In this document: positions 1 to 56,882 of the stretch, piece by piece | Numbering within the stretch: the stretch's first letter is position 1 | Layout of the letters: every line of letters begins with the position of its first letter | Assembly (NCBI GenBank): GCA_042570465.1 | Contig: JBHPGO010000003.1 | Location: forward strand, 1-56,882 | Direction: 5' to 3' | Source: Patescibacteria group bacterium | GTDB lineage: Bacteria; Patescibacteriota; Microgenomatia; PFEM01; JBHPGO01 | DNA length: 56,882 bases | Made by a program: the position numbers and the translations under genes | The notes under the pieces: generated by a model | Told to the model about the DNA's origin: nothing | The model's input: the letters and a program-made list of their open reading frames with translations, nothing else | The model's database searches: none

Positions 1-75
1 AAGATTTTTAAAGCCCTAGTCAATCGTCAAGATGAGAATTGATAATGCTAATTCTACCAAAGTGGAGTTCTTAAA

Positions 76-1065
76 TCATTTCTTTTGGCGCGATATTTTC
101 ATCGGCTTATTGAGCCAATTGTCAATCTCTTTTTCCTTGATCAAGCCAGTTTTAGAACCAACTCGAGTAACCACCGCCGCTCCATTGGCCACTCCCAGCT
201 TTAATGCTTTTTCAAACCGGAATCCCTTGGCCAACCCCGCTACTAACCCACTACCAAACCCATCTCCAGCTCCAGTCGAATCGACCATCCCAACCTCAAC
301 TCCTTTAATCTGAAGACTTCCTTTTCCAGGACGATTGACCTTAACTCCTGAATTTCCCTCCGTCACGATCACCGTTGTTTTCGGAAACAAAGAAAATATT
401 TTGCTAAATACTTTTTCATCGTTGATTAGTAGGCCAGTTAGCTTCGCCGCCTCTTCCCGATTAAGAATTAAAATGTCCAGTCCTTGGGCAATTTTCAAGA
501 GTTTTTCCTTTTGTGAGATCTCCCGACGACCAGGATTTGAAGCTATCTTAATCCCCTTTTTTTGTGCCAATGAAATTAATTTTGCCATCAGGTCTAAATT
601 GCCCTCGAGAGAGGTTGTATAAAACCAACGACTATCAAGCTTAGATAAGTCAATAACCGATCCCTCCAACTTTGTTCCTCCTCGATAGACTAGAATTGTC
701 CGGCCTCCATCCGGACCCATCAATATTGTTGAAAAATCAGTTTTTTCTCCCTCTAGCTGAACAAAAAGGGAATCATCAACTCCTTCCTTTTTAAGCTCTT
801 GTCGGATAATTTTTCCGGCAAAATCCCAACCACAACGAGCGACAACAGCTGCTTTTAAACCTAGTCTGGCAAAACCAACCGCCGTATTGGTCCCTCCGCC
901 ACCAGAACAAATCTTTAAGCGATCAACTTCACACTTTGACCCATATGGAAAAACTAATGCCTGGTGAGTTTCAACTAAGGGAGTTTTAGTCACCTTAGCC
1001 ACAGGAGACCTTACAAAAACATCAAGAATTGCTGAACCAAATGAAATTACATCGTATTGCATCAT
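76..1065 (-). CDS. PfkB/ribokinase-family carbohydrate kinase
   Basis: GGGGTNTAVGFARLG and DSTGAGDGFGSG signature motifs. Confidence 0.9.
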   Translation of the reverse strand: MMQYDVISFGSAILDVFVRSPVAKVTKTPLVETHQALVFPYGSKCEVDRLKICSGGGGTNTAVGFARLGLKAAVVARCGWDFAGKIIRQELKKEGVDDSLFVQLEGEKTDFSTILMGPDGGRTILVYRGGTKLEGSVIDLSKLDSRWFYTTSLEGNLDLMAKLISLAQKKGIKIASNPGRREISQKEKLLKIAQGLDILILNREEAAKLTGLLINDEKVFSKIFSLFPKTTVIVTEGNSGVKVNRPGKGSLQIKGVEVGMVDSTGAGDGFGSGLVAGLAKGFRFEKALKLGVANGAAVVTRVGSKTGLIKEKEIDNWLNKPMKISRQKK

Positions 1066-1955
1066 TCTAAAACTTTATGGCTGGTAACTTTATTAGCACT
1101 CCCAAAAAGCTCAATTTTATCTTCAACTACTTTCTGAACCGCCGCTATCACCGGAGTCATAATCTTGTAAATCGCCACCTCTTCAGAACCTTTTAAAACA
1201 TTTTCTAAAGTTTCTCGAAAAGCGATTCGTAGTTCTGTATTAACGTTGATCTTAACCACCCGACCAATCTTGAGTGCCCCTTGAATATCTTCATCAAGTA
1301 AACCTGAACCACCATGAAGAGAAAGAAAGCAAGATAATTTCTGGGCGATAACTCCCAAGCGATTAAGGTCAAGTCTTGGTGGACTGGAATAAATTCCGTG
1401 AAGATTACCCACAGAAACAGCTAAAATATCCACTCCCGTCTTTTCAACAAAGTCGATCGCTCTTTCAACATCAGTATAAGCAGCTGAATCCTGAAACGAT
1501 TTGGCTTCTTCCCCCAAATGAGGTGATGACTTTCCAATAATCTTATCAATCTCTCCCTCGACCAAAACTCCCTTTTGATGCGCCTGATCAACCAGTAAAC
1601 GAGTGATCTTGACATTCTCTTCATAAGGTAAGGCTGAACCATCAAAATGAACTAAATTATATCCGGCCTCAATCGCTTCCTGACATTCCTGAAGACCTGG
1701 TCCATGATCAAAATTGGTCAGTAATTCTAAGTTAAACTCTCGGCAAAAGTTCTCAGCCAATTTTAAAAAATTATCCCTGCCAAAATGGCTTGTTTCTCCT
1801 GCTGAAGCCTCAACAATGACCGGAGCCTGCTGACCTTCAGCCGCTTTAGCCACCGCCTTAATAAGCTCTAAATTTCCAGCGTTAAACGCCCCTAAGGCAT
1901 AACCCTTATCTTGAGCTTTGGTAAGAATTTCTTGAGCCGACAACATAGTCACCAA
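1062..1955 (-). CDS. fba: class II fructose-bisphosphate aldolase
   Basis: GAFN, FDHG, LAVSVGNLHG, LHGGSG, KINVNTELR motifs. Confidence 0.92.
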   Translation of the reverse strand: MVTMLSAQEILTKAQDKGYALGAFNAGNLELIKAVAKAAEGQQAPVIVEASAGETSHFGRDNFLKLAENFCREFNLELLTNFDHGPGLQECQEAIEAGYNLVHFDGSALPYEENVKITRLLVDQAHQKGVLVEGEIDKIIGKSSPHLGEEAKSFQDSAAYTDVERAIDFVEKTGVDILAVSVGNLHGIYSSPPRLDLNRLGVIAQKLSCFLSLHGGSGLLDEDIQGALKIGRVVKINVNTELRIAFRETLENVLKGSEEVAIYKIMTPVIAAVQKVVEDKIELFGSANKVTSHKVLE

Positions 1956-1996
1956 TTAATATCTTTGGTCAACACAAAAATATTGCTGACCAATAA

Positions 1997-2365
1997 CTAT
2001 TGACTGCCTAATTTAGCCTCAACTCGAGTCAAGCTATCTTCGATTCTCTTGAGTGATTCCGTCACGCTTTTCAACGTCGGTTCTTCTGCTGACACGACTG
2101 GCTCGGCCGCTGCCGGAACCGCTGGCTCACTCACAGCTGGAGCTTCTCCAGCAACCGGATCGCTAGTCACCCCAGTTGGTGAACTTAAGCCTTGATCAGC
2201 CATCGTTGGCACAGCTGAAGCCGCATCGCCTACTCCGGCACTAACCGTTGGCCCAGTCATCGGATCAACCGTTCCCGTCCCTGGAGAAGCAGCATTCACC
2301 GGATTATCAGCAGCTACTCCTGCAGCCGCTTGATTTTTATCATTTTTCCCTCCAAAAAGAGCCAT
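1997..2365 (-). CDS. hypothetical Ala/Pro-rich protein with C-terminal coiled coil
   Basis: ORF with strong RBS (AAAGGAGGTG) upstream; low-complexity body. Confidence 0.6.
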   Translation of the reverse strand: MALFGGKNDKNQAAAGVAADNPVNAASPGTGTVDPMTGPTVSAGVGDAASAVPTMADQGLSSPTGVTSDPVAGEAPAVSEPAVPAAAEPVVSAEEPTLKSVTESLKRIEDSLTRVEAKLGSQ

Positions 2366-2382
2366 TAACTTTCACCTCCTTT

Positions 2383-2515
2383 CCCGAGTACAATTCAAAT
2401 TTATAAATATCACGAGGTCCGCCGATGATCGCTCTTCAAGCCGTGTACGCCTGTCCGCCTCTGGCGGAAATAGTACCTGAAGGCTTGAGGTAAGATCAGG
2501 CGGACGAATACAATT
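2383..2515 (-). ncRNA. candidate structured leader RNA (copy 1)
   Basis: nested stems TCCGCC/GGCGGA, TGATC/GATCA, TCAAGCC/GGCTTGA; homologous to 7079-7234. Confidence 0.45.
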
Positions 2516-2561
2516 AATAATTTTCAAATAGCATGAGGCCAGTCAAGTCTAACTTGGCTGG

Positions 2562-3242
2562 CTAATCAACCATCTCATTGACAATCTCAACTGCTTTTGA
2601 GGTTCCAATTCGATCAGCCCCTTTTTCAATAAATCCTAAAGCTTCTTTAAGATTATGAACTCCCCCGGCTACTTTAACCCTAACTTTATCTCCAATCGCC
2701 TGTCTGATTAACTCAACATCGATTAATTTTGCTCCCCTTGGTCCCATACCAGAACAAGTTTTGACAAAATCAGCTCCTGACTTTAAAACCAGCTTTGAAG
2801 CTTGTTTAATCTCCTCATTAGTCAAAAAACCGGTTTCAATAATAAATTTAACCACGGCCAATCTCTTGATACTTTTGGCTGCTTCGACAACCGCACTCAT
2901 TTCAGCCAAAACCTGGTCAGTTTTGCCAGCCTTAAACCAACCCACATTCATTGAAACATCTAGCTCATCAGCCCCATCTTTAATCGCCTTAATCACCGCT
3001 AAAACTTTTGCGTCCTGACTATCTTGACCAAGAGGAAAACTAACCACCGTGCCGACCTTTCCCTTATCACCCAACCTCTCCCTGGCTAAACCAACGTAGC
3101 ATCCATTAACAAAAGCGCTATTAAAGCTAAACTCTTGAACCTTCAGGCAGAGTTTTTTTATATCCTCCGGACGAGCGTCAGGGTGATGATTAGCCAAGTC
3201 CAAATATGAAGCTAATATATTTTTATCGATTTCTTTTACCAT
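2562..3242 (-). CDS. deoC: deoxyribose-phosphate aldolase
   Basis: VVSFPLG, GADELD, KFIIETG, GADFVKT, KVAGGV, GADRIGTS. Confidence 0.93.
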   Translation of the reverse strand: MVKEIDKNILASYLDLANHHPDARPEDIKKLCLKVQEFSFNSAFVNGCYVGLARERLGDKGKVGTVVSFPLGQDSQDAKVLAVIKAIKDGADELDVSMNVGWFKAGKTDQVLAEMSAVVEAAKSIKRLAVVKFIIETGFLTNEEIKQASKLVLKSGADFVKTCSGMGPRGAKLIDVELIRQAIGDKVRVKVAGGVHNLKEALGFIEKGADRIGTSKAVEIVNEMVD

Positions 3243-3268
3243 TAATGACTAATTACTAATACCAATTA

Positions 3269-4297
3269 CTAATTACCCCCAACCAAGATCACCTCATCAA
3301 TTAGCCGACTGCAATAACCCCACTCATTATCATACCAAGCGACTACTTTTACCATATCATGGTCAACCACATTAGTTAATCCAAGGTCAACAATTGCCGA
3401 AGCTGAAGTCCCAATAATATCTGAAGAAACAAGGGGTTTTTCTGAAACCTCAATCACTCCCTTATATTTCCCCAGAGCAGCTTTTTTGAATGCTTCATTA
3501 ATTTCTTGAACATTAGTTCTTTTCGTGGTCAAGAAAGTAAAGTCAGAAACAGAACCAGCTAAAACCGGAACCCTAAAAGCCAAGCCATCAAAGAGCCCAG
3601 CCATAGTTGGAATCACCCTAACCGTTGCCCGAGCTGCCCCAGTCGTTGTCGGAATAATATTAACCGCCGCCGCTCGAGCCCGCCTCAAACTCTTTCGATG
3701 AGAGCCATCAACTAAGTTCTGAGTAGAAGTGTAGGCATGGATGGTCGTCATCATCCCTTTTTCTAAACCAAAATTCTCCATCATCACCTTGGTTACTGGC
3801 GCCACACAATTGGTGGTACATGAAGTATTGTTGACCACTTCTCCTTTGTATTTCTTTTCATTCACTCCGACCACAAAAGCAGGTGTATCCTGAGAAGGGG
3901 CCGAAATGACTACCTTTTTTGCCCCAGCTTTAATGTGCTGTCGAGCATCGATCCCTTTCGTAAAAACACCGGTAGACTCAATCACAACATCAACACCATA
4001 TTTCTTCCAGGGAATCAAGGCTGGATTTCTTTGGGCTAATACTGGAATTTTCTGTTTACCCACCACCAATTTCCCAATTTCCGGATCCTTAGTATCTTTA
4101 TTCCTCAATCCCTTAATCTCTTTTTTAAATTTCCCATAAACACTGTCATATTCCAGTAAATGAGCCCAATCCTCGACCGGCATCGAACCAGAGGTATTAA
4201 TGGCGGCAATTTTAACTTTATCCTGGTAATTAGTTAAAGCCGCTCGGGTAACCACTCTCCCAATCCGGCCAAAACCGTTGATAGCAATTTTGATCAT
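3269..4297 (-). CDS. gap: glyceraldehyde-3-phosphate dehydrogenase (type I)
   Basis: INGFGRIGR, SCTTNC, WYDNEWGY. Confidence 0.97.
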   Translation of the reverse strand: MIKIAINGFGRIGRVVTRAALTNYQDKVKIAAINTSGSMPVEDWAHLLEYDSVYGKFKKEIKGLRNKDTKDPEIGKLVVGKQKIPVLAQRNPALIPWKKYGVDVVIESTGVFTKGIDARQHIKAGAKKVVISAPSQDTPAFVVGVNEKKYKGEVVNNTSCTTNCVAPVTKVMMENFGLEKGMMTTIHAYTSTQNLVDGSHRKSLRRARAAAVNIIPTTTGAARATVRVIPTMAGLFDGLAFRVPVLAGSVSDFTFLTTKRTNVQEINEAFKKAALGKYKGVIEVSEKPLVSSDIIGTSASAIVDLGLTNVVDHDMVKVVAWYDNEWGYCSRLIDEVILVGGN

Positions 4298-4389
4298 AAC
4301 TTAATGTTAAAAATTAAAGATAAAATACTAAAAACACAGACTTAAAAACGCAAAAAGTATTTTCATATTTTTGTTTATGTTTTTCATTT

Positions 4390-5445
4390 TTAGTTTTTGG
4401 TCTTTGGTTTTTTAACCACCGCTTCTATCCCGGGCAAAGTTTTATTGGCTAAATAAGCCAACATCGCGCTCCCTCCGGACGAAATATAGTCGACCTCTTC
4501 TTTTAGATTAAGTTTAGTTAAGGCCGCTTCGGTGTCACCCCCACCAACCACCTTAAAGGCTTTTGTTCCGGCAATCATTTGGGCCACTTTTTCTGTTCCT
4601 CTTTGGAACCTTTCATCTTCAAAAGCACCCATTGGTCCGGACCAAACAATTGTCTTTGCTTTTACGATAATTTTTCTAAAACTAGCTACCGTTTCCATAG
4701 TGATATCTTCACCCGCTTTTGTCAAGCTGGCTGATATTTTTTTTGAGCTCAAAAACTTTCTGAACTCTGGATACTCGACCAATTTACCTCCCACTAAAAT
4801 CGAGTCTGCCCACTCTAAAAGCTTATTAATCGCCACTAGTTTTCCCTTCTTCCTCCCCCCTAGAACCAAAACAACCGGTCTTTGCGGATGATCTTTAACT
4901 CGAGACAACACTTCGACTTCCTCGAGAAAATCTAAACCAAAAGCCGTCGGTAAAAGAGAGGGCAAGCCGACAATTGAAGCATGCTGGCGGTGAGAAACAG
5001 CAAAGGCATCATTAATAAATACTTGAGCTAGACTAGCCAAGCTTTTGGAAAACTCAGGATCATTATCCATTTCGGCATTGTCAAAACGAAGATTTTCAAG
5101 AACTAAAAGTTCACCGGACTTTAAATCGCTGACCATTCTCTTAGTTTTTTCCCCAAGTATCTCACCGGAAAACCCGATCTTCACTCCAGCAATCTTCATT
5201 CTCATTCTCTCAACCACCGCACTGAGGCTTAAACCAGGCACCACCTTGCCTCCTGGCCGATCAAGATGAGAAATAATTATCAGCTTGGCTTTTTGGGAGA
5301 GTAAGTACTTAATTGTTTCGAAAGACTCGTAAATTCTGGTTCCATCAGCCACTCGACCATCGGCTGTAATCGGGACATCGTAATTTGTTCTCAGAAGAAC
5401 TTTTTTAGCTTTAACCTCAACATTTTTAACTGATGGCAGGGACAT
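4390..5445 (-). CDS. pgk: phosphoglycerate kinase
   Basis: SHLDRP, LENLRF, NDAFAVSHR, GPMGAFE, GGGDT, ISSGGSA. Confidence 0.95.
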   Translation of the reverse strand: MSLPSVKNVEVKAKKVLLRTNYDVPITADGRVADGTRIYESFETIKYLLSQKAKLIIISHLDRPGGKVVPGLSLSAVVERMRMKIAGVKIGFSGEILGEKTKRMVSDLKSGELLVLENLRFDNAEMDNDPEFSKSLASLAQVFINDAFAVSHRQHASIVGLPSLLPTAFGLDFLEEVEVLSRVKDHPQRPVVLVLGGRKKGKLVAINKLLEWADSILVGGKLVEYPEFRKFLSSKKISASLTKAGEDITMETVASFRKIIVKAKTIVWSGPMGAFEDERFQRGTEKVAQMIAGTKAFKVVGGGDTEAALTKLNLKEEVDYISSGGSAMLAYLANKTLPGIEAVVKKPKTKN

Positions 5446-5460
5446 GGTGATTCAGTAACT

Positions 5461-6015
5461 TTACTTGCCAGCTTTTTCTTTTTTGATCTTTTTGATAATT
5501 ATGTCGACCAACTTAATCGGATCGGTTGCAAAAACCACCTTTCTTCTTCCTTTTTTGGCCACCTCCAAAATTCTGCGAACTTCATCAGCAATCCCACCCG
5601 AACCCTCCAATACTCCAACAATCTCATTTTCCTCATAAGCACTGGTAAATTCATTTAAGGTTCCGATCCGGCCATCAACCACGATCGTTGCGTCAGCTGA
5701 CCTAACCATCAATAGATTTCTACCCGTATAACCAAACTCGGCGTAAATCATGTGATCAAATATCTTGGGGTCAGCTGGCAATCGGTATCGACCAACATGC
5801 TCTGCCTCACTGCCAGCCGGAGAAAAACCAATCACTGCTCCACCAACTTTTTTAGCTTCCACTGCCGCCGCAAACGGCACGCCAGTTGTAGCTCCGGTAA
5901 TTAATACATGACCACGACTGGCAATTTCTTTACCGATTTTTTTAGCCAAAGACATGGCTTTTTCGGCATTTTCACCACTGGCTCCTCCGGAAATACAAAT
6001 CTTATATCGAGGCAT
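5461..6015 (-). CDS. LOG/SLOG-family nucleotide-binding protein
   Basis: LITGATTGVP, GRN, GRIGTLNE motifs. Confidence 0.8.
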   Translation of the reverse strand: MPRYKICISGGASGENAEKAMSLAKKIGKEIASRGHVLITGATTGVPFAAAVEAKKVGGAVIGFSPAGSEAEHVGRYRLPADPKIFDHMIYAEFGYTGRNLLMVRSADATIVVDGRIGTLNEFTSAYEENEIVGVLEGSGGIADEVRRILEVAKKGRRKVVFATDPIKLVDIIIKKIKKEKAGK

Positions 6016-6068
6016 GTTAATAAATTAAAAACTAAAACATTTATAAAATATATCTATCTTAGATAAAC

Positions 6069-6719
6069 TCATTGACTAAATCCTTTTGCGAGATCCATTA
6101 GTTCTTTTTCCGGTTCTTGAGCTGAAACGACATCAGAAGAAACTAAAACTCCTTTGGCACCAAGACCAATGGCTATCCTAACATCTTCCTGATTATTGAT
6201 ACCAGCCCCAATTAATACCGGCAGGTTACTAAACTCTTTCACAAAATTTTTGACTACCTCTGGTTTAGCAACCGAAACCGAACTAGTTTGACTGCCAATA
6301 AACTCCGGTGGCTCATAAGCTAAAAAATCTGGCTTTCCTTCAATGACTTCCCTGGCTTCTTCAACTGAAGCCGCAATAACCATCGTTTTTATATTTAGTT
6401 CAGAGCAACGAGAGGTAATTGTTTTAACCATTTCCGAAGGAATTTTATTCTCTGAGTGATTTAATATCGTTCCCTTAACTCCAGCGGCCAAAACCGCTTC
6501 CGCTAACACTTGGCCGGTGTTAGGGCCAGGCTCAATATCGTCCACATGCTGAGACCAAACAGTAAAACCAGCTTGAGCCAACCGAAAAATATCGACCGCC
6601 TGGACGACGGGAGTAATCTCTAAAGAAGTTTTTTTGGCCACTGATTGGCAAACCTTTGCCAACTTAACAGCCGCCTCCCCTGTACCTTGGTGATAAGTCT
6701 TGAAATTAACAAAAATCAT
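6069..6719 (-). CDS. tpiA: triosephosphate isomerase, archaeal type (start adjusted to MIFVNFKTY)
   Basis: VNFKTY, QHVD, LNHSE, AYEPPEFIG, GAGI; about 216 aa. Confidence 0.9.
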   Translation of the reverse strand: MIFVNFKTYHQGTGEAAVKLAKVCQSVAKKTSLEITPVVQAVDIFRLAQAGFTVWSQHVDDIEPGPNTGQVLAEAVLAAGVKGTILNHSENKIPSEMVKTITSRCSELNIKTMVIAASVEEAREVIEGKPDFLAYEPPEFIGSQTSSVSVAKPEVVKNFVKEFSNLPVLIGAGINNQEDVRIAIGLGAKGVLVSSDVVSAQEPEKELMDLAKGFSQ

Positions 6720-6862
6720 ATCCCAATAATACCGATTATTGATCCTTTCTACAAGATTAACCGAAATCACTAAACTGGAGTCAACCAATCAAATTCCAAT
6801 CCCCCAACCCCCAATAGCCAATAATTTAAAATTAAGCATTAGGTTAATTAGGTCAATTTCTC

Positions 6863-7060
6863 TCACCCTTCCATTCTTGTATAAACACCAAAAAGAGCTA
6901 AGATGACGGCCACCAATAACCACTGGGTCGAAGCCAAAACAATATCGGCTACTAAAAATCCCCAAAACGAGGCTAGAACCGCTAAAAATGAGGCAACCAT
7001 CAAACCACAAGATACCTGTCGCCAATCTTTTTTATTTAAACCACAACAATTTTTCATCAT
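6863..7060 (-). CDS. small two-helix membrane protein
   Basis: RBS GAGGAGGTG upstream; two hydrophobic segments. Confidence 0.6.
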   Translation of the reverse strand: MMKNCCGLNKKDWRQVSCGLMVASFLAVLASFWGFLVADIVLASTQWLLVAVILALFGVYTRMEG

Positions 7061-7078
7061 TATTAAAACACCTCCTCT

Positions 7079-7275
7079 CCCGAGTACAACTTAAATTTTA
7101 TAATCGTACGAGACCCGCCGACCAGCCGCCCTTAAGGCCGCCCCCGCTGTTCGCGAACGGCGGGGTCAAAAGGCCTAAAGTAAGGTTAGGCGGGCGAATT
7201 ACAACTTAAATTTTATAATCGTACGAGGCCCGCCAAGTCAGACTCGGCCCGCTGACCAGCCAAAGCGCATATGCC
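7079..7275 (-). ncRNA. candidate structured leader RNA, 1.5 tandem units
   Basis: 35-bp direct repeat 7085-7119/7200-7234; covarying stems relative to 2383-2515. Confidence 0.45.
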
Positions 7276-7328
7276 CACAAACCTATCCTTGATTTGCTCT
7301 TCTTTCATGGTATCCTAAGACAATCATT

Positions 7329-8111
7329 TTGCCAAGACTGATGAAAAAACAAACAAGTAAGATTCAAGTAAAAAAAATCAAAATTGATCAAGAAACAATT
7401 GAATATGCCGTCAGAACCGGTGGACCAAGAAATATTTTCTTTCTCCACGGCCTGAATACTAGCTGGCGGTTCTGGGTGAAAGTTCTTCCCTCAATTCCCC
7501 ATCAATATACTTGCTACGCCCTCTCCCTCCCTAAATACGGTCAACATCGGATTAATCACTATCTTGAAACAGTTGAAAAATTTATTAAACAAAAAGAAGC
7601 CGGAAAGATTCTTCTGGTGGGCCATTCCCTGGGTGGAATCATTGCCTTGCAATTAGCCTCAAAGGGCCTTGACTTTGAAAGGATTACCCTCGTTAACGTC
7701 CCCATGTTTTCCCAAGCACCAGACCTGACCAGTCGTACCTTGAAGTATTGGAAGAATAAACTGGAAACCGACCCGATTATTAAAAAAACATTTTTAATTA
7801 TTCCGGCTCGGATAAAGAGATTTAAGAAATTTTTCTTGCGGGCCCCGCTGGAAAGTTATTTAGAAGGCTTTTCTGATGTTTTAGAACAATCAATTGTGAC
7901 TGACCTTGATAAAGTCAAGAAAAAAATCCCGATTATGGTGGTCGACGGAAGGCTTGATTTTTTACTGTGGCTCTGCCAGGGAAAGTCACTCTATAAAAGA
8001 CTCAGACCAGAGGCAATCATAAAACTATTTGATTATCACTTTATTCCCCAAACCCGTCCCAAGAAATTAGCCAAAATTATCGACCAATTTTTTAGTTCTG
8101 CTGGTAGTTAA
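7329..8111 (+). CDS. alpha/beta hydrolase
   Basis: FLHG and VGHSLGG (GxSxG) motifs. Confidence 0.85.
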   Translation: MPRLMKKQTSKIQVKKIKIDQETIEYAVRTGGPRNIFFLHGLNTSWRFWVKVLPSIPHQYTCYALSLPKYGQHRINHYLETVEKFIKQKEAGKILLVGHSLGGIIALQLASKGLDFERITLVNVPMFSQAPDLTSRTLKYWKNKLETDPIIKKTFLIIPARIKRFKKFFLRAPLESYLEGFSDVLEQSIVTDLDKVKKKIPIMVVDGRLDFLLWLCQGKSLYKRLRPEAIIKLFDYHFIPQTRPKKLAKIIDQFFSSAGS

Positions 8112-8493
8112 TAATCGCCTTTTTAAGTGCCTCGACCGCTAAAACTGAACAATGAAGCTTGGCACAAGGAAGCCCTCCTAAGGCCTGAACTAATTTCTTT
8201 TTATCAATCTTTTGAGCTTCTTTTAAGGTTTTTCCTTTAACCATCTCGGTCACCATCGAAGAAGTGGCAATCGCCGCCCCACACCCTAGGGTCTGAAACT
8301 TGATGTCTTTAATAAACTTTGCCCCTTTACCACTTTGCAACTGTGAAACTTTAATAAACATCTTCATCACGTCACCACAGACCGGATTACCTACAATAGC
8401 TTCACCATCAGGATTTTTAATCTCCCCCATGTTCCTGGGATTTTTAAAATGATCCATGACTTTTTTTGAATAAAGTGAATTCATATAAATCAA
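8092..8493 (-). CDS. iscU: Fe-S cluster scaffold protein
   Basis: HFKNPRNMG, NPVCGD, GCGAAIA, KLHCSVLA. Confidence 0.93.
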   Translation of the reverse strand: MIYMNSLYSKKVMDHFKNPRNMGEIKNPDGEAIVGNPVCGDVMKMFIKVSQLQSGKGAKFIKDIKFQTLGCGAAIATSSMVTEMVKGKTLKEAQKIDKKKLVQALGGLPCAKLHCSVLAVEALKKAIINYQQN

Positions 8494-8558
8494 AAATCAA
8501 TCCGCCAGCTGGCGGACAAAATGTAATTTAAAATGTAAAAATTTTGAATTTTTATTTG

Positions 8559-9791
8559 TCATTTTGACTTTTGCATTTTGAGATTTGCATTAAAATTCGG
8601 TGCCATTAACCTTAACCTTTTAATAACACCTGGCAAGACCTTTAACACATAATCAATCTCCTCTTCAGTCGTTTTTTTACCCAGCGAAAACCGAATTGAA
8701 CCATGAGCTGCCTCAGGCGAAATTCCCATCGCTGTCAGCACATGGCTTGGCTTTAACTCGCCACTTGTGCAAGCGCTCCCGGAAGAAGCTGCAATTCCTT
8801 GATCTGAAAGCATCAGTAAAACTGACTCTCCCTCGACCCCCTTAAAAATAAACGAAGCAATATCGGGCAATCTTTTTGAAGGGTGACCAGATAGTTGAGA
8901 ATTTGGAACCGATCCTAAAACTCCTTTAATTAACTTATCTCTCAGCTTAGCTACTTGAAGCACCATTTTGCCTCTTTCTTTGGCCGCCAACTCCAGTGCC
9001 TTGGTCAAACCAATGATTAAAGGAACCGACTCCGTTCCCGGCCAAAGACCTCTTTCATGATGACCCCCATAGGTGATCGGCTCAATCTTAACTCCATCCC
9101 GAACATAAAGCAGACCAATCCCTTTTGGGCCACCAAATTTATGGGCCCCTAAAGTCATTAAATCTACTCCTAGTTTTTTTACATCGAGCTGAAGGTAATC
9201 AACCACCGTTGCCGCATCAGTATGAAGGTAGGGGTAATTTTTCTTTGCCCCTTTGCGCTTTTGAATCTCTGTCCCTATCTCTTGAATCGGCTGGATCGTG
9301 CCCACTTCATTATTGGCGTACATGACCGAGACAAAAATTGTTTTATCGGTCATCGCTTTTTTAACCTCTTTAGGGTCAATTAAACCAAGTTTACTAACCG
9401 GCAGCACAGTTAAATCAAAGCCTTCTTTTTCTAGCGCCTGGTAAGTATCTAAAACTGCATGATGCTCAATCTCAGAAGTAATTAGATGATTACCCCAACC
9501 AGCTTTTTTCGCCACTCGGGCCGTTCCCAAGATTGCCAAATTATTGCTGGTCGTGGTTGTTCCGGTAAAATATATCTCCCGCGAAGAACAATTCAAAACA
9601 TCGGCAACTTTTTTTCTGGCTTTCTCAATTTCGGCTCTGGCCTCCTGCCCTTTCAAATGAATCGAAGAAGGATTACCAAACTTTTCACCAAAATAAGGCA
9701 GCATTGCCTTTAAAACTCTCGGATCAACCGGAGTAGTGGCGGCATAGTCAAGATAAACCTCCCTTTTTTTATTTCTTGTTTGACTCATCAA
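8559..9791 (-). CDS. iscS: cysteine desulfurase
   Basis: YLDYAATTP, GNPSS, AHKFGGPKG, SSGSACTS. Confidence 0.95.
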   Translation of the reverse strand: MMSQTRNKKREVYLDYAATTPVDPRVLKAMLPYFGEKFGNPSSIHLKGQEARAEIEKARKKVADVLNCSSREIYFTGTTTTSNNLAILGTARVAKKAGWGNHLITSEIEHHAVLDTYQALEKEGFDLTVLPVSKLGLIDPKEVKKAMTDKTIFVSVMYANNEVGTIQPIQEIGTEIQKRKGAKKNYPYLHTDAATVVDYLQLDVKKLGVDLMTLGAHKFGGPKGIGLLYVRDGVKIEPITYGGHHERGLWPGTESVPLIIGLTKALELAAKERGKMVLQVAKLRDKLIKGVLGSVPNSQLSGHPSKRLPDIASFIFKGVEGESVLLMLSDQGIAASSGSACTSGELKPSHVLTAMGISPEAAHGSIRFSLGKKTTEEEIDYVLKVLPGVIKRLRLMAPNFNANLKMQKSK

Positions 9792-9886
9792 TCACTCCTA
9801 ATTATCACTATAATACGATCTAGTATTTACTCCTAAATTATCAATAAAAAACAGTTTTTTATAAAAAATACTAGCAGTTTCAACCA

Positions 9887-10126
9887 CTAATCCTGAATAA
9901 ACTCGACTTCCTTTACCTCCGGCACTTTTTCCTTGATCATTTCTTCCATCCCTGCCCCAAAAGTGGCTTGAGCCATAGGGCAACCTAAACAAGCTCCTTT
10001 AATCTGAATCTTGACCTTTCCATTTTTTACCGAGACCAAATCAAAACCACCCCCATGTGACTCGATATATGGCTTGACTTCTTTGAGGGCTTGTTCAACT
10101 TGTTGTTTTAAACTTTGTTTTGACAT
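9887..10126 (-). CDS. NifU C-terminal (Nfu) domain protein
   Basis: PYIESHGG and GACLGCP motifs. Confidence 0.9.
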   Translation of the reverse strand: MSKQSLKQQVEQALKEVKPYIESHGGGFDLVSVKNGKVKIQIKGACLGCPMAQATFGAGMEEMIKEKVPEVKEVEFIQD

Positions 10127-10139
10127 TTAGCTTTTTACC

Positions 10140-10403
10140 TTAACTAAAAAGGCCGCACCTCCCCTCTTTGCATTTTTGAGAGATAAAATAATAAACCTGT
10201 CGTCCTTTTTTGGCCGAAGAAACTAAGCCCGCTTCCTTTAAATAGCGCAAGTGGTGAGTAATCGTGGGCTGGGTCAATTTAAAATTATTAACAATCTCTG
10301 AAACAGTCATCTTTTCTTTTTTTTGAAGTAAATTCACAATCTCAACCCGAGATTTGGTGGCTAACCCGGCAAAACAATCACAACAATCAGATGTAAGCTT
10401 CAT
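10140..10403 (-). CDS. ArsR/SmtB-family transcriptional regulator
   Basis: LTQPTITHHLRYLKEAGLV...KGRQVYY; Cys pairs at both ends. Confidence 0.9.
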   Translation of the reverse strand: MKLTSDCCDCFAGLATKSRVEIVNLLQKKEKMTVSEIVNNFKLTQPTITHHLRYLKEAGLVSSAKKGRQVYYFISQKCKEGRCGLFS

Positions 10404-10539
10404 GGTAAAGCAGGTTACGTTATTCGGCTAGGGTTACAAAGCCCATTTCGTGAATTGGTTACGGTTACGTGTTTCTTTAACAACGTAACCTAATCACGTA
10501 ACCGATACCGGCATCGTAACCATCACCGTAACCGAAAAT

Positions 10540-10576
10540 ATATATAGATTATAATCTATATATTGAAACTAGTCAA
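10540..10576 (-). promoter_or_regulatory. sigma70 promoter overlapped by a 24-bp palindromic operator (probable ArsR site)
   Basis: TTGACT-17 nt-TATAAT on minus strand; perfect palindrome ATATATAGATTATAATCTATATAT at 10540-10563. Confidence 0.75.
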
Positions 10577-10595
10577 GAAGATTAAATTGAAAAAG

Positions 10596-11780
10596 CTAGG
10601 CAAACATCAACCATTCAGGTTTAAAAAGAAGCAGTAAACCGATAACAACCATTAAAGCGCCCCCGATTAAACGAGACCACCGTGCGTACTTATTCTGAAT
10701 TCCGGTTGCCCGAAGAGTAATCATGGCGATAAAAAAGACAAAAAGATCGTCAAGCATAAAAATAAGAATATAAAACAATAGGTAGCCATAATATTGCCAC
10801 CTCGGCAACTCGGTCAAACTGAGAATTTGGGTATAAATTGCTGGTAAGCCTGCTGAACAAACTAGTTCAATTAAGTTAACCGCAAAAGCCAGTAAAATTA
10901 TTCCTCCCAAGGCTAACCAAAGCTCTTTTCTTTGAGTCATTTGCCTGATCTTATTAAATATTTTCTCTTTTTTTTTATCGCCGACTGTCTTGCAGCTCCC
11001 GTCTCGATTAACCCAGTAATCGCGCAAGCTCCAACCTCCAGCTGCTAAGGCGACTAAGCCAATCAGCAACCTAACCCATAAAACAAAACCCAGGAATAAA
11101 AATAAGTTTAACCAGGCGGTCATAAAGAGAAAGTAAACTACTCCTGAAGCAACAATAAAGGTTGTTCCCAAAAGCCACATTCTTTTCTTGTCCTTCATCC
11201 CCAGCAACAAGCTGATCAGAAAAAGAAGGGCCCACATTGCACAAGGATTAAAGCCGTCTAACAAAGCAATGATAAAGGTTAAAACCGGCAAGGAAAGGTT
11301 TTTAGTTTCCATATTGCCAATCAACGGCAGGCTCAACGTTTCAGGAATCGCTCGATTACTGGTTTCTTCCGGCTCTGAACCATTGATCAATCCAGCCACT
11401 ACATCTCGACAGCCTTCTTCCAAATAACAGTTAACCGCCTCCTCGATCTCTTTTCCGGTTGTTTCATCGTCTAAATAGCCCACGAAGTGATACTTGCCAA
11501 CGACAGTAAAGGGCACTCCACCTTTGGCTGAAAGCTCTTTACCAACCTTCTGAAGAAGTTTAAGATTTTCCTGACTGGCCGAAACTTCAAAATCCCTAAT
11601 CTCCAGTTGAGGATACTTTTGAACAAGGTCTATTAAAAAATCTTTTTCCCGAGAACAATGAGAGCAAGTTTTACTCCAAAAAAAGTAAATCGGCTTCTTT
11701 TCCTGAGCAATTACTGTCGGCCTGACAAGCCAAAAAAGAGCCAAAAAAATTATCGATATTTTTATAAATTTTCTAAACAT
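10596..11780 (-). CDS. glutaredoxin/thioredoxin domain fused to CcdA/DsbD-like membrane domain
   Basis: CSHC motif, GVPFT, DGFNPCAMW, ELVCSAG, multiple TM helices. Confidence 0.8.
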   Translation of the reverse strand: MFRKFIKISIIFLALFWLVRPTVIAQEKKPIYFFWSKTCSHCSREKDFLIDLVQKYPQLEIRDFEVSASQENLKLLQKVGKELSAKGGVPFTVVGKYHFVGYLDDETTGKEIEEAVNCYLEEGCRDVVAGLINGSEPEETSNRAIPETLSLPLIGNMETKNLSLPVLTFIIALLDGFNPCAMWALLFLISLLLGMKDKKRMWLLGTTFIVASGVVYFLFMTAWLNLFLFLGFVLWVRLLIGLVALAAGGWSLRDYWVNRDGSCKTVGDKKKEKIFNKIRQMTQRKELWLALGGIILLAFAVNLIELVCSAGLPAIYTQILSLTELPRWQYYGYLLFYILIFMLDDLFVFFIAMITLRATGIQNKYARWSRLIGGALMVVIGLLLLFKPEWLMFA

Positions 11781-11814
11781 GTCTTTCGATATTAGATATT
11801 AGAAATTAGAAATT

Positions 11815-12087
11815 TTATTCATCCTTGTTTTCCAAAATCATCTCCTCAAGTTTCTTTTTACTCACTTCTCCGTGCAGTCTCAAAAACTCTTTGCCTTTTT
11901 TGTTTAAAAAAATAAAAGCCGGTAGCCGGCCACCCTCAATCTGATAGTTATTAACCAATTCTCTGTCTTGGTCATAGTCATAATCCTCCGTTTCCAGCCA
12001 CGGATTTTCTTTTTCAATCTCTTGCCATCGGGGCCGCATTACCAAACACCCCGAACACCAAACGGCGCCAAACTTTAAAACTTTCAT
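11815..12087 (-). CDS. thioredoxin-family protein
   Basis: KFGAVWCSGC motif. Confidence 0.85.
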   Translation of the reverse strand: MKVLKFGAVWCSGCLVMRPRWQEIEKENPWLETEDYDYDQDRELVNNYQIEGGRLPAFIFLNKKGKEFLRLHGEVSKKKLEEMILENKDE

Positions 12088-12127
12088 GAAGCTGTATTTT
12101 ACTCTTTTTTTTGCCTCCAGGCAAAGA

Positions 12128-12841
12128 CTAATTCTTTTTCAAATAAAATTGCCTTTTTTTCTCTTCAAACCTCTCGATGGCATACCGAAGCATCGTCCGA
12201 GGCATTTTCCGATAGTGTTTTTTTAAAAACTTCTCCTCAATTGCCTGATCCTGCTTACCGACCTCCCTGAGCATCCAACCAACCGCTTTATGAATCAAAT
12301 CATGGTTGTCATTTAATAATATTTCGCTGATTTTCAATGAATCCCTGAACTGCTTTTCGCGGATAAAGGCAAAAGTAGCCAAAACTGATATTCTTTTTTC
12401 CCAAAGATTTTTTGATTTGGCCAGTTTGTACAAAAGCGAACGGTCTCGATCAAGCAAATATGCTCCCAAAATCCTTGGAGCTGACAAATCTACTAAATCC
12501 CAATTATTGACAAACCGCGTGTTTTTTAAATAAAGATCAACAATTGCTTGTCTTTCTTTTTCACCAGCTTTTTGAAACTTGCTGACCAAAATCAACAGTG
12601 AAGTTAGTCTTACCTCATGAACCTTATCACCCAAAAGCCTTTTAATCTCAACTAAGGGTAAGTCAATGAACTTTTTGGCTACCAAACGTTGCTGGGGCAC
12701 CGTCAATCCCCAAAAAACATCGCCTTCACCATATTCTCCCGGCCCGGTTTTGAAAAACCGACCCAAGTCCTTTGCTTTTTGAGGACTACGGAGTTGGGCA
12801 AGCCTGTTTCTAACTTCTGAAGCAGTTTTAAAATCAGTCAT
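12128..12841 (-). CDS. DNA alkylation repair protein (AlkD-like)
   Basis: FFKTGPGEYGEGD, NNWDLVD, HKAVGWMLREVGK, MPRTMLRYAIE. Confidence 0.9.
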   Translation of the reverse strand: MTDFKTASEVRNRLAQLRSPQKAKDLGRFFKTGPGEYGEGDVFWGLTVPQQRLVAKKFIDLPLVEIKRLLGDKVHEVRLTSLLILVSKFQKAGEKERQAIVDLYLKNTRFVNNWDLVDLSAPRILGAYLLDRDRSLLYKLAKSKNLWEKRISVLATFAFIREKQFRDSLKISEILLNDNHDLIHKAVGWMLREVGKQDQAIEEKFLKKHYRKMPRTMLRYAIERFEEKKRQFYLKKN

Positions 12842-13899
12842 TGTTGGCTCGATTACATGATAAACTATTTATCAGAATGAAGCAAAAACGCCTGGTATTT
12901 ATTGACTTACTTCGTTTTCTAGCCATCTTCCTCATGTTTTGGGATCACGCCATAAAGCTTTTTTATAACTTTGACCGAGCCAATTGGCAGGGCCCATTCT
13001 TTAATAACTTAAGCACCAGTATCCTCCTAATCACTCCTCTCTCTGCCTCATTATTTTTGTTCCTTGTCGGCTTTTGCTTATGTTTTTCTTTTCACCGAAA
13101 AAAGCAAACCAAAAAACTAAAATGGGTTTTTAGAAAAATTCTCAAAGGAGTTGTTTTAATTGCTTTGAGCTTCTTTCTCTACTATTTTCGCTATGATCCG
13201 GGACTGACTAAAATCCCAGCTACCTCTGGAATCTTACAACTAATCGGCTCTTCCTATATTCTTATTCCAATGATCATGTTTCTCCCCAAACTAATCAGAC
13301 TACCTCTCTTTTTGACCCTCATTATAACCAGCCCCATCTTGGATCACGTTTTAAGAACAGGAGAAGTAGCTATCCCCTTACTAAACGTTCTTTCTTTTCC
13401 CTTTTTGCCCTACATAACCTACGTTCTCGGAGGAATTTTACTGGCTGAAGGCTACCGTTACTTTCAAAAGTCACCCAGGAAAAAAATATTTTTTCAAGGA
13501 TTGGCCTGGAGCTCACTGGCCACTATAGGATTCTTTCTGGCTTTTTCGAACTTTGACCCCCTACTCATCTTCCGCAGCTATATATCGATTGAAAACCATC
13601 GTCTTCACTCAAGTCTGATGGTCCTTTACAACCTTTCGATTATCGTCTTGGTTTTTTCAACGCTTGTCAGACTCGAAAAACTTCTCTCCCGAATTAAACT
13701 TCTGAAAATTCCGGCCCTTATCGGCAAAGAAGCCCTGGGAATTTATGTCTTTCATATCCTACTTGGCTGGGGAGCCAGTCGATACTTTCTTAAAGAAGCC
13801 AGGTTTGGTTTTACTTATACTCTGTCAGCAGTTTTAATCTTTTGCCTAATAGGATGGGGATACGCGATGCTTAAAAAAAGATTTATTACCACCCAATAA
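12841..13899 (+). CDS. membrane acyltransferase-like protein (HGSNAT/DUF1624-like); true start may be 12877
   Basis: RLVFIDLLRFLAI...DH N-terminal motif; many TM helices. Confidence 0.7.
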   Translation: MLARLHDKLFIRMKQKRLVFIDLLRFLAIFLMFWDHAIKLFYNFDRANWQGPFFNNLSTSILLITPLSASLFLFLVGFCLCFSFHRKKQTKKLKWVFRKILKGVVLIALSFFLYYFRYDPGLTKIPATSGILQLIGSSYILIPMIMFLPKLIRLPLFLTLIITSPILDHVLRTGEVAIPLLNVLSFPFLPYITYVLGGILLAEGYRYFQKSPRKKIFFQGLAWSSLATIGFFLAFSNFDPLLIFRSYISIENHRLHSSLMVLYNLSIIVLVFSTLVRLEKLLSRIKLLKIPALIGKEALGIYVFHILLGWGASRYFLKEARFGFTYTLSAVLIFCLIGWGYAMLKKRFITTQ

Positions 13900-13900
13900 A

Positions 13901-13933
13901 CAGTCCCGAGGCACTAAAGCGCGATCGGGACTG
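13901..13933. terminator. hairpin between convergent genes
   Basis: CAGTCCCGA...TCGGGACTG inverted repeat. Confidence 0.6.
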
Positions 13934-13954
13934 AAAATTTATCTTCAGAGAAGA

Positions 13955-14215
13955 TTAATCTCTGGGCTTAGGTGGTCGAGCCACATTAACAATCATCTTG
14001 CGACCTTCGAGCTCTTGCTCGCTGAACATTTCAATCGCTTTCTTAGCCTCCTCTTCACTACTCATTTCAACAAAGCCAAAGCCCTTAGACCGACCAGAAT
14101 ACTTATCGCTAATAACAACTGAGCTGGTAACTTTTCCAGCCTTAGCAAATAGCTCGCCTAGTTGATCACCGGTGACACCGTAATCAAGATTACCGACGTA
14201 AAGTTTATTATTCAA
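13955..14215 (-). CDS. RRM RNA-binding protein
   Basis: RNP2 LYVGNL and RNP1 KGFGFVEM. Confidence 0.93.
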   Translation of the reverse strand: MNNKLYVGNLDYGVTGDQLGELFAKAGKVTSSVVISDKYSGRSKGFGFVEMSSEEEAKKAIEMFSEQELEGRKMIVNVARPPKPRD

Positions 14216-14400
14216 TTTTTCTCACCTCTTTTCTAAAATAGGGAATTTCTTTGGAGACTTTTCTGCCAGAAGAAAAAATATCTGGAGGCCTTGGCCAATC
14301 ACACTCAAAAACCAAGACTATCCAAAAGAAAACCACGAACAATGTTAACGAGTGGAATAATACCATAAATCAACCAAAAAATAAAGTTTGGTTGGAAAAA

Positions 14401-15003
14401 TTATTCTTCTTTTTTAATCACGTAAATTCCTTTACGGGTAGAAATCAACTTTGCCCTGTGGCTCCCAAGAAACTCTTTAACCGCCCTTCTGATCGGAAAT
14501 CCCTCGATTGGCGCCCACCAATAATCATCACCACCGATAATTCCCCCCACCTTTACCTTGGAGTAAAAAAGCTCCAAGTCCTTTTTAACATATTCGTAGG
14601 AATGATCACCGTCAATAAAAATCCAATCAAAATAGTTATTAGCAAACTTCTGAACCACTTCCTCAGATTTGCCTCGATGAACAATAACTTGTTTTTGACC
14701 GGCAAATCTTTTCTTGACCTTTCGATAAATTTTATCCATGTCCGCTTGTTTCTTAGCCACCCCTCCCCCATACCAACGGTGTGGGTATTGAGGGAAAAAT
14801 TCCCAAGGGTCAATCAGGTGAAGTTTTTTAGGCTGAACAATTTCCAAAATCTCTTGGCTTAGGTCCCCAAGCCAAACACCAATTTCCACCCCCACACTAT
14901 TCTTGGGAAGACTTTTTAAGAATTCAAGTTTTTCGGATTCTTTTTTAATTAACCAATTAATAAACTTTGAGACTAAAAAGACGATCTTCATCTTCAATAT
15001 CAT
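14401..15003 (-). CDS. class I SAM-dependent methyltransferase (Methyltransf_24-like)
   Basis: VEIGVWLG, FDWIFIDGDHSYE, GGIIGGDDY. Confidence 0.88.
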   Translation of the reverse strand: MILKMKIVFLVSKFINWLIKKESEKLEFLKSLPKNSVGVEIGVWLGDLSQEILEIVQPKKLHLIDPWEFFPQYPHRWYGGGVAKKQADMDKIYRKVKKRFAGQKQVIVHRGKSEEVVQKFANNYFDWIFIDGDHSYEYVKKDLELFYSKVKVGGIIGGDDYWWAPIEGFPIRRAVKEFLGSHRAKLISTRKGIYVIKKEE

Positions 15004-15108
15004 AGCAAACTCATTTCTTGAAATAAATACCCCCTTGCCCTGCCGCCTGGAATAAACAATGAAATTTTGATATAATTAGGCTCAGTAAGTAAAGAAAAGC
15101 TTATTCCA

Positions 15109-15333
15109 ATGAGAACTGAAGAAATAAGAGATTTATCAAACAGCTTAGTCTACCAACCAAGTCGAGGGCAACTTGTTGAAGAAAAAAACCAAGAAAGATT
15201 GCGTCAACAATTACTTCGAGCTGGAGAAGCTCCTGGTTCCGCCAGCAGAACAAGGGAAGCCATCACTTTTCTCAACAGCATTGGGCCTCTTCGCGAACCA
15301 GCAGGAAAACAAGGAGAAGATACAACAGATTAA
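15109..15333 (+). CDS. hypothetical protein
   Basis: ORF after TGATATAAT -10 element. Confidence 0.45.
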   Translation: MRTEEIRDLSNSLVYQPSRGQLVEEKNQERLRQQLLRAGEAPGSASRTREAITFLNSIGPLREPAGKQGEDTTD

Positions 15334-15352
15334 ATTCGATTGAAAAGACCAG

Positions 15353-15799
15353 ATGAGTAAAGAAGGACAGCCAGTTTTTTGGAAAACTAATCAAGAGTTA
15401 AGGCCCAGGCCGCTGACAACCTCTTCCGAAAATTATGCATCCCCAACTAGAACAAGTCTCTTTCAGGTTGGTATCTTAGTTAAAATTGAAGAAGGAAAAC
15501 AGCGGGTAATTAAGTTGCATCAGGCGATTGAACAAGGAGAGTCAGCTTGGCTAAAATTCTACTCACCAACTTCAGGCGTTATCTTGACCGCTCCAATTTT
15601 TGGGGCAGTTTCTTTTTCTAATTTACGATTGGAGCAATTTGGCCGAACTGAAAAGCCATTTAACGCTGATTTAGTTTGTGCCACTATTGGCCTAAGCAGA
15701 GAACAAGAGTGGCAAGTTACCCCTGAAGATTTTAACGATCCTTTAGCTAGATTTTTTTCTTCTCGACCCAAGCAGGAAACCTTTCAAAACCAAAGCTAA
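15353..15799 (+). CDS. hypothetical protein
   Basis: ORF only. Confidence 0.5.
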   Translation: MSKEGQPVFWKTNQELRPRPLTTSSENYASPTRTSLFQVGILVKIEEGKQRVIKLHQAIEQGESAWLKFYSPTSGVILTAPIFGAVSFSNLRLEQFGRTEKPFNADLVCATIGLSREQEWQVTPEDFNDPLARFFSSRPKQETFQNQS

Positions 15800-15842
15800 C
15801 GGCTAATTTACAATTTAGAATGGAAAAGGTATAATTCAGGCA

Positions 15843-16202
15843 ATGACCGAGAAAGTTTTTGATATTCGAAAAAGAAGCTTTGAGTTTGGAGCAAGCATAA
15901 TCCGGCTGTCGACAAAGTTACCAAAAAATTCGGCAGGATATGCAGTTTGTAACCAAATCGTTCGGTCTGGCACGAGTGTTGGTGCAAACATTGAAGAAGC
16001 ACAAAGCGCGGGAACCAAAAAAGAGTTTATCAGGGGAATAACCATCGCACTTAAAGAAGCACGGGAAACCAAGTATTGGTTGAGATTAATTGCAGAAACA
16101 AAACTTGCTCAAACCAAAGAAATTGAAAGACTAATTGAAGAAAACACCGAGATCATTAAAATATTGATAACGATTATCAAGAAAAGCAAAGCAAAACCTT
16201 AA
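15843..16202 (+). CDS. four-helix-bundle protein (23S rRNA IVP / Avd-like)
   Basis: QIVRSGTSVGANIEEA...KEARETKYWLRL. Confidence 0.92.
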   Translation: MTEKVFDIRKRSFEFGASIIRLSTKLPKNSAGYAVCNQIVRSGTSVGANIEEAQSAGTKKEFIRGITIALKEARETKYWLRLIAETKLAQTKEIERLIEENTEIIKILITIIKKSKAKP

Positions 16203-16277
16203 ATTACACATTGTAAATCGCTCATTAAATATATCTTGAATTGTACATTTTACATTATTAATTATTCATTAACATAT

Positions 16278-16349
16278 TCCGCGGTAGCTCAATGGTAGAG
16301 CGGTCGACTGTTAATCGACTGGTTGTAGGTTCGAGTCCTACCCGCGGAG
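16278..16349 (+). tRNA. tRNA-Asn(GTT)
   Basis: cloverleaf; acceptor TCCGCGG/CCGCGGA, anticodon loop CTGTTAA, GGTTCGAGTCC. Confidence 0.95.
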
Positions 16350-16471
16350 CAAGATGGGCGTTAATAGAACTTCTTTTAGCCTTGTAAATTGCAGTTTTTC
16401 CATTGATTTTGTGTGGTTTATAAAAAGGTCAGCTTCATATAAAATAAGCTTGAGGAAACCGTAGAAATACA

Positions 16472-16612
16472 ATGAAAAAGAAAAAAGCCAAAGCAACATT
16501 TATGCAGTTTGCCAAGAAAGCAAAGACAAAGGATTATATGGCGACAGCTTTCTGGTATCATATGTTTTTCGTTCCCAGCAATCTGTCATTGAATGAGTTT
16601 TTTAAGAAATGA
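16472..16612 (+). CDS. small basic hypothetical protein (46 aa)
   Basis: ORF ends in an ATGA overlap with the next gene. Confidence 0.35.
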   Translation: MKKKKAKATFMQFAKKAKTKDYMATAFWYHMFFVPSNLSLNEFFKK

Positions 16613-17529
16613 ATATGAAAAAGCCAAAAATTGTCGTTACCAGCCCAATGAATTTTCTTCCTGAACAGAGGAAAAGACTAGAAAAACTTGGTGATGTAAG
16701 AATCTACGATACACTTCCCAAATCTCCTGATGAATGGATGAAAAGAACTGAAGGATATGAAATTGTTTGTAGTGGAAAATATGGTTTAACCGAGAGGATA
16801 TATGAGAGGAAAAATGTCTTTTATTCTCTACCGTTTGTTGCAGTTGGTTGGATTGATATAAAGAAACTACAAGAAGCTGGAAATACTGTTTCTTACTCTC
16901 CGGGATGTAATAGTTATGCAGTAAGTGAGTGGATAATATCTTCAACTCTCTTATTAATGAGAAAGTTTGATCGCTTAGTAAATACTAAAAAGCTAAAGAA
17001 TAAAACCGGCTCACCTGACTACTTTGGACTTGCTGATAAAAAGGTATGTGTTTTGGGTAAGGGACATATTGGTTCAAAAGTGGGCAAAGTATTGAATAGC
17101 TTAGGCATGGAAGTTAGTTATTATGGCAGAAGTGACGATTTAATTAAAAAAGTAAAAGGGCGTGATGCTGTAGTAAATACTCTGAGTTCCAACGAAAGTA
17201 CTCAGGGATTACTTGATAAGAGGTTTTTTGATTCATTCTCTGGTAAAACATTTTTTCTTACTGTTACTAGTTTAAAGATATATGATTCGGAAGCAATGCT
17301 CGAAGCATTGAAAAAAGGAAAGCTCCTTGGTGTGGCTGATGATTGTGGGAGTATTTTACCTGGAGATTATGATGATCCTTACTACAAAAGGCTTTTAAAG
17401 ACTACTGGCGTTATTGCAACTCCACACATTGCATATCAATCAGATGTATCTATAAGAATTAGCAATGATATGTTGATTGATAATGTCGAAGCTTGGATAA
17501 AAGGAAAGCCAATACATTTATTGAAATAA
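16609..17529 (+). CDS. D-isomer-specific 2-hydroxyacid dehydrogenase
   Basis: PGCNSYAVSE, GKGHIG, TPHIAY. Confidence 0.85.
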   Translation: MNMKKPKIVVTSPMNFLPEQRKRLEKLGDVRIYDTLPKSPDEWMKRTEGYEIVCSGKYGLTERIYERKNVFYSLPFVAVGWIDIKKLQEAGNTVSYSPGCNSYAVSEWIISSTLLLMRKFDRLVNTKKLKNKTGSPDYFGLADKKVCVLGKGHIGSKVGKVLNSLGMEVSYYGRSDDLIKKVKGRDAVVNTLSSNESTQGLLDKRFFDSFSGKTFFLTVTSLKIYDSEAMLEALKKGKLLGVADDCGSILPGDYDDPYYKRLLKTTGVIATPHIAYQSDVSIRISNDMLIDNVEAWIKGKPIHLLK

Positions 17530-18125
17530 TGATGCATAAACAACTAATTACTTGTGTTCTACATGGTGGTGAAACCTCAAGGAAGTCACCATATAACGAT
17601 TTGTTTTTTAAGCAATTCACTGAATTGGTGGACAAAAAAACTATAAAGATATTGATGTGTTATTGGTCAAGGGATAAGAGTAAGTGGGATGAGTTGCTTA
17701 AAAGGGATAGTGAGAAAGTGTTGAAGCAAACAAATAAGAAAGTGGTTTTTACCCTAGTGGGAAGTGTTAAGGATTTATACAAGCAACTTGCAGACAACGA
17801 TGTTTTGTATGTAGCAGGTGGTGACGCTGAATTGATCGAACCATTTCTTCCCAATATTAAAGATCTCAAAAAACATCTTCAAGGAAAAGTTTATATTGGG
17901 AGTTCGATGGGTGCTTTTATTGTTTCTAAACATTATGTGCTGTCGTTTGACAGTCAAGATTCGAACAGTGTCCACGATGGGATAGGGATGATTCCTATAA
18001 ATACACTCTGCCATTGGGATCCAGAAACTAGAAAGAGTCAAAAAATTAGCTTACTTAAAAAGAAAACTCCAAACATACCAATACTCACCCTAGACGAGTG
18101 TAAGCATGTAACATTTGTTATTTAA
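17529..18125 (+). CDS. peptidase S51 (peptidase E)-like protein
   Basis: LYVAGGD, YIGSSMGA, CHWD. Confidence 0.8.
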   Translation: MMHKQLITCVLHGGETSRKSPYNDLFFKQFTELVDKKTIKILMCYWSRDKSKWDELLKRDSEKVLKQTNKKVVFTLVGSVKDLYKQLADNDVLYVAGGDAELIEPFLPNIKDLKKHLQGKVYIGSSMGAFIVSKHYVLSFDSQDSNSVHDGIGMIPINTLCHWDPETRKSQKISLLKKKTPNIPILTLDECKHVTFVI

Positions 18126-18338
18126 CGTATTTCAGGGACTAGCTACTACTGCAGGTTGTAACTTCTTTATCTCCTCCCATCTGATCTTTAATACCTCCAT
18201 TTCCCCAACATTTTCAAAAGCCTGAATGATCGCCTTAATGGAAAATTGTAGGATTTCAGGTGATGGGAGCCCAATAGGACACTATTTAAATCCTCTTTTC
18301 CCTCTTGACTTTTTGTATGAATATTGTATGATTAGTGT

Positions 18339-18572
18339 ATGGCTACGATTAACATCTCGCTACCGATTAAGCTGAAAACACAAGCAGAAGCTCTCGTTAA
18401 GGGTGGCTATTATGCTTCTTTTAGTGATTTGGTTAGAGATTCGCTGCGTCGCCTAGTCGAAAGGGGCAAGTATGATTTGTGGTTGGATGAAGCCAAGGAC
18501 GACTTGAAGAAAGGTAAGGCGGTGATTTTAAAATCTGGTAAAGAGATTAACGAATATCTTAAGAAAGTATAA
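18339..18572 (+). CDS. RHH/CopG-type antitoxin
   Basis: INISLP...YASFSDLVRDSLRRL; directly upstream of toxin. Confidence 0.8.
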   Translation: MATINISLPIKLKTQAEALVKGGYYASFSDLVRDSLRRLVERGKYDLWLDEAKDDLKKGKAVILKSGKEINEYLKKV

Positions 18573-18833
18573 ATGTACCGACTGGTCCTCTCTTCTGCTT
18601 TTCAACGACAGTTGAAAAGACTTGTTAAAAGAAATCCACGCTTGAAAGGCAAGATTAAAAAGATTTTCGAATACCTAATCAAAAACGTCAATCACTCCTC
18701 ATTAAAACTCCACAAATTATCAGGCAAGAATAATTGGTCGATTTCGGTCACTCACGATATTCGGATAATTATCCATTTGGAAGGAGATCAAATCTTCTGC
18801 CTTCGGATTGGTTCCCACGATCAAGTTTATTAG
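18573..18833 (+). CDS. RelE/YafQ-family mRNA interferase toxin
   Basis: LKLHKLSG...WSISV..DIRII...IGSHDQVY. Confidence 0.85.
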   Translation: MYRLVLSSAFQRQLKRLVKRNPRLKGKIKKIFEYLIKNVNHSSLKLHKLSGKNNWSISVTHDIRIIIHLEGDQIFCLRIGSHDQVY

Positions 18834-18967
18834 AATTTGGAAGGCTTCGAATCTGCCAGAAACTTCAGATAATCCCACTCACTTTTGAAGATCAATCCAC
18901 GTTCAGTGCCTCGGTTGATGATGTGGTAAAATAATCCTGGAACAACCTGGCGGGCGTACCTGGGCAT
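18830..18967 (-). pseudogene. N-terminal fragment of Y1 (IS200/RAYT-like) transposase
   Basis: manual translation MPRYARQVVPGLFYHIINRGTERGLIFKSEWDYLKFL, stop after 45 aa; no HUH motif or catalytic Tyr. Confidence 0.75.
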
Positions 18968-18983
18968 AATTATCTACTAGTCT

Positions 18984-19187
18984 ATGCCAAAAAAAGGCCT
19001 TTGTGTCAAACTATCCTGGGTCTGTCCCTGTTGCCCTCTAGAGCTATGGACCCCTGCCTACTTTGACCCCACTAACAAAAAATTTATTCGCGTCAAAGAG
19101 GCAGAAAGCGTGTTCCTAGACAGAAAAGCGATAGTAAGCATAGAAAAAATCTCAGATAAAGAAGCTATAAAAATCTATAAAAAATAA
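18984..19187 (+). CDS. hypothetical protein
   Basis: ORF only. Confidence 0.4.
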   Translation: MPKKGLCVKLSWVCPCCPLELWTPAYFDPTNKKFIRVKEAESVFLDRKAIVSIEKISDKEAIKIYKK

Positions 19188-19225
19188 AAGCCGCTACTTT
19201 GTTTTTCGAAAATCTCGAGCGGTTA

Positions 19226-19302
19226 AAACTTGAAGTCGCCTATCACTCATACCTCTCACCCTCTTTTCCAAAACAATCTCTCATTTCCCAAGTCTAGGAA
19301 AT
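19226..19302 (+). repeat. dispersed ~80-bp repeat (copy 1; copy 2 at ~33400-33475)
   Basis: AAACTTGAAGTCGCCTATCACTCATACCTCTCACCCT... vs AAACTCGAAGTCGCCTGCCACTCATAGCTCTCACCCT... Confidence 0.7.
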
Positions 19303-19343
19303 TGATAATTTTGGTCGGCGTGGGGTTTTGATATAATGAACCC

Positions 19344-19727
19344 GTGAAGACAAAAATTGAAACTCCAAAAGCGATGCTTCCGGGCGAAAGCCCACATTCT
19401 CAAGCAATCGTAGCAAATGGTTTTGTATTTACTCAGGGCGTAATTTGTTTGACTCCCAAAGGTAAAGTGCTCGAAGGGACAATTGAGGAGCAAGTTCATC
19501 AGATAATGAAAAGCCTCCAAGCTATCCTTAAGGAAGCAGGCACTTCATTTGAAAGTGTGGTAAAAACTACGATTTTTGTGACTAGCATGTCGATTTATGG
19601 AAAAGTGAATGAGGTTTATAAAGGTTACTTTTCTGATCCCTATCCTGCCAGAGAAACAGTTTGTGTGAAAGAGCTTCCCTTGGGTGCCGAGGTGGAAATT
19701 AGCATGATAGCAGTGAGCGAGAAATGA
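19344..19727 (+). CDS. RidA/YjgF family protein
   Basis: HSQAI, VVKTTIF, PYPARETV, LPLGAEVEI. Confidence 0.9.
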   Translation: MKTKIETPKAMLPGESPHSQAIVANGFVFTQGVICLTPKGKVLEGTIEEQVHQIMKSLQAILKEAGTSFESVVKTTIFVTSMSIYGKVNEVYKGYFSDPYPARETVCVKELPLGAEVEISMIAVSEK

Positions 19728-20065
19728 GAGAAGTTCATAAAAACGAGGCAAAAAAACATCAAAATAGCGAGGTGTGTCTAGCTGTTGAGTATCCCTTGGG
19801 AGATAAAGACATTAACGGCGCTGTTATTCATTTAAGTGGCAGGTACCCCGACGAGGGGAGGGTGGTTAACGAGGAGTGCAAAGAATTAGCTTACGTCATC
19901 AATGGCTCAGGAAAATTGGTGGTGGAAGGTAAAGAAGTTGAATTGAATGAAGGCGACATGGTTTTAATTGAACCTGGAGAGAGGTATTTTTGGGACGGTA
20001 AAATGACCATGTTTGTACCTTGTGTCCCCGCTTGGACTCCCGAACAACATAAAGAAGTTAAATGA
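19724..20065 (+). CDS. cupin domain protein
   Basis: ELAYVINGSG...LNEGDMVLIEPGE. Confidence 0.8.
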   Translation: MREVHKNEAKKHQNSEVCLAVEYPLGDKDINGAVIHLSGRYPDEGRVVNEECKELAYVINGSGKLVVEGKEVELNEGDMVLIEPGERYFWDGKMTMFVPCVPAWTPEQHKEVK

Positions 20066-20295
20066 GTAAGCTGAAAGTTGGTAAATGCCAGCATTATAAA
20101 GGCAAATTACATGAAGTTATTGGCGTGGCTCGCCACAGTGAGACTTTAGAGGAATTGGTGGTTTACAAAGCTCTATACGAAAGCAAGGATTTTGGTAAAG
20201 ATGCTTTATGGGTAAGGCCATTGAAAATGTTTCTGGAAAAAGTTGAGGTTGACGGTAATAAGGTTCCAAGATTCAAATTTATTGGAGGAAAATGA
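20062..20295 (+). CDS. DUF1653-family protein
   Basis: HYKG, ARHSETLEELVVYKALY, WVRPLKMF, PRF. Confidence 0.85.
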   Translation: MSKLKVGKCQHYKGKLHEVIGVARHSETLEELVVYKALYESKDFGKDALWVRPLKMFLEKVEVDGNKVPRFKFIGGK

Positions 20296-22073
20296 AAAAA
20301 ACCTTAAAACACTCCTTAAGAGTTCTTGCTATTTCCTGGAAGGCAAATCGTTTTTATCTCCCACTCTCAATTTTCAGTAAGGTGTATCAGGATACTTTGT
20401 ATCCACTGGTTATGGTGATTTTATTGGCACGCATTATTGACATGCTTGAGTCATCGCAGATATTATCCGTCTCCGACTTCAGCCTTATAATATCTCTATT
20501 TGTTGTAGCTTCACTTTTGAAATTAACACTATCTAGTTTTTTAGATGTTAAACAGGCCTATTTGGATTTTAAGCTTGAAGCATGCCTGGATATAGAAATT
20601 GCTGAAAAGCTGGTAAGTCTCGACCCTGCAACTTTGGAAATGCCAAGTTTTCAGAGTTTACTTGCCCAAATAGAGGGGGCAAAAGGAGCTATCCAAAAGC
20701 ACATTATCCGCCTGATAGCTTTTATTAGTGCTATTTTCAAGGTTGTTACAGCAGCCATAGTGGTCTTTTCAGCTTTTCCAATTGTTATCCCCTTAATATT
20801 ATTGGCAACGATCCCTTCGTATTTGGCTTGGGATAGAACTAGAAAGAAAACCTGGATCTACTACACGAAGAAGCGTTCATTAATGGTTAGAGTTACGAGA
20901 TACATTAAAACTCTTCTTTTTACCGACTCCACTTCCAAAGAGGTGGCTATATTCAAAACTGGCCCAGTGTTGTTGTCAAAAATTAAGAAGCATCAGAAGA
21001 AGTACTTCAACAGTTTTAACAAGGCAAATAATCCAAGAATGGTTGAGATTATTCTTGCAAGAATCCTTCAGTTCTTTGTTTTTATTTACACCCAGTATCT
21101 AAATTTGACTGCGGTTTTGAAGGGAACGCTTAGTCTTGGTCAATTTGCACTAATTTTTTCACAGACATATAACTTGGCCACATCTTCAGAGGACATACTG
21201 AATCAATACTCCAGCATTTCAGCACGAAATAAACACCTAGATCTGTTTTTTAAGTTTCTAGAAACCAAAAGAAAAGTCTCGTTACCTAAATCGCCAAAAC
21301 CAATGAGAAAAAAACCGTACCCGCCAATAATTGAATTTAACAATGTGTCATTTCGATATCCGGGTACCAAAAGAGATATTCTCAGGGGATTTAACTTGAC
21401 AATAAACAGTGGGGAGAAAATCGCACTTGTGGGAGAAAATGGTGCAGGAAAAACAACATTGATCAAATTACTATTGCGATTCCACGATGTAATCAATGGC
21501 GAAGTATTGATTAATGGAATGAATATTAAGGAGTTGGATTTAGATGAGTGGCACAAATTGACAGGAGCGCTTTTCCAAGATTTTATTAAATACCAATTCA
21601 CTTTTAAAGAAAATGTATATTTTGGAGACTTAGAGGAATCAGGAAATATGAAATTATTTACTAAAAGCATTGAAGGGTCAGGTGCAAGTACTTACTTAGG
21701 AAAGCTGCCCAAAGGTGAGAGTCAAGTGCTTGGAAAGATGTTTGAGGGTGGTATTGACCTTTCAGGTGGACAATGGCAAAAACTTGCCCTTGCAAGGGCG
21801 TTTTTCAGAAATGCGCCAATTCTTGTCCTTGACGAACCCACAAGTGCAATTGATGCGAAAGCAGAGTATGAAATATTCCAAAAGGTACAAAAGCTACAAA
21901 AGGATAAAACAGTTATGATCATCTCTCACAGATTCTCGACCGTTAGAAACGCGGACAGAATCTTAGTGTTAAATGAAGGAAGAATTATTGAAGAGGGTGA
22001 TCATAAAGAATTAATGAAGAAGAAGGGCCTGTATGAAGAATTGTTTACATTACAGGCTCAAGGATACAAGTAA
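20292..22073 (+). CDS. ABC transporter ATP-binding/permease fusion
   Basis: GENGAGKT, LSGGQWQ, LVLDEPT; N-terminal TM domain. Confidence 0.92.
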   Translation: MKKTLKHSLRVLAISWKANRFYLPLSIFSKVYQDTLYPLVMVILLARIIDMLESSQILSVSDFSLIISLFVVASLLKLTLSSFLDVKQAYLDFKLEACLDIEIAEKLVSLDPATLEMPSFQSLLAQIEGAKGAIQKHIIRLIAFISAIFKVVTAAIVVFSAFPIVIPLILLATIPSYLAWDRTRKKTWIYYTKKRSLMVRVTRYIKTLLFTDSTSKEVAIFKTGPVLLSKIKKHQKKYFNSFNKANNPRMVEIILARILQFFVFIYTQYLNLTAVLKGTLSLGQFALIFSQTYNLATSSEDILNQYSSISARNKHLDLFFKFLETKRKVSLPKSPKPMRKKPYPPIIEFNNVSFRYPGTKRDILRGFNLTINSGEKIALVGENGAGKTTLIKLLLRFHDVINGEVLINGMNIKELDLDEWHKLTGALFQDFIKYQFTFKENVYFGDLEESGNMKLFTKSIEGSGASTYLGKLPKGESQVLGKMFEGGIDLSGGQWQKLALARAFFRNAPILVLDEPTSAIDAKAEYEIFQKVQKLQKDKTVMIISHRFSTVRNADRILVLNEGRIIEEGDHKELMKKKGLYEELFTLQAQGYK

Positions 22074-22295
22074 CCACGTAGATCTGGTTTGTCTCTTATG
22101 AGCGATTAACCAAAAGCTGGAATAAAAATAGGTTCTTTTACGCCTAACAAAAAGGTTCGAACTCTGTCCCCCACACAAGTTTAGCATTCGGCTTTTGGGA
22201 ACTATTCGTTCACGCCTCATGCTGCACTTTGGCGGGGCAGGCACGCTCCCCAGCATAGTGTACGAACTTAGAAGCTGTTTTGATATACTTCAGTT

Positions 22296-22844
22296 GTGGC
22301 AATAAGACCAAAGCTGGTTTCTGTCTCAATTCCTGAATACACAGTCGATTCTCAACCCGATTATGTTGCTATCGGAGCCAAGATAGATAAGGTTTTGGAA
22401 GAAAATTTTGAAGGGTATTTCTTGGAACGAGTTTTGAGTCTGACTGACCATCCTAGATACAATCTCGACGAATTGGTGAATATTATTATCAAAACAGGAA
22501 CTGACAAATATGATCCAAATCGCAAGGGTGTCGCTCACGAACAATTTGAACCATATAAGCCCGATTTACAAGCTGGAGAGATTAAGATACATAGTGGCAA
22601 GTTGAATAATCCACATAGTACAGGACTCATAAAACTTTTCTATGAAAATGTTCTTTTGGATAGGGGCTACAGATTGAGAATTGACCTTATTCTTTTGTAC
22701 GACCCTAAGCAATTGGTCCGGGCTGAAAAAGTTGACTATACAAAACCAAGTGTCGATCCAAACCTTGAACAATATCTTTGGAGATTTAAGGATCCGAATA
22801 ATAAACAAAAAGCCTTGTTAGGAATTATTAAAATATTGAGGTAA
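22296..22844 (+). CDS. hypothetical protein (cassette cargo)
   Basis: 182-aa ORF starting 6 nt after TGATATACT. Confidence 0.65.
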   Translation: MAIRPKLVSVSIPEYTVDSQPDYVAIGAKIDKVLEENFEGYFLERVLSLTDHPRYNLDELVNIIIKTGTDKYDPNRKGVAHEQFEPYKPDLQAGEIKIHSGKLNNPHSTGLIKLFYENVLLDRGYRLRIDLILLYDPKQLVRAEKVDYTKPSVDPNLEQYLWRFKDPNNKQKALLGIIKILR

Positions 22845-23116
22845 TCAAAAAGACACACCTTGTGTTAAATGGGGCGAGGGCAAAATGTTTGCCGATGAGA
22901 GTAAGGAATAACCTCGAAGCTTGTATGCTAAAGGGAGCTAGTAGAATCGAAATTATTTGTCTCTTGAAGTTTTAGGCTTGCGTAGAATAATTTAACGTCG
23001 TCCAGGTTGTATTCAAACTCAATCTTTCGGTTGCAGAATAAGTCCTTTAGGGGGAGCTGATTTGTTCTTAATCTAACCACTTTAATACTTTACTATTTCT
23101 ATAGTAGAATAAAGTC

Positions 23117-23560
23117 ATGTTGTTTTGGGTTGTCTTAATAATCTTCATCTTAGTAGTTGCATATTTAGACCAAATTGGTTGGCTACAATATCAAGCTAAA
23201 GTAAAGGACAGGAAGATTCATTTAAGACATTATTTTAAAAAGAAAGAGATTGATATTGATTCAATTACTAAGGCAAGAACCCTTTTAAAAGGTGCATACG
23301 CTACAAAGGTTGTACAGGTTAAGACTGGCGAGAATTGGGAAGACATAGCAAAGATAACCTTCTTAAATTATAAAAATAATTCTACGCTTCTTAATTCTTT
23401 GAAATCTTTAAATCCAAATATAGAATTTTCACCTGAGCTAGGAGATTATTCAAAAGCTGGTAATATCGGAGACTACTTTATAAACAAAAAGCAGATAATT
23501 AGAGGATTATTGTTACTTTTAATATTTGCCTTTCTTATTTTGATATCGTATTTGTTTTAG
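23117..23560 (+). CDS. membrane protein, possible PH-like domain (cassette cargo)
   Basis: N- and C-terminal TM helices; starts 6 nt after TAGAAT. Confidence 0.6.
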   Translation: MLFWVVLIIFILVVAYLDQIGWLQYQAKVKDRKIHLRHYFKKKEIDIDSITKARTLLKGAYATKVVQVKTGENWEDIAKITFLNYKNNSTLLNSLKSLNPNIEFSPELGDYSKAGNIGDYFINKKQIIRGLLLLLIFAFLILISYLF

Positions 23561-23937
23561 CCTTTCTCTATTCTGTTCGATTATCGCTACATTTTGAAAA
23601 ACCTTAATAATTTCAGTTAGATTAATCCTAGGACTAGGGAGCCAATCTTTTGTTTTGTTGGCTTCTAGTATTGCATCAAACGGCATTTTGAGGCTAGGAA
23701 TGAGCTTTTTGCCGTCCATTTGCGAGTTCTGAAACAAATAGAATAATAGCTCTCTTTTTTGATGAGCGTCTGCTTTTTCAAACAATTCGTGTGCTTTATG
23801 TGCTAATTCCAGTAGCTTACTAGCCTTAACAAAGTAGTTTTCGTCAGCGTTACTATGTTGTTCCATCTGTATTATCAAATCTGCCTGTATCCTCTTATAC
23901 TTGCTCAGTAGCGTGTCATACTTATCTTCTGTAATTC
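23519..23937 (-). pseudogene. 3' remnant of large serine recombinase fused in frame to a cassette tail
   Basis: ITEDKYDTLL...HSNADENY...QKRELLFYLFQN...PFDAILEANKTKDW|LPSPRINL; no catalytic N-terminal domain. Confidence 0.7.
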
Positions 23938-24813
23938 ACCATATTCAGACAATTCTTTACCTTCCTCTGTATAATTGTGATTATCTACATAATAATCTGC
24001 TTCGTAGTTTGAGCTTAATACTTCACTAACTACATTTAGCAGTTCTGCCACTGTAATAGTAAAGTCATCAACTCTTTTATATGCGTTTACCTCGGCTAAT
24101 TGGTTGTCTTGAACGACACTTAAAAACTCGTTTTTATTAAAATTAACACCACTATAATCTCTAAAACTTATGTTGATTTTCATAGTGGGACTTATGTATT
24201 TTCCGAGTGTTTCATAGTTATTGGTTTCTAATAAATCAACAACTTCGTCTGACCTTTCTAATAAGCCTAGTGGTTTAAGAACATCAACAACTGACTGTCT
24301 TTTTGATGTGACTATCTGGCTATATTGGGAAAATCTGGCATATCGCACGGTGAATGTGGCTACTGCAGTTAAACCAAGAACAACCAGAAGACCTAATATT
24401 GAATGTAATAAAGCAGTTTTTTTCTTTCTTAAATCAAGTATTGCGAATAGTGTGTAAACTATCACGATGGAAGCCACAGAGGCAATTAAGGGCATTATTT
24501 CAGCCAAGATATTCGGTTGGAAATAACTAAATATATAACGCCAGACAAAAAGGGAGCCAATAAAAACTGCTATTGAATTGACAACTGTTGCGTTGATGTT
24601 TCTTAGTAAGTGCTTTAAGGCCCAACGAGCTAGTAATGATGTAACTAGCACGATAATAAAAGGTGTCATAAAAGTAATTAAAAGATGAAGCACGTCAGAC
24701 GGAATAAATTGTAAAAAGAACGGCATTCTTTCTTGCAAGCAAGCTCCTGGAACGCCACATTCACAGGGAGTACAACCTAATACTTGAGGTGTTGTAGTAA
24801 TGAGCGTAAACAT
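23905..24813 (-). CDS. membrane protein, probably 3'-truncated onto the recombinase remnant
   Basis: 4 TM helices; last codons read out of frame through recombinase DNA. Confidence 0.6.
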   Translation of the reverse strand: MFTLITTTPQVLGCTPCECGVPGACLQERMPFFLQFIPSDVLHLLITFMTPFIIVLVTSLLARWALKHLLRNINATVVNSIAVFIGSLFVWRYIFSYFQPNILAEIMPLIASVASIVIVYTLFAILDLRKKKTALLHSILGLLVVLGLTAVATFTVRYARFSQYSQIVTSKRQSVVDVLKPLGLLERSDEVVDLLETNNYETLGKYISPTMKINISFRDYSGVNFNKNEFLSVVQDNQLAEVNAYKRVDDFTITVAELLNVVSEVLSSNYEADYYVDNHNYTEEGKELSEYGELQKISMTRY

Positions 24814-24817
24814 AGTT

Positions 24818-25930
24818 TTATTGAGTATAAGACGATAATTTTATAGGTAGTAAGTTCGCTTCATCTTGGCCAAATGACATATTAACAGTTACTTCGCAAC
24901 GCTCAGTTTGTTGTCCTTCGTCGCCTGTAAAAATCACTTTGCAATCAAGATTATCTATCTTTGAGACAGAGGTAAGTGGCCCTGTGGTTACTTGCTTTGT
25001 TTCCTTATCCCATACTTCTTGGGCTGTGTATCTTATTGTTTCTATGCCATAGCTGGAAATTATCTGTATATCCCAGGCAGTAGATGTTGAGTAAGACGTC
25101 ATTGAGCCTGCTTGCAAAGATACATTTTCAGATGATTGGGGCGTAGAGAAGTTTTGTATAGAGAGTTTTGGCATAGTTAAGTAGATTAAAGGGCTTTCTG
25201 GTTGGGTTATCGCCCCACTAAAAGATGTGTTCGCATTGAAGGCGCGATTAAATGGCTCAAGCTTTTTTGTGAGTGCTTCTTCTTGACCACTGGTAACCTG
25301 AATTGTGCAATCTGTTACCCATACTTCTGGAACATCTGTAAACCTAGTTTCGGTGTTGCAACCCTGGTTTTTTAATGTAATAAAGTAACCGTTATTGTAA
25401 AAAGACACTCCATTCCTAATTGGAAGGTGATTTATATTGTGGATGTCGTTAAGTGAGTAGTTTTGTCCAAAGACAATATCTGGGACTGCTTTAGATGACC
25501 CGCCACTGCCAAACAATATTCTTGTTTCACCATCGGCCAGTAAGTGTTGTTTTTCCTGAGCAAGTCCTGGAATTACTTTTATAGTTTGAGTGCCTAGAGA
25601 TACCGTAGGGCTAGCCATATCTGTTGGTTTAGCAACCTCATTTGTGGGTGTTGATGTGGTCTGAGAGGTCTTATTCTGGTTTACAAACAATAATCTGAAA
25701 AAATTCCAATTAAGTACAATGCCTGCAATAATTAGCCCCAGAAGAATAAGCGAAGCAATTACAATTTTAGCAACATTTTTTTTACCTTTGTAGTCTTTTG
25801 TTTCAATAGGTGGCTGTATATCTGTGTTTTGTTGAACTTGAGGTATTGGTTCAGGCGCATTCGGTAGTTTTGTATCAGAGGTTTTATTGTCATTCGTTAC
25901 TTCTTCCATATTATTTTCAGTATACTTCAA
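24818..25930 (-). CDS. single-pass membrane protein with extracellular domain
   Basis: one TM helix followed by a Thr/Ser-rich linker. Confidence 0.65.
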   Translation of the reverse strand: MKYTENNMEEVTNDNKTSDTKLPNAPEPIPQVQQNTDIQPPIETKDYKGKKNVAKIVIASLILLGLIIAGIVLNWNFFRLLFVNQNKTSQTTSTPTNEVAKPTDMASPTVSLGTQTIKVIPGLAQEKQHLLADGETRILFGSGGSSKAVPDIVFGQNYSLNDIHNINHLPIRNGVSFYNNGYFITLKNQGCNTETRFTDVPEVWVTDCTIQVTSGQEEALTKKLEPFNRAFNANTSFSGAITQPESPLIYLTMPKLSIQNFSTPQSSENVSLQAGSMTSYSTSTAWDIQIISSYGIETIRYTAQEVWDKETKQVTTGPLTSVSKIDNLDCKVIFTGDEGQQTERCEVTVNMSFGQDEANLLPIKLSSYTQ

Positions 25931-26034
25931 GCAAAATTAAAATTGTAGTTATCAAATTCGTATTTTGAGTAATCAAGTGTTCTGAATGTATTTATTAGGG
26001 GGAGCTGAACTTGTCTTAATCTAACCTCTTTCTT

Positions 26035-26988
26035 GTGGTAAGATTGAATCTAGTGAATAAAGAATCTCGTAAATCTATAATTACAGTAATCCTGCTACTT
26101 CTATCTCCTCTTCTTTCCTGGTCCCTAACTCCAATTACAATGATTCCAGCAGCAATAATTGGCAGCTTTGTTACGAGAGGCTGTAAAGGCTCAATGTGTG
26201 GTTTTGCTGAAGGTATTTTTATCACGGTTTTTCTTAATATTATTGCGGCTTATATTATTTCCCTCAGTATTTATTTATTGACTCATAAAAAAGAAAAGCC
26301 CAGAAAAAAAATTATCGTTGCAAGCTTACTCCTTTTATACTACGCAGCTTTGGTATCTGGGTTTATTTTATTTGCCAGGCATGAACAAGGAAAGTTAGAA
26401 AGAAAAAATCTGGAGGTTATTGAATCTCTACAGACGTTGGAAGCAAAAGATATTGTTTTTGTTGAAAGGACAGTGCGGATAAACAAAACTGACTGGAAAA
26501 TTTATACAAAAGACAATTTGGCTTATCAGATTAAGTACCCAAAAAACTTTAGAATTCAAGACCACCAGGCTCCAACTAACTATGTTTTTCGTGCCCCTGA
26601 TGATTCTTACCCTTCTGCTAAGTGGAACAGAAACAATCAATTTTTCACTCTGGGAGGGTTCAATAAAAAATTCCAACAATTTCCTGATGACAATGAAGCG
26701 ATAAATCAAGCTATCAAGAATATAAATAATGCAAACATTAAAACTCCCTCATTTCCTACCAAAATCAATGAGCCTGCTGAAAAATCTATTTCAACTCGGG
26801 GGTGGAAATTCTATTTTATTGAAAAAGGTAGTAGGAAAACTACAAAAGAAGGTTTGGAATTTGATGAATTATCTATCGTTATCAATGTTCCTGGGAGGGG
26901 ATATTTATTTTGGGGAGGACATACAACTTTTGAAGGTGGGCTTGAACTAATCAAACAGGTTGTTGAGGAAGTGGAGGAGATTAGATAG
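26035..26988 (+). CDS. membrane protein with PsbP-like C-terminal domain (cassette cargo)
   Basis: TM helices, then WKIYT...YQIKYP motif. Confidence 0.6.
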   Translation: MVRLNLVNKESRKSIITVILLLLSPLLSWSLTPITMIPAAIIGSFVTRGCKGSMCGFAEGIFITVFLNIIAAYIISLSIYLLTHKKEKPRKKIIVASLLLLYYAALVSGFILFARHEQGKLERKNLEVIESLQTLEAKDIVFVERTVRINKTDWKIYTKDNLAYQIKYPKNFRIQDHQAPTNYVFRAPDDSYPSAKWNRNNQFFTLGGFNKKFQQFPDDNEAINQAIKNINNANIKTPSFPTKINEPAEKSISTRGWKFYFIEKGSRKTTKEGLEFDELSIVINVPGRGYLFWGGHTTFEGGLELIKQVVEEVEEIR

Positions 26989-27149
26989 CAGACTCCCTAG
27001 AAACTTAAATTCTTTATTTGTTTCAATCTTTCTCTTGCCTGTTCAGCAATTACTACAGTTTGAAAAACCTTAATAATCTTACTTAGATTAATCCTAGGAC
27101 TAGGGAGCATAGTGTACGAACTTAGAATCTTCTTTGATATACTGCCATT

Positions 27150-27788
27150 ATGGTATCCAAGAGCCTTCTTTGGCATTACACACAGTTGCTTCAAGAGTAC
27201 GGCGACCCAATAACATACTGGCCACAGTGGTGTGCCAAAACAAAGTCCGTAAAAGAGCGAGAGAAAATTATTATTGGGATGGTTTTAGTCCAGAGAACAA
27301 GTTGGCATAACGCCAATATCGCTCTTAAAAACCTTAAAAAAGAAAACTTGTTATCAATCAGGAAAATCTCTGAATTAAAATCACTAGATAAACTTACCCA
27401 ACTGATTCGATCTGCCGGTTTTTACCAGTCAAAGCCTAAACGCCTATTTGATATATGCGCCTTTGCTATTGGCCAAGGAGGCATAAGTAGACTGATAAAG
27501 AGGGATGCCTCAAAATTGAGGTTAGACCTTCTCGACATTAAGGGCGTTGGTCAAGAAACCGCTGACACAATCCTGCTTTATGCCCTAGATAAACCAGTTT
27601 TTATTATTGACGAATATGCTCGACGCTGGGTTGAAAAGAATGGCATAACAAAAGAAAAAGATTATCTTAAATTACAACAGTTTTTCCACGATAATCTAAA
27701 AAAAGACCTCCTTATTTATCAGAATTTTCATACGCTTATTATCGTTTGCCAGCGAGGTAGGGAAAAGTCAGTAATGGAAGTTGTATAA
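27150..27788 (+). CDS. HhH-GPD endonuclease III-like DNA glycosylase
   Basis: LVQRTSW, IRSAGFYQSK, IKGVGQETADTILLYA, IDEYARR. Confidence 0.88.
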   Translation: MVSKSLLWHYTQLLQEYGDPITYWPQWCAKTKSVKEREKIIIGMVLVQRTSWHNANIALKNLKKENLLSIRKISELKSLDKLTQLIRSAGFYQSKPKRLFDICAFAIGQGGISRLIKRDASKLRLDLLDIKGVGQETADTILLYALDKPVFIIDEYARRWVEKNGITKEKDYLKLQQFFHDNLKKDLLIYQNFHTLIIVCQRGREKSVMEVV

Positions 27789-28707
27789 AGGAGGGGAGCA
27801 TAAAATACAAACTTATAGAAATAATGTCGGCGCTTCTCGGATAGGTAGTGACACAGCTACCAAAATAATCCCAATATCGAATAGTATTGGGGTTACAGTT
27901 GCTGGACCTGCCTTTTTGACTGATCCATCTACGCGAAAATCAAATCCAAGAAGCATAGCCACTTTTATCAACGATTATGCTTCTGGCTTAAAAGGTCAAA
28001 AGACAATAAAAAGCATTGCGGAGGGCCTAAAAACATATCTAACTGACATTTATCGCCCGGAGGAGCAGCTTAAAAAAATAGAGAAAGAAATTGAGGAGCG
28101 CATCAAGCGAATGAAGGGTGAGATTGAGAGTAGTGAGCGTGGTGAGGATAAAGAGAAGATAGTTGTCAGTTTCAAAGACAGTGACGGGAAGTTGCAAAAA
28201 GCAATCGGCGCAGTTACCCCAATCTCTTTGATTGTGGCCGGTTATGACAGGGGCAAGGATGGTGAGAAAAAAATGTCTGTCTATGTGATCTATATCCCGG
28301 GTAAGCTGGTGAATAAGCGCAAGCACGATAATGTTAATCAATATGGCGCCGACTGGACGGGCCAAAAAGATGTCGTCGCCAGGGTGATATTGGGTAGAGA
28401 CCCCAGGACACCAGCTCTCGGCTTTGCCCAAGAGGCGATTAACAGATTGGGAGAAAAAAAGGTACTTGATGAACTAAGAAGGCTTGAATATAGGATAAAT
28501 TGGGGCGGAATGACTCTCTTTGATGCTGTCGATTTTGCCACTCTAATGATAGAGATAACGGCAGCTATTCAGAGATTTTCCGACGGTATCCAGTTAACAC
28601 CCGGTGATTTGCCCGGTGTTGGTGGTGGTGCTGACGTGGCAATAGTAACTCCGGATAGCGGTTTTCACTGGCACAAGCGTAAGGAGCTAAAACTAGAGAA
28701 ACCTTAA
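27781..28707 (+). pseudogene. proteasome-beta-like Ntn hydrolase, apparently 5'-truncated
   Basis: KIIPIS..IGVTVAG, LIVAGYD, GVGGGADVAIVTP present; N-terminal nucleophile/GIVLAADS strand absent; 5' end at a GGGGAGC junction. Confidence 0.55.
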
Positions 28708-28879
28708 AGGTGGACCACTCTTATGGGGGTAGAAGCTTCTCGGTTGAGGAGAGGGGTTTGAGCTGGGTGATTAACAAATCACTACAGTTCAAGACGCTCC
28801 GTTGATTTAAGGTCGCCGCGTTTTTATTAACCCCTTGAGGTACTAACACAATTAGGGATCTATTGTATAATCTCATTAT

Positions 28880-29341
28880 ATGGAAATGGAGATTTTTACC
28901 GGAGTTGTCCTTTTAGACGACCGACAAAGAATTTACCTCATTAAAGAGGACGATGAAAATAAGATCGGACAAGATAGGTGGAATTTGCCCGGTGGCGGGA
29001 TTGATATTGGCGAGGGTATAATTGAATCCGCCAAGCGAGAAACTCTTGAGGAAACTGGTTATCAATCCAAGACAAAATCAATTCTCGGTGTTTACCAAGG
29101 CTCTAAGGTCGGTAAATCCTGGCTCTATGTTGTTTTAGGCGCCACTATCTCCGGTCCGACTCAAAAACCGGTAAAAGACGCCTCTATTAAGGCCGGAAAG
29201 TGGTTCGCAAAAGATGAATTTTTAGGTTTAGACTCCTCCTCTCTCGTCCATTCCGACATGAAATTGGTTTATCGGAAAGCGATTGGTGATAAGGGGCTGG
29301 GGCTGGATAGTGTTAAATTCGTCAATTATGATTCGAAATAG
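28880..29341 (+). CDS. NUDIX hydrolase
   Basis: WNLPGGGIDIGEGIIESAKRETLEETG Nudix box. Confidence 0.9.
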   Translation: MEMEIFTGVVLLDDRQRIYLIKEDDENKIGQDRWNLPGGGIDIGEGIIESAKRETLEETGYQSKTKSILGVYQGSKVGKSWLYVVLGATISGPTQKPVKDASIKAGKWFAKDEFLGLDSSSLVHSDMKLVYRKAIGDKGLGLDSVKFVNYDSK

Positions 29342-29376
29342 TTTCCCGTTTCGTTTTTTGATATACTAACCCCAAT

Positions 29377-29673
29377 ATGGCGGAAAATGAGCTAAAAGTT
29401 GAGGATTTCGGCAGAGAGTTTGAGACTAGTGGCGTTCTCCAAACCACGAAGGGCACGGTGGTCCCTCACGGGAGTAAAGTTGCTTTTGTCGGAGGCTTCA
29501 CTGACCCAACGGATGTCAAGGCTAGAAAGTACGTGGGGGGAGATTTTGGCACTTGGAATGTTTACCGAGTGGATACTGGCGAGGAGGGGGTAGAGCGGAT
29601 TCACGCTGAACCCGGCTCAACGGCCGACCAAAAAGCTAGAGGAGCTTGGAAGCCCCCAAAAGTAAAAAGATAA
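29377..29673 (+). CDS. hypothetical protein
   Basis: ORF after TGATATACT. Confidence 0.55.
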   Translation: MAENELKVEDFGREFETSGVLQTTKGTVVPHGSKVAFVGGFTDPTDVKARKYVGGDFGTWNVYRVDTGEEGVERIHAEPGSTADQKARGAWKPPKVKR

Positions 29674-29716
29674 AAATTAATCGATTGAGTCCCGTTTTTA
29701 TTAACCTCCAATAGTA

Positions 29717-30080
29717 CTAACACAACTGGGGATCTGTTGTATAAGCTCGATTTAGAGCCGGGGTTCGTTTTCGGGATTTAGTGGTTGAGATTGAAATTTG
29801 AATTTCAGCCGGTAACGAGGGGTTTAGAATCTGATCGATAAAAAAGTTTCTCACAGGTTCCAACCATCGGAGCCAATCCTTTGTTTTATTGGCTTCTAGT
29901 ATGGCATCAAACGGCATTTTGAGGATAGGATGAGCTTTTTGCCGTCCATTTGAGAGTTCTGAAATAAGTAAAACAATAGCTCTCTTTTTTGATAAGCATC
30001 CGCTTTTTCAAACAATTCGTGGGCTTTGTGTACCAATTTCAATAGCTTGCTAGCTTTAACAAAGTGGTTTTCGTCTCAGC
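29717..30080 (-). pseudogene. second, frameshifted 3' remnant of large serine recombinase plus a different tail
   Basis: 29874-~30075 is a near-copy of 23643-~23845; PFDAILEANKTKDW|LRWLEPVRNFF. Confidence 0.7.
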
Positions 30081-30122
30081 CATATTTACTTTTCGTCTCA
30101 TTTATGAGACGATTTAACTGTT

Positions 30123-31175
30123 ATGGACCCCACACTTAACTCAAGACAAAAAAGTATAATTAATGCTCTAAAGAGTAACGGTAAATTGAGTAGAGCTGAA
30201 ATTACAAACCTTCTGTCTAAGACTAAAAAGGTTTCCCGGCCTACGGTTATCAGAGATTTAAACGAATTATTGGCACTTAAAATTGTTAAAACCGAAGGAG
30301 GAGGAAGGGCAACCGTATATAGATTGAGTCAGGAAAATTCGTTATTGCAATACTTTGATGTAGACGATTATTTCTCTCGAGGCTTATATGACAGAAGTGC
30401 AATGAAAAATTTTAATCCTGGCGTATTTGACAGCCTAGCTTCTTTGTACAACAAAAGCGAGATTGCGCTGTGGGAGAAGAGTGTGAAAGAATTTTCCAAG
30501 AGATCTCAAAAACTAGACCCCACCATTTACAAGAGAGAGTTGGAGAGGTTTATCATTGAATTGTCTTGGAAATCTTCACAGATTGAAGGAAACACCTATA
30601 CCTTGCTTGAAACAGAAACGCTCATAAAACAAAGAATCCGTGCCAAAGGTCATGCCGAAGGCGAAGCTATTATGATCTTAAATCACAAATACGCTTTCGA
30701 TGAAATGCTTAACAACAAGGAGCGATACAAAAAACTCACGCTTTCTAAAGTAAGTGATCTTCACTCCATCCTTGTTCGCGGACTTGGAGTTTCAGAAGGA
30801 ATCAGAAAAGAGAGAGTGGGTATAACCGGCACTATCTACAAACCCATAGCAGATTCGACCAAATTACACAAAAAATTACTAGAGCTTATTGATCATGTAA
30901 ACTCGGTTGATTACCCTCCAGAAAAGGCACTGATTATCGCAGCAATGGTGGCGTATTTACAGCCATTTGCTGACGGAAACAAAAGGACTTCTAGAATGCT
31001 GGCAAATGCAATATTGCTGGCATATGGTTATTATCCGCTATCTTACAGAGATGTTGATGTGAATGAATACAAGAAAACCATGCTACTTTTTTATGAACAA
31101 AACAATCTCTATCATCTTAAGCGAATATTTATAGAGCAATTGCAATTTGCAATGGACAACTACTTCAGGGTGTGA
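30123..31175 (+). CDS. Fic-family protein with N-terminal HTH
   Basis: QPFADGNKRTSR Fic motif, SSQIEGN. Confidence 0.9.
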   Translation: MDPTLNSRQKSIINALKSNGKLSRAEITNLLSKTKKVSRPTVIRDLNELLALKIVKTEGGGRATVYRLSQENSLLQYFDVDDYFSRGLYDRSAMKNFNPGVFDSLASLYNKSEIALWEKSVKEFSKRSQKLDPTIYKRELERFIIELSWKSSQIEGNTYTLLETETLIKQRIRAKGHAEGEAIMILNHKYAFDEMLNNKERYKKLTLSKVSDLHSILVRGLGVSEGIRKERVGITGTIYKPIADSTKLHKKLLELIDHVNSVDYPPEKALIIAAMVAYLQPFADGNKRTSRMLANAILLAYGYYPLSYRDVDVNEYKKTMLLFYEQNNLYHLKRIFIEQLQFAMDNYFRV

Positions 31176-31301
31176 TCATATACTTGCCTTGCTGTAGCAA
31201 TTGAACCATTCGGATAATATCCAGCAGACGAAGCCCAATAGGACACTATCCGAACCCCATTTACCCCTTGACATTCCATACAATTATTGTATCATTAATG
31301 T

Positions 31302-31535
31302 ATGACTACAATTAACATTTCATTACCAATCAAACTTAAAACACAAGCAGAAGCCCTGGTCAAAGGTGGCTATTATGCTTCTTTTAGTGATCTAGTGAGA
31401 GATTCGCTCCGTCGTTTAGTCGAAAAAAGTAAGTATGATTTATGGTTGGATGAGGCAAAAGAAGACTTAAGAAAAGGCGAGGCTGTAGTTTTAAAATCTG
31501 ATAAGGAGATTGACAACTATTTGAAGGGGACTTAG
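31302..31535 (+). CDS. RHH/CopG-type antitoxin (paralog of 18339)
   Basis: protein nearly identical to 18339-18572. Confidence 0.8.
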   Translation: MTTINISLPIKLKTQAEALVKGGYYASFSDLVRDSLRRLVEKSKYDLWLDEAKEDLRKGEAVVLKSDKEIDNYLKGT

Positions 31536-31536
31536 A

Positions 31537-31797
31537 ATGAGTCAGGTTATTCTCTCCTCCACTTTTCAACGACAACCTAAAAAGCTTGTCAAGAATAATC
31601 CCAGACTGAAAAGCAAAATTAACAAGATCTTAAATTACCTAATCAAAGACATTAGCCATTCCTCACTTCGGCTTCACAAGTTATCTGGAAGAAACAACTG
31701 GTCAATATCGGTAACCCACGATGTTCGAATGATTATTCATTTGGAGGGAAACCAAGTTTTCTGTCTTCGCATCGGTAGCCACGATCAGGCCTACTAA
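31537..31797 (+). CDS. RelE/YafQ-family toxin (paralog of 18573)
   Basis: LRLHKLSG...WSISV...IGSHDQAY. Confidence 0.82.
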   Translation: MSQVILSSTFQRQPKKLVKNNPRLKSKINKILNYLIKDISHSSLRLHKLSGRNNWSISVTHDVRMIIHLEGNQVFCLRIGSHDQAY

Positions 31798-31935
31798 TAT
31801 TTGCAGTTAATCAACGTAAAAACACCCCCCAGAGATGGGTAGGCCACACGTTCTTTGTCTAGATTTCATTTATTTTGGAATGAGACCAATATCTTTGATA
31901 TACTTCAAATATGAACAAAAAGGAGGTGACTATTA

Positions 31936-32217
31936 ATGGCAGGTAAAAAAGATTCATGCAATGAAGAGCAAATCAAAGATTGGATTGAAAAAGGAGTTAA
32001 AAAACTAGAAAACATGGATTGTAAAGATAAAAAAGGGATAAAAAAACATGCTGGTTCTGGAGCGGCCGGGACAATTTGGTTTTTGGGTTTTATCGGTGCA
32101 GTAGTCTATTTCATTCAACAGGCAACCTCTTTTGGAGCAGGACTGATTGGTTTATTCAAAGCCCTGGTATGGCCAGCGTTTCTAATCTACAATTTGTTGG
32201 AATTTCTCAAAATATAA
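31936..32217 (+). CDS. small membrane protein
   Basis: RBS AGGAGGTG; GFIGAVVYFIQQA...KALVWPA. Confidence 0.7.
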   Translation: MAGKKDSCNEEQIKDWIEKGVKKLENMDCKDKKGIKKHAGSGAAGTIWFLGFIGAVVYFIQQATSFGAGLIGLFKALVWPAFLIYNLLEFLKI

Positions 32218-32279
32218 GTAGGTTTTGTCTGGATTTACCTCAAGCTGGCACAAACATCGTTCACGATGGGAAAGCTATT

Positions 32280-32573
32280 CTACCTGGGGGTGGTATTCTC
32301 AGAAATTTTCAATCTCTCAAGTAATTTAAGTGTGACCTTTACAGAGGGATTGTTAGTGTTTTTTAAAACCACGCGATTACCGAATCGCTCAACTAATTTT
32401 GTTATAAACTCATCAGCCCAAGATGGTGTAAAAGTAACAACTTCTTTAAAATCAATTTCTATTTGTTCGTTTTCAACTAAGTTTTGAAGCTGTGGATTCA
32501 TGGCAGCAAGAGCTTCCCGACCGTCTTGCCGAGATGTTAATATATTTCCAAATTTTTTTAGTTCTATCTTCAT
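32280..32573 (-). CDS. STAS-like (DUF4325) protein
   Basis: LTSRQDGREA...IDFKEV..FTPSWADEF. Confidence 0.8.
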   Translation of the reverse strand: MKIELKKFGNILTSRQDGREALAAMNPQLQNLVENEQIEIDFKEVVTFTPSWADEFITKLVERFGNRVVLKNTNNPSVKVTLKLLERLKISENTTPR

Positions 32574-32577
32574 AGTT

Positions 32578-33297
32578 TTAAAATGAGAACAGTGCCAGGC
32601 ACCCACTATAATATACATTAATTTTCTCACATTTTATTTTTTTATCATTTTCACTAATAATTACATTGGCGCTGCCACTATAAAAATTAAGTTTTAATGG
32701 GTTGCTTGTGATTACTTCCCGTACGAACTTAAGTCCATTCCCCCTTGCTTCCGGAGCCCTACCCGACAGGGTTTCTGTAAAGGCTATGTGTAGTGCCTCC
32801 TCGTCATTTTCTATACTAGGCCTTACCCTTCTTAAGGTTCTCAAAATACCCAAACCTCTGTCTGCCAATGCTATTTGTTTTTTATTCACATCAAATCCAA
32901 AAAACACTCCAGGAATATCTGGCCAATTACCCAAATTATGATCATAGGAGTTATTTCCAATCTCCCCTGCTACCGCAACAATTAGAGGGTAGTAATCCTG
33001 TAGGGCTTCGATTTTACCTAAAGCACTTTGTAACTTCGATAATCGCGTTTTAAACTCTATGCTTGTTGGACAATAGAATTCATTTTTTGGTTCTTGAGGT
33101 TTTTCTAAAACCCACTCTACGGCCAGTGCGAAAATATCTTGTTTATAAAGATCTAGATCTAGCTTTGAATAATATCGATGGCCTCCTGGACTTTTTTTAG
33201 CACGAAGCTTTCCACTCTTATCCCAACGTCTTAGTGTATCAATTGACACATTAAGGTAATTAGCTGCTTCGCCTATACTTAGTATTTGTTTTAGCAT
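32578..33297 (-). CDS. MerR/excisionase-type HTH fused to HATPase-like domain
   Basis: SIGEAANYLNVSIDTLRRWD..GGHRYY; EIGNNSYDH, DRGLGI, GNGLK. Confidence 0.82.
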   Translation of the reverse strand: MLKQILSIGEAANYLNVSIDTLRRWDKSGKLRAKKSPGGHRYYSKLDLDLYKQDIFALAVEWVLEKPQEPKNEFYCPTSIEFKTRLSKLQSALGKIEALQDYYPLIVAVAGEIGNNSYDHNLGNWPDIPGVFFGFDVNKKQIALADRGLGILRTLRRVRPSIENDEEALHIAFTETLSGRAPEARGNGLKFVREVITSNPLKLNFYSGSANVIISENDKKIKCEKINVYYSGCLALFSF

Positions 33298-33575
33298 AAA
33301 TCTATGTATTATTTATACCATAATTAACATATCTATGCAAGTAAATACCAAATCTATGCAAATTCTGTCGCCAACAGCGATGAACTCGTTAATTGCATAA
33401 AACTCGAAGTCGCCTGCCACTCATAGCTCTCACCCTTCTTTCAAAAATAATCCTTCATTTTCCAAGCTTAGAAATCCGTCATATAGCGGAGATAATTTTT
33501 TTGAATAAGTCGCGATACATTCCGGAATCTTAAGATATTTAGGAGTTGATTGTAAGCAAATGGTAAAATTCTGCC

Positions 33576-34550
33576 ATGGAAAGACTAAGACCAAAAAACA
33601 TTAAACGAGCAGCAACAGAGATGGTCATTAGGGAAATCGTCAATAACCTAGACCATTTTAAAGATCTTTTCTACCTTGATTTTCCTCTAGAACGAGTCGA
33701 AAAGGTTGGAGATTTAGTTGCTGACGGGGCTCTGGTGGCCTTGGTAAGCAACCACCAAAGCCACCCTGACGGCTTAGTTCATGCTTGGGCTGCTGAGACT
33801 TTGACCGCCTTCACCAATAGAGCCATTTTAAGGGCAGGAGATGACCGCCCTCTGTTTCCAGGCTTTGTCGGTCCCATGGCTGCCTCGGTAGCAAGCGGCA
33901 AACAAGGAGTCCCGCTTGAGCTTTTTTACCAATTTAGTGAAGATTGGTTTAAAAAACGTTCTCTGAAATATGTCCCAGTCTCCAGAGAAAAATACACAGA
34001 AGCAGGTGAAAAGTCTAAAGTTCCGAACGAACAGAAATGGCTCACAAGGCAAATTAAGGCCGGAGTTGGTTTGTCAATTTTCCCTGGAGGAACTATTAAT
34101 CCAGGCAGACTTGAGCACGAGGGCATCCTGGAACGCCTGACTCTAGGCAATCAACGCAATGGGCTCGACAGAATACAAAAACAAACCTTACTGAGTCAAT
34201 ATGTTCTTTTTGCCAGGCAAAAAAAACGAGACCTGGTCTTAGTCTGTCTCGGAATTTCAGAAACCTCCGGAGTTTTCAGCCCTAACTACAGAATGCCCAC
34301 TCTTGCCGCCATAACAAATCATTGGCACAATCGTAGACGCAATCCCAACACCACCCCATCCACCCATATAGCCAGGGCAACCATGGGCGAACCCTTTATG
34401 GCAACAGAACTACAGTACCCTGACTATGAAGGAACTAAGGCACCACTTAAAGTTCACTGTGCCATTAATAATCAGCTTCTTGAACTCACCAGTCAATATA
34501 TTCCTCCGGGAGAAAGGGGCGTCTTCAAAACACCAGTAACTGGCTCCTAA
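33576..34550 (+). CDS. PlsC-like glycerolipid acyltransferase family protein
   Basis: SNHQSHPD (HX4D) and SIFPGGT motifs. Confidence 0.6.
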   Translation: MERLRPKNIKRAATEMVIREIVNNLDHFKDLFYLDFPLERVEKVGDLVADGALVALVSNHQSHPDGLVHAWAAETLTAFTNRAILRAGDDRPLFPGFVGPMAASVASGKQGVPLELFYQFSEDWFKKRSLKYVPVSREKYTEAGEKSKVPNEQKWLTRQIKAGVGLSIFPGGTINPGRLEHEGILERLTLGNQRNGLDRIQKQTLLSQYVLFARQKKRDLVLVCLGISETSGVFSPNYRMPTLAAITNHWHNRRRNPNTTPSTHIARATMGEPFMATELQYPDYEGTKAPLKVHCAINNQLLELTSQYIPPGERGVFKTPVTGS

Positions 34551-34552
34551 AT

Positions 34553-37084
34553 TTATTTATTTTTCTGCTGGCGGCTAACAATAAATAACCACTTGACCAC
34601 TTCAATCGCCATTAAATTGACAATTCCCACCAATAGGATTATGGCCCAATAGCCAAAACTAAGCGGGGTCGTCCCTAAAAACTTACTTAAAATCGGTAAG
34701 TGTATTCCCCCAATGAGCATAATAAAACCAATCATCACCGAGAGGTTTAAAAACTTATTGGCAAAAATATTGCCTTGCCAAAGATTGCGACGCAAGCTCC
34801 GGCAAGAATAAACATAGAAAAGTGAATTAATTGCCAAACCACCAAAGATAACTGTTCTGATGACGACCAAATCTAAGCCCTTTCCTAAAAGAAGCAAAAA
34901 CAAACCAAGCAACAATAAATCAGTAAAAATTCCGATAATGAAAATTAATATTTTTACTTCTTTGTTTAAGATCGATTCTTCTCTTTTCCTCGGTGGCTCA
35001 GTCATTAAACCTTCTTCTTCAGGCTCAAAGGCTAGGGCCAATCCTGGCAAACCATCCTCGATCAGGTTAACCCATAAAATCTGAACGGCGGTGATCGGTA
35101 AAGGAATTCCCAAAAGCAAAGAAACAGAAATTAAAATTACTTCGGTGAAAGAATCAGACAAAAGATAAAGAATCACTCCTCGAATATTTTCAAAGATCGC
35201 CCGACCCTCATTAACCGCCGCGACAATTGTTTTGAAATTCGAATCCAGTAAAACCATGTCAGCCGTTTCTTTGGCAACTTCAGAAGCCTCCCCCACCACA
35301 ATCCCAATATCAGCCTTTTTTAGAGCCAAAGCATCGTTGACTCCGTCACCCATCATGGCTACCACCTCACCTTTTCTTTGTAAGGTCTCGACAATCCTGA
35401 TCTTATCCTTAGGATCAGTTCTGGCAAACAAAAGCGTTTCTTCAATTTTCTCTTCCAGTTCCTCATCAGTCATTTCAGCTAGCCGATGACCCTCAATCGT
35501 TTCAATTTTTTGGTCACTTTCAACTAGATCCAATTTTCTCAAAACCGCCATCGCTGTTTCTCGGTAATCACCGGTAATCACCTTAATCTTGATCCCCGCC
35601 TTCCGACAAGCCCTCAACGCTTCCTTTACTTCCAACCTAATCGGGTCCTCAAAAGCTATGAAACCCAGCCACTTCAAGCCAAGCTCCTTAGGGCCTAAGT
35701 CTTGAGAACGAGCCTTTCTCAAGCGTCCAAGAGTCGTCTCTAACTTTTTAGTCCCTTGACCACGATTAAAGGCAAAACCAACCACCCTCAAACCAGACGA
35801 AGTATATTTGTCCAGCTTAGCCAACCACCTTGCTTCTTCTTTTTTCTCAAGACCAACCATCCCCAAAATCTTCTCCGGCGCTCCGGAAACAATCAGCTCA
35901 TCCTGATAAAGAGTGGCAATATACTTATTTTTCGAGGAAAAAGGAACTTCACCAATTCTAATATTATTCTTCACCACCTCATCAACCTTTTCTCCTCGGC
36001 CTTGATTTTTTGCCCACTCCCACATAGCCATCTCTAAAGGGTTGGTCAGGTTGTTACATAAAATCGCTGAACGCCAACCAGCTGACTGGTCAGTAAAGTC
36101 TGCCTTGACAACTTTCATCAATCCTTTAGTTAAGGTTCCAGTTTTGTCGGAACAAATCACACTCACTCCCCCCAAGGTTTCAGCCGCCAACAGCTTCCTG
36201 ACCAAGGCCTTTCTTTTCAAAAGCCGCTGCATTCCTAAGCTTAAAATAACTGTCATTGAAATGACTAATCCCTCAGGAATTGCCGCCACTGCCGTAGCGA
36301 CAGCCAGTTCAAACATTTCTAAAAGATCCCTGTTTCTCAAAAGACCCTCCACAAGGATTAGTCCACAAATTGCTGAGAAAACTAAAGTTAATGTTTTTGA
36401 AAAACGACTGACTTTTTTCTTTAAAGGAGTTTCTTCCTCAATCGTCTTTGAAAGCCCTCCGGCAATCTGACCCATCTTGGTTTCCATTCCGGTTTCGGTC
36501 ACCAATATCTTCCCCCGGCCAGAAACAACCACTGTCCCCATGTAGACCCTGTGCAAAGCATCAACATTCTCGAGCTTACTTTTAAGATCTCTGGTTTTAT
36601 GCTTTTGAACCGGCATGCTTTCTCCGGTCAGAATAGCCTCATTAACATGAAGATCAACATTCTCAACAACCACTCCGTCCGCCGGAACCTTTTCTCCGGT
36701 TTTTAAAATCACCAAATCACCAGGAACAATTTGTGAAGCTTCAATCTGAGTTGCCAAACCATCTCTAACAACAAAAGCTCGGGGAACAATCAGTTCTCTT
36801 AAGGCGATTAATGACTTTTCGGCTCTGCTTTCTTGAAGAAATCCTAAAATAGTGTTGACAAAGACCGCCAGAAAAATCACCGTTGAATCTGTCGTTTCAC
36901 CTAGAAACAAAGTTATCAAACCCGCTAAAAATAAAATGTAAATTAAAGGAGACTTGAATTGTCCAAGAAGAATTTTAATCGCCGAAAACTCTCTTTTGCT
37001 CTCAATATCATTAAAACCGTGCTTTTTAAGTAATTGATCGGCCCTTTTTGAGGATAATCCGCTTTCGAGATGATTAATTGTCAT
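34553..37084 (-). CDS. P-type cation-transporting ATPase (type II, Ca2+-like)
   Basis: TGES, PEGL, DKTGTLT, TGD, GDGVND. Confidence 0.95.
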   Translation of the reverse strand: MTINHLESGLSSKRADQLLKKHGFNDIESKREFSAIKILLGQFKSPLIYILFLAGLITLFLGETTDSTVIFLAVFVNTILGFLQESRAEKSLIALRELIVPRAFVVRDGLATQIEASQIVPGDLVILKTGEKVPADGVVVENVDLHVNEAILTGESMPVQKHKTRDLKSKLENVDALHRVYMGTVVVSGRGKILVTETGMETKMGQIAGGLSKTIEEETPLKKKVSRFSKTLTLVFSAICGLILVEGLLRNRDLLEMFELAVATAVAAIPEGLVISMTVILSLGMQRLLKRKALVRKLLAAETLGGVSVICSDKTGTLTKGLMKVVKADFTDQSAGWRSAILCNNLTNPLEMAMWEWAKNQGRGEKVDEVVKNNIRIGEVPFSSKNKYIATLYQDELIVSGAPEKILGMVGLEKKEEARWLAKLDKYTSSGLRVVGFAFNRGQGTKKLETTLGRLRKARSQDLGPKELGLKWLGFIAFEDPIRLEVKEALRACRKAGIKIKVITGDYRETAMAVLRKLDLVESDQKIETIEGHRLAEMTDEELEEKIEETLLFARTDPKDKIRIVETLQRKGEVVAMMGDGVNDALALKKADIGIVVGEASEVAKETADMVLLDSNFKTIVAAVNEGRAIFENIRGVILYLLSDSFTEVILISVSLLLGIPLPITAVQILWVNLIEDGLPGLALAFEPEEEGLMTEPPRKREESILNKEVKILIFIIGIFTDLLLLGLFLLLLGKGLDLVVIRTVIFGGLAINSLFYVYSCRSLRRNLWQGNIFANKFLNLSVMIGFIMLIGGIHLPILSKFLGTTPLSFGYWAIILLVGIVNLMAIEVVKWLFIVSRQQKNK

Positions 37085-37429
37085 TTTATTTAATCTTTGA
37101 AAAAAGATATCTTAGCTCTCTCAAGTCTAGCACAATCAATATTTTCAGGCGGTTAATTTTGAAAGTAAACCAGGTTGTTTCTTCCTTTTTTAAAGAAGTA
37201 ATTTGCACTCGACCTTAAAAACGATTATAATTATTGATTAGTCATTTACAATTAATGGAGTAATTTATTTTAAAACTTCTTTAAAAGTTGCTTTTGAAGG
37301 TTTTTAATAATTTCCTTTTATTTTACCCAACTTTTTTATAAATTAATATTCGGCCAATCTGGTCATTCATGTTCCAAAGCAAAAATCTATTCAAAATTCA
37401 GACCCTTTATAGAAAGGGGGTGATTAATT

Positions 37430-37804
37430 ATGGCAGATACTAAAAAAACAAAAGCAGACGAACCTAAAGCTGAAGAACCCAAGGTTGAAGAACCCAAAGC
37501 TGAAGAACCCAAGGTTGAAGAACCCAAAGCTGAAGAACCCAAAGCTGAAGCTCCAGTCGAGGAGGCTCCGGCGGCAGCGGCTCCAGCGGCCGGTTCACCT
37601 GCAGCGGCTGGAACCGACCAATATGGTCGACAACTTTTCAGTGTTAAGTGCGCTGATTGCGGGCAAGACACCCAAGTTCCTTTTAAGCCAAGCGGAGATC
37701 GACCAGTTTACTGTCGAGACTGCTACATGCAAAAAAGAGGCGGTGGTGGTGGTGGCGGCGGAAGAGGTGGTGGTGGTAATTTCAGGCGAGGACCAGGACG
37801 ATAA
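37430..37804 (+). CDS. CxxC-x17-CxxC zinc-ribbon protein with EEPKA repeats and Gly/Arg tail
   Basis: CADCG..VPFKP..RPVYCRDC; RBS GAAAGGGGGTG. Confidence 0.85.
   Translation: MADTKKTKADEPKAEEPKVEEPKAEEPKVEEPKAEEPKAEAPVEEAPAAAAPAAGSPAAAGTDQYGRQLFSVKCADCGQDTQVPFKPSGDRPVYCRDCYMQKRGGGGGGGGRGGGGNFRRGPGR
37460..37549 (+). repeat. 15-bp coding tandem repeat, 6 units
   Basis: GAACCCAAAGCTGAA/GAACCCAAGGTTGAA units. Confidence 0.9.
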
Positions 37805-37825
37805 AGAGAATCAGGACAAAGAGCT

Positions 37826-37863
37826 CCATAAAACTTATTGTTTAACCACAATAAGTTTTATGG
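37826..37863. terminator. 16-bp stem hairpin between convergent genes
   Basis: CCATAAAACTTATTGT...ACAATAAGTTTTATGG. Confidence 0.65.
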
Positions 37864-37900
37864 TTGTTTAAAAACTAAGTCTAAAGAAATTCAAAAACCG

Positions 37901-38989
37901 CTATTCAAGGTAATCTTGAAGTTTTTTCCGACGACTAGGATGCTTGAGCTTGCGAAGAGCTTTTGCTTCAATTTGGCGAATTCTCTCCCGAGTTACTCCA
38001 AACTCACGACCCACTTCTTCCAAAGTCATTGGCTGGTAACCGTCTAAACCAAACCTCATCTTTAAAACCCTTGCCTCACGGTCAGACAAGGTATCTAATA
38101 CTTCTTCAATGTTTTCCTTCAACAACTGTTTTGAAGCCGTGTCATAAGGAGAAGGTGTGCTGGTATCTTTGATAAAATCACCCAAAAATGAATCTTCGTC
38201 GTCTCCAACTGGCTTCTCGAGCGAAGTTACATCTTGTGCAATTTTAAATATTTCCCGAACTCGCTCAGGGCCCATCTCCATCACTTCCCCAATCTCTTCA
38301 GGTAATGGTTCTCGCCCTAGCTCCTGCATCAACTTCCGTGATGTCCTGATCAACTTATTGATCGTCTCTACCATATGAACCGGAATTCGAATCGTCCGCG
38401 CCTGATCAGCAATCGCTCTTGTAATCGCTTGTCTAATCCACCAAGTTGCGTAGGTAGAGAATTTATAACCCCGCCGCCAATCGTATTTTTCAACCGCCCT
38501 GATCAAGCCTTGGTTACCTTCTTGGATCAAATCCAAAAAGATCATTCCCCGCCCGGCGTATTTCTTGGCGATTGAGACAACCAAACGAAGATTAGACTTA
38601 ATCAATTTTTTCTTGGCCAAAAAACTGCCTTTTTCGATTTTTTGGGCAATATCAACTTCCTGCTCAGCGGTTAAAAGAGGAATTCGGCCGATTTCTTTTA
38701 GGTACATCCGAACCGGATCGGTTAAAGTTTTGTCAGAAAGGGTCGCCAAAACCTCCAGTTCCTTTGACAACTCAGAAGTGGCCTTCTCGTCTTCAGCCAT
38801 TTCCTCTTCAGTCACGGTTTCAAAAACATCGACTCCCTCATTCAAAAACTTAAAATACAACTCGTCCAGTTCTGCAACTCTGTCTTCGGCGTCAGGAAAT
38901 AGATTTAAAACTTCCTCCTGAGTAATGAAGCCTTGCTTTTTACCTTTTTTTAGTAGATCGGTCGTATCGACCTTCTTTTTTTTAGCCAT
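37901..38989 (-). CDS. rpoD: RNA polymerase primary sigma factor
   Basis: [48 protein letters not shown]. Confidence 0.97.
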
Positions 38990-39077
38990 GAAACTATATT
39001 ATAGCCTACTGGGCCGATTTTATCATATCTGGGGAAAAATTAACCATCACCACTTTGAAACGATCACTTTTAAAAAA

Positions 39078-40901
39078 TCATTTTCCAAAGGAAGTTAAGC
39101 CGGACAGCTTTTGGGAAAGTTTGCTAAATTCACGATCAAACTTCTTCAGCTGGTCTTTTTCTAAAGAATCAAGGTTCGTCTTTTTTTCAAGATTTTTAAT
39201 TTCCCGAGCGATCTGCCGAAGCTTTTCTTTTAAATTAAGCTCGCTAATCCTCTCAATAGTTTTTTCTAACTCGGCGCTTAGTTTTTCGTCATCTTCGATC
39301 AGGGATGAGAAATCTATCAAATATAAATGATTAAAGCTTTCAACTAACTCGGCGGCCATCATCTTAGCTAATCTTTGACTATTGTGAGTCTTATACCGCT
39401 TTAAATACTGCTTTAGCACTTCCAATATCCGAACAAAACGAGGAGTTTTAACCAAGCCAGCTAATCTTTTTTTAACCAACAAAGACCAATCATCTGACTG
39501 GAAAACCAAGGCCAAAAGATGCTCTTCCAGAATTTCTCGTCTGGTCTTTAAAACCCCTTTTTGAAGAACAGTTTTTTGTCCTGACCCTCTTTGAACTGGC
39601 CTTGGGCTCTTTGACCGAATAACCTTTTCCATTTGAGCCATAATTACCCTTTCGCTTACCTGGAGACTATCGGCCAGTAAAGCAATATAATGAGCCTTGA
39701 CGATTTCGTCGTTAATTTTTGCCAAAACCGGAATTAGCTCCAAACCTACCCGACGCTTACCTTGGGCTGTTTTTGTTCCAAATCGCTCCAAAGCTGAAGA
39801 CAAAAGGTAATCAAAAATTGGAACCGCTTCTTTGACTAATTGCCGCCAAAGTTTGGGGTTTTTTTGAGCCACTTCATCCGGATCCTTGCCACCTCTTAAC
39901 TTGACCACTCTGATCATTAATCCAGCTTGATCAGCAATCTCAATCCCCCGACGAGCCGCAATGTCTCCCGCAAGATCACGATCAAGAGCCAAAATAATAT
40001 TTTGAGTAAAGCGACCCAGTAAACGAACCTGCGGCTCTGTTAGGGCTGATCCCTTAATCGCCGCGACATTTTTTACCCCCGCCTGGTAAGAAGAAATCAT
40101 GTCCAACTCGCCTTCAACTAAAACTAATTGATCGACTTTCTTGACAAACGTCCGAACTTCATCTAAGCCATAAAGTAAATTGGATTTGTGATAAACCAAA
40201 GTTTCCGGTGAATTGACATACTTCGCTTGTGATGATTCAGAAAGAAGACGACCAGCAAACCCGCAAGCATTTCCGCGGTGATCCTTGAGCGGAAACATTA
40301 AGCGATTCCTAAACCGATCATAATAACTTTGCTTATAACCCTTCGAGCTCTTAATCACTAAGCCTGCTCTCTCTAAGTCCTCAACTTGGTAACCCTTTTT
40401 TCCGGTCAAATAGCTTTGAAGACCGGTCCATAAATTAGGCGCAAAACCAAGCTTAAAACGCTTGAGCGATTCTTGGGTGATCCCCCTCCCGAGGATATAG
40501 TCTAAAGCTCTTTTTCCAGCTGAATGATGAAGTAAAAGATAGTGGTAATACTCACCGGCCAAGTGATTAATCTCAAAAAGAAGCTGTTTGTTTTTTTCTC
40601 CCTGGCTAGGCTGGTAGCTTTTTAACTTCACTCCAGCTCTCTTTGCTAAATACCTCAAGGATTCAACAAACTCCATTCCTTCGATCTTCATCAAAAAACG
40701 AAAATGATCACCGCCTTCACCACACCCAAAGCACTTAAAAATTTGCCGCTCCGGTGAAACCATAAAAGAAGGGGCTGTTTCTGAATGAAAAGGACAAACA
40801 GCTTTAAAATTCCGACCGGCTTTTTTTAATGAAACATACTCACTAATCAGCTCGACTAAGCTGATATTGTTTTTGATCTCTTCCAGTTGATCTTGAGCCA
40901 T
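39078..40901 (-). CDS. dnaG: DNA primase
   Basis: CPFH..CFGC zinc finger, KYVNSPET, VEGELD TOPRIM, KDPD. Confidence 0.97.
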   Translation of the reverse strand: MAQDQLEEIKNNISLVELISEYVSLKKAGRNFKAVCPFHSETAPSFMVSPERQIFKCFGCGEGGDHFRFLMKIEGMEFVESLRYLAKRAGVKLKSYQPSQGEKNKQLLFEINHLAGEYYHYLLLHHSAGKRALDYILGRGITQESLKRFKLGFAPNLWTGLQSYLTGKKGYQVEDLERAGLVIKSSKGYKQSYYDRFRNRLMFPLKDHRGNACGFAGRLLSESSQAKYVNSPETLVYHKSNLLYGLDEVRTFVKKVDQLVLVEGELDMISSYQAGVKNVAAIKGSALTEPQVRLLGRFTQNIILALDRDLAGDIAARRGIEIADQAGLMIRVVKLRGGKDPDEVAQKNPKLWRQLVKEAVPIFDYLLSSALERFGTKTAQGKRRVGLELIPVLAKINDEIVKAHYIALLADSLQVSERVIMAQMEKVIRSKSPRPVQRGSGQKTVLQKGVLKTRREILEEHLLALVFQSDDWSLLVKKRLAGLVKTPRFVRILEVLKQYLKRYKTHNSQRLAKMMAAELVESFNHLYLIDFSSLIEDDEKLSAELEKTIERISELNLKEKLRQIAREIKNLEKKTNLDSLEKDQLKKFDREFSKLSQKLSGLTSFGK

Positions 40902-40918
40902 CGAAAATACCTCCTAAG

Positions 40919-42427
40919 CTATTTTACAAAAACCACGGCTAGTTTGTCTTGATAAGCTACTTGCCAGCCGGCTAATAAAAGCTCTTCTCTCAAACTAAAG
41001 ATATCATCATCCCTTTTTAAAAAACCAGAAACTAAAGAGGCCAATGATTTTTTAGGCGCTGGTATTAAAATATGGGTCACTTGGTGTTTCTCAAAAATCT
41101 TCCGGAAATCTTTCTTTCCGGTAAAAATCTCTATTTCCTCCCGAAAAGCCGAATAATCATTTTGCTCCCAAATCGCCATCCGACCATCGCCAAAAACTTT
41201 TTTTTCCGGATGTTTCCAAATCAAATACCCTCCCCAACTATAAACCGAAAAAAGATTTCCCTCTATCTTCTCTTCTTTTAAGAAAGTGATTGCCTTGGTC
41301 GGATAAAAGCTTTCTTCCTTAAACCGATCTAAGCTAGCCAGCTGGTCCTTAAAAGAAAATATCACTAAAAACAATCCGGCTATCCCTAACCAAAACTGCC
41401 AATTATTAATTTTTTTAAAAACTTTCTTTTGAACCATCAGTCGGAAAAAATCTTCGATGTAAGAACTAAGTAATGGCAAGGTAAAAAGGAAAAAATAGAT
41501 CATCAATCGCCGACTCAAAAATCCAACAATAAAGAAAGTTAAAGCAGTTACTTTTTCAAAAATCGTCCCTTTTTCTTTAAAAACAAACAATAAGGCCCAA
41601 AAAATTCCTGTGTAAATTATCATCGCAAAATTAAAAGAGCTATAGGGAAGCCATTCAGAAATGTAGTAGTGAATTTTTTGACCTTGGATCATTTCCTCAA
41701 AAATTAACCGATAAATTGCCTCTTGATAGGGATTAGCCATGATGGCCGCCAAGCTGATAACCAAAGCGATTAGAACCAAGCTTAAATGACCAATCACTTT
41801 TTTTTGACGTTTGACCAGGAAATAAATGTCGACCCCCGCGGCGATCAGTAAAATAATTAACCCCAGAGAAAAACCGGCGTGTAAGTTCGCCCAAGCCCAA
41901 AAAATCAAAGGCAGCAATATTAACCACTTTAGGTCTTGGTAAGATTTTTTGATCGCAAAATAGACCAAAACTGCCAAGAAATAACTGATCATTTTCGGCC
42001 GAACGCTGATAAAGTCAAATGAGGCTAAAGCCGCCAGAATCAGTGGTCCCAAAAAATAATAAATTTTTTTAGGTAAAGCCTGGCACATAAAAGCCATTGC
42101 CCCAAGCAACCCACCCACAATTGCCAGGCTCCAATAACCTATTCTGGAATAACCTAAGTAAATTAGGACATCTGTCAGCCAAGAATGAGCCAGCCAAGGG
42201 TAGTCCGGCATGGTGTAAGAAAAAAGGTCTTTTTGTGGCACGGTTTTGTTTTGCCAAATCCACTCTCCGGTTTTAAGTTGCCAACCAAAATCAGGATCCA
42301 AAAAATAATTGGCCAAAAATGAAAAAACCAACCAGAGGGACAGAAAGCAAAACAACCACAAAATTCGCTTCATCCAATTTTTTTCCCGCATATTTCCCGC
42401 GTTATTAACGCAAAGTGAAACAGTCAA
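40919..42427 (-). CDS. multi-pass membrane protein, GT-C glycosyltransferase-like
   Basis: DPDFGWQL..G, WANLHAGF, ISEW, WGGYLIW, DGR. Confidence 0.65.
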   Translation of the reverse strand: MTVSLCVNNAGNMREKNWMKRILWLFCFLSLWLVFSFLANYFLDPDFGWQLKTGEWIWQNKTVPQKDLFSYTMPDYPWLAHSWLTDVLIYLGYSRIGYWSLAIVGGLLGAMAFMCQALPKKIYYFLGPLILAALASFDFISVRPKMISYFLAVLVYFAIKKSYQDLKWLILLPLIFWAWANLHAGFSLGLIILLIAAGVDIYFLVKRQKKVIGHLSLVLIALVISLAAIMANPYQEAIYRLIFEEMIQGQKIHYYISEWLPYSSFNFAMIIYTGIFWALLFVFKEKGTIFEKVTALTFFIVGFLSRRLMIYFFLFTLPLLSSYIEDFFRLMVQKKVFKKINNWQFWLGIAGLFLVIFSFKDQLASLDRFKEESFYPTKAITFLKEEKIEGNLFSVYSWGGYLIWKHPEKKVFGDGRMAIWEQNDYSAFREEIEIFTGKKDFRKIFEKHQVTHILIPAPKKSLASLVSGFLKRDDDIFSLREELLLAGWQVAYQDKLAVVFVK

Positions 42428-42453
42428 CTTCTCACCAATAGTAAATACTTTCT

Positions 42454-42711
42454 CTAAATCCCAAGCCTAATTATAATCTTTGTACAAAATGGTGTGCCGT
42501 TTTTAGCAGCTGTCACCAAATCTTCCTCGAGATTTCTTTGACTTACCAATGCAACTGCTCTATTAACTGCAGGCCCCCAATCTAAACAAGCTGTTTCTTG
42601 AGGATGTTCTCGAAATCTGTCTTCTAATTTTCTTGCTCGCCCCTCAAGACCTTCAAGTCGCTCAGCTCCCGAATGATTTTCAAAAGAATTGAGTTTTTCC
42701 ACAACTCTCAT
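42454..42711 (-). CDS. hypothetical protein
   Basis: RBS AAGGAGGG upstream. Confidence 0.5.
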   Translation of the reverse strand: MRVVEKLNSFENHSGAERLEGLEGRARKLEDRFREHPQETACLDWGPAVNRAVALVSQRNLEEDLVTAAKNGTPFCTKIIIRLGI

Positions 42712-42747
42712 CCCTCCTTTCTAAGTATTTTTAGCAAAAACCTTGTA

Positions 42748-42850
42748 GCGGTGGGGGCGGGATTCGCCATGAACCAGAATAAATTCGGTACATGGCGCCC
42801 TATACCGTGTCCCGACCGAAATTCGGGACTCTGGTATACGGGCGAACCCC
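42748..42850 (-). pseudogene. tRNA-Ser-like 3' fragment with double-hairpin insertion in the T-loop
   Basis: GGGGTTCG[insert]AATCCCGCCCCCACCGC; no 5' half. Confidence 0.7.
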
Positions 42851-42896
42851 TTAAGTAATACTTTACCCAGCCGCTGTTTCGACATTAACTAACTTG

Positions 42897-42983
42897 CGGA
42901 GAGGGAGGGATTCGAACCCTCGATGACCTTTCGGCCATACACGCTTTCCAAGCGTGCTCGTTAAGCCACTCTGACACCTCTCC
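42897..42983 (-). tRNA. tRNA-Ser(GGA)
   Basis: cloverleaf, long variable arm, CACGC-TTGGAAA-GCGTG. Confidence 0.95.
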
Positions 42984-43012
42984 TTATTAATTAATAATTT
43001 TAAAACCTACGG

Positions 43013-43085
43013 CGCCTCCGGAGGGAATTGAACCCCCAATCTTTGGTTCCGGAAACCACTGCTTTATCCGTTAAGCTACGGAGGC
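43013..43085 (-). tRNA. tRNA-Arg(CCG)
   Basis: cloverleaf, anticodon loop TTCCGGA. Confidence 0.9.
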
Positions 43086-43090
43086 AAGAG

Positions 43091-43177
43091 CGGTGGGAGA
43101 GGGATTTGAACCCCCGTGGGACTTACATCCCGCAAGCTTTTCGAAAGCTGCCCGTTTAGCCACTCCGGCATCCCACC
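43091..43177 (-). tRNA. tRNA-Ser(CGA)
   Basis: cloverleaf, loop TTCGAAA, long variable arm. Confidence 0.9.
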
Positions 43178-43200
43178 AAAATTGACAATATTAAAAAACA

Positions 43201-43360
43201 GGATTCGCCTTGAACCAGAGTCCGGTTTACCGGACACGGTTCATGGCGCCCTATACCGTGTTCGCTGAAAGCGAATTCTGGTATACGGGCGAACCCCCGT
43301 GGGACTTACATCCCGCAAGCTTTTCGAAAGCTGCCCGTTTAGCCACTCCGGCATCCCACC
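43201..43360 (-). pseudogene. duplicate 5' part of tRNA-Ser(CGA) with double-hairpin T-loop insertion
   Basis: 43292-43360 identical to 43109-43177; insertion 43208-43289; acceptor 3' strand missing. Confidence 0.85.
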
Positions 43361-43422
43361 GAAATAAACTCCAAATCACAAGCACCAAATTTCAAATTAC
43401 AAATGATTATCAAAAATTTCAG

Positions 43423-43495
43423 CACGCCCGGCGTGACTCGAACACGCAACCTTCTCGTCCGCAACGAGATGCTCTATCCATTGAGCTACGGGCGC
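43423..43495 (-). tRNA. tRNA-Arg(GCG)
   Basis: TCTCG-TTGCGGA-CGAGA anticodon arm. Confidence 0.92.
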
Positions 43496-43630
43496 TCTTG
43501 TGTCTGGCTAGTCGGACCACAAACCGATGTTTTATCTCCACCTCTGGCGGAAATTTGAGGGCCTTCACCTTCACTTAACTTAACCACAATTATATCAGTT
43601 TTCAGTGAGATTAACTTAAAATCAGTGTGA

Positions 43631-44185
43631 TTAGTGCTTTTCTAGAGGAACACGTTTCGAAAGCCAAGAGCTGGCATTATCTGCCCAGGTTTTTTCGGGC
43701 TCTTCAAACAAGAGGAATTGAGAAAGAGTCTCTTGAACCTTTTTATCACTAATGTCTCCTAAAATCATGATCAGGCGGTACGGAAGCGAGATTCTGTTTT
43801 CAACATAAAGAACTTTTTGGTCGAACTTAACTTCAAACCAGAACCGACCCAAATCACCCCATTGGTACTGCCGACCACCAGTAATAATCCCACGATTTGT
43901 GATTTGATGATGAGCCTCTCTTGGTTCAATCGTCGCCATAATAAAGGCAAAGAAAGCCAAGGCAATAATGACCACCACCAGAATCCATTCTTCAGAAAGA
44001 AGCAAAATTACGATCAAAAAGAAAGCCATCGCCCCAATCGTGGTAAAGTATTCCCGACTCCGCTTTTTAAAAAGTCTTTCCGGAGAGGTCCAGTCGAGCA
44101 ATATTTTTAATGCTTCTGGCCTCACTACCTGGACATTATCTCGTGATTTTAATGTACTCTTGGCAGTTTTATTAATTTCAGGCAT
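43631..44185 (-). CDS. two-TM conserved hypothetical membrane protein
   Basis: W.SPER.FKKRSREYF, YQWGDLGRFWF. Confidence 0.7.
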   Translation of the reverse strand: MPEINKTAKSTLKSRDNVQVVRPEALKILLDWTSPERLFKKRSREYFTTIGAMAFFLIVILLLSEEWILVVVIIALAFFAFIMATIEPREAHHQITNRGIITGGRQYQWGDLGRFWFEVKFDQKVLYVENRISLPYRLIMILGDISDKKVQETLSQFLLFEEPEKTWADNASSWLSKRVPLEKH

Positions 44186-44248
44186 TAGTTTTAGCTCTCG
44201 TAAATATCTAAAAATTACTATATCACATCAGTAATCATTTGTTAATCG

Positions 44249-44338
44249 TGGCGGAGGGGGCGAGATTTGAACTCGCGTGGGAATAAATTCCCCCACGGTT
44301 TTCAAGACCGGGCCGTTTAACCACTCCGGCACCCCTCC
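44249..44338 (-). tRNA. tRNA-Ser(TGA)
   Basis: cloverleaf, loop CTTGAAA, encoded CCA. Confidence 0.93.
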
Positions 44339-44358
44339 AAAATATCTTCTTATAAAAA

Positions 44359-44449
44359 TGGCGGAGGAGGTGGGATTTGAACCCACGTGTGCCTTTCAGC
44401 ACGCTGGTTTAGCAAACCAGTGTAATGGACCGGACTATACGACTCCTCC
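44359..44449 (-). tRNA. tRNA-Ser(GCT)
   Basis: CTGGT-TTGCTAA-ACCAG, encoded CCA. Confidence 0.95.
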
Positions 44450-44722
44450 TAGAAAGTTTTTAAGCTGCAATTTCAAAACCCTTTTGCCTTTTGTTGTCTT
44501 AAAGTAGCGTTCTCTTTTCTCTGCGTCTTTTTTATTTAAATATGATTCAAAGTATATTAGCTTAAATGGCACCCTGTGTCTTGTTGACCTGACTTTTCCC
44601 TCTCGATGTTCAGCTATCCGCCTTGTTAAATTATTACTTAAACCTGAATAGAATTGATCATTTTTCAAAAGCAAAATATAGACATAGAAAAAGTCTTTGT
44701 CCAGCAAGGTGGGATTCGCCAT
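44435..44722 (-). CDS. small GIY-YIG nuclease between tRNA-Ser(GCT) copies
   Basis: YVYIL..FYSG...RRIAEH...STRHRVP..LIYFE...AEKRERYFKT; stop codon lies inside the tRNA. Confidence 0.85.
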   Translation of the reverse strand: MANPTLLDKDFFYVYILLLKNDQFYSGLSNNLTRRIAEHREGKVRSTRHRVPFKLIYFESYLNKKDAEKRERYFKTTKGKRVLKLQLKNFLGGVV

Positions 44723-44876
44723 GAACCAGAGTCCGATTGAAAGATCGGACACGGTTCACGGCGCCCTATACCGTGTCCGGCAAAGCCGGATTCTGGTATA
44801 CGGGCGAACCCACGTGTGCCTTTCAGCACGCTGGTTTAGCAAACCAGTGTAATGGACCGGACTATACGACTCCTCC
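44708..44876 (-). pseudogene. duplicate of tRNA-Ser(GCT) with double-hairpin T-loop insertion and broken acceptor
   Basis: 44807-44882 identical to 44380-44455; insertion 44719-44804. Confidence 0.85.
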
Positions 44877-44917
44877 TAGAAACCGTGTCCTTATTTTACC
44901 AAAATTCAACCCTAGTT

Positions 44918-45592
44918 TCACCTGCACAGGGTCAAACCCCAAACTTCTTTAACTCCGGCTTTTTTTAGTGCCCGGCCACCTTCTCTTAAAGTTGAGCCGG
45001 TTGTCCAAACATCATCAAAAAGAAAAATACAGGACTTTAAAGACAAATTCTGATAATCATCGTTAACCTCAAAAGCCCCTCTGACATTTTCAAGACGCTG
45101 TTTTCCTTTAAGTTTGGTTTGAGATTGGGTGTACCTGGTTCGCTTAAGAAGGTCAGGCAAAAACTGCCAACCCATCTTTTGAGCCAATAATTTTCCCAAA
45201 ACCTCTGCCTGATTAAAGCCACGTTTTCTTTCTTTCCTCGGGTGAAGGGGAATTGGAGTGAGTAAAATTTCTTGAAAATGAGGAGCCATTGACTTTGCTG
45301 GCCCAATTGACTTTTCTATCAGTTCTTCAGCCAGGTCAGTCAAATGTTTGTATTTTAATTTTTTAACTGCCTCTCTCACTATCCCTCGATAACTAAACAG
45401 AGAAATCAGACCATTGAGCGAATGATTTTTAAGGCAAAACAAGTGAGTCTTTCCCAAAACAACCCCCTTTCGACAGGTCGGACAAATTTGTGTTCCCACT
45501 AATTGAGCCCCCCGCCAGCAACCTTGGCAAAAATACTGCCCCCAACGACCACAACCTAGGCAGCGGCGGGGGAAAAGAAAGTTGAGAATCAT
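44918..45592 (-). CDS. comF: ComF-family protein
   Basis: N-terminal double zinc ribbon, PIPLH..RGFNQA, DDVWTTGST. Confidence 0.9.
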   Translation of the reverse strand: MILNFLFPRRCLGCGRWGQYFCQGCWRGAQLVGTQICPTCRKGVVLGKTHLFCLKNHSLNGLISLFSYRGIVREAVKKLKYKHLTDLAEELIEKSIGPAKSMAPHFQEILLTPIPLHPRKERKRGFNQAEVLGKLLAQKMGWQFLPDLLKRTRYTQSQTKLKGKQRLENVRGAFEVNDDYQNLSLKSCIFLFDDVWTTGSTLREGGRALKKAGVKEVWGLTLCR

Positions 45593-45831
45593 GGCTTTAT
45601 TAAACGCTTGTTGCGAAAAGCAAACCCTGAGCTTGTTTTCAGATATTTTTCAAAATCAAGAGCTAATGACTTTTGCTCGAAAGCTGCATAAAAAAGAAGC
45701 TTTACTGGTCGATACTTTCTTGTCTGGTTAACATTTCCTTTTTGATGATTGTTAATTCGTTTTCTTAAATTCGAAGAATAGCCAGTATATAGCCTACCAT
45801 TGCTCAATTCAATGATATACGCATAATACAT
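45589..45831 (-). CDS. small GIY-YIG nuclease downstream of tmRNA
   Basis: YAYII..LYTGYSSNLRKRINNH...FEKYLKTSSG. Confidence 0.85.
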   Translation of the reverse strand: MYYAYIIELSNGRLYTGYSSNLRKRINNHQKGNVNQTRKYRPVKLLFYAAFEQKSLALDFEKYLKTSSGFAFRNKRLIKP

Positions 45832-46026
45832 TAACCAAATCTTAACATTTTCAAAGCAATTGTCCCACTCCATCTCGCCCCTCCAAATGGTGCGAGATTA
45901 CTCGGGACACACTTCGAGTTTTTGTTTTATGAGGAAAGTGAGCTTGCCACATTTCACCCCAACATGGTTGGGATAAAAAAGTGTGGCCTGCCACGCGAAG
46001 CCCCGACAAAATGTCGGGGCGAAGTG

Positions 46027-46377
46027 TGGAGATGGTGGGTATCGAACCCACGTCCGAAAAAAAGAAATTAAAAACTTCTACAAGCTTAGTCAACTGTTAA
46101 TTGTCGTCTTAACCTGATCCTGTTGACCGGAAAGTTAAAACCAAAGACTGATTAGGCTTGGCTCTGAAGGTCCAGTCAAACCTACAGAGCTGCATCCCAA
46201 CTGAGTTTATGCCCAAATTATCCCGCTGGGAGAGGACAAAGAGGACACCTAGTTACGCGAAAGCGAGACTAGGCTGGCTTTGTTTATTGCCAGTTAGTCT
46301 TGATCCTTTTTTACGAGTTTTGATCAAACTCGGCTTGCCGTTTTTAAAGAACTTTTCCCGTCGATCCGTACATCCCC
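46027..46377 (-). ncRNA. ssrA: tmRNA; tag (A)GNKQSQPSLAFA
   Basis: 5' GGGGATG..GGATCGAC, 3' GTGGGTTCGATACCCACCATCTCCA; tag ORF after TAACT; adjacent to smpB. Confidence 0.92.
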
Positions 46378-46422
46378 ATGTAGCTAATTTATAATTACCA
46401 CTTTTCAAATTCCAAATAAGTT

Positions 46423-46630
46423 AACCGTTCAAATTGTTCAAACCGTTTAAATTGTTTAAGGCGTTTAACTCGATTCAATCCTAATCACTAATTTCTAATT
46501 TTCTGTATTCTAAATTCTATACCCTATGCCCTATGCCCTATGCCCTATGCCCTAACGCCTAATTCCTAATTTCTAATTACTAATTACTAGTTACTAGTTA
46601 CTAGTTACTAGTACCTATACCCTATACCCT
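46423..46630. repeat. 9-mer then 7-mer tandem repeat array; 46463-46589 is an inverted copy of 52244-52363
   Basis: AACCGTTCA-type, CCCTATG, CTAATTA, CTAGTTA units. Confidence 0.9.
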
Positions 46631-47077
46631 AATTCCTGTTTCCTTATCTCTCAACAATCTCTCCTGCTCTCTTTTAAAATCCCTTTCCTTGATCTTTTTT
46701 CGCTTTTCGTATTTTCTTTTTCCTTTAGCTAAAGCTATTGAAAGCTTAATATTTCGTCCCTTAGTATAGCACGAAATAGGCACAATCGTCAATTTTTTAG
46801 TCTGAGTTCCAAGAAGCAGTTTTAATATCTCTTTTTTGTGCAAAAGAAGCTTACGGGTCCGAGTAGGCTCATAATTTTGATTGTCGGCCATTGGGTAGGC
46901 AGGGATGTGGGCATTGTGAAACCAAGCTTCACCTTGACTAACCCGAATAAAGCTTTCTTCCAAATTAATCCGACCAGCCTTGACAGATTTAACCTCAGCT
47001 CCGGTTAAAACCAACCCGGCTTCAAATTTTTCAAGCAATTCATAATCATAACGAGCTCTCCGGTTAACAACTTTCAT
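46622..47077 (-). CDS. smpB: SsrA-binding protein
   Basis: NRRARYDY, EAGLVLTGAEVKS, RTRKLLLHKKEI. Confidence 0.97.
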   Translation of the reverse strand: MKVVNRRARYDYELLEKFEAGLVLTGAEVKSVKAGRINLEESFIRVSQGEAWFHNAHIPAYPMADNQNYEPTRTRKLLLHKKEILKLLLGTQTKKLTIVPISCYTKGRNIKLSIALAKGKRKYEKRKKIKERDFKREQERLLRDKETGIRV

Positions 47078-47136
47078 AAACTTATCCGTGGTGGCTAAAC
47101 CCTAAACCCTATGCCCTATACCCTAACGCCTAATTC

Positions 47137-49149
47137 CTAATTCCTAATATCTATCTCAAATATTTTGCTCCCACTCAAAAACCAAATCTTTCCCACTTCT
47201 TCCGAACAAACAATCCTTTCGGCCTGAGCAAGCTTTTCGTTTCGGTAGCTGGCTTGATATTCACCCGACTTTGCCAAAACAACCACCTGTGAATTGCCTT
47301 GATCCAAAAGATAGAGATTCTCAGCCTCATCATTGGTATAAATAGCCACCGGACGGTTAAAAGCCTCTTCCAAACCAGCGATTCCAAAAGCATCTTTTAA
47401 TCCCCGGCTAAATTTCCAAATAATACCTCCTTCTTTTAAAACCCAAATCGAACCATCAATGGCCATTGAAACCGCTCCTGTAAAATCAAGCCCTTCTTCT
47501 TTTAACCAAAATCGCTCATTGCCAAAACCAGTTTCAGCAACCGGATACTGCCAAAGACCAACTCCTTCTTCAAGCAAGTACAAATTGCTGGCAAAAGAGA
47601 GAAAATCAATCGAGCGAGCCCTTACTTCCTTAGAGCTCACCACCCATTGCTCTTTTTTACTTAGCCGATTAATCGACAAAATCCCGTTTTCAGAAAGAAC
47701 AAATACTTTGGGTAAATAGGCCGCGACTTGAAGCGCCCCTTTTAAATTTTCTCCTCCGGCAATAATGGCTGATTTCTTTTCCTGAGTATCTAATTCATAA
47801 ACAGAATTATTTTGTTTGTCTAAAATGATCATTTTCTTGCCCGAAAAAGCCCAATCATCTCCCCTGGCCTTGGGCTTAATTAGCTCTAAGTCAAAAAATT
47901 CACTCACTTCAACCGAACGTTCTTTGATGACCTGGCTCAAACGCTGATTCAGAAGAGTTTTGAATTTCAAAAACTCTTCTGAACCCAAACCTTCAGTCTC
48001 AATTCGTTGATTAAGTTCTTGGACTTCTAAAAAGTATTGCCTTGCTAAAGCAGGGTTGAGATCTAAAAGAGCCTCACCTTCTGCTAATTTCTGCTGAGCC
48101 TCCTCAAACCAAATATCAGTTTTTTGCTCAATATTAATCTTTTTTCTTTGTTGACCACCAAAATACACGCTGACCGCTAAAATCAATAACAAAACAAAAA
48201 CAACCGAAAAGATTGTTTTTTTGGACCGCTCTGGCTTGATCCCCAAAGCTCCTTGACCAGAAGCTGAAAGACCCTGTCTTTCTTGCTTCAGGTAAATAGC
48301 TTTTTTTTCCAAACGCTTTTGAAATTGATAAAACCACTTACCAACTGTTCGAGCCAATAATTCCTTACCCGAAAAGCCAATTTTAAACTTTTTATCTCCT
48401 GATCCAGATTGAGTTTGATCCCTGACTTTAGTTACCAAACGATCGCTTTCCCGATTATCGTTTACCTTAACCGCCTTGGCCCCGACAGTTGAAATATCAA
48501 CTTCAGATTCTTGCCGAAACTGACAAATTACTGCCGCCGCTAAACCACTTTCCTCATGACCATGAATAACCGGCGCTAAGGTTTCGGCGGCTTCATCCGG
48601 AACCCGGCTGGCTAAAGCCGCTTTGAGAACTCCGTCTGCTACCCGAGCAAAAAAACCGGCAGTTCCCAACAAAAAAATATCGCTTTCTTGTAAAAAACCA
48701 CTGGCAACCTCGATCGTTTGACTTCCGCTTAGAACTCTTCCCATTTGGCCATTTCTCTGTAAAATCGCCGCCCCGCTTCCCAGGATAGCTAAATACAAGA
48801 CATTATCCAAAACAACCGCAGCTCCAATTTCGACCTTAATCCCAACCTCAGATTCAGGGTCACTGCTGGCGGCTTCTTGACAAACCTTATTAACCGCCTT
48901 TTCAAGCCTTTCTAAAGCTCCCCCTGATAAATTACCGTAATATTCCTCATGAAGCCGAGAAATTACTTCCCGACCAGTCGCCACCGCTTCTACTCCTTGC
49001 GATAAACCATTCAAAGAAAGAACCGCCAATAGTTCACCCCGTAATTTTCTTTGACCGGGATCCTCCGGAGAAAAAAGATGAACCTGTGACCAGGAGTTTT
49101 CAGTTGCGGTTCCGACTACCTTGGCAGTTTCAAACAAAAATCTTTGCAT
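47137..49149 (-). CDS. membrane protein with PP2C-like N-terminal domain and C-terminal beta-propeller
   Basis: central TM helix; SMAIDGSIWVL, LYLLDQGNSQVVVL. Confidence 0.7.
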   Translation of the reverse strand: MQRFLFETAKVVGTATENSWSQVHLFSPEDPGQRKLRGELLAVLSLNGLSQGVEAVATGREVISRLHEEYYGNLSGGALERLEKAVNKVCQEAASSDPESEVGIKVEIGAAVVLDNVLYLAILGSGAAILQRNGQMGRVLSGSQTIEVASGFLQESDIFLLGTAGFFARVADGVLKAALASRVPDEAAETLAPVIHGHEESGLAAAVICQFRQESEVDISTVGAKAVKVNDNRESDRLVTKVRDQTQSGSGDKKFKIGFSGKELLARTVGKWFYQFQKRLEKKAIYLKQERQGLSASGQGALGIKPERSKKTIFSVVFVLLLILAVSVYFGGQQRKKINIEQKTDIWFEEAQQKLAEGEALLDLNPALARQYFLEVQELNQRIETEGLGSEEFLKFKTLLNQRLSQVIKERSVEVSEFFDLELIKPKARGDDWAFSGKKMIILDKQNNSVYELDTQEKKSAIIAGGENLKGALQVAAYLPKVFVLSENGILSINRLSKKEQWVVSSKEVRARSIDFLSFASNLYLLEEGVGLWQYPVAETGFGNERFWLKEEGLDFTGAVSMAIDGSIWVLKEGGIIWKFSRGLKDAFGIAGLEEAFNRPVAIYTNDEAENLYLLDQGNSQVVVLAKSGEYQASYRNEKLAQAERIVCSEEVGKIWFLSGSKIFEIDIRN

Positions 49150-49155
49150 TGATTT

Positions 49156-49419
49156 TTAAAGAATAATTAAAGACAGAAGAAAAATTCCCAGGGCAACTAT
49201 AAGATGAGCCCAGGAAACTAATTTCAAGGTTCTATCATACCCCCCCTGGAGAGTTCGTGTCATTAAATTAACTTGACGAACCACCATTCCCGCAAAGGCC
49301 AGGTAAAGAGTTAAACCAATCAAAAACAATATTTTGATAAAGATCCAAGGACTAAGCCAAGCCGGAAAAAATGAGGCTAAACTACTAAGATCATCGGCTG
49401 GAATAATTGAGTTATCCAT
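49156..49419 (-). CDS. small membrane protein
   Basis: two TM helices, VVRQVNLM. Confidence 0.65.
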   Translation of the reverse strand: MDNSIIPADDLSSLASFFPAWLSPWIFIKILFLIGLTLYLAFAGMVVRQVNLMTRTLQGGYDRTLKLVSWAHLIVALGIFLLSLIIL

Positions 49420-49420
49420 C

Positions 49421-50137
49421 TTACCTCACTCTTCCTTCCAATTTTTCCTGTTCCTCTTCGAGGACCAACTCATTTAAAACTTTTGAAACCTGCTCGGGGT
49501 TTAAAATGGCTTCAAAGTAAATCTCAACTTTTGGACCAGCAGTTTGGATCGCTACATCCCCAAAATTAAAAAGTGATCTGGTAAATCCCCCAACCCTGAT
49601 ACTAACATCTTGAATCTGGTCAAGCTTGGTCTCGCTGATATCTTTGTAAAGAAGGCTAGGAAAATCAATATCAATAATCCTTTCATCGGTAATGATATTG
49701 ACATTAAAAAGCCAAGATAAAAATTTCTCAAAAGCAAAGGCGAACGAAGCAAGCCACCAAACCAAAGCAATAATCAGCCGATAACGAAAGGGTAATTCAA
49801 AAGGAAAATAGTTCAAAAACAAAAAAGGCGCCATCACTAAAGCTAAAGTTGTTAAGATCCAGGATAAATTGGTGATAAAGTGCCGCCTCAGTAAAAGAAT
49901 AACTCTTTCTTTTCTTTCCTGAGTCTCAAAATTCAGCGTCTTAGGCTGGGCCACAAAAGACGACCAGTGACTTTTATTTCGCTGTTCCGGCCGAATGATT
50001 TTTTCAATTTTGGCCTTATAGGTCGGGTGATGAAAGAAGCGGGCGGGAGCTCGTTCCACTGAAGTTTTTGTTTTTGATTTGGCTTTTTTTTTGGGTGCGG
50101 TGTAAATTTCAGGCATAATTGGGTAGACTATTAGCAA
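49421..50137 (-). CDS. bacterial PH-domain membrane protein
   Basis: IITDERIID, IQDVS, FNFGDVAIQTAG. Confidence 0.8.
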   Translation of the reverse strand: MLIVYPIMPEIYTAPKKKAKSKTKTSVERAPARFFHHPTYKAKIEKIIRPEQRNKSHWSSFVAQPKTLNFETQERKERVILLLRRHFITNLSWILTTLALVMAPFLFLNYFPFELPFRYRLIIALVWWLASFAFAFEKFLSWLFNVNIITDERIIDIDFPSLLYKDISETKLDQIQDVSIRVGGFTRSLFNFGDVAIQTAGPKVEIYFEAILNPEQVSKVLNELVLEEEQEKLEGRVR

Positions 50138-50299
50138 ACTTTTAGTTTGCGTGTATTAAATTGTTGATAAAGTAGTCAATTAAGTGGTCGATACTAAACT
50201 AAAGCTAAATATTTGGCCAATCAATCAACGTGGCGAAGCCACCAATAAACAACCTAATCAACGCAGCGCTAACTGCAAATATTCAACAAATTCATTCTA

Positions 50300-52045
50300 T
50301 CACTTCTTCTCAAGGTTAAATAGGGGACTACGAATAGCAATATAGCCGGGAGCCCTTAAGTTAAAGGCCTGCTTAAATTCAGAGCCCGAAACAGTCACCG
50401 AACCCCGATCAGTTCCAAAAGCCAAAGAGCTTGTTTCGCCGTTTTGACTGTAGGTCACTGAGACCGAGTCTGCTCGACTAAAGGCTCCCCCATATTGATT
50501 GGCGACAGCCTTAAGCTCACTAAGACTATAGGGATTCCCGCCTGTTCCCCCAACCGAACATTGATTGATCGTCACTGGTAAAATTCGCTCCACCTCAGCC
50601 TCGCTCCCGTTTTGCCGGACTCGCCAAGCATTGAGAATATCGGCCATCTCTTCCTGATTTAACCATGGGTGAGAATGACCACAATTGCCGGAACCGGATG
50701 TAAACCCGGAAGTAAACCAGGAACTATAAAACCAAGGCGAACCAGCCTTGCTTTCCCACGATCGAGTGGCAAAACCAGCCCCTCCCTGACCATCGACCGT
50801 GTCCCAACCCGAGGTGGTCAAATAACCACCGGCTGTCGAAGAGTAGTAGGTAACCACTCCTTCGATCACCTGGCCCCGAGTGGCCGCTACCGCCTCTCGC
50901 CACTGAGACGGAGGATTATTAGCCTTGGACTGAGAAAAAACCTGGCAAGCTTGGGTTGTGCAAATCGAACGCCCCTCAGCTTTATAACGATAAGCGTAAC
51001 TACGAGCCGCAATGGCTTGAGCCTTCAAAGCCTCAAATGGCCAAGACGAAGGCATTTCAGCAATCCCCATCAAATAATAATTTTCAAAATCTAAAGCTCC
51101 GTAACCAGTAACTGAAATTGTTCCTCCGGTGTCTTTACCAACTGGTGAACGACCGTAATAAGCCGAAAGAACCTGGTCAGCGTTTTGGCCGGCCTCGACT
51201 CGACCCTTGGCACCGTATTGGCTCATTCCTTTCCGGTGAGTCCAAGCTCCAAAAGAAAATGCCGCAAACCAAGTCCCTCCGCCAGGGTCACAATAAGCCG
51301 GTGTTCCCGGTGGACCAGAGCAAGGAATATTGCTCAAAGGCACTTCACCCACGCTGGTGGTAAAAGTCCCGGCCCTGGCCGCCAGCAGGGCCTGTTGCTT
51401 AACCGTCAGCTGGGAAATCAAACCCTCAACTTTACTAAAAAACCCTTCCACTTTTTCAACTTCAGCCCGCAGATTCTGAGCCTGCTGATCAACCCGATTC
51501 TTTGTCGCCACCAGCCAGGCTTTATTTTCCTCAGTTTTTTCCTTGTCTAAATTTAGACTTTTTAAATCTTGGGAGATTCCAAGAATTGTCTGTCGGTCTT
51601 CATTGGTCGCTGTCTGGCGGTAAGAAAGTTCTCTCAATAAGTCAGCCGCGTTTGAAGAGGCTAAGAAAAGAAGAAAAGGAGAAAAACGACGGCTCCTTTT
51701 ATAATAACTGCGAACCCGTGCCGCCAGTATTTCTTCTTGATAAGCCAATTTTTCTTCACGATCAACAATCTCTTCCTTGAGCTGGTCAAGCTGGCCCTCG
51801 GCCGACTTGATTAAGGACTGAGTGTTTTTCAAGCTTTTTTCTAAAGCCAAAAGTCCTTCCTTATTATTTTCATGAGCCCCTAAGCGAGCGTTAATCTCTT
51901 CTTGGCATTCTTCAATCGCTTTTTGGTATTCATCAGGGTTGCTATAGTCTTTAACTTCACAAGTTGCCCAAACAGAACTAACTAAATAAAAACAAAAAGC
52001 TAAACTCAAGAAGGGAAAAATGATCAGTATTTTTAAAAGCCTCAT
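50300..52045 (-). CDS. SpoIID/LytB-domain peptidoglycan hydrolase with coiled coil
   Basis: signal peptide, coiled coil, HRKGMSQYGA, EMPSSWPFEALKAQAIAARSY. Confidence 0.88.
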   Translation of the reverse strand: MRLLKILIIFPFLSLAFCFYLVSSVWATCEVKDYSNPDEYQKAIEECQEEINARLGAHENNKEGLLALEKSLKNTQSLIKSAEGQLDQLKEEIVDREEKLAYQEEILAARVRSYYKRSRRFSPFLLFLASSNAADLLRELSYRQTATNEDRQTILGISQDLKSLNLDKEKTEENKAWLVATKNRVDQQAQNLRAEVEKVEGFFSKVEGLISQLTVKQQALLAARAGTFTTSVGEVPLSNIPCSGPPGTPAYCDPGGGTWFAAFSFGAWTHRKGMSQYGAKGRVEAGQNADQVLSAYYGRSPVGKDTGGTISVTGYGALDFENYYLMGIAEMPSSWPFEALKAQAIAARSYAYRYKAEGRSICTTQACQVFSQSKANNPPSQWREAVAATRGQVIEGVVTYYSSTAGGYLTTSGWDTVDGQGGAGFATRSWESKAGSPWFYSSWFTSGFTSGSGNCGHSHPWLNQEEMADILNAWRVRQNGSEAEVERILPVTINQCSVGGTGGNPYSLSELKAVANQYGGAFSRADSVSVTYSQNGETSSLAFGTDRGSVTVSGSEFKQAFNLRAPGYIAIRSPLFNLEKK

Positions 52046-52085
52046 CTTGCTTCAAAGTATAACACCCCCTGGTTGCCCCGAACAA

Positions 52086-52475
52086 TAGCTTAGGAATAGG
52101 AATTAGGCGTTAGGCGATAGGTGATAGGCGATAGGTTAAGAGGAACGAGGATAAGAGTGATGAGTCGCGGATATTGAAGACAGAAGATAGAATACAGAAT
52201 CAGGAATTAGGTAATTAGGGTATAGATATTAGGCGTTAGGTATTAGTAATTAGTAATTAGAAATTAGGGATTAGGCGTTAGGGCATAGGGCATAGGGCAT
52301 AGGGTATAGAATTTAGAATACAGAAAATTAGAAATTAGTGATTAGGATTGAATCGAGTTAAACAAATTAAACGATTTGAACGGTTTAAACGGTTTGAACA
52401 TTTAGATTTGTTTAGAATTTCGAAATTAGGATTTAGGATTTGTTTAGAAATTAGTAATTAGAAATTAGAAATTTC
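52086..52475. repeat. large 7-mer/9-mer tandem repeat region
   Basis: TAGGAAT, TAGGCGT, TAGGGCA, TAGAAAT and TTTAAACGG units. Confidence 0.9.
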
Positions 52476-52524
52476 AATATTTCCCTCTTGTCAGTCAATT
52501 TTTTTTCGTGCTAGACTGGAATTA

Positions 52525-53364
52525 ATGAAAAGAGTTCTTCTGATTCTTAGTTTATTTTTATTGGGCTTTGTTTTCTTGTCTTCACCTTCATCAATTTCTG
52601 CCCAAGGTTTTGTCACCTGCAGCTATTTCGGAGACTCTTGCTTGACCGGCAATAATTTTTGCGCCTGGCTTCATGAGGCCCCAAGTGATTGGGCCGGTCA
52701 GTGCAGTATAAACAATGGCCTTGGCGGCGGCTGTCTCGGCATGCAAATCCCTTGTGTCCCTGTTCCCTGTGGAGACGAGGGAGATATCTGCTGTGAAGGC
52801 GGTGGCACCGGCGGCCTTTGGTGTAACCCTCCCAACATCCCCAACAATCCCAATAGCCCTGACCCAAGCTTCTGTCATTGTATGGGGCCAGCAGACGCTT
52901 GCGGCGATCTTTACGAACCCTGTTGTGGACTTCTGGCACCCCATTACTGCCATGACCCCTTATTACCTTCCAATGAATGGGATTCATTTTCTTGCACCTG
53001 CGAAAACCCACCCGCCCCACCACCCCCCCCTGGCGGTGGTGTCGCTGATGGGGCCTGCAAAACTCCCGGCAGTAGTGAATACAACGGAGTTATGACCGCC
53101 ATTGGTTGTATTGGCGTCATCGATCTTTCTGACCTTATGGTCAGTCTCAGCACGATCATGTTTTCAGTCGCCGGCGGTATCGCTTTCCTGATGATGGTTT
53201 TTGGAGCAATTCAAGTTTTGACTTCGGCCGGAGACCCCAAAAAACTCCAAGGAGGAAGACAGCTCATCACCTCCGCTCTGCTCGGTCTACTTTTCATAGT
53301 TTTTGCGGTCTTTATTTTTAGAACTATCACTCGGGATATTCTTCATCTACCTGGTTTTAGTTAA
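52525..53364 (+). CDS. CPR-type pilin (VirB2/TrbC-like C-terminus) with Cys-rich N-terminal domain
   Basis: TAIGCI...GGIAFL...TSAGDPKKL..GR..ITSALLGL. Confidence 0.8.
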   Translation: MKRVLLILSLFLLGFVFLSSPSSISAQGFVTCSYFGDSCLTGNNFCAWLHEAPSDWAGQCSINNGLGGGCLGMQIPCVPVPCGDEGDICCEGGGTGGLWCNPPNIPNNPNSPDPSFCHCMGPADACGDLYEPCCGLLAPHYCHDPLLPSNEWDSFSCTCENPPAPPPPPGGGVADGACKTPGSSEYNGVMTAIGCIGVIDLSDLMVSLSTIMFSVAGGIAFLMMVFGAIQVLTSAGDPKKLQGGRQLITSALLGLLFIVFAVFIFRTITRDILHLPGFS

Positions 53365-53384
53365 ATCGATTAATTAAATAAAAA

Positions 53385-53705
53385 ATGAACTTTAACTTTA
53401 GAGATTTCAGCGCCAGTATCAAAGATCCGGTCAGTAGTCGTTTTTCCACCATCGGAGAAATCTTTTCCGGCCGGGGTTCTAATCCTGGCCTTCTGGACTA
53501 TGTTTTTATTTTGGCTGGTTTCGCGTTGTTGATCTACCTGATCATCGGCGGCTTTGAGCTTTTAACTTCCGGAGGCAACCCGGAGAGCATTAACCGAGGC
53601 AAAGGAAGAATCACTCACGCCATTATCGGCTTTATAATCATTTTTACCAGCTACTGGGTGATTCAGCTCCTCGAAGTCATTCTTGGAGTTTCTATCTTAG
53701 ACTAA
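53385..53705 (+). CDS. CPR-type pilin
   Basis: LIIGGF..LTSGGNPE...GKGRITHAIIG. Confidence 0.8.
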   Translation: MNFNFRDFSASIKDPVSSRFSTIGEIFSGRGSNPGLLDYVFILAGFALLIYLIIGGFELLTSGGNPESINRGKGRITHAIIGFIIIFTSYWVIQLLEVILGVSILD

Positions 53706-53785
53706 GTGTTAGTCCTAAGCCCTATTCCTTAAACTCTAAATTCTAAACAAAATCTCAGCCAGGGGCTGATCAGCCTTTGGCTGAC

Positions 53786-53920
53786 AAATGTTCAAATCGT
53801 TCAAACCGTTTAAAATGTTTAAGGCGTTTAACCTTGCCCAGTTTTAATTACTTAATTACCAATTACTTAATTTCTAATATCTAATTTCTAATTTCTATTT
53901 ACTAATTACCAATTACCAAT
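53786..53920. repeat. 9-mer and 7-mer repeat array
   Basis: GTTCAAATC GTTCAAACC GTTTAAAAT GTTTAAGGC; TAATTAC/TAATTTC units. Confidence 0.85.
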
Positions 53921-54680
53921 TATCGTCTTCTGTCTTCAATTTCTTCTTATAAGCTGAAAACTTTCCACCCCCAAAACGCCGATCTCGAGCCTGAAAATCC
54001 AAAATAATTTTTTTCAACTTAGAGGGGCTAAAATCCGGCCAAAGAGTATTAGTAAAAAAAAGCTCGGCGTAAGAAAGCTGCCAAAGTAAAAAATTGGACA
54101 ATCTTTTTTCTCCTCCGGTTCTGATCAGCAAATCCGGATCCGGCTCACCGTTGGTGTATAAAAACTTACCAAATGTTTTTTCATTAATTTTTTCCGGCGG
54201 CAATTTCTTTTCAACGATTTTTTTAACCGCCCGGATAATTTCGTCTCGGCCACCATAATTAAGAGCGACATTTACTTTGAGCCGCTCATGTTTTTTAACA
54301 ATTCCCAGCATTTCTTCAATCGCCCGGCTTACCCGTCGGGGAAAAGCCTGGAAATTTCCTAAAATCGTCATTTTAATTCCCTTTTTCCGATATTCATTCT
54401 TTTTTTCCTTGACAATTTTAGTTAAAAGGGCAAAAAGACCCTCAACCTCTTGCTTGGCTCTTTTGCGCCAATTCTCAGTTGAAAGAGCATAAATCGTCAA
54501 TTGCTTAACCCCCAGGTCAAGACAGGTCTCAACGATCTTAACCAAGGCATCGACTCCCGCCCGATGACCTTCCATCGGAGTCAGGTTTCTTTTGGCTGCC
54601 CAACGGCGATTGCCATCCATGATGATCCCGATGTGCTCAGGAGCTTTCTTTTTATCGATTTCAGTTTTCCTTTTGGTCAT
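53913..54680 (-). CDS. uppS: undecaprenyl diphosphate synthase
   Basis: HIGIIMDGNRRWA, STENWR, NYGGRDEI, RTGGEKRLSNFLLWQ. Confidence 0.96.
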   Translation of the reverse strand: MTKRKTEIDKKKAPEHIGIIMDGNRRWAAKRNLTPMEGHRAGVDALVKIVETCLDLGVKQLTIYALSTENWRKRAKQEVEGLFALLTKIVKEKKNEYRKKGIKMTILGNFQAFPRRVSRAIEEMLGIVKKHERLKVNVALNYGGRDEIIRAVKKIVEKKLPPEKINEKTFGKFLYTNGEPDPDLLIRTGGEKRLSNFLLWQLSYAELFFTNTLWPDFSPSKLKKIILDFQARDRRFGGGKFSAYKKKLKTEDDNW

Positions 54681-54973
54681 AAATCTGAATTATCCTTATT
54701 TGCCCTCCAAAGCTCAATACTCGCCAATAAATCTACTGCTTCTTGGTGTCGTTTATCTCTCATTCGTAATCTGCCAACAGAGCCAGGTCCAGTTACAGGT
54801 CCAGCTGAACTTCTTCTATAAAGACAAGCTTCATGGAAGTGAGGCCTGAGATGAGGTTCATGGCAACTTGAACAATTTGTCCCATTAAGAGTCAAACGGT
54901 GATTGTTCAGTCTCCAAGCATTGGCTCCGGTTTTCCCTCTTTCACTCAAGCCACTAACCTCCTTATTAACCAA
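54677..54973 (-). CDS. hypothetical protein with possible zinc-ribbon start
   Basis: WRL...LNGTNCSSC. Confidence 0.45.
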   Translation of the reverse strand: MVNKEVSGLSERGKTGANAWRLNNHRLTLNGTNCSSCHEPHLRPHFHEACLYRRSSAGPVTGPGSVGRLRMRDKRHQEAVDLLASIELWRANKDNSDL

Positions 54974-55215
54974 TAAACAGTTCCTAAAACCAGAATTCCA
55001 AAAAAACCTAAAGTCACAAAAATTCCAATTTGGGAGCGGTCCCGGCGAAGCTTATTAAAAGTCCTTTGTGGATGAACTAGTAATCCGTAGGAATTACTCA
55101 AAAGAAGATAGCCCTCTTTAAGCGTCGTCAGTAGAAAAAGCCTTGGCAAAAGCTTTTCTGGCCCGAAAAAGTCTTGACTCCACCGCTTTAGTCGTTTCAT
55201 TAAGTCTGAAGGCAA
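54946..55215 (-). CDS. small membrane protein (start uncertain)
   Basis: YGLLVHPQRTF plus C-terminal TM helix. Confidence 0.45.
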   Translation of the reverse strand: MPSDLMKRLKRWSQDFFGPEKLLPRLFLLTTLKEGYLLLSNSYGLLVHPQRTFNKLRRDRSQIGIFVTLGFFGILVLGTVYWLIRRLVA

Positions 55216-55642
55216 TTTCTTTAACTGATAAGCCCTCGTAATACTTTAGTCGTAAAACTTCGGAATATCCTTCGCTTAGCTCGGCCAAAGTCCACTTAAC
55301 CTTCCCTTCAAACTCTTGGCGCAATAAGATCTGCTCTGGCCCCAAAGCCTGGCCAACAAGCTCTTCCAACCAAGGAAAGCGGGAAAAAAAGAATTTTTTT
55401 ATCTTTTTTTTACGGTAGTGATCAGCAATTTCGTGGCGAGCAATGGCACAAAGCCAAGTAAAAACAGAGGAGCGACCCTTAAAACGAGTACAAGCTTCAC
55501 TGGCGACAACCAGGGTTTCCTGAAGAATTTCCTCCACATCCTCAGTTAAAGCAATTTTACGGGCAATAAAATTCCTTAATCGTCTTTGATACTGACGATA
55601 AATGATTTGAGTAAATTCTTCTTGGTTTGTTTTAATAGTCAT
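55118..55642 (-). CDS. ECF sigma factor
   Basis: EEILQET, FTWLCAIARH, LKYYEGLSVKEIA..AVESRLFRARK. Confidence 0.9.
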   Translation of the reverse strand: MTIKTNQEEFTQIIYRQYQRRLRNFIARKIALTEDVEEILQETLVVASEACTRFKGRSSVFTWLCAIARHEIADHYRKKKIKKFFFSRFPWLEELVGQALGPEQILLRQEFEGKVKWTLAELSEGYSEVLRLKYYEGLSVKEIAFRLNETTKAVESRLFRARKAFAKAFSTDDA

Positions 55643-55661
55643 TTGAATAAAACCAGAACTA

Positions 55662-56726
55662 TTAGTGCTTTCTGGTCGCCACAAAATCAATCGCCTGCTT
55701 GAGTTGGTCACGAGCCGGCTGCTGAGAAAGAAACGACAATTGACGATCAAAAATTCGATGAGCCTCAGCCTGGAATTTGGTTACCTGCTCACCGGCGTAT
55801 TCTAAACTACCATACTTTTCCATGACTGACAAAACCCAATCAATTTCATTTTGAGTCTTGCTTTCTCTTTTTTTCTTCAAAATCTCAATAAGTTTTTGCC
55901 TATCTTTTCCTTTTGACTCGGCCAATAAATGGGCTAAAATAATTGTTCTTTTGCCTTCCCAGATATCGTTTCCTTTTTGTTTTTTCAAGCCTCTAAAGTC
56001 TGAGACTAAATCCAGTAAATCATCACGAATCTGAAAACAATACCCTAAGGCTCGTCCAAATTGGTAGAGAGAGTTTAGTTGACTCGAAGAAGCCCCAGCC
56101 AAAATTGCCCCAAGCCGCATTGGCCCGGCACAAGTGTAGTAAACTGTCTTGCTTTCCATAATAAAGTAAATATCTTCCTCGGTTAAATTCAATTTATTTT
56201 CCGTGGCCCATTTAATTTCAGTTGTCTGCCCCAAAGTCGTTCTCTTGAGCATGACGCAAAATTCTTTAATGATTCGCATCGCCTTTTGATGACTGATGAT
56301 CGAAAAATTGTCGTTCAAAATTTCCCACATTAAAACATGTAAGGCATCACCGGCATTGACCGCTAAACCATTTGAGTACTGTTCATGCAAGGTTGGCTTC
56401 CCTCTCCGCTTCAGTGACTGATCCTCAACATCATCATGAACTAAAATCCAATCTTCACTCATCTGCATCGCCGCCGCTGTTTTTATGGCTTTCTCATGAT
56501 CAAAGCCCATTGCTTCGGTGGTGAGAAGAAGTAAAGTCGGCCTGAAATATTTCCCTTTTCGATAAGGGTATTCAAAAGCCACTTCGTGGTGAAAATTAAC
56601 TAAAGCCTGATAAGAATCGTCAACACGGCAATAATCCGGAAAAACAGTTAACTGCTCAAGATAATCTTTAATTTCCTGCCAAACTAATTTTCTTTTTTCA
56701 AGAAGGGTTTGTTTAAAATTTCCCAT
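55662..56726 (-). CDS. polyprenyl (GGPP-type) diphosphate synthase
   Basis: GKYFRP, LVHDDVED..RRG, FQIRDD, DIWEGKRT. Confidence 0.92.
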   Translation of the reverse strand: MGNFKQTLLEKRKLVWQEIKDYLEQLTVFPDYCRVDDSYQALVNFHHEVAFEYPYRKGKYFRPTLLLLTTEAMGFDHEKAIKTAAAMQMSEDWILVHDDVEDQSLKRRGKPTLHEQYSNGLAVNAGDALHVLMWEILNDNFSIISHQKAMRIIKEFCVMLKRTTLGQTTEIKWATENKLNLTEEDIYFIMESKTVYYTCAGPMRLGAILAGASSSQLNSLYQFGRALGYCFQIRDDLLDLVSDFRGLKKQKGNDIWEGKRTIILAHLLAESKGKDRQKLIEILKKKRESKTQNEIDWVLSVMEKYGSLEYAGEQVTKFQAEAHRIFDRQLSFLSQQPARDQLKQAIDFVATRKH

Positions 56727-56787
56727 AATTTACAGAGGTATGATTGGTTAAATTCTACCAAAGAAACAGCTTTTTTCAAAACAAATC

Positions 56788-56882
56788 TAAATGTTCAAAC
56801 CGTTCAAACCGTTCAAACCGTTCAAATCGTTTAAATTGTTTAAGGCGTTTGACAATGTTTAAATCGTTCAAATTGTTTAATT
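56788..56882. repeat. 9-mer tandem repeat array running to the window edge
   Basis: GTTCAAACC x3, GTTCAAATC, GTTTAAATT, GTTTAAGGC. Confidence 0.9.

What the first reader, a model, noticed from the sequence alone, without database searches (positions are those of the whole stretch)
16348..33480. Integron-like cassette array at tRNA-Asn, apparently built by a large serine recombinase, with shuffled half-sites
Seen in sequence: the tRNA-Asn 3' end reads ...CGCGGAGC, and the same AGC core recurs at 18268, 22252, 23055, 23640, 26003, 27106, 29871, 31232 and, more weakly, 27797. Right arms come in pairs: CCAATAGGACACTAT (18271, 31235); ATAGTGTACGAACTTAGAA (22255, 27109); TGA..TGT.CTTAATCTAACC (23058, 26006); and CAATC...recombinase remnant (23643, 29874). 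Left arms also recur: TGAAAAACCTTAATAAT...TTAGATTAATCCTAGGACTAGGG (23640, 27106) and TTAGGGGG (23055, 26003). Similarity between copies usually switches at AGC: one left arm meets two different right arms and several right arms meet different left arms. Each 0.6-4 kb unit carries 1-7 cargo genes (repair, TA, transport, membrane proteins), usually with its own promoter, and no intact integrase. Inference: non-autonomous mini-cassettes that accumulated in tandem at the tRNA, mobilised in trans. This would be a serine-recombinase analogue of an integron, without IntI or attC.
Basis: partly seen in the sequence, partly recalled or inferred. Interest (0 to 1): 0.92.

Follow-up and report, generated by a model that had tools for sequence, protein, structure and literature searches.

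The report
Serine-recombinase cassette array beside tRNA-Asn
Next to a tRNA-Asn gene lies a row of about ten small gene packets joined at the same five-base site used by a large serine recombinase, much like the cassette islands known from staphylococci but in a tiny-genome bacterium and with an odd twist in how the recombinase gene is built.

Summary
Repeat arms in 16.3-33.5 kb start or stop at an AGC, usually GGAGC. 12 of 52 blastn endpoints lie within 3 nt of 9 of the 10 proposed cores; 0 of 10000 random AGC sets reach that.

Right arm 'd' (23643-23935, 29874-30075, minus strand) is the C-terminal ~100 aa of a large serine recombinase (LSR). Intact 494-aa relatives are about 95% identical and end ...KDWL. 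One overlaps a tRNA-Asn at the same AGC.

Most left arms encode, on the minus strand, a 25-45 aa 'tail' in frame with that W-L. Related tail arms in other genomes are under purifying selection in that frame only (pN/pS 0.24 against 1.60 and 1.08). The arms are therefore LSR att half-sites.

Similar multi-site arrays occur in three other genomes of the class and in one metagenome contig with an intact LSR next to the tRNA.

Best reading: a tandem array built by serial LSR recombination, with two decayed LSR elements and several LSR-less units. Mobilisation in trans is inferred only. No reads could be laid, and no cognate LSR is in this 79%-complete assembly.

Closest known: SCC/SCCmec tandem cassettes and tycheposon arrays. 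I rate it a new variant of a known kind.

The parts
16278..16350 (+). tRNA-Asn (gtt). Its last bases GGAGC (16346-16350) are core S0, the anchor of the array.
   Evidence: ARAGORN; Rfam (74.4 bits); sequence.
16351..18267 (+). Unit 1. Right arm 'e' has TTAATAGAAC 10 nt after the core. Cargo: a 2-hydroxyacid dehydrogenase-like gene (16609-17529) and a peptidase S51-like gene (17493-18125). It ends in left arm tailZ, minus-strand LPSPEILQFSIKAIIQAFENV...RWEEIKKL, open for 45 codons.
   Evidence: Pfam; arms; tail translation. The 53-aa minus-strand ORF 16338-16499 shows no LSR similarity.
18266..18270 (.). Core S1 (GGAGC): tailZ | arm a.
18271..22251 (+). Unit 2. Arm 'a' carries a promoter-like site (18305-18332). 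Cargo: RHH antitoxin (18339-18572), ParE/YafQ-like toxin (18573-18833), RidA (19344-19727), cupin (19724-20065), DUF1653 (20062-20295) and an ABC ATPase protein (20292-22073). The left arm L2 holds a dispersed repeat and ends CCCCAGC.
   Evidence: Pfam; promoter scan; repeats.
22252..22254 (.). Core S2 (AGC, no GG before it): L2 | arm b.
   Evidence: D8.
22255..23054 (+). Unit 3. Arm b, a 182-aa ORF of no known family (22296-22844), and left arm tailX (minus strand LPLKDLFCNRKIEFEYNLDDVKLF...).
   Evidence: The tailX arm 22967-23057 is 78% identical to C24:6645-6555 and ends at the AGC.
23053..23057 (.). Core S3 (GGAGC): tailX | arm c.
   Evidence: Arm c is 100% identical over 30 nt to C2:18033-18004.
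23058..23639 (+). Unit 4 (582 bp). Arm c has TTAATCTAAC 10 nt after the core. Cargo is a 147-aa ORF (23117-23560). The tailY arm (23549-23639) has GTTAGATTAA 14 nt before the AGC, the exact inverted repeat of the motif in c.
23638..23642 (.). Core S4 (GGAGC): tailY | arm d. Read on the minus strand it gives one open frame ...KTKDW-LPSPRINLTEIIKVFQ...
23643..26002 (-). Unit 5, a decayed LSR element. It holds an LSR C-terminal remnant (23643-23935; 99 aa, 93% identical to residues 394-492 of P0003), ORFs of 302 aa and 370 aa of no known family, and a tailX' arm (25902-26002).
   Evidence: The tailX' arm is 85% identical to the far end of the intact element on L024.
26001..26005 (.). Core S5 (GGAGC): tailX' | arm c.
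26006..27105 (+). Unit 6. It has the same ends as unit 4 (arm c ... tailY arm 27015-27105) but unrelated cargo, a 317-aa ORF (26035-26988).
27104..27108 (.). Core S6 (GGAGC): tailY | arm b.
27109..27796 (+). Unit 7. Arm b and an HhH-GPD base-excision repair protein (27150-27788). It is homologous (70%) to a unit of L024 that begins with a different right arm.
   Evidence: Pfam.
27795..27799 (.). Core S7 (GGAGC), weak: no tail on the left, a b-like arm on the right.
   Evidence: no repeat endpoint here; the end of homology with L024 lies 9 nt upstream.
27800..29870 (+). Unit 8. A 308-aa ORF, NUDIX (28880-29341) and a 98-aa ORF. Its left arm resembles a decayed tRNA-Asn 3' end.
   Evidence: Pfam. 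12 nt left of the core still align to the tRNA-Asn of L024 (29859-30075 ~ 7573-7790 of the reverse complement of L024).
29869..29873 (.). Core S8 (GGAGC): tRNA-like arm | arm d.
29874..31231 (.). Unit 9. A second LSR remnant (29874-30075, minus strand, broken by stops and a frame change), a Fic/DOC protein with an N-terminal HTH (30123-31175, +), and a left arm that reads LRLLDIIRMVQLL, which I take to be tailX-like by eye.
   Evidence: A similar left arm occurs at position 4651 of the stretch fetched from G178:C42.
31232..31234 (.). Core S9 (AGC, preceded by ACGA): tailX-like arm | arm a.
31235..33474 (+). Unit 10, with no defined right end. Arm a carries a promoter-like site. Cargo: a second RHH/ParE pair (31302-31797; 75% identical in DNA to that of unit 2), two small ORFs, and a 239-aa excisionase-type HTH protein on the minus strand (32578-33297). 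It ends with a repeat (33398-33474) shared with 19224-19300.

Best explanation
The stretch 16.3-33.5 kb is a tandem array of about ten units. Each junction is a hybrid attachment site of a family of large serine recombinases (LSRs) that integrate at the 3' end of tRNA genes.

In the autonomous elements of this family, the LSR gene lies at one edge and reads outward across the crossover. The crossover falls within GGAGC, which spans the last acceptor-stem bases, the discriminator base and the first C after it. In the integrated state the protein therefore ends in a few tRNA-encoded residues (W-L-R-G-stop at this tRNA). In the circular form, or in a tandem junction, it is continued by a 25-45 aa tail encoded at the other edge of an element.

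Every unit here has the form [right arm ... cargo ... tail arm]. Two units still carry the last ~70-100 codons of such an LSR. The others begin with short non-coding right arms (a, b, c, e).

Shown:
- The break points fall at the core.
- Arm d is an LSR C-terminus.
- The tail arms are in frame with the LSR and are under coding selection.
- The same arms recur with other partners in this and other genomes.

Inferred:
- The array grew by repeated LSR recombination at the tRNA or at existing junctions.
- The LSR-less units are non-autonomous elements moved by an LSR supplied in trans.
- The exact crossover dinucleotide lies around GG/GA, just left of the AGC.
For: 1. Break points at the core: (12 of 52 endpoints; 0 of 10000 random sets).

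2. Arm d is an LSR C-terminus. 12 long proteins match it. Ten of these are 402-519 aa, and the best three are 494 aa and 87-95% identical. Their precomputed Pfam families are Resolvase, Recombinase and Zn_ribbon_recom. All end ...DWL (or ...NWL/TWL) plus a few residues.

3. P0003 on L024 overlaps a tRNA-Asn antisense, and its similarity to both window remnants stops at the same GGAGC.

4. Of 73 metagenome loci with this LSR family, ARAGORN puts a tRNA at the gene's 3' end in 35: 26 Asn, 5 Gln, and 1 each Glu, Asp, His, Ser.

5. Tails. The minus-strand frame that continues W-L is open for at least 31 codons in 18 of 22 tailY-type arms, against mostly 2-7 codons in the other frames. For 10 of 13 arms in register, pN/pS is 0.24 in that frame and 1.60 and 1.08 in the others. 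Third-position variability is 0.276 against 0.108 and 0.052 in the distal 75 nt. The 39 nt next to the core show no periodicity, as expected of a protein-binding half-site.

6. TailX-type tails lie 4.4-9.1 kb upstream of the LSR on the same strand in 6 loci and directly follow a full-length LSR in 2 (L061, 521-aa ORF; L083). That is 8 hits on the LSR strand and 0 on the other strand in 160 loci.

7. TailY and arm c carry a perfect 10-nt inverted repeat, 14 and 10 nt from the AGC. Arm e has 8 of those 10 bases at the same offset. That is the geometry of an LSR att site; this comparison is recalled knowledge.

8. Units 4 and 6 share both ends but not their cargo.

9. The ~95-nt tailY arm is nearly identical in genomes of other families and always diverges after GGGAGC. 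After the 16-nt motif of that arm (at most 1 mismatch), GGAGC follows in 16 of 23 occurrences, and then come diverse right arms.

10. Multi-site arrays occur in G151 (at least 10 sites in 22 kb), G178 (at least 8 in 13 kb) and G241 (2), and downstream of the intact LSR on L024.

11. Of 8 tail-bearing sites in this 968-kb assembly, 6 lie in this 13-kb stretch.
Against: - No read-level evidence for circles or for variants lacking a unit; no run was listed.
- No LSR with the ...DWL C-terminus is in this assembly (79% complete). Its two LSRs, on C20 and C24, end differently.
- Well-studied LSRs recombine only attP with attB unless a directionality factor is present (recalled). Insertion into hybrid junctions is therefore not expected of them.
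- The right arms a, b, d and f share no common motif, so one enzyme can hardly recognise them all.
- S2 and S9 lack the GG, and S7 has no tail.
- The left arm of S8 looks like a duplicated tRNA end, which an LSR should not produce.
- No long protein carrying the tailY peptide was found (the tool calls this weak evidence).
- In the stretches fetched from G151, G178 and G241, no homologue of the LSR was found by tblastn.
Confidence: 0.65

Rival explanations
1. Plain tandem accretion and decay. Each unit is what is left of a once autonomous LSR element that integrated at tRNA-Asn. The LSR genes were later deleted, and nothing is mobilised in trans.
For: Two units do hold LSR remnants cut at different points (23935 and 30075). 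Among the 23 matches to the remnant in 17 of 61 related genomes (G000 included), at least 8 other genomes carry only 100-170-aa C-terminal open frames next to tRNA-derived endings. Decay of these genes is therefore common.
Against: Arms a, b, c and e are not LSR sequence: stops lie close upstream on the minus strand, and the e ORF shows no LSR similarity. Yet they begin exactly at the core, and c recurs with another partner on C2. Arm f recurs in L024, G151, G178 and G241. Units of 582 and 1100 bp share both ends but not their cargo. Repeated deletions would each have to stop exactly at the core.
Confidence: 0.2
2. Segmental duplication followed by homologous recombination or gene conversion among paralogous segments. 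No site-specific recombinase is involved.
For: Several arms come in exactly two copies. The RHH/ParE module is duplicated over 573 nt.
Against: The identity shared across junctions is only 5-8 nt. Copies differ widely in divergence (75-94%). The same arms sit next to unrelated DNA in other contigs and other genomes, always breaking at GGAGC. The core coincides with the LSR/tRNA crossover seen on L024.
Confidence: 0.05
3. The sites belong to another enzyme (a tyrosine/Xer-type recombinase or a transposase), and the LSR link is incidental.
For: Most units, and the arrays fetched from G151, G178 and G241, hold no LSR gene. The tailY peptide was not found on any long protein.
Against: No tyrosine recombinase or transposase family was hit among the 28 ORFs of 16.6-34.6 kb. 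The core lies inside the LSR's W-L codons. The tail is selected in the LSR frame. The inverted repeats lie about 13 bp from the centre, not 3-4 bp as in tyrosine-recombinase core sites (the latter figure is recalled).
Confidence: 0.07
4. Assembly artefact: a population of strains with different single insertions was collapsed into one chimeric array.
For: The genome is a 54-contig assembly that is 79% complete with 3.4% contamination. The arrays of G151 and G178 begin at contig ends.
Against: The array lies inside a 56.9-kb contig. Its repeated arms are diverged (75-94%) and short (30-200 nt), so they are poor causes of misjoins. The same architecture is seen in independent assemblies.
Confidence: 0.03

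Closest known systems
SCC / SCCmec composite islands of staphylococci (CcrAB/CcrC large serine recombinases)
   Same: Cassettes sit in tandem at one chromosomal anchor, bounded by repeated att sites. An LSR excises and circularises not only its own cassette but also neighbouring cassettes (PMC11470126, abstract and passages read). The cargo is accessory and defence-type genes.
   Different: - The anchor here is the 3' end of tRNA-Asn. In SCC the accessory regions lie downstream of rlmH; that the anchor is the gene's 3' end is recalled.
- Units here are 0.6-4 kb, against SCCmec cassettes of tens of kb.
- The LSR here is a different family whose gene spans its own attP, so the other end of a unit encodes its C-terminal tail.
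- The host has a ~1-Mb genome.
- No mobilisation has been shown here.
Tycheposons and tRNA-anchored island arrays of Prochlorococcus
   Same: Elements integrate at tRNA genes one after another, pushing older ones inward and leaving degenerate remnants. 27 of 937 elements carry a large serine recombinase rather than a tyrosine recombinase (bioRxiv 2020.12.28.424599, passages read).
   Different: Those arrays are marked by partial tRNA copies between elements. Here only one junction (S8) has a tRNA-like arm, and the others carry LSR tail arms. The units here are much smaller and mostly lack any recombinase.
Integrons (IntI, attI, attC cassettes)
   Same: An array of small units, mostly of one to a few genes, lies next to a fixed anchor. 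Each unit has a conserved recombination end, and the cargo is unrelated between units.
   Different: Here there is no tyrosine recombinase IntI, no attI and no attC-type site, and the chemistry is serine-recombinase. Some units carry their own promoter-like sites rather than relying on a common Pc. The features of integrons are recalled, not tested beyond the Pfam scans.
Integration-dependent gene truncation in temperate phages (attP inside a phage gene)
   Same: The crossover lies inside a coding sequence, so integration changes the C-terminus of the product.
   Different: In the mycobacteriophage cases that I recall, it is the repressor gene that is cut, by a tyrosine integrase. Here the recombinase's own gene is cut. 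My one search for a described case in serine integrases listed nothing relevant.

Membership tests
Large serine recombinase (the gene behind arm d) | N-terminal resolvase catalytic domain, recombinase domain, and zinc-ribbon domain with a coiled coil | tested here: not met
   The window holds only the last ~99 aa (23643-23935) and a broken ~70-aa copy (29874-30075). Pfam finds no domain in them. The full-length relatives P0003-P0010 carry PF00239, PF07508 and PF13408 (precomputed). The window copies are therefore remnants of members, not members in working order.
Large serine recombinase att sites | A short shared core flanked by imperfect inverted-repeat half-sites, with integration leaving hybrid attL and attR | tested here: met
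   A 5-nt shared core sits at 7 of 9 supported junctions. There is a 10-nt perfect inverted repeat between tailY and arm c. tRNA|LSR-end and tail|flank junctions bound the elements on L024 and on 6 further loci.
Large serine recombinase att sites | Recombination of these sites by the enzyme | not testable with these tools
   No run was listed for a search of junction reads.
Integron | IntI-type tyrosine recombinase next to attI | tested here: not met
   No phage-integrase family was hit among the 28 ORFs of 16.6-34.6 kb.
Integron | attC sites (imperfect palindromes that fold as single strands) at cassette ends | not tested
   No attC model was run. The unit ends are instead about 95-115-nt coding tail arms plus a GGAGC core.
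SCC-type cassette island | Ccr-family LSR and integration at the 3' end of rlmH | tested here: not met
   The anchor is tRNA-Asn. No test of relatedness to Ccr proteins was made.
SCC-type cassette island | Recombinase-less cassettes in tandem, bounded by the same att sites | tested here: met
   Units 1-4, 6-8 and 10 have no recombinase ORF and are bounded by the cores.
Tycheposon-like tRNA island array | Partial tRNA copies between successive elements | tested here: inconclusive
   Only S8 has a tRNA-like left arm. Rfam and ARAGORN find no partial tRNA in 22-30 kb.

The most novel reading that the evidence does not exclude
The family forms a two-part system. The recombinase gene is split by its own crossover site, so integration next to a tRNA swaps a conserved ~40-aa C-terminal tail for a few tRNA-encoded residues. 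Every unit of an array, with or without a recombinase gene, carries a spare copy of that tail. The tail would then act as a built-in switch of activity or direction. Whichever unit lies upstream of an LSR gene decides which form of the enzyme is made. LSR-less units keep the tail under selection because it is their ticket to being moved. CPR-type bacteria would thus own an integron-like gene-capture system that runs on a serine recombinase.
Probability: 0.3. Interest if true: 0.88.

Novelty: new variant of a known kind. Interest (0 to 1): 0.72.

Why it matters
Bacteria with ~1-Mb genomes of this kind are usually thought to have few ways of exchanging genes. The closest named LSR relative lies in a MAG titled Candidatus Daviesbacteria (62% identity).

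A tRNA-anchored array of small, swappable units would be a compact gene-capture device for them. Here the units carry toxin-antitoxin pairs, a Fic protein resembling the defence candidate SoFic, DNA-repair and NUDIX enzymes, a transporter, and unknown membrane proteins.

The LSR family itself is widespread. Loci came from records titled Saccharibacteria, Paceibacterota, Dependentiae, Gammaproteobacteria, Bryobacterales and Brevundimonas, among others. It has a defined tRNA target. That is of practical interest, because LSRs are used as genome-integration tools.

A C-terminal swap coupled to integration, if functional, would be a new way to control LSR direction.

Tried and rejected
- **Reads.** The look-up of sequencing runs on 22000-31500 listed no run, so read laying was not used and circle junctions could not be sought.
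- **RNA families.** Rfam at gathering score (whole window) and at E<=10 (22-30 kb) found no tRNA-like or other RNA family in the arms. The idea that the tail arms are decayed tRNA halves is therefore not supported, although tailY has a faint likeness by eye to a T-arm read antisense.
- **IS607-type recombinase.** The 239-aa HTH protein (32578-33297) has only the excisionase/MerR-type HTH (TIGR01764, 35.2 bits). Its hit to the IS607 model scored 22.5 bits against a cut-off of 110, and covers the HTH alone. There is no resolvase domain, so I rejected the idea.
- **Arm e as an LSR remnant.** Rejected: no similarity.
- **Own-genome LSRs as cognate enzymes.** The LSRs on C20 and C24 have unrelated C-termini that do not end at a tRNA. 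The one on C24 lies 2.9 kb from a solitary tailX site, which leaves the question open.
- **TailY on a long protein.** The search found none.
- **Circular LSR contigs.** A terminal-overlap test on seven LSR contigs, L061 and L083 among them, found no overlap.
- **Multiple alignment of the seven left arms**: uninformative.
- **G151 against G178 (same genus).** One shared 678-nt unit (82%) sits in different surroundings, but its left boundary is not clean. This is only weak support for reordering unit by unit.
- **Literature.** Four searches listed nothing on LSR cassette arrays in CPR bacteria, or on an LSR whose C-terminus is swapped on integration. Supplements were not available and may hold relevant element lists, for example those of the tycheposon paper.
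- **Loci left out.** Seven of the 80 loci were dropped from the count because the LSR match was cut by the contig end.

Full report
**What is there**

The window is contig C3 of a 968-kb, 54-contig assembly, 79% complete. tRNA-Asn(gtt) lies at 16278-16350 on the plus strand and ends ...CCCGCGGAGC. From about 15 to 34 kb the GC skew is positive, while the flanks are negative. Most genes in that stretch are on the plus strand.

I print the 70 nt on either side of each proposed core.

**Is it more than chance?**

A gapped blastn of 16001-34600 against the whole assembly plus one related contig gave 28 non-self HSPs with 52 distinct endpoints.
- 12 endpoints fall within 3 nt of a proposed AGC.
- They lie at 9 of the 10 cores (not 27797).
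- Random sets of 10 of the 251 AGC triplets in the stretch gave a mean of 0.71 and never reached 12 in 10000 draws.

Independent of that choice, seven of the nine break points read GGAGC, a word with only 22 copies in the stretch. The same arms also break at the same word on other contigs. The tailX arm 22967-23057 matches C24:6645-6555 and stops at the AGC. Arm c matches C2:18033-18004 at 100% over 30 nt, starting at GGGAGC.

**The right arm 'd' is the end of a large serine recombinase gene**

The minus-strand ORF 23519-23878 reads ...LKMPFDAILEANKTKDW-LPSPRINL.... A search for longer proteins found 12.
- Ten of them are 402-519 aa, and the best three are 494 aa and 87-95% identical over the first two thirds of the query.
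- Their precomputed Pfam families are Resolvase, Recombinase and Zn_ribbon_recom.
- They end ...KDWL, or ...NWL/TWL, plus 2-25 further residues such as RR, PG, PREDSDLQP or GDRDSN. Such endings are what antisense reading of a tRNA 3' end gives.

tblastn of P0003 against the window matches 23935-23639 (99 aa, 93%) and 30075-29899 (59 aa, 83%, with a second frame). The second copy is broken by stops.

**A cognate intact element at a tRNA-Asn elsewhere**

P0003 is encoded on a metagenome contig (locus L024). The last 12 bases of the gene overlap a tRNA-Asn on the opposite strand. In window orientation that locus reads tRNA-Asn...GCCGG AGC CAATCC..., and its similarity to both window remnants starts at the GGAGC.

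Of the 80 loci returned for this LSR, I dropped 7 whose match was cut by a contig end. Of the other 73:
- 35 have a tRNA called within 60 nt of the end of the match (26 Asn, 5 Gln, and 1 each Glu, Asp, His, Ser).
- 6 reach a contig end.
- 32 have none by that rule, though many of these read ...WLP.DSN..., which looks tRNA-derived.

The family is spread over many phyla. Its closest named relative (62%) is in a MAG titled Candidatus Daviesbacteria.

**The left arms encode a tail for the recombinase**

I translated the minus strand from each core, in the frame of the W-L codons. The open frames are:

| Core | Codons open | Peptide |
|---|---|---|
| 18268 | 45 | LPSPEILQFSIKAIIQAFENV...RWEEIKKL |
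| 23055 | 42 | LPLKDLFCNRKIEFEYNLDDVKLF... |
| 23640 | 40 | LPSPRINLTEIIKVFQNV... |
| 26003 | 25 | LPLINTFRTLDYSKYEF... |
| 27106 | 36 | LPSPRINLSKIIKVFQTV... |

I call them tailZ, tailX, tailY, tailX' and tailY.

The ~95-nt tailY arm is almost identical in three genomes of other families (loci L006, L014, L017) and diverges right after GGGAGC (or after a G run in L017).

The 16-nt word of that arm, with at most one mismatch, occurs in 16 of 401 genomes sampled from the class, this one included. The reversed control pattern has 2 hits. Of 23 distinct occurrences, 16 are followed within 4-6 nt by GGAGC, and then by diverse right arms.

In 22 arms of this type, the W-L frame is open for at least 31 codons in 18. 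The other two frames are open for 2-7 codons in nearly all. For the 10 of 13 arms of G151, G178 and G241 that are in register:
- pN/pS is 0.24 in that frame, against 1.60 and 1.08 in the other two.
- In the distal 75 nt the third codon position varies most (0.276 against 0.108 and 0.052).
- The 39 nt next to the core show no periodicity (0.123, 0.115, 0.115).

I read this as a DNA-constrained half-site of about 40 nt followed by a stretch under protein-coding constraint.

**The tail is the far end of the autonomous element**

A pattern for the tailX type hits 8 times on the LSR strand and 0 times on the other strand in 160 LSR loci (1.94 Mb). In 6 loci the hit lies 4.4-9.1 kb upstream of the LSR start. 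In 2 loci (L061, L083) it directly continues a full-length LSR. In L061 the ORF is 521 aa.

So the element is [LSR end | ... LSR ... cargo ... tail], its attP is tail|LSR-end, and integration at a tRNA replaces the tail by tRNA-encoded residues. On L024 the tailX' arm lies 5.9 kb from the tRNA junction and is 85% identical to window 25902-26005. Window unit 5 (23643-26002) is therefore a decayed copy of that kind of element.

**Att-site geometry**

TailY carries GTTAGATTAA ending 14 nt before the AGC. Arm c carries its exact reverse complement, TTAATCTAAC, starting 10 nt after the AGC. Arm e, the one that follows the tRNA, has TTAATAGAAC at the same offset.

That places the centre of symmetry at the G/A just left of the AGC, inside the shared GGAGC. 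Motifs about 13-22 bp from the centre are what I recall for the zinc-ribbon contacts of LSR att sites. This is recalled knowledge, not tested here.

A junction tailY-like|c exists as such on contig C2. It is the junction that would remain if unit 5 were removed from between S4 and S5.

**Units without a recombinase**

Units 4 (582 bp) and 6 (1100 bp) share arm c on the left and the tailY arm on the right, but their ORFs (147 and 317 aa) are unrelated.

The HhH-GPD unit is 70% identical over 659 nt to a unit on L024. There it starts with a different right arm (f) and likewise follows a tailY-like arm.

Arm f (AATTTCTACGGATTTCT...) recurs after the core on L024 (twice) and in G151, G178 and G241.

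In the stretches fetched:
- G151:C3 has at least 10 such sites in 22 kb.
- G178:C42 has at least 8 in 13 kb.
- G241:C19 has 2.
- None of these stretches has a tRNA or a relative of the LSR.
- Each of the five genomes I searched (these three plus G009 and G030) holds a distant LSR (25-33% identity) somewhere.

In this assembly, a pattern search finds 8 tail-bearing sites with the core: 7 with GCTCC, plus S9. Six of them are in this array and one each is on C2 and C24.

**Cargo**

| Family | Coordinates |
|---|---|
| 2-hydroxyacid dehydrogenase-like | 16609-17529 |
| Peptidase S51-like | 17493-18125 |
| RHH/ParE-YafQ pair, first | 18339-18833 |
| RidA | 19344-19727 |
| Cupin | 19724-20065 |
| DUF1653 | 20062-20295 |
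| ABC ATPase protein | 20292-22073 |
| HhH-GPD | 27150-27788 |
| NUDIX | 28880-29341 |
| Fic/DOC with HTH (best PADLOC hit SoFic) | 30123-31175 |
| RHH/ParE-YafQ pair, second | 31302-31797 |
| Excisionase-type HTH protein, 239 aa | 32578-33297 |

Six further ORFs of 98-370 aa match nothing in Pfam or NCBIfam (five of them also nothing in PADLOC); the 317-aa ORF has only a weak, sub-threshold Pfam hit.

**How it most likely works**

LSR elements of this family integrate at the tRNA 3' end by a crossover inside GGAGC. That much is shown by the junctions on L024 and its kin.

Further units, with or without an LSR gene, then enter at the tRNA junction or at existing junctions. Every internal junction becomes tail-arm|right-arm, and arms end up in new combinations. 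This is inferred from the shuffled arms and from the arrays in other genomes. LSR genes decay, as shown by two remnants here and by 100-170-aa remnants in at least 8 other genomes.

Whether LSR-less units move today, and which enzyme moves them, is not shown.

The main difficulties are these:
- Known LSRs insist on attP by attB (recalled).
- There is no common motif among right arms a, b, d and f.
- Two cores lack the GG.
- The left arm of S8 is tRNA-like.

**Comparison with what is known**

SCC/SCCmec islands are the nearest working analogue. Ccr large serine recombinases excise and circularise SCCmec and also separate tandem SCC-like cassettes (PMC11470126, abstract and passages).

Tycheposons show serial integration at tRNAs, with remnants pushed inward. 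27 of 937 carry an LSR (bioRxiv 2020.12.28.424599, passages).

Integrons resemble the array in layout only.

What I did not find in four literature searches:
- an LSR whose own gene is cut by its crossover, so that a conserved tail is swapped on integration;
- arrays of kilobase-sized LSR units in CPR-type bacteria.

I therefore rate this a new variant of a known kind.

**Limits**

There is no read evidence, no close relative of the same genus or family among the genomes held, and no biochemical test.

Noticed in passing
window 22105-22242; C7:17356-17406, 20936-20998, 27554-27615; C29:5618-5691: A dispersed ~60-75-nt repeat containing AAAAAGGTTCGAACTCTGT lies in the left arm of S2. It has three copies on contig C7 and a neighbouring piece about 110 nt from tRNA-Pro on C29. 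The end of L2 (CACGCTCCCCAGC) recurs at about C7:27600 before a hairpin. On the other strand that word reads GGGGAGC, so an inverted site may abut S2.
   Followed up: partly
window 32578-33297 (-) and 20292-22073 (+): The 239-aa protein has an excisionase-family HTH (TIGR01764, above its cut-off). The rest of it looks to me like a GHKL-type ATP-binding fold, which I judged by eye and did not test. PADLOC hits it with mad1 (HTH only). PADLOC hits the ABC ATPase protein of unit 2 with mad3 (106 bits). Both stand in the two units that begin with arm a. Whether either is a directionality factor or a defence gene is open.
   Followed up: partly
window 19224-19300 and 33398-33474: A 77-nt repeat (82%) ends the homology between the two arm-a units without any GGAGC. 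In unit 10 it lies about 100-180 nt upstream of the minus-strand HTH gene, so it may be that gene's leader or promoter region. In unit 2 the gene is gone.
   Followed up: partly
window 28819-28874 and 29693-29748: A 56-nt repeat (82%) with a CTAACA-17-TATAAT promoter-like site lies upstream of the NUDIX gene and again just before S8.
   Followed up: no
loci L005, L007-L012, L015 (genomes G037, G042, G003, G059, G034, G001, G035, G060): Many related genomes keep only a 100-170-aa C-terminal LSR open frame that runs into a tRNA-derived ending (...WLPREDSNL...). Decay of the gene with retention of its 3' end next to the tRNA seems to be the rule.
   Followed up: partly
G000 C24:9405-11045 and C20:15654-17321: The assembly has two other large serine recombinase ORFs (546 and 555 aa) with unrelated C-termini. 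The one on C24 lies 2.9 kb from a solitary tailX|core site (C24:6555), with a 497-aa ORF between them.
   Followed up: partly
window 42896-46377: A cluster of six tRNA genes (four Ser, two Arg) and a tmRNA gene (tag GNKQSQPSLAFA) lies on the minus strand. A weak tail-like tblastn match (17 aa, E 0.2) lies at 43562-43612, beside tRNA-Arg.
   Followed up: no
window 15843-16202: A gene for a 23S rRNA intervening-sequence protein (PF05635, 89 bits) stands just upstream of tRNA-Asn.
   Followed up: no
window 15000-34000: GC skew is positive across the island and negative on both flanks. This follows the switch of coding strand.
   Followed up: no

What the first reader, a model, noticed from the sequence alone, without database searches (positions are those of the whole stretch)
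18132..31233. Cassette ends encode swappable in-frame C-terminal tails for the recombinase
Manual minus-strand translation from the core (G|CTC or G|CTT = Leu) gives a short open tail at seven internal junctions: LPSPEILQFSIKAIIQAFENVGEMEVLKIRWEEIKKL (18132-18269); LPLKDLFCNRKIEFEYNLDDVKLFY (22928-23056); LPSPRINLTEIIKVFQN..RERLKQI (23641); LPLINTFRTLDY (25927-26004); LPSPRINLSKIIKVFQT (27107); LRWLEPVRNFF (29872); LRLLDIIRMV (31165-31233). The 22252 junction has a disrupted ..DRVRTFL..IFIPAF tail in another frame. The tRNA junction gives only PIL|LRG-stop. The 18.2 kb tail resembles the 23.6/27.1 kb tails at protein level despite divergent DNA, which suggests selection on the peptide. Right arms also read in frame into the Leu (CPIG|LP, SSYTM|LP, RTNQ|LP, RQVQ|LP, KTKDW|LP). 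Inference: the crossover lies inside the recombinase gene, so integration or excision swaps its C-terminus, a possible built-in directionality or stability switch.
Basis: partly seen in the sequence, partly recalled or inferred. Interest (0 to 1): 0.85.

Follow-up and report, generated by a model that had tools for sequence, protein, structure and literature searches.

The report
Orphan recombinase tails at cassette junctions
The short open reading frames at the cassette junctions are leftover, interchangeable 3' ends of serine-recombinase genes whose crossover point lies inside the gene, but this window no longer holds a recombinase gene that could use them.

Summary
Downstream of tRNA-Asn lie about nine small cassettes joined at a GGAGC core. 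On the minus strand every internal junction reads Leu plus an open tail of 22-51 codons.

The tails are not chance. Right arms D and C are the last codons of large serine recombinase (LSR) genes. Full-length homologues run across the same Leu codon and end either in tRNA-antisense sequence or in the window's tail families: 6 of 15 relatives of one subfamily carry the a-type tail. Near-identical LSR bodies (74 of 75 residues) carry unrelated tails (1 of 39).

The a-type tail recurs in 18 other genomes, always in frame with the core where the core was found (17 of 17), with dN/dS 0.14-0.22 in a peptide-selected set.

The window has no recombinase domain, only two 3' remnants, so its tails are orphans. 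A switch function is untested. A fold model docks the tail at the coiled-coil base.

McMurdie et al. 2011 described the same overlap for Dehalococcoides dsiB. I rate this a new variant of a known kind.

The parts
16278..16350 (+). tRNA-Asn(GTT). Its 3' end (..GCGGAGC) carries the core. The first junction gives the short reading PIL|LRG-stop on the minus strand.
18135..18269 (-). Tail of 45 codons, a2 subfamily (IIQAFEN .. RWEEIKKLQ), beginning at the core Leu. An A-arm stub lies to its right (18269-18302).
   Evidence: Relatives: contig C2 copy, P0035, full-length LSR in L073.
22109..22252 (-). b-type tail disrupted by about 70 inserted bases between LGSV and the DRVRTFL..IFIPAF block. A B-arm stub lies to its right (22252-22299).
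22931..23056 (-). Tail of 42 codons, c-type (begins LPLKDLFCNRKIEFE). A C-arm stub lies to its right (23056-23083), reading ..RLRTNQ|L.
   Evidence: The same tail occurs on LSR 3' fragments P0014 and P0160 and at C24:6556-6666.
23522..23641 (-). Tail of 40 codons, a1 subfamily, fused in frame to the D-arm LSR remnant.
23642..23935 (-). 3' remnant (about 98 codons) of an LSR gene: 93% identical to residues 394-492 of the 494-aa LSR P0001. It has no catalytic, recombinase or zinc-ribbon part.
25930..26004 (-). Tail of 25 codons (LPLINTFRTLDY..), loosely c-like. A C-arm stub lies to its right (26004-26031), reading ..RLRQVQ|L as in the full-length LSR P0163.
27000..27107 (-). Tail of 36 codons, a1 subfamily, 83% nucleotide identity to the 23.6 kb copy. 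A B-arm stub lies to its right (27106-27153).
29720..29872 (-). Tail of 51 codons (begins LRWLEPVRNFF), a distant b-like start.
29873..30102 (-). Second D-arm LSR 3' remnant, broken: the match splits over two frames and holds one TGA.
31168..31233 (-). Tail of 22 codons (begins LRLLDIIRMV); the core is degenerate here (GAAGC). An A-arm stub lies to its right (31233-31266).

Best explanation
The tails are orphaned 3'-terminal coding modules of large serine recombinase (LSR) genes.

Shown: a clade of LSR-encoding integrative elements, common in CPR-type genomes, inserts at the very 3' end of tRNA genes. The exchange point is an AGC trinucleotide (GCT on the coding strand). It sits at a Trp/Gln-Leu codon boundary near the end of the LSR gene, so the LSR reading frame always runs across the junction. 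Next to a tRNA the frame ends in a short, unrelated peptide read from tRNA antisense. Next to the far end of another cassette it acquires a conserved tail of 25-45 residues, in families a1/a2, b and c. By inference the same happens on the excised circle, next to the element's own far end. Recombination at the core therefore recombines LSR bodies and tails freely.

In this window the elements accreted behind tRNA-Asn have lost their LSR genes. Two 3' remnants and short stubs remain, so the eight tails are relics at cassette ends, still open but currently unused.

Inferred, not shown: the long tail is the native C-terminus of the enzyme made from the circle or from a tandem junction. It packs as two helices against the helical bundle at the base of the coiled coil. 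Losing it on insertion next to the tRNA then changes LSR activity, direction or stability.
For: (1) Arm D is 93% identical to the C-terminus of 494-aa LSRs. Ten homologues (P0001-P0010) match the query only up to the core (68-71% of the query). They then end in LRR, LPG, or tRNA-antisense tails such as LPRLDSN.
(2) Arm C equals the pre-core end of the 534-aa LSR P0163, which has PF00239, PF07508 and PF13408 and continues into an a-type tail. Of 15 full-length relatives, 6 have a-type tails and 9 have short or tRNA-antisense tails.
(3) The break is sharp. P0014 and P0016 are identical at 74 of 75 residues before the core and 1 of 39 after it; P0014 and P0004 at 73 of 75 and 2 of 27.
(4) Of 79 LSR loci found by body homology, 41 have an antisense tRNA at the LSR stop. 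One full-length LSR (L106) carries a b-type tail and L073 an a2-like tail.
(5) The a-type block was found in 21 copies: 3 in the window and 18 in other genomes. Pairwise differences by codon position are 0.35/0.27/0.52. NG86 dN/dS is 0.14-0.22 in the tail frame against 0.84-1.0 in the shifted sense frames. The core lies in frame in 17 of 17 copies where it was found, at six different spacings.
(6) For loci found through the LSR body rather than the tail, tail dN/dS is 0.25-0.67 against 0.09 for the body in the one pair (L071 v L072) where body dS could be computed.
(7) Arms are shuffled within the genome: D with a1 and b-like tails, C with c and a2, B with b and a1, A with a2 and b-like.
(8) In L037/L071 and L072 an intact LSR reads into an a-tail that belongs to a cargo-less mini-cassette lying between it and tRNA-Asn.
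(9) For the inferred function only: AlphaFold2 gives the tail as two helices with pLDDT 58-80. The split-chain complex model scored 0.68 with a best control of 0.00. That mark was reached by 58 of 80 solved complexes and 2 of 110 mismatched pairs. Partner pLDDT was at least 72 and the runs agreed in at least 73% of contacts. The contacts are with residues 345-353, 420-434, 445-456 and 474-490. These are two halves of one polypeptide and my own alignment was used, so a pass is expected more easily.
Against: No recombinase domain lies in the window. The 79%-complete assembly holds only two distant LSRs, at 20-26% identity, on C20 and C24, so no tail here is attached to a working gene. The two a1 copies inside the window differ evenly over codon positions (7/8/8; 3 synonymous and 10 non-synonymous changed codons), which looks like neutral drift. 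Four of the 21 a-type copies carry an in-frame stop. The 21 copies were picked by peptide similarity, which biases dN/dS downward; the unbiased set is three loci with 32-43 codons each. The first 10 or so codons of the tail are also conserved as DNA (CCTAGGATTAAT..) and probably form the recombinase half-site, so part of the conservation is not about the peptide. No full-length LSR with a c-type tail was found, only fragments of 110-115 aa. No circular form, transcript or protein was seen.
Confidence: 0.75

Rival explanations
1. The tails are non-coding recombination-site flanks (P arms plus accessory DNA sites). Their openness and similarity reflect DNA-level constraint and shared descent. 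The LSR merely needs some stop codon beyond the core.
For: The first 10 or so tail codons are conserved as DNA across genomes. The in-window a1 pair shows no third-position excess. Four of 21 copies hold stops. Tails persist at cassettes without any LSR. McMurdie et al. 2011 judged the equivalent dsiB overlap unlikely to be functional and found it divergent (passages read).
Against: Conservation runs 25-45 codons, far beyond a half-site of about 25 bp. Third positions vary about twice as much as second positions, and the shifted sense frames give dN/dS 0.84-1.0. All six spacing variants keep the frame. Six of 15 full-length LSRs end in this tail. The tail is modelled as two helices docked on the LSR body.
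Confidence: 0.12
2. The tail modules are something else that happens to sit at cassette ends: a stand-alone small gene, the displaced 3' end of an old protein-coding target gene, or a terminator or RNA element for the plus-strand cassette genes.
For: One copy (L034) begins with Met just before the block. In L039 a non-LSR-looking open frame of 99 aa runs into the tail. The tails lie directly after the last plus-strand gene of each cassette.
Against: The block is preceded by the in-frame core Leu in 17 of 21 copies, not by a start codon. No terminator-like site coincides with the a- or c-type tails; of 23 sites in 16000-34000, only one touches a junction, at 29856-29874. There was no Rfam hit in the island at gathering score apart from the tRNA and no Pfam family for the tails. 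Full-length LSRs carry the tails as their C-terminus.
Confidence: 0.05
3. The junction pattern is ordinary decay of tandem prophage-like islands, and the tails have no present or past role beyond having once ended an LSR gene. The C-terminal extension is dispensable.
For: The LSR genes are deleted or broken in the window. Many homologues work, or at least persist, with 2-3 residue tails such as LRR or LPG. The LSR body before the core already contains all Pfam LSR domains.
Against: A dispensable extension would not stay recognisable across 18 other genomes from many families of the class, nor keep dN/dS below 1 in loci chosen through the LSR body.
Confidence: 0.2

Closest known systems
Dehalococcoides ssrA-specific genomic islands and their LSR DsiB (McMurdie et al. 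2011, BMC Genomics 12:287, PMC3146451; passages read)
   Same: Both have tandem islands behind a small RNA gene, delimited by short repeats, some without an integrase ('cis-mobilizable'). In both, an LSR of about 540 aa lies at the edge on the reverse strand. [quoted passage not shown] The authors already proposed that the enzyme may be fully functional only on the circle or next to an island carrying 'the requisite 3' gene fragment'.
   Different: The target here is tRNA-Asn (tRNA-Gln on contig C7), not tmRNA. The shared core is about 5 bp, not a 20-bp direct repeat. Those authors found the overlapping part divergent and thought it unlikely to be functional; here the far-end tails fall into conserved peptide families found across many genomes and on full-length LSRs. 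Whether these LSRs are close kin of DsiB, and whether a DsiA-like small partner exists, was not tested.
SSV1-type archaeal tyrosine integrases, where attP lies inside the int gene (recalled; a review, PMC8371274, appeared in a search listing only)
   Same: The attachment site lies inside the recombinase's own gene, so integration changes the recombinase gene product.
   Different: That system uses a tyrosine recombinase and splits the gene into two large parts, destroying it. Here the recombinase is a serine recombinase and only the last 3-45 codons are exchanged for another reading.
Integration-dependent immunity of mycobacteriophage BPs and relatives (abstract start seen in a listing, PMC4557955; details recalled)
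   Same: attP lies within a coding gene, so integration swaps the C-terminus of the product and thereby changes its behaviour.
   Different: There the gene is the repressor and the recombinase is a tyrosine integrase. The effect (loss of a degradation tag) is shown experimentally there and not here.
Integron cassette arrays (recalled)
   Same: Both are arrays of small, mostly single-operon cassettes with unrelated cargo between matching recombination ends. Cassettes 23056-23641 and 26004-27107 share both ends but their proteins are unrelated (E = 42). Toxin-antitoxin cassettes are present.
   Different: No tyrosine IntI, attI or hairpin attC was identified, and no PF00589 lies in the window. 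The ends are halves of LSR attachment sites and the array sits at a tRNA 3' end.
Phage large serine integrases with separate directionality factors, such as phiC31, Bxb1 and SPbeta (abstracts seen in the listing; mechanism recalled)
   Same: The domain set is the same (PF00239, PF07508, PF13408, coiled coil). Direction control in that family works through the coiled coil, which is where the tail is modelled to dock.
   Different: In those phages attP lies outside the int gene and direction is set by a separate protein. A tail swapped by the reaction itself is not described in the papers I saw.

Membership tests
Large serine recombinase (LSR) gene | N-terminal resolvase catalytic domain (PF00239) | tested here: not met
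   The whole-genome scan puts PF00239 only on C20 and C24, with none on the window's contig C3. The window's D-arm ORF gives no Pfam hit. The feature is met in the homologues P0163, P0001 and the L106 LSR.
Large serine recombinase (LSR) gene | Recombinase domain (PF07508) and zinc-ribbon domain (PF13408) with a coiled coil | tested here: not met
   PF07508 is found in the genome only at C24:10029-10376. The window holds only the post-coiled-coil C-terminal 60-98 codons. The feature is met in the homologues.
LSR 3'-terminal fragment (what the window actually holds) | Significant similarity to the C-terminal region of full-length LSRs, ending at the junction core | tested here: met
   23639-23935 is 93% identical over 99 aa to P0001 residues 394-492 (E 7e-54). 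29899-30075 is 83% identical over 59 aa. The C arm reads RLRQVQ|L as in P0163.
DsiB-type island system (LSR gene overlapping its own attachment site) | The LSR reading frame crosses the junction, with its stop in the target RNA gene or the neighbouring island | tested here: met
   41 of 79 LSR loci have an antisense tRNA at the stop. L037/L071 and L072 read into a neighbouring mini-cassette. The window's D remnant reads into the preceding cassette.
DsiB-type island system (LSR gene overlapping its own attachment site) | Target is ssrA, with a 20-bp direct repeat and a six-gene integration module including the small serine recombinase DsiA | tested here: not met
   The target is tRNA-Asn. The shared core is about 5 bp. 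No serine-recombinase domain of any size lies in the window. Homology to DsiB itself was not tested.
Integron | IntI tyrosine recombinase next to the array | tested here: not met
   PF00589 matches lie on C6, C11, C17 and C24, none on C3.
Integron | attC sites that fold as imperfect hairpins | not tested
   No inverted-repeat or folding analysis of the junctions was run.
Integration-dependent C-terminal switch (BPs-type) | Integration demonstrably changes the stability or activity of the product | not testable with these tools
   Only sequence and model evidence is available.

The most novel reading that the evidence does not exclude
The exchangeable tail is a built-in state sensor for a factor-free, two-way serine recombinase. 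Enzyme translated from the circle or from a cassette-cassette junction carries a two-helix tail that clamps the base of the coiled coil and sets one reaction direction or stabilises the protein. Enzyme translated next to the tRNA lacks the tail and behaves differently. Because any cassette end can supply the tail, one incoming LSR could mobilise a whole array of recombinase-less cassettes. That would be an integron-like gene-capture system, built on a serine recombinase, in the reduced genomes of CPR bacteria.
Probability: 0.22. Interest if true: 0.82.

Novelty: new variant of a known kind. Interest (0 to 1): 0.6.

Why it matters
If the tail matters, this would be a natural serine integrase whose own reaction rewrites its C-terminus. 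That is a compact way to couple enzyme behaviour to integration state without a separate directionality factor, which interests both mobile-element biology and recombinase engineering.

Even without that function, the result explains many odd 'recombinase' C-termini in databases that read like tRNA antisense. It shows that a large LSR clade targets tRNA 3' ends: 41 of 79 loci. It also identifies recombinase-less cassette arrays as a route of gene flux in small CPR genomes.

The idea itself is not new: it was raised for Dehalococcoides dsiB in 2011. What is added here is evidence that the far-end fragment is a conserved peptide family.

Tried and rejected
Dead ends and slips.
- The translations were in the wrong frame; redid them in all three frames.
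- assumed that minus-strand loci had been re-oriented, which was wrong; redid them.
- The regex found nothing because of a spacing error; it was fixed.
- One search had an index bug for short proteins; it was fixed.
- Viral contigs gave 31 loci, all 30% identity or less to the LSR alignment. No close phage copy was found, so the circular-state reading could not be checked that way.
- In L074, where an LSR sits directly at tRNA-Asn, the 6 kb upstream held no a- or b-type tail. The far end of a single integrated element was therefore not seen.
- Sequencing runs: none was listed, so read laying was not used and junction variants or circles could not be sought.
- No terminator-like site lies under the a- or c-type tails, and Rfam found nothing in the island but the tRNA.
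- The idea that b-type tails are plain copies of the tRNA-Gln 3' end was considered. They share GGTTCGA and the ..CCCAG end, but they are about 5 nt longer and carry a further conserved peptide block beyond it. I rejected it as a full explanation.
- Searches for papers on CPR LSR arrays found none. Supplements are closed, so those of PMC3146451 (DsiB alignments) could bear on how divergent the dsiB tails really are.
- Rows dropped: L075, a 1.7-kb contig with only the N-terminal part, was left out of the 80 loci before the count. L009, L017, L022 and L029 (duplicates of other loci) and the window copies L007 and L012-L015, L036 were left out. L030, L032 and L033 did not match the regex. L032 visibly has the block, with one residue outside my pattern.

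Full report
SETTING. The window is contig C3 of a 968-kb, 54-contig assembly that is 79% complete. From tRNA-Asn (16278-16350, plus strand) to about 33.5 kb the GC skew flips sign. Most genes there run on the plus strand and are typical accessory cargo:
- a 2-hydroxyacid dehydrogenase and an S51 peptidase;
- two RHH plus ParE/YafQ-like pairs;
- RidA, a cupin and an ABC ATPase-permease;
- an HhH-GPD glycosylase, a NUDIX protein and a Fic protein;
- a MerR-type HTH protein and several ORFs with no family.

THE JUNCTIONS. At 16349/50, 18269, 22252, 23056, 23641, 26004, 27107, 29872 and 31233 the sequence reads ..GG(G)A|GC...
- The sequences to the right fall into four families of two copies each: A (18269, 31233), B (22252, 27107), C (23056, 26004) and D (23641, 29872).
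- The sequences to the left are shared by 23641 and 27107 (94 nt, 83% identity) and differ elsewhere.
- Left and right families occur in mixed combinations, which is what recombination at the core would produce.
- The bases common to left families and right families narrow the exchange point to AGC. On the minus strand this is the last base of a Trp or Gln codon plus the first two bases of the Leu codon.

THE OBSERVATION. The runs are 45, 42, 40, 25, 36, 51 and 22 codons. A random minus-strand start in the island reaches 22 or more codons with P about 0.30, and 36 or more with P 0.15-0.18. Openness alone is therefore only suggestive.

WHAT THE RIGHT ARMS ARE.
- The D arm continues upstream as an open frame of about 90 codons. 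With the tail it makes a 129-residue query that matched twelve LSRs of 402-567 aa. Ten of them match at 60-93% identity and only up to the core, covering 68-71% of the query.
- Their sequences end ..ANKTKDW followed by LRR, LPG, LPR, or longer strings such as LPRLDSN and LLDLDSNQEPS. By recall these are the antisense reading of a tRNA acceptor stem and T arm. One search confirmed this directly (see below).
- tblastn of 38 full-length LSRs against the whole assembly finds only 23639-23935 (93% over 99 aa) and the broken copy at 29899-30075, plus two distant LSRs on C20 and C24. PF00239, PF07508 and PF00589 have no match on C3.
- The C arm (..RLRTNQ|L and ..RLRQVQ|L) equals the pre-core end of a 534-aa LSR in another genome (L037, protein P0163). 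That protein has all three LSR Pfam domains.
- Arms A, B and the tRNA-side arm resemble ends of other full-length LSRs only over 4-5 residues. Examples are QPIG|L in L125, HPTM|L in L088 and RPVL|LRG in L126. That is weak evidence.

WHAT THE TAILS ARE. P0163 reads across its core Leu into a 41-residue tail containing VIKTFQN and ERLKQI, the same family as the window's 23.6 and 27.1 kb tails.
- Of 15 full-length relatives of its C-terminal region, 6 (P0163-P0167, P0170) carry this a-type tail. The other 9 end in LPR, LRR or tRNA-antisense strings.
- A six-frame search with the 43-residue window tail hit 22 of 401 genomes of the class at E <= 0.01, G000 included and many of the hits weak. On inspection 18 other genomes plus 3 window copies carry the block.
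- The block has two subfamilies. a1 has IIKAFQN and ERLKQIK. a2 has IIQAFQN/D and RWEEIKKLQ, and the window's 18.2 kb tail belongs to it. A 536-aa LSR in L073 ends in an a2-like tail.
- The 23056 tail (c-type) recurs at C24:6556-6666 and on the LSR 3' fragments P0014 and P0160. No full-length LSR with a c-type tail was found.
- The ..DRVRTFL..IFIPAF block of the 22252 junction (b-type) has six intact copies on contig C7 behind tRNA-Gln. One is on the fragment P0103 and one on the 551-aa LSR of L106.
- The 29872 and 31233 tails start like b-type tails but are distant.

IS IT CODING? Over the 21-codon block in 21 copies, mean pairwise differences by codon position are 0.35, 0.27 and 0.52. NG86 dN/dS is 0.14-0.22 in the tail frame, 0.84-1.0 in the two shifted sense frames and 0.24-1.05 in the antisense frames.
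- These copies were chosen by peptide similarity, which favours a low dN.
- Two checks do not depend on that choice. First, the DNA core GCT[CT]C lies upstream in 17 of 21 copies and is in frame in all 17, at six different spacings of 10, 12, 13, 14, 15 and 21 codons. Second, in three loci found through the LSR body, tail dN/dS is 0.25-0.67, against 0.09 for the body in the L071-L072 pair; body dS could not be computed for the other two pairs.
- Against: the two a1 copies inside the window differ evenly over codon positions (7/8/8, with 3 synonymous and 10 non-synonymous changed codons). Four of 21 copies contain a stop. The first 10 or so codons are also conserved as DNA and are probably the recombinase half-site.

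SWAPPING. P0014, P0016 and P0004 share 72-74 of 75 residues before the core and 1-2 of 27-39 after it. Their tails are c-type, an unrelated string, and tRNA antisense.
- Among 79 LSR loci retrieved by body homology from a species-representative genome set, 41 have an antisense tRNA (Asn, Glu, Arg, Gln, Asp, Ser, Pro, Ala, Thr) at the LSR stop. L075 was dropped from the original 80.
- In L037/L071 and L072 the order is: intact LSR, core, a-tail, about 60 nt, a 45-nt LSR-end stub, core, then tRNA-Asn. In L037/L071 the last element is a tRNA-like sequence that ARAGORN does not call. So a working LSR can take its tail from a relic cassette.
- Similar tRNA-Asn arrays with LSR remnants and a-tails occur in L038 and L032.

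MECHANISM.
- Shown: the exchange point lies inside the LSR gene. The C-terminus depends on what lies across the junction. The long tails are conserved peptide families.
- Inferred: on the excised circle the element's far end supplies the long tail. Insertion at the tRNA replaces it by a few arbitrary residues.
- AlphaFold2 models P0163 (mean pLDDT 79.4) as a standard LSR with a long coiled coil (helices 340-388 and 393-420), a helical and hairpin C-terminal bundle, and the tail as two helices at 498-510 and 512-533.
- When body (1-492) and tail (493-534) were given as two chains, the complex score was 0.68 against a best control of 0.00. That mark was reached by 58 of 80 solved complexes and 2 of 110 mismatched pairs. 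Partner pLDDT was at least 72 and the runs agreed in at least 73% of contacts. The contacts fall at 345-353, 420-434, 445-456 and 474-490, the base of the coiled coil.
- These are halves of one chain and my own alignment was used, so this supports 'integral structural element' at most. It says nothing about regulation. In the serine integrases of the papers listed, direction control runs through the coiled coil (abstracts seen; mechanism recalled). That makes the location suggestive.

IN THIS WINDOW. No LSR can use the tails now. Cassettes 23056-23641 and 26004-27107 have the same two ends but unrelated proteins (E = 42). The array therefore behaves like a set of recombinase-less, possibly trans-mobilisable cassettes. 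Mobility was not tested, because no sequencing runs were listed.

PRIOR ART. McMurdie et al. 2011 (PMC3146451; passages read) described tandem ssrA islands in Dehalococcoides. [quoted passage not shown] They proposed that dsiB may be fully functional only on the circle or beside an island with 'the requisite 3' gene fragment', and noted that the overlapping part was divergent. My searches found no paper on such arrays or tails in CPR genomes. The principle is therefore known. The tRNA-targeting CPR clade, the conserved tail families and the sharp body/tail recombination are additions.

VERDICT.

Noticed in passing
own genome contig C7, about 12592-27700 (not in the window): A second cassette array lies behind tRNA-Gln(CTG) at 12592-12663. 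It has six junctions whose minus-strand tails are intact b-type (VD[RT][VI]RT .. P.. [ILV]P), at 15144, 17405, 19128, 20291, 20996 and 27614. No recombinase domain lies on that contig.
   Followed up: partly
own genome C2:18005-18142 and C24:6556-6666: Two isolated junctions lie outside the window. One is an exact 25-nt copy of the C arm joined to an a2-type tail on C2. The other is a c-type tail on C24, preceded by a stop and then W|L.
   Followed up: partly
window 23056-23641 and 26004-27107: Two cassettes share both ends (C arm on the left, a1 tail on the right) but carry unrelated membrane-protein ORFs of 147 and 317 aa (BLASTP E = 42). The organisation is integron-like and modular.
   Followed up: partly
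window 19224-19300 and 33398-33474: A 77-nt non-coding repeat (82% identity) lies upstream of the RidA gene and upstream of the ORF at 33576. It has no Rfam family at gathering score and its function is unknown.
   Followed up: partly
window 18269-18839 and 31233-31803: The two A-arm cassettes start with paralogous RHH-antitoxin plus ParE/YafQ-like toxin pairs (73-80% nucleotide identity). Each is preceded by a strong promoter-like site, at 18305-18332 and 31268-31295.
   Followed up: no
own genome C20:15663-17321: A distant 552-aa LSR also runs past its neighbour's start: its last 18 or so codons overlap the beginning of the next plus-strand ORF (17266-18078). That ORF looks like a P-loop GTPase by its N-terminal motif (recalled, no family scan). 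No GGAGC-type core lies at that point.
   Followed up: no
L037/L071 2739-2860: The sequence after the LSR-end stub has a T-arm and acceptor end like a tRNA read antisense, but ARAGORN calls no tRNA there. The equivalent place in L072 is a called tRNA-Asn.
   Followed up: no
window 43562-43612 (+): A weak a-tail-like reading (PSPSLNLTTIISVF.., E 0.027-0.11) lies beside the tRNA cluster at 42.9-43.5 kb. It is probably chance.
   Followed up: no
protein library: Among the best 150 matches to the D-arm ORF, most are short proteins of 80-250 aa that cover only the LSR C-terminal region. Either LSR 3' remnants like those of the window are very common in metagenomes, or these are contig-end fragments.
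   Followed up: no

Follow-up and report, generated by a model that had tools for sequence, protein, structure and literature searches.

A double-hairpin DNA element in tRNA gene leftovers and its link with a small GIY-YIG nuclease gene in a Patescibacteria group bacterium

Three sites in the genome of a Patescibacteria group bacterium (GCA_042570465.1) are genuine copies of a double-hairpin DNA element of ~80 bases, here called E, which lies exactly in the T-loop of tRNA gene leftovers. The reading that we favour, and to which we give about an even chance, is that E constitutes the hairpin component of a small selfish GIY-YIG cassette nesting in tRNA genes; perhaps, as in the case of the Ssn nucleases and their SRM repeats, E is the single-strand recognition site of the nuclease. 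The window, that is, the whole stretch of 56,882 nucleotides that was analysed, corresponds to contig JBHPGO010000003.1, positions 1-56,882. All coordinates are positions of the window, and the tRNA strand at the three copies (E1-E3) is the minus strand. The relevant features are the following.

42748..42766, minus strand: 19-nt tRNA 3' end after E1 (T-loop half, 3' strands of the T-stem and acceptor stem; sequence reading)
42765..42844, minus strand: E1, double hairpin with flanking CG (hairpins 42767-42842; 78.1 bits, covariance model; second arm without the nested module)
42845..42895, minus strand: spacer from tRNA-Ser(GGA) to E1, tRNA-like in its last 7-8 nt only, GGGGTTCG
42896..42983, minus strand: intact tRNA-Ser(GGA), T-loop TTCGAAT, directly upstream of the E1 fragment
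43090..43177, minus strand: intact tRNA-Ser(CGA), T-loop TTCAAAT
43178..43207, minus strand: CGAATCCT plus a 22-nt spacer, in the position of the GIY-YIG gene in the E3 layout (comparison with that layout and with other cassettes)
43206..43291, minus strand: E2, double hairpin with flanking CG (hairpins 43208-43289; 92.3 bits, covariance model)
43291..43360, minus strand: displaced 5' piece of tRNA-Ser(CGA), nt 1-70, identical to the intact gene (BLAST, 70/70)
44359..44449, minus strand: intact tRNA-Ser(GCT), T-loop TTCAAAT
44435..44722, minus strand: ORF of a 95-aa single-domain GIY-YIG nuclease (Pfam PF01541, E-value 4.5e-14, residues 12-80)
44707..44718, minus strand: 12 nt, CGAATCCCACCT, continuing the tRNA T-loop and T-stem after E3, where the tRNA homology ends (sequence reading)
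44717..44806, minus strand: E3, double hairpin with flanking CG (hairpins 44719-44804; 91.5 bits, E-value 7.6e-19)
44806..44882, minus strand: displaced 5' piece of tRNA-Ser(GCT), nt 1-71 plus 6 upstream nt (BLAST, 71/71; the intact gene, identical, lies 360 nt downstream)

Anatomy and tRNA contexts of the element

On the tRNA strand, E1-E3 share the layout TTCG-[hairpin]-CG-[hairpin]-CGAA and are flanked by GGTTCG on one side and CGAATCC on the other, which confirms the coordinates and layout of the three insertions described in the initial annotation. A 13-nt core pattern has three exact matches and one with two mismatches, against 0.36 expected, and at least four matches were reached in 0/100 shuffles; a covariance model built from 12 copies matches the three sites with E-values of 1e-15 to 5e-19. 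An assembly artefact is unlikely because the same architecture is present in independent assemblies; one DNA sequencing run (0.05 share) yielded only short tRNA-like stretches and one exact match of 154 nt over tRNA-Arg(CCG)/Ser(CGA), and covered no E copy or junction. Comparison of positions 42000-47000 with all Rfam families at E-values up to 1 returned tRNAs, tmRNA and chance-level matches, and no family for E.

E is composed of two oriented hairpins pointing in opposed directions and is pseudo-twofold symmetric: the polarity motif stands on opposite strands in the two arms and, owing to the opposition of the arms, either strand presents a first hairpin of the same polarity (ACC-AGA ... AC-GGT). 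This inverted-repeat symmetry is reflected in model matches on both strands at all seven E sites of the genome, and the REP/MITE-like repeat character proposed earlier holds in the sense that E is a member of a hairpin-repeat family with these properties. A nested AGA..hairpin..AC module is found in five of the six arms of E1-E3, as initially described, the exception being the second arm of E1. As single-stranded DNA, the three copies fold far better than shuffled sequences on both strands (z of -5.0 to -6.7; 0/200 shuffles as good). The pairing of the element is retained, with 96.4% of cells paired and changes on both sides in 23 of 26 pairs, a result reached by 0/500 shuffles, and wobble-type mispairs are about as frequent as those of the A-C type. 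The inner stems of different copies are different mini-palindromes, some of which occur alone elsewhere in the genome, so that part of the apparent covariation represents module exchange rather than compensatory mutation; the earlier observation that the inner stems differ and yet stay paired thus stands for the pairing, but not as point covariation. The flanks of E3 and E1 pair, closing a three-way junction, and the central linker of E pairs with the flanks (CG/CG/CG, TA/TA/TA, TG/CA/TG). Both orientations of E relative to the tRNA and to the nuclease gene occur.

The seven E sites of the genome, namely E1-E3 and four more, are distributed over contigs C3, C1 (47 kb) and C29, and all seven lie in tRNA-derived GGTTCG..CGA T-arm contexts, compared with 32 of the 1692 TTCGA sites that fall within tRNA genes. 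A preference of E for tRNA T-loops in this genome is supported, and the tRNA enrichment, the lack of which the initial annotation had held to speak against its reading, is present. By contrast, the proposal that E targets GGTTCGAATCC as a rule does not extend to other genomes, where relatives of E occupy D-arm, anticodon-loop and non-tRNA spacer sites. The target duplication suggested earlier is recognisable as a 2-nt duplicate of the target dinucleotide (CG, CA, TA or TG) at 9 of the 13 loci that were correctly anchored by our script. The script gave 16 rows for 15 loci, three of which (E3, the C29 copies and L008) were mis-anchored because of a G/A difference discussed below; the flanks at these three T-loop loci were read by hand and carry CG on both sides of E. 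The duplication is absent at the two D-arm loci.

The interrupted tRNA copies at E2 and E3 are exact 5' duplicates of the intact tRNA-Ser(CGA) and tRNA-Ser(GCT), as had been noted, but are fragments rather than whole tRNA genes with an insert. They stop 8-12 nt past E: the continuation comprises CGAATCC(T) alone after E2 and CGAATCCCACCT alone after E3, with no 3' acceptor strand beyond. At E1, the 19-nt tRNA 3' end on one side, which by hand reading differs from tRNA-Ser(CGA) at 2/19 nt and from tRNA-Ser(GGA) at 3/19, has no recognisable tRNA 5' part on the other. At E1-E3, tRNA calls by ARAGORN and Rfam are confined to the intact neighbours, and an intact tRNA gene with the same anticodon lies beside each of E2 and E3. 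Fragments of tRNA genes abound in this genome; on its truncated side, the tRNA piece extends to 7-12 nt from E, mostly 6-9 nt (script and hand reading). Such truncation does not agree with the earlier notion that the element entered a duplicated gene while an immune copy was kept, and fits a fragment displaced by a nuclease cassette that supplies or restores the tRNA.

The T-loop G/A position is the only difference between the fragments at E2, E3 and the C29 copies and the adjacent intact genes, with A in the intact copy and G in the fragment at three of the four own loci and in L008; that the intact tRNA-Ser(CGA) and tRNA-Ser(GCT) carry TTCAAAT had been correctly observed. TTCAAAT is found in three of four tRNAs beside E, compared with seven TTCA loops in the genome's total of 33 tRNA genes, an enrichment that is suggestive (estimated P ~0.06, with a background of 9/33 genes with A at this position). 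General immunity conferred by TTCAAAT is not supported, given four other loci at which the intact gene keeps TTCGA (C1 Leu(CAG), L011 Thr, L012 Lys and L025 Thr) and one relative that sits inside a TTCAAAT loop, with a CA duplication.

The distance from fragment to intact gene ranges from 22 to about 290 nt, and the sole ORF in between is the GIY-YIG gene. We considered and rejected an integrase-made att duplication at a tRNA gene, there being no integrase island and nothing but the GIY-YIG ORF between the repeated tRNA parts. E1 and E2 could also be viewed as two halves of one tRNA-Ser(CGA) split by a three-tRNA insert; their acceptor strands would pair at six of seven positions, but the T-stem contains a mismatch and the inner modules of E1 and E2 differ.

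The GIY-YIG nuclease gene and the cassette order

An intact GIY-YIG ORF directly follows E3. Its possible ATG lies in the last stem of E3 (the start is uncertain), and its stop codon, TAG (44435-44437), falls inside the working tRNA-Ser(GCT). PF01541 is the sole Pfam hit of the protein, which consists of the catalytic domain without a separate DNA-binding domain; the nearest solved structures are the UPF0213 proteins 1ZG2 and 1YWL, and the NCBIfam search gave no family over the cut-off and a single weak, sub-threshold hit to a group I intron endonuclease. The GIY-YIG gene is always located outside both arms of E, never between them, and no other candidate gene was found beside E. Six of the nine GIY-YIG-like frames in the genome belong to units whose end falls within a co-oriented tRNA or no more than 3 nt short of it, and a seventh is located 114 nt upstream of tRNA-Trp. 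The order of the E3 unit is shared by the Phe, Lys and Leu(TAA) units, which carry other, unrelated hairpins at the break; for instance, the break in the Lys unit contains a 16-nt palindrome that is found at 15 sites genome-wide.

The association with GIY-YIG genes, which the initial annotation had recommended checking, is real and recurs in other Patescibacteria, where the cassette order is encountered at T-loop, D-arm and anticodon-loop sites. At five loci (L008, L009, L010, L013 and L018), a tRNA piece is followed by E, 7-10 nt, TATAAT, the ATG of the GIY-YIG gene and an intact tRNA, and in L010 this order is repeated in two tandem units. The TATAAT, which is missing before the E3 gene, lies 7-9 nt past E in five relatives, with the ATG 6-8 nt further on in four and not at that spacing in L018. 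A variant of E in L011 displays the same cassette order, also in two tandem units, and a mini-E adjoins a nuclease gene in L045. At the L008/L055 locus, three relatives (G241, G141 and G417) of the cassette-bearing genome (G181) show empty sites: they have tRNA-Glu only, whereas G181 has the piece, E, the GIY-YIG gene and the tRNA.

In a 49-tip nuclease tree, the seven E-adjacent tips from outside the genome studied, two of which are one sequence, form an exclusive clade (SH-like support 0.755), the sister of which is the mini-E-adjacent nuclease (0.81), whereas the E3 nuclease is placed just outside, within a 12-tip clade (0.71). Supports are moderate, the proteins are short, and the E-adjacent loci were found through E but the others through the protein; the tree does not include the C23 7372 fragment or the second L011 nuclease, which is identical to the first. 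Of 401 sampled genomes of the class, 318 encode homologues of the E3 nuclease, a tally that takes in one unpublished genome (G088). Among the 29 closest homologues of this nuclease in the 400 other genomes, just one has a strong E upstream and one a weak E; the hairpin type beside the nuclease changes quickly. In one genome (G071; assembly 92% complete, 100 contigs), E-like repeats have multiplied: there are 14 model-matched sites, and all nine that were inspected are non-tRNA, forming a burst of near-identical copies in non-tRNA spacers. None of its three GIY-YIG genes has E nearby (filters off; best match E-value 0.51) or belongs to the clade of E-adjacent nucleases. The exact E pattern was found in none of 60 relatives, which represent other families than the genome studied. 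Pattern scans of genome and metagenome collections gave seven contigs; the match in L007, a Lachnospiraceae contig, was discarded as a chance match with one arm only, in other sequence.

Building on the observed anatomy, copies, contexts, nuclease link and empty sites, we infer recognition of E by the nuclease, the position of the cut and movement of the unit from the analogy with Ssn. The full unit, exemplified by E3, would comprise a displaced tRNA piece, E at the break, 7-12 nt of tRNA, the 95-aa GIY-YIG gene and a complete working tRNA. E2 would be a unit of this type minus its nuclease gene, with 43178..43207 as the probable scar of that loss, judging from the sequence, and the E1, C1 and C29 copies would represent a mirror form of the cassette. 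Fragments of the latter form have the order intact tRNA, spacer, short tRNA piece, E and tRNA 3' end, with a nuclease gene in the spacer in 0/8 (E1, C1 and two on C29; L011-Thr, L012, L025 and L021 in other genomes). The nuclease would bind the hairpins of E in single-stranded DNA, like Ssn nucleases with SRM hairpins, and cut a few nt 5' of the hairpins, that is, outside E on both strands, which would account both for the tRNA homology often stopping 7-8 nt from E on either side and for the 2-nt target duplication (CG in the T-loop) flanking E. The cassette may then recombine into the corresponding tRNA locus of related cells and so spread, with the host staying alive thanks to the tRNA that the cassette would supply. 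Weighing against the cassette reading are the misfit of E with the SRM search motif, the nearest solved structures being UPF0213 proteins, the E-like repeats of G071 away from any matching nuclease, the scarcity of E beside the closest homologues of the E3 nuclease, the moderate tree supports, the mirror forms lacking a nuclease gene, the missing TATAAT and uncertain start of the E3 gene, and the share of module exchange in the apparent covariation. We also entertain, as an unlikely extension, that E is a self-contained, twofold-symmetric ssDNA module cut on both strands at its outer edges by a tiny Ssn-like nuclease, and that E and the mini-palindromes enter single-stranded hairpin loops, including T-, D- and anticodon loops and those of E itself. 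Such entry would explain the hairpins within hairpins, the 2-nt duplications and the flank-pairing central linker, which would let an excised E strand close into a dumbbell.

Alternative explanations

We regard it as rather unlikely that E is a passive filler or killer of the nuclease site, that is, that E and the other hairpins stem from the genome's pool of palindromic mini-elements, landed in the break or were captured during repair of repeated cuts, and persist because the split T-loop motif leaves the tRNA piece unrecognised and uncut, with no recognition of E by the nuclease. The unrelated hairpins that take the place of E in the Phe, Lys and Leu(TAA) cassettes, the widespread palindrome in the Lys break, the variable hairpin type among the closest nuclease homologues and the E-like repeats of G071 without a matching nuclease are all in line with such an origin, as is the fact that E splits exactly the GGTTCG/AATCC motif needed by SegB, a tRNA-targeting GIY-YIG nuclease. 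However, the sequence of E is conserved across distant genomes and tRNA targets, together with one nuclease lineage, and breaking a site would call neither for the orientation and twofold design of E nor for its constant distance of 7-12 nt from the cassette border. Quite improbable, in our estimate, is an independent REP/MITE-like element with a T-loop target, mobilised by a RAYT-type or other transposase, whose closeness to GIY-YIG genes would be incidental and whose insertions would survive only in dispensable tRNA fragments. Inverted-repeat symmetry with 2-nt duplication, solo E copies without a nuclease gene, the burst in the spacers of G071, Y1-transposase genes in all five genomes checked and the abundance of tRNA fragments as possible landing sites would suit this explanation. 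Nevertheless, each of the six Y1-transposase genes of the genome studied has different hairpins of its own on both sides, and all six lie away from E; the seven copies have diverged (84% identity between E2 and E3), so that no recent burst took place in this genome; the fixed short distance of the fragment end from E is unexpected for landing in pre-existing fragments; and relatives of E with a GIY-YIG gene use D-arm and anticodon-loop sites. Of the initial annotation as a whole, the hairpin family, its symmetry, the 2-nt duplication, the T-loop preference and the GIY-YIG link are retained, whereas the RAYT association, the fixed target and the immune copy are not.

Two further readings place the function of E in RNA. 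According to one, which we hold to be very improbable, the double hairpin acts in a transcript that starts at the old tRNA promoter, passes through the nuclease gene and reaches the working tRNA, by processing, by insulating or as part of a promoter for a leaderless nuclease mRNA. The location of E between the promoter-proximal tRNA piece and the nuclease gene, the regular spacing of TATAAT and ATG past E and the three-way junction formed by the flanks of E3 and E1 are compatible with this role; but strand bias is missing, with both strands folding equally and the two types of mispairs similarly frequent, E occurs in both orientations, the polarity motif is on opposite strands in the two arms, which is not required of an RNA made from one strand, and no Rfam family matches E. 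A search inside E for a -35 box of the nuclease promoter, with the spacing read in L008, L009 and L013, revealed no convincing hexamer. The other reading, to which we attach almost no credence, is a T-loop intron or split tRNA, whereby the interrupted copies would be functional and the insert would be removed from the RNA; the position of the insert in a tRNA loop and the ability of its flanks to pair recall such an arrangement, but this is at odds with the missing 3' acceptor strand after E2 and E3, the missing 5' part at E1, the restriction of ARAGORN and Rfam calls to the intact neighbours and the intact same-anticodon gene beside E2 and E3.

Known systems and implications

The NTS/SRM hairpin repeats and accessory ssDNA nucleases of Neisseria (Chenal et al. 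2025; PMC11893778) offer the model for our favoured cassette reading. Ssn, a single-domain GIY-YIG nuclease of 94 aa, binds oriented hairpin repeats exclusively as ssDNA and cleaves upstream of the hairpins, and Ssn genes are flanked by such repeats (PMC11893778). In both systems, the nuclease of ~95 aa is a GIY-YIG domain only and oriented hairpin repeats lie beside the gene, with the repeat family also present away from it; hairpins of this type accompany the gene at E3, at the five loci with the full cassette order, in the L011 variant and, as a mini-E, in L045. Ssn cuts a few nt 5' of the hairpin, by our reading ~7 nt before the stem (PMC11893778), to be compared with the 7-12 nt between E and the cassette border. 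The differences are that E is a pair of opposed hairpins with nested mini-palindromes, and that the gene described here sits inside a tRNA gene, beside a displaced tRNA piece. None of the seven E copies fits the published SRM search motif, which has four matches elsewhere in the genome, and the Ssn paper mentions neither tRNA nor Patescibacteria (0 occurrences; PMC11893778).

Phage T4 SegB, a free-standing GIY-YIG homing nuclease encoded in the T4 tRNA cluster and inherited with neighbouring tRNA genes, recognises GGTTCRANTCC of tRNA genes within a site spanning 27 bp of dsDNA and leaves 2-nt 3' ends (PMC2330249). SegB resembles the present case in the location of its gene among tRNA genes, in its target with the conserved T-loop motif, in its 2-nt overhangs and in the presence/absence between relatives, seen here at the sister locus (G181 versus G241, G141 and G417). 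SegB is a larger multi-domain protein, whereas the proteins considered here are ~80-95 aa and consist of the catalytic domain only, and SegB loci lack both a hairpin element and a displaced tRNA fragment. With REP/BIME-RAYT systems and MITEs, E shares short imperfect palindromes in opposed pairs, ssDNA hairpins, solo copies and, in G071, one burst. However, the six Y1_Tnp genes over the cut-off are associated with other hairpins, no transposase lies between the arms of E, and the copies of the genome studied are all in tRNA fragments rather than scattered between genes, scattering being confined to G071. Terminal inverted repeats and target-site duplication, both MITE features, are present at E, but no autonomous parent with the same ends around a transposase gene was found beside it. 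Free-standing endonuclease genes in fungal mitochondria bring along a substitute for part of the gene that they invade, and the original part stays behind as a pseudogene; the insertion in an essential gene, the duplicated segment that saves function and the displaced fragment beside it are common to both cases, but the fungal targets are protein-coding, the nucleases are larger and no hairpin element is known at the break. We found no description of hairpin-tagged GIY-YIG cassettes in tRNA genes in the literature, although the supplements of the Ssn paper, which were outside the search, might list such loci.

If the cassette reading holds, single-domain GIY-YIG nucleases would be more than accessory ssDNA nucleases and could act as the engine of a very compact selfish element within the tRNA genes of Patescibacteria, for which the double hairpin of E would provide a concrete, conserved and oriented DNA substrate of a 95-aa protein; E cassettes may also yield new site-specific ssDNA nucleases with defined hairpin targets. 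Should the loop-entry extension be true, it would constitute a new mode of DNA movement, relying on a hydrolytic GIY-YIG nuclease instead of a transposase or recombinase. The inner stems of E illustrate that apparent covariation in hairpins can arise by exchange of palindromic modules. The cassette reading would explain a common annotation puzzle of these genomes, namely the partial tRNA copies, tandem tRNA fragments and GC-rich palindromes found beside tRNA genes: the tRNA leftovers are seemingly the work of a tiny selfish nuclease gene lodging in, and rebuilding, the tRNA genes of ultra-small bacteria.

The double-hairpin element and its displaced tRNA fragments

All tRNA genes of the window region lie on the minus strand, and it is on this strand that three copies of an ~80-nt double-hairpin element (hereafter E) are read, the third being followed by a small open reading frame (ORF):

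42767-42842, read on the minus strand: E1, double hairpin of ~80 nt
43208-43289, read on the minus strand: E2, double hairpin of ~80 nt
44719-44804, read on the minus strand: E3, double hairpin of ~80 nt
44435-44722, minus strand: ORF of 95 aa encoding a GIY-YIG protein, starting directly after E3, with its stop inside the intact tRNA-Ser(GCT)

In sequence, each copy follows the same layout, namely, GGTTCG, hairpin, CG, hairpin and CGAATCC. The initial annotation had described a double hairpin present in three copies in a T-loop context, and this description is confirmed; by three analyses, E is well beyond chance. The 13-nt core of E occurs three times exactly and once with two mismatches, against an expectation of 0.36 (0 of 100 shuffles reached four); a covariance model made from 12 copies scores E1-E3 at E-values of 1e-15 to 5e-19; and both strands of all three copies, folded as single-stranded DNA (ssDNA), outperform shuffled sequences (z-scores of -5.0 to -6.7; 0 of 200 shuffles as good). 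A search of Rfam returned no family matching E.

The same annotation regarded the host sequences as interrupted tRNA-Ser copies. The exact 5′ duplication stands: nucleotides 1-70 of the neighbouring tRNA-Ser(CGA) are reproduced upstream of E2 (70/70), and nucleotides 1-71 of tRNA-Ser(GCT), together with 6 nt upstream, precede E3 (71/71). These copies are, nevertheless, displaced fragments rather than whole genes, because the tRNA continues past E2 only as CGAATCC(T) and past E3 only as CGAATCCCACCT, the acceptor 3′ strand being absent from both. E1 represents the reverse case, with a 19-nt tRNA 3′ end after the element and only 7-8 tRNA-like nucleotides before it. The T-loop of the intact tRNA-Ser(CGA) and tRNA-Ser(GCT) reads TTCAAAT, and once E and one CG are removed, the E2 and E3 fragments differ from their intact neighbours solely at the T-loop G/A position.

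GIY-YIG cassettes nested in tRNA genes of the source genome

The 95-aa protein, the candidate ATG of which sits in the last stem of E3, consists of the GIY-YIG catalytic domain alone (Pfam E-value 4.5e-14), and among solved structures the UPF0213 proteins 1ZG2 and 1YWL come closest to it. Nine GIY-YIG-like frames are present in the genome. Six belong to units terminating within a tRNA of the same orientation or no more than 3 nt short of it: one each at Ser(GCT), Phe and Lys, and three in an array at Leu(TAA). Of the remaining three frames, one is 114 nt upstream of tRNA-Trp, one is 129 nt downstream of the transfer-messenger RNA (tmRNA) and one has no tRNA nearby. The Phe, Lys and Leu(TAA) units are ordered as the E3 unit (tRNA piece, hairpin or hairpins, 7-12 nt more of tRNA, nuclease gene, intact tRNA); their hairpins differ from E and occupy the D-loop or the anticodon arm (C numbers denote contigs of the source genome):

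C1, 25843-26641, plus strand: tRNA-Leu(TAA) array, before tRNA-Leu(TAA) at 26644, with two complete GIY-YIG units and a third that is partial
C1, 42182-42560, minus strand: tRNA-Phe cassette, broken by four mini-hairpins in the D-loop
C16, 2055-2370, minus strand: tRNA-Lys cassette, broken by a 16-nt palindrome that takes the place of part of the D and anticodon arms

Since these units share the order of E3, E2, which carries 22 nt in place of a gene, reads as a putative scar of an E3-type layout. Each unit of the Leu(TAA) array comprises tRNA nucleotides 1-20, a 46-nt GC-rich D-loop hairpin and 10 more tRNA nucleotides, and two further members of this hairpin family lie in a D-loop fragment that precedes tRNA-Leu(CAG) (C1, ~47340-47430). 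The ORF near the tmRNA (45589-45831, minus strand; 80 aa; Pfam E-value 2.4e-16) lies ~190 nt downstream of that gene (46026-46377, minus strand), across a spacer containing several hairpins and a stretch similar to the tmRNA 3′ end in antisense orientation.

Throughout the genome, the covariance model matches only seven E sites, four of them outside the window. The copy on C1 lies behind tRNA-Leu(CAG) and is preceded by a copy of tRNA nucleotides 32-68. Three copies surround tRNA-Pro(CGG) on C29, where the orientation of E relative to the tRNA is reversed and two copies fall within a perfectly repeated tandem unit of 141 nt, which also contains the tRNA 3′ end. All seven sites are in tRNA-derived T-arm contexts, yet of 1692 TTCGA sites genome-wide, just 32 are inside tRNA genes. 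A tRNA-Pro(CGG)-like sequence (~5640-5745, minus strand), which retains the acceptor, D and anticodon arms without a T-arm, lies upstream of the third copy on C29.

Units that lack an ORF and contain duplicated tRNA 3′ ends were also observed (C1 41554-41837; C9 27881-28216; C23 1283-1532 and 1638-1670). tRNA-Gly(GCC) has two such units of 142 nt and tRNA-Ile(GAT) two of 168 nt, each terminating in the final 21 nt of its tRNA, from the T-loop CGA onward; tRNA-Thr(GGT) has one 3′-end unit, and nucleotides 43-75 of tRNA-Tyr are copied. Common to the Gly, Ile and Thr units are a conserved motif and a short hairpin resembling a T-arm.

Anatomy, junctions and distribution of the element

An arm of E is a 9-10-bp stem built around ACC-AGA ... 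AC-GGT, and this polarity is on the top strand in the first arm and on the bottom strand in the second. The hairpin encountered first therefore looks alike on either strand, and accordingly every E site was matched on both. Across 52 distinct rows of an alignment fitted to the covariance model and including both strands of sites, 96.4% of cells are paired and 23 of 26 pairs display changes on both sides, a pairing level reached by none of 500 shuffles (slid controls, 24-40%). Wobble versus A-C mispairs in E exhibit no strand bias. The inner stems had been taken to covary between copies; the pattern is, in fact, module exchange, because the inner stems are separate modules and the same mini-hairpins are found at separate sites. 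One 18-nt hairpin is nested in an arm of E at L011 and, at L021, stands alone in place of an anticodon arm (L numbers denote loci or contigs from other genomes or collections); the inner hairpin of E3 is present at two non-E sites on C14; and a 16-nt palindrome (TCCGCC-NNNN-GGCGGA type) occupies 15 sites of the source genome, including one C29 E arm, the break of the Lys cassette and window positions 8501-8516. Arms without a nested module are found in E1, L008, L018, L021 and L045. Some of the palindrome sites are in AT-rich spacers and others are nested in loops of other hairpins.

Pattern scans of two large collections yielded seven contigs, of which L007 was discarded as a chance match, leaving six contigs with seven sites. 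At L008, L009, L010 (two tandem units) and L013, a tRNA-Glu piece is followed by E, 7-10 nt of tRNA, TATAAT, 6-8 nt and the ATG of a GIY-YIG gene; an intact tRNA-Glu then closes the unit, except in L010, where the contig stops earlier. E occupies the T-loop in L008 and the D-arm in the other three. The mirror arrangement (as in E1: intact tRNA, spacer, short tRNA piece, E, tRNA 3′ end) is found behind tRNA-Thr in L011 and behind tRNA-Lys in L012, and L011 additionally contains a variant of E within the anticodon loop of tRNA-Leu(TAA) pieces, two in tandem, each followed by a GIY-YIG gene. The covariance model had matches in eight genomes, the source genome included, out of 151 sampled from the class. 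Among the 18 sites inspected in the other seven, six have tRNA-like flanks, either in the T-loop (L016, L017, L024, L025 and L021) or in the anticodon loop (L018, continuing with TATAAT, a GIY-YIG gene and tRNA-Gln); the flanks of the other 12 are not tRNA-like (nine near-identical spacer copies in genome G071, two in G153 and a single arm in G110). Given these D-arm, anticodon-loop and non-tRNA sites, the T-loop is not the sole target of E. In L012 (12308-12364) and L021 (1940-2000, minus strand), a hairpin replaces the anticodon arm of the leftover tRNA copy; therefore, one leftover can bear hairpins in two loops.

A junction script returned 16 rows for 15 loci, 13 correctly anchored and three (E3, C29 and L008) mis-anchored; read by hand, the latter have CG on both sides of E. 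A 2-nt target duplication (CG, CA, TA or TG) is present at 9 of the 13 correctly anchored loci and absent at the two D-arm loci. The linker that separates the two arms is complementary to the flanking bases (CG/CG/CG, TA/TA/TA or, in L018, TG/CA/TG), with the exception of L021 (CA/TAG/CA). On the truncated side, tRNA homology stops 7-12 nt from E, mostly 6-9 nt: on the right, at 7 nt in E2, the L011 Leu variant and L009, 8 in L013, 9 in L018, 10 in L008 and 12 in E3; on the left, at 7-8 nt in E1, L021 and C29, 6 in the L011 copy at tRNA-Thr, and farther away in C1, L012 and L025.

The associated nuclease and proposed spread of the cassette

E is a repeat with a T-loop preference, a 2-nt duplication and a link to GIY-YIG genes. 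Of the two enzyme families suggested as its partner, RAYT, the Y1-type transposase of REP repeats, can be set aside. The source genome encodes six RAYT-like Y1 transposases of ~230 aa (C40 3988-4689, C53, C26, C19, C18 and C1 55470-56159); at least four of the genes each lie between a pair of short inverted hairpins of their own, with sequences that differ from gene to gene (one flank of the C18 and C53 genes is cut by the contig end), and none of the six is near any of the seven E sites. The GIY-YIG association, by contrast, is supported by adjacency at E3 and elsewhere and by the nuclease phylogeny. In a 49-tip tree, the seven tips of E-adjacent nucleases from outside the source genome, two of which are one sequence, form an exclusive clade (SH-like support 0.755); the nuclease beside a mini-E in L045 is its sister (0.81), and the E3 nuclease falls just outside, within a 12-tip clade (0.71). 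Homologues of the E3 nuclease are present in 318 of 401 sampled genomes of the class (a tally that counts one unpublished genome, G088, on which nothing else here depends). An upstream E is strong in only one and weak in one of its 29 closest homologues, and none of the three GIY-YIG genes of G071 has E nearby or belongs to the E-adjacent clade, which argues against E being tied strictly to a single lineage of nucleases. The reading we favour is that E forms the hairpin part of a GIY-YIG cassette that nests in tRNA genes. The chances that the cassette nuclease recognizes E appear to us evenly balanced; that E merely disables the leftover tRNA site we consider rather improbable.

Two known systems invite comparison. 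Ssn proteins are 94-aa single-domain GIY-YIG nucleases that bind oriented hairpin repeats as ssDNA only; cleavage takes place upstream of the repeat, ~7 nt from the stem as judged from the text and motif, and the genes are usually flanked by these repeats (PMC11893778). The paper mentions neither tRNA nor Patescibacteria, and the published motif of the repeats (SRM) is fitted by none of seven E copies. Close fits to the SRM motif, resembling canonical NTS-type hairpins, occur elsewhere in the source genome (C13 ~2314 and C9 ~11951). SegB of phage T4 is a GIY-YIG homing nuclease that targets a tRNA T-loop motif, leaves 2-nt ends and carries neighbouring tRNA genes along; it acts on duplex DNA, hairpins not being involved (PMC2330249). 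Our literature search found no account of hairpin-tagged GIY-YIG cassettes in tRNA genes.

Locus L008 is identical to L055 of genome G181; the L008 record is titled as an uncultured gammaproteobacterial metagenome-assembled genome, and G181 is placed in the same class as the source genome. Three relatives (G241, G141 and G417) have at this locus the same upstream gene followed only by a ~100-nt spacer and tRNA-Glu(CTC), whereas G181 has at that position a tRNA piece, followed by E, the nuclease gene and another tRNA-Glu copy that is complete. In G181, the piece and the full tRNA-Glu gene are distinct in acceptor stem and T-arm but match exactly between these parts, and both acceptor types occur among the relatives. 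The comparison of G181 with its relatives fits a scenario in which the cassette would spread by recombination at an orthologous tRNA locus, bringing a working tRNA with it.
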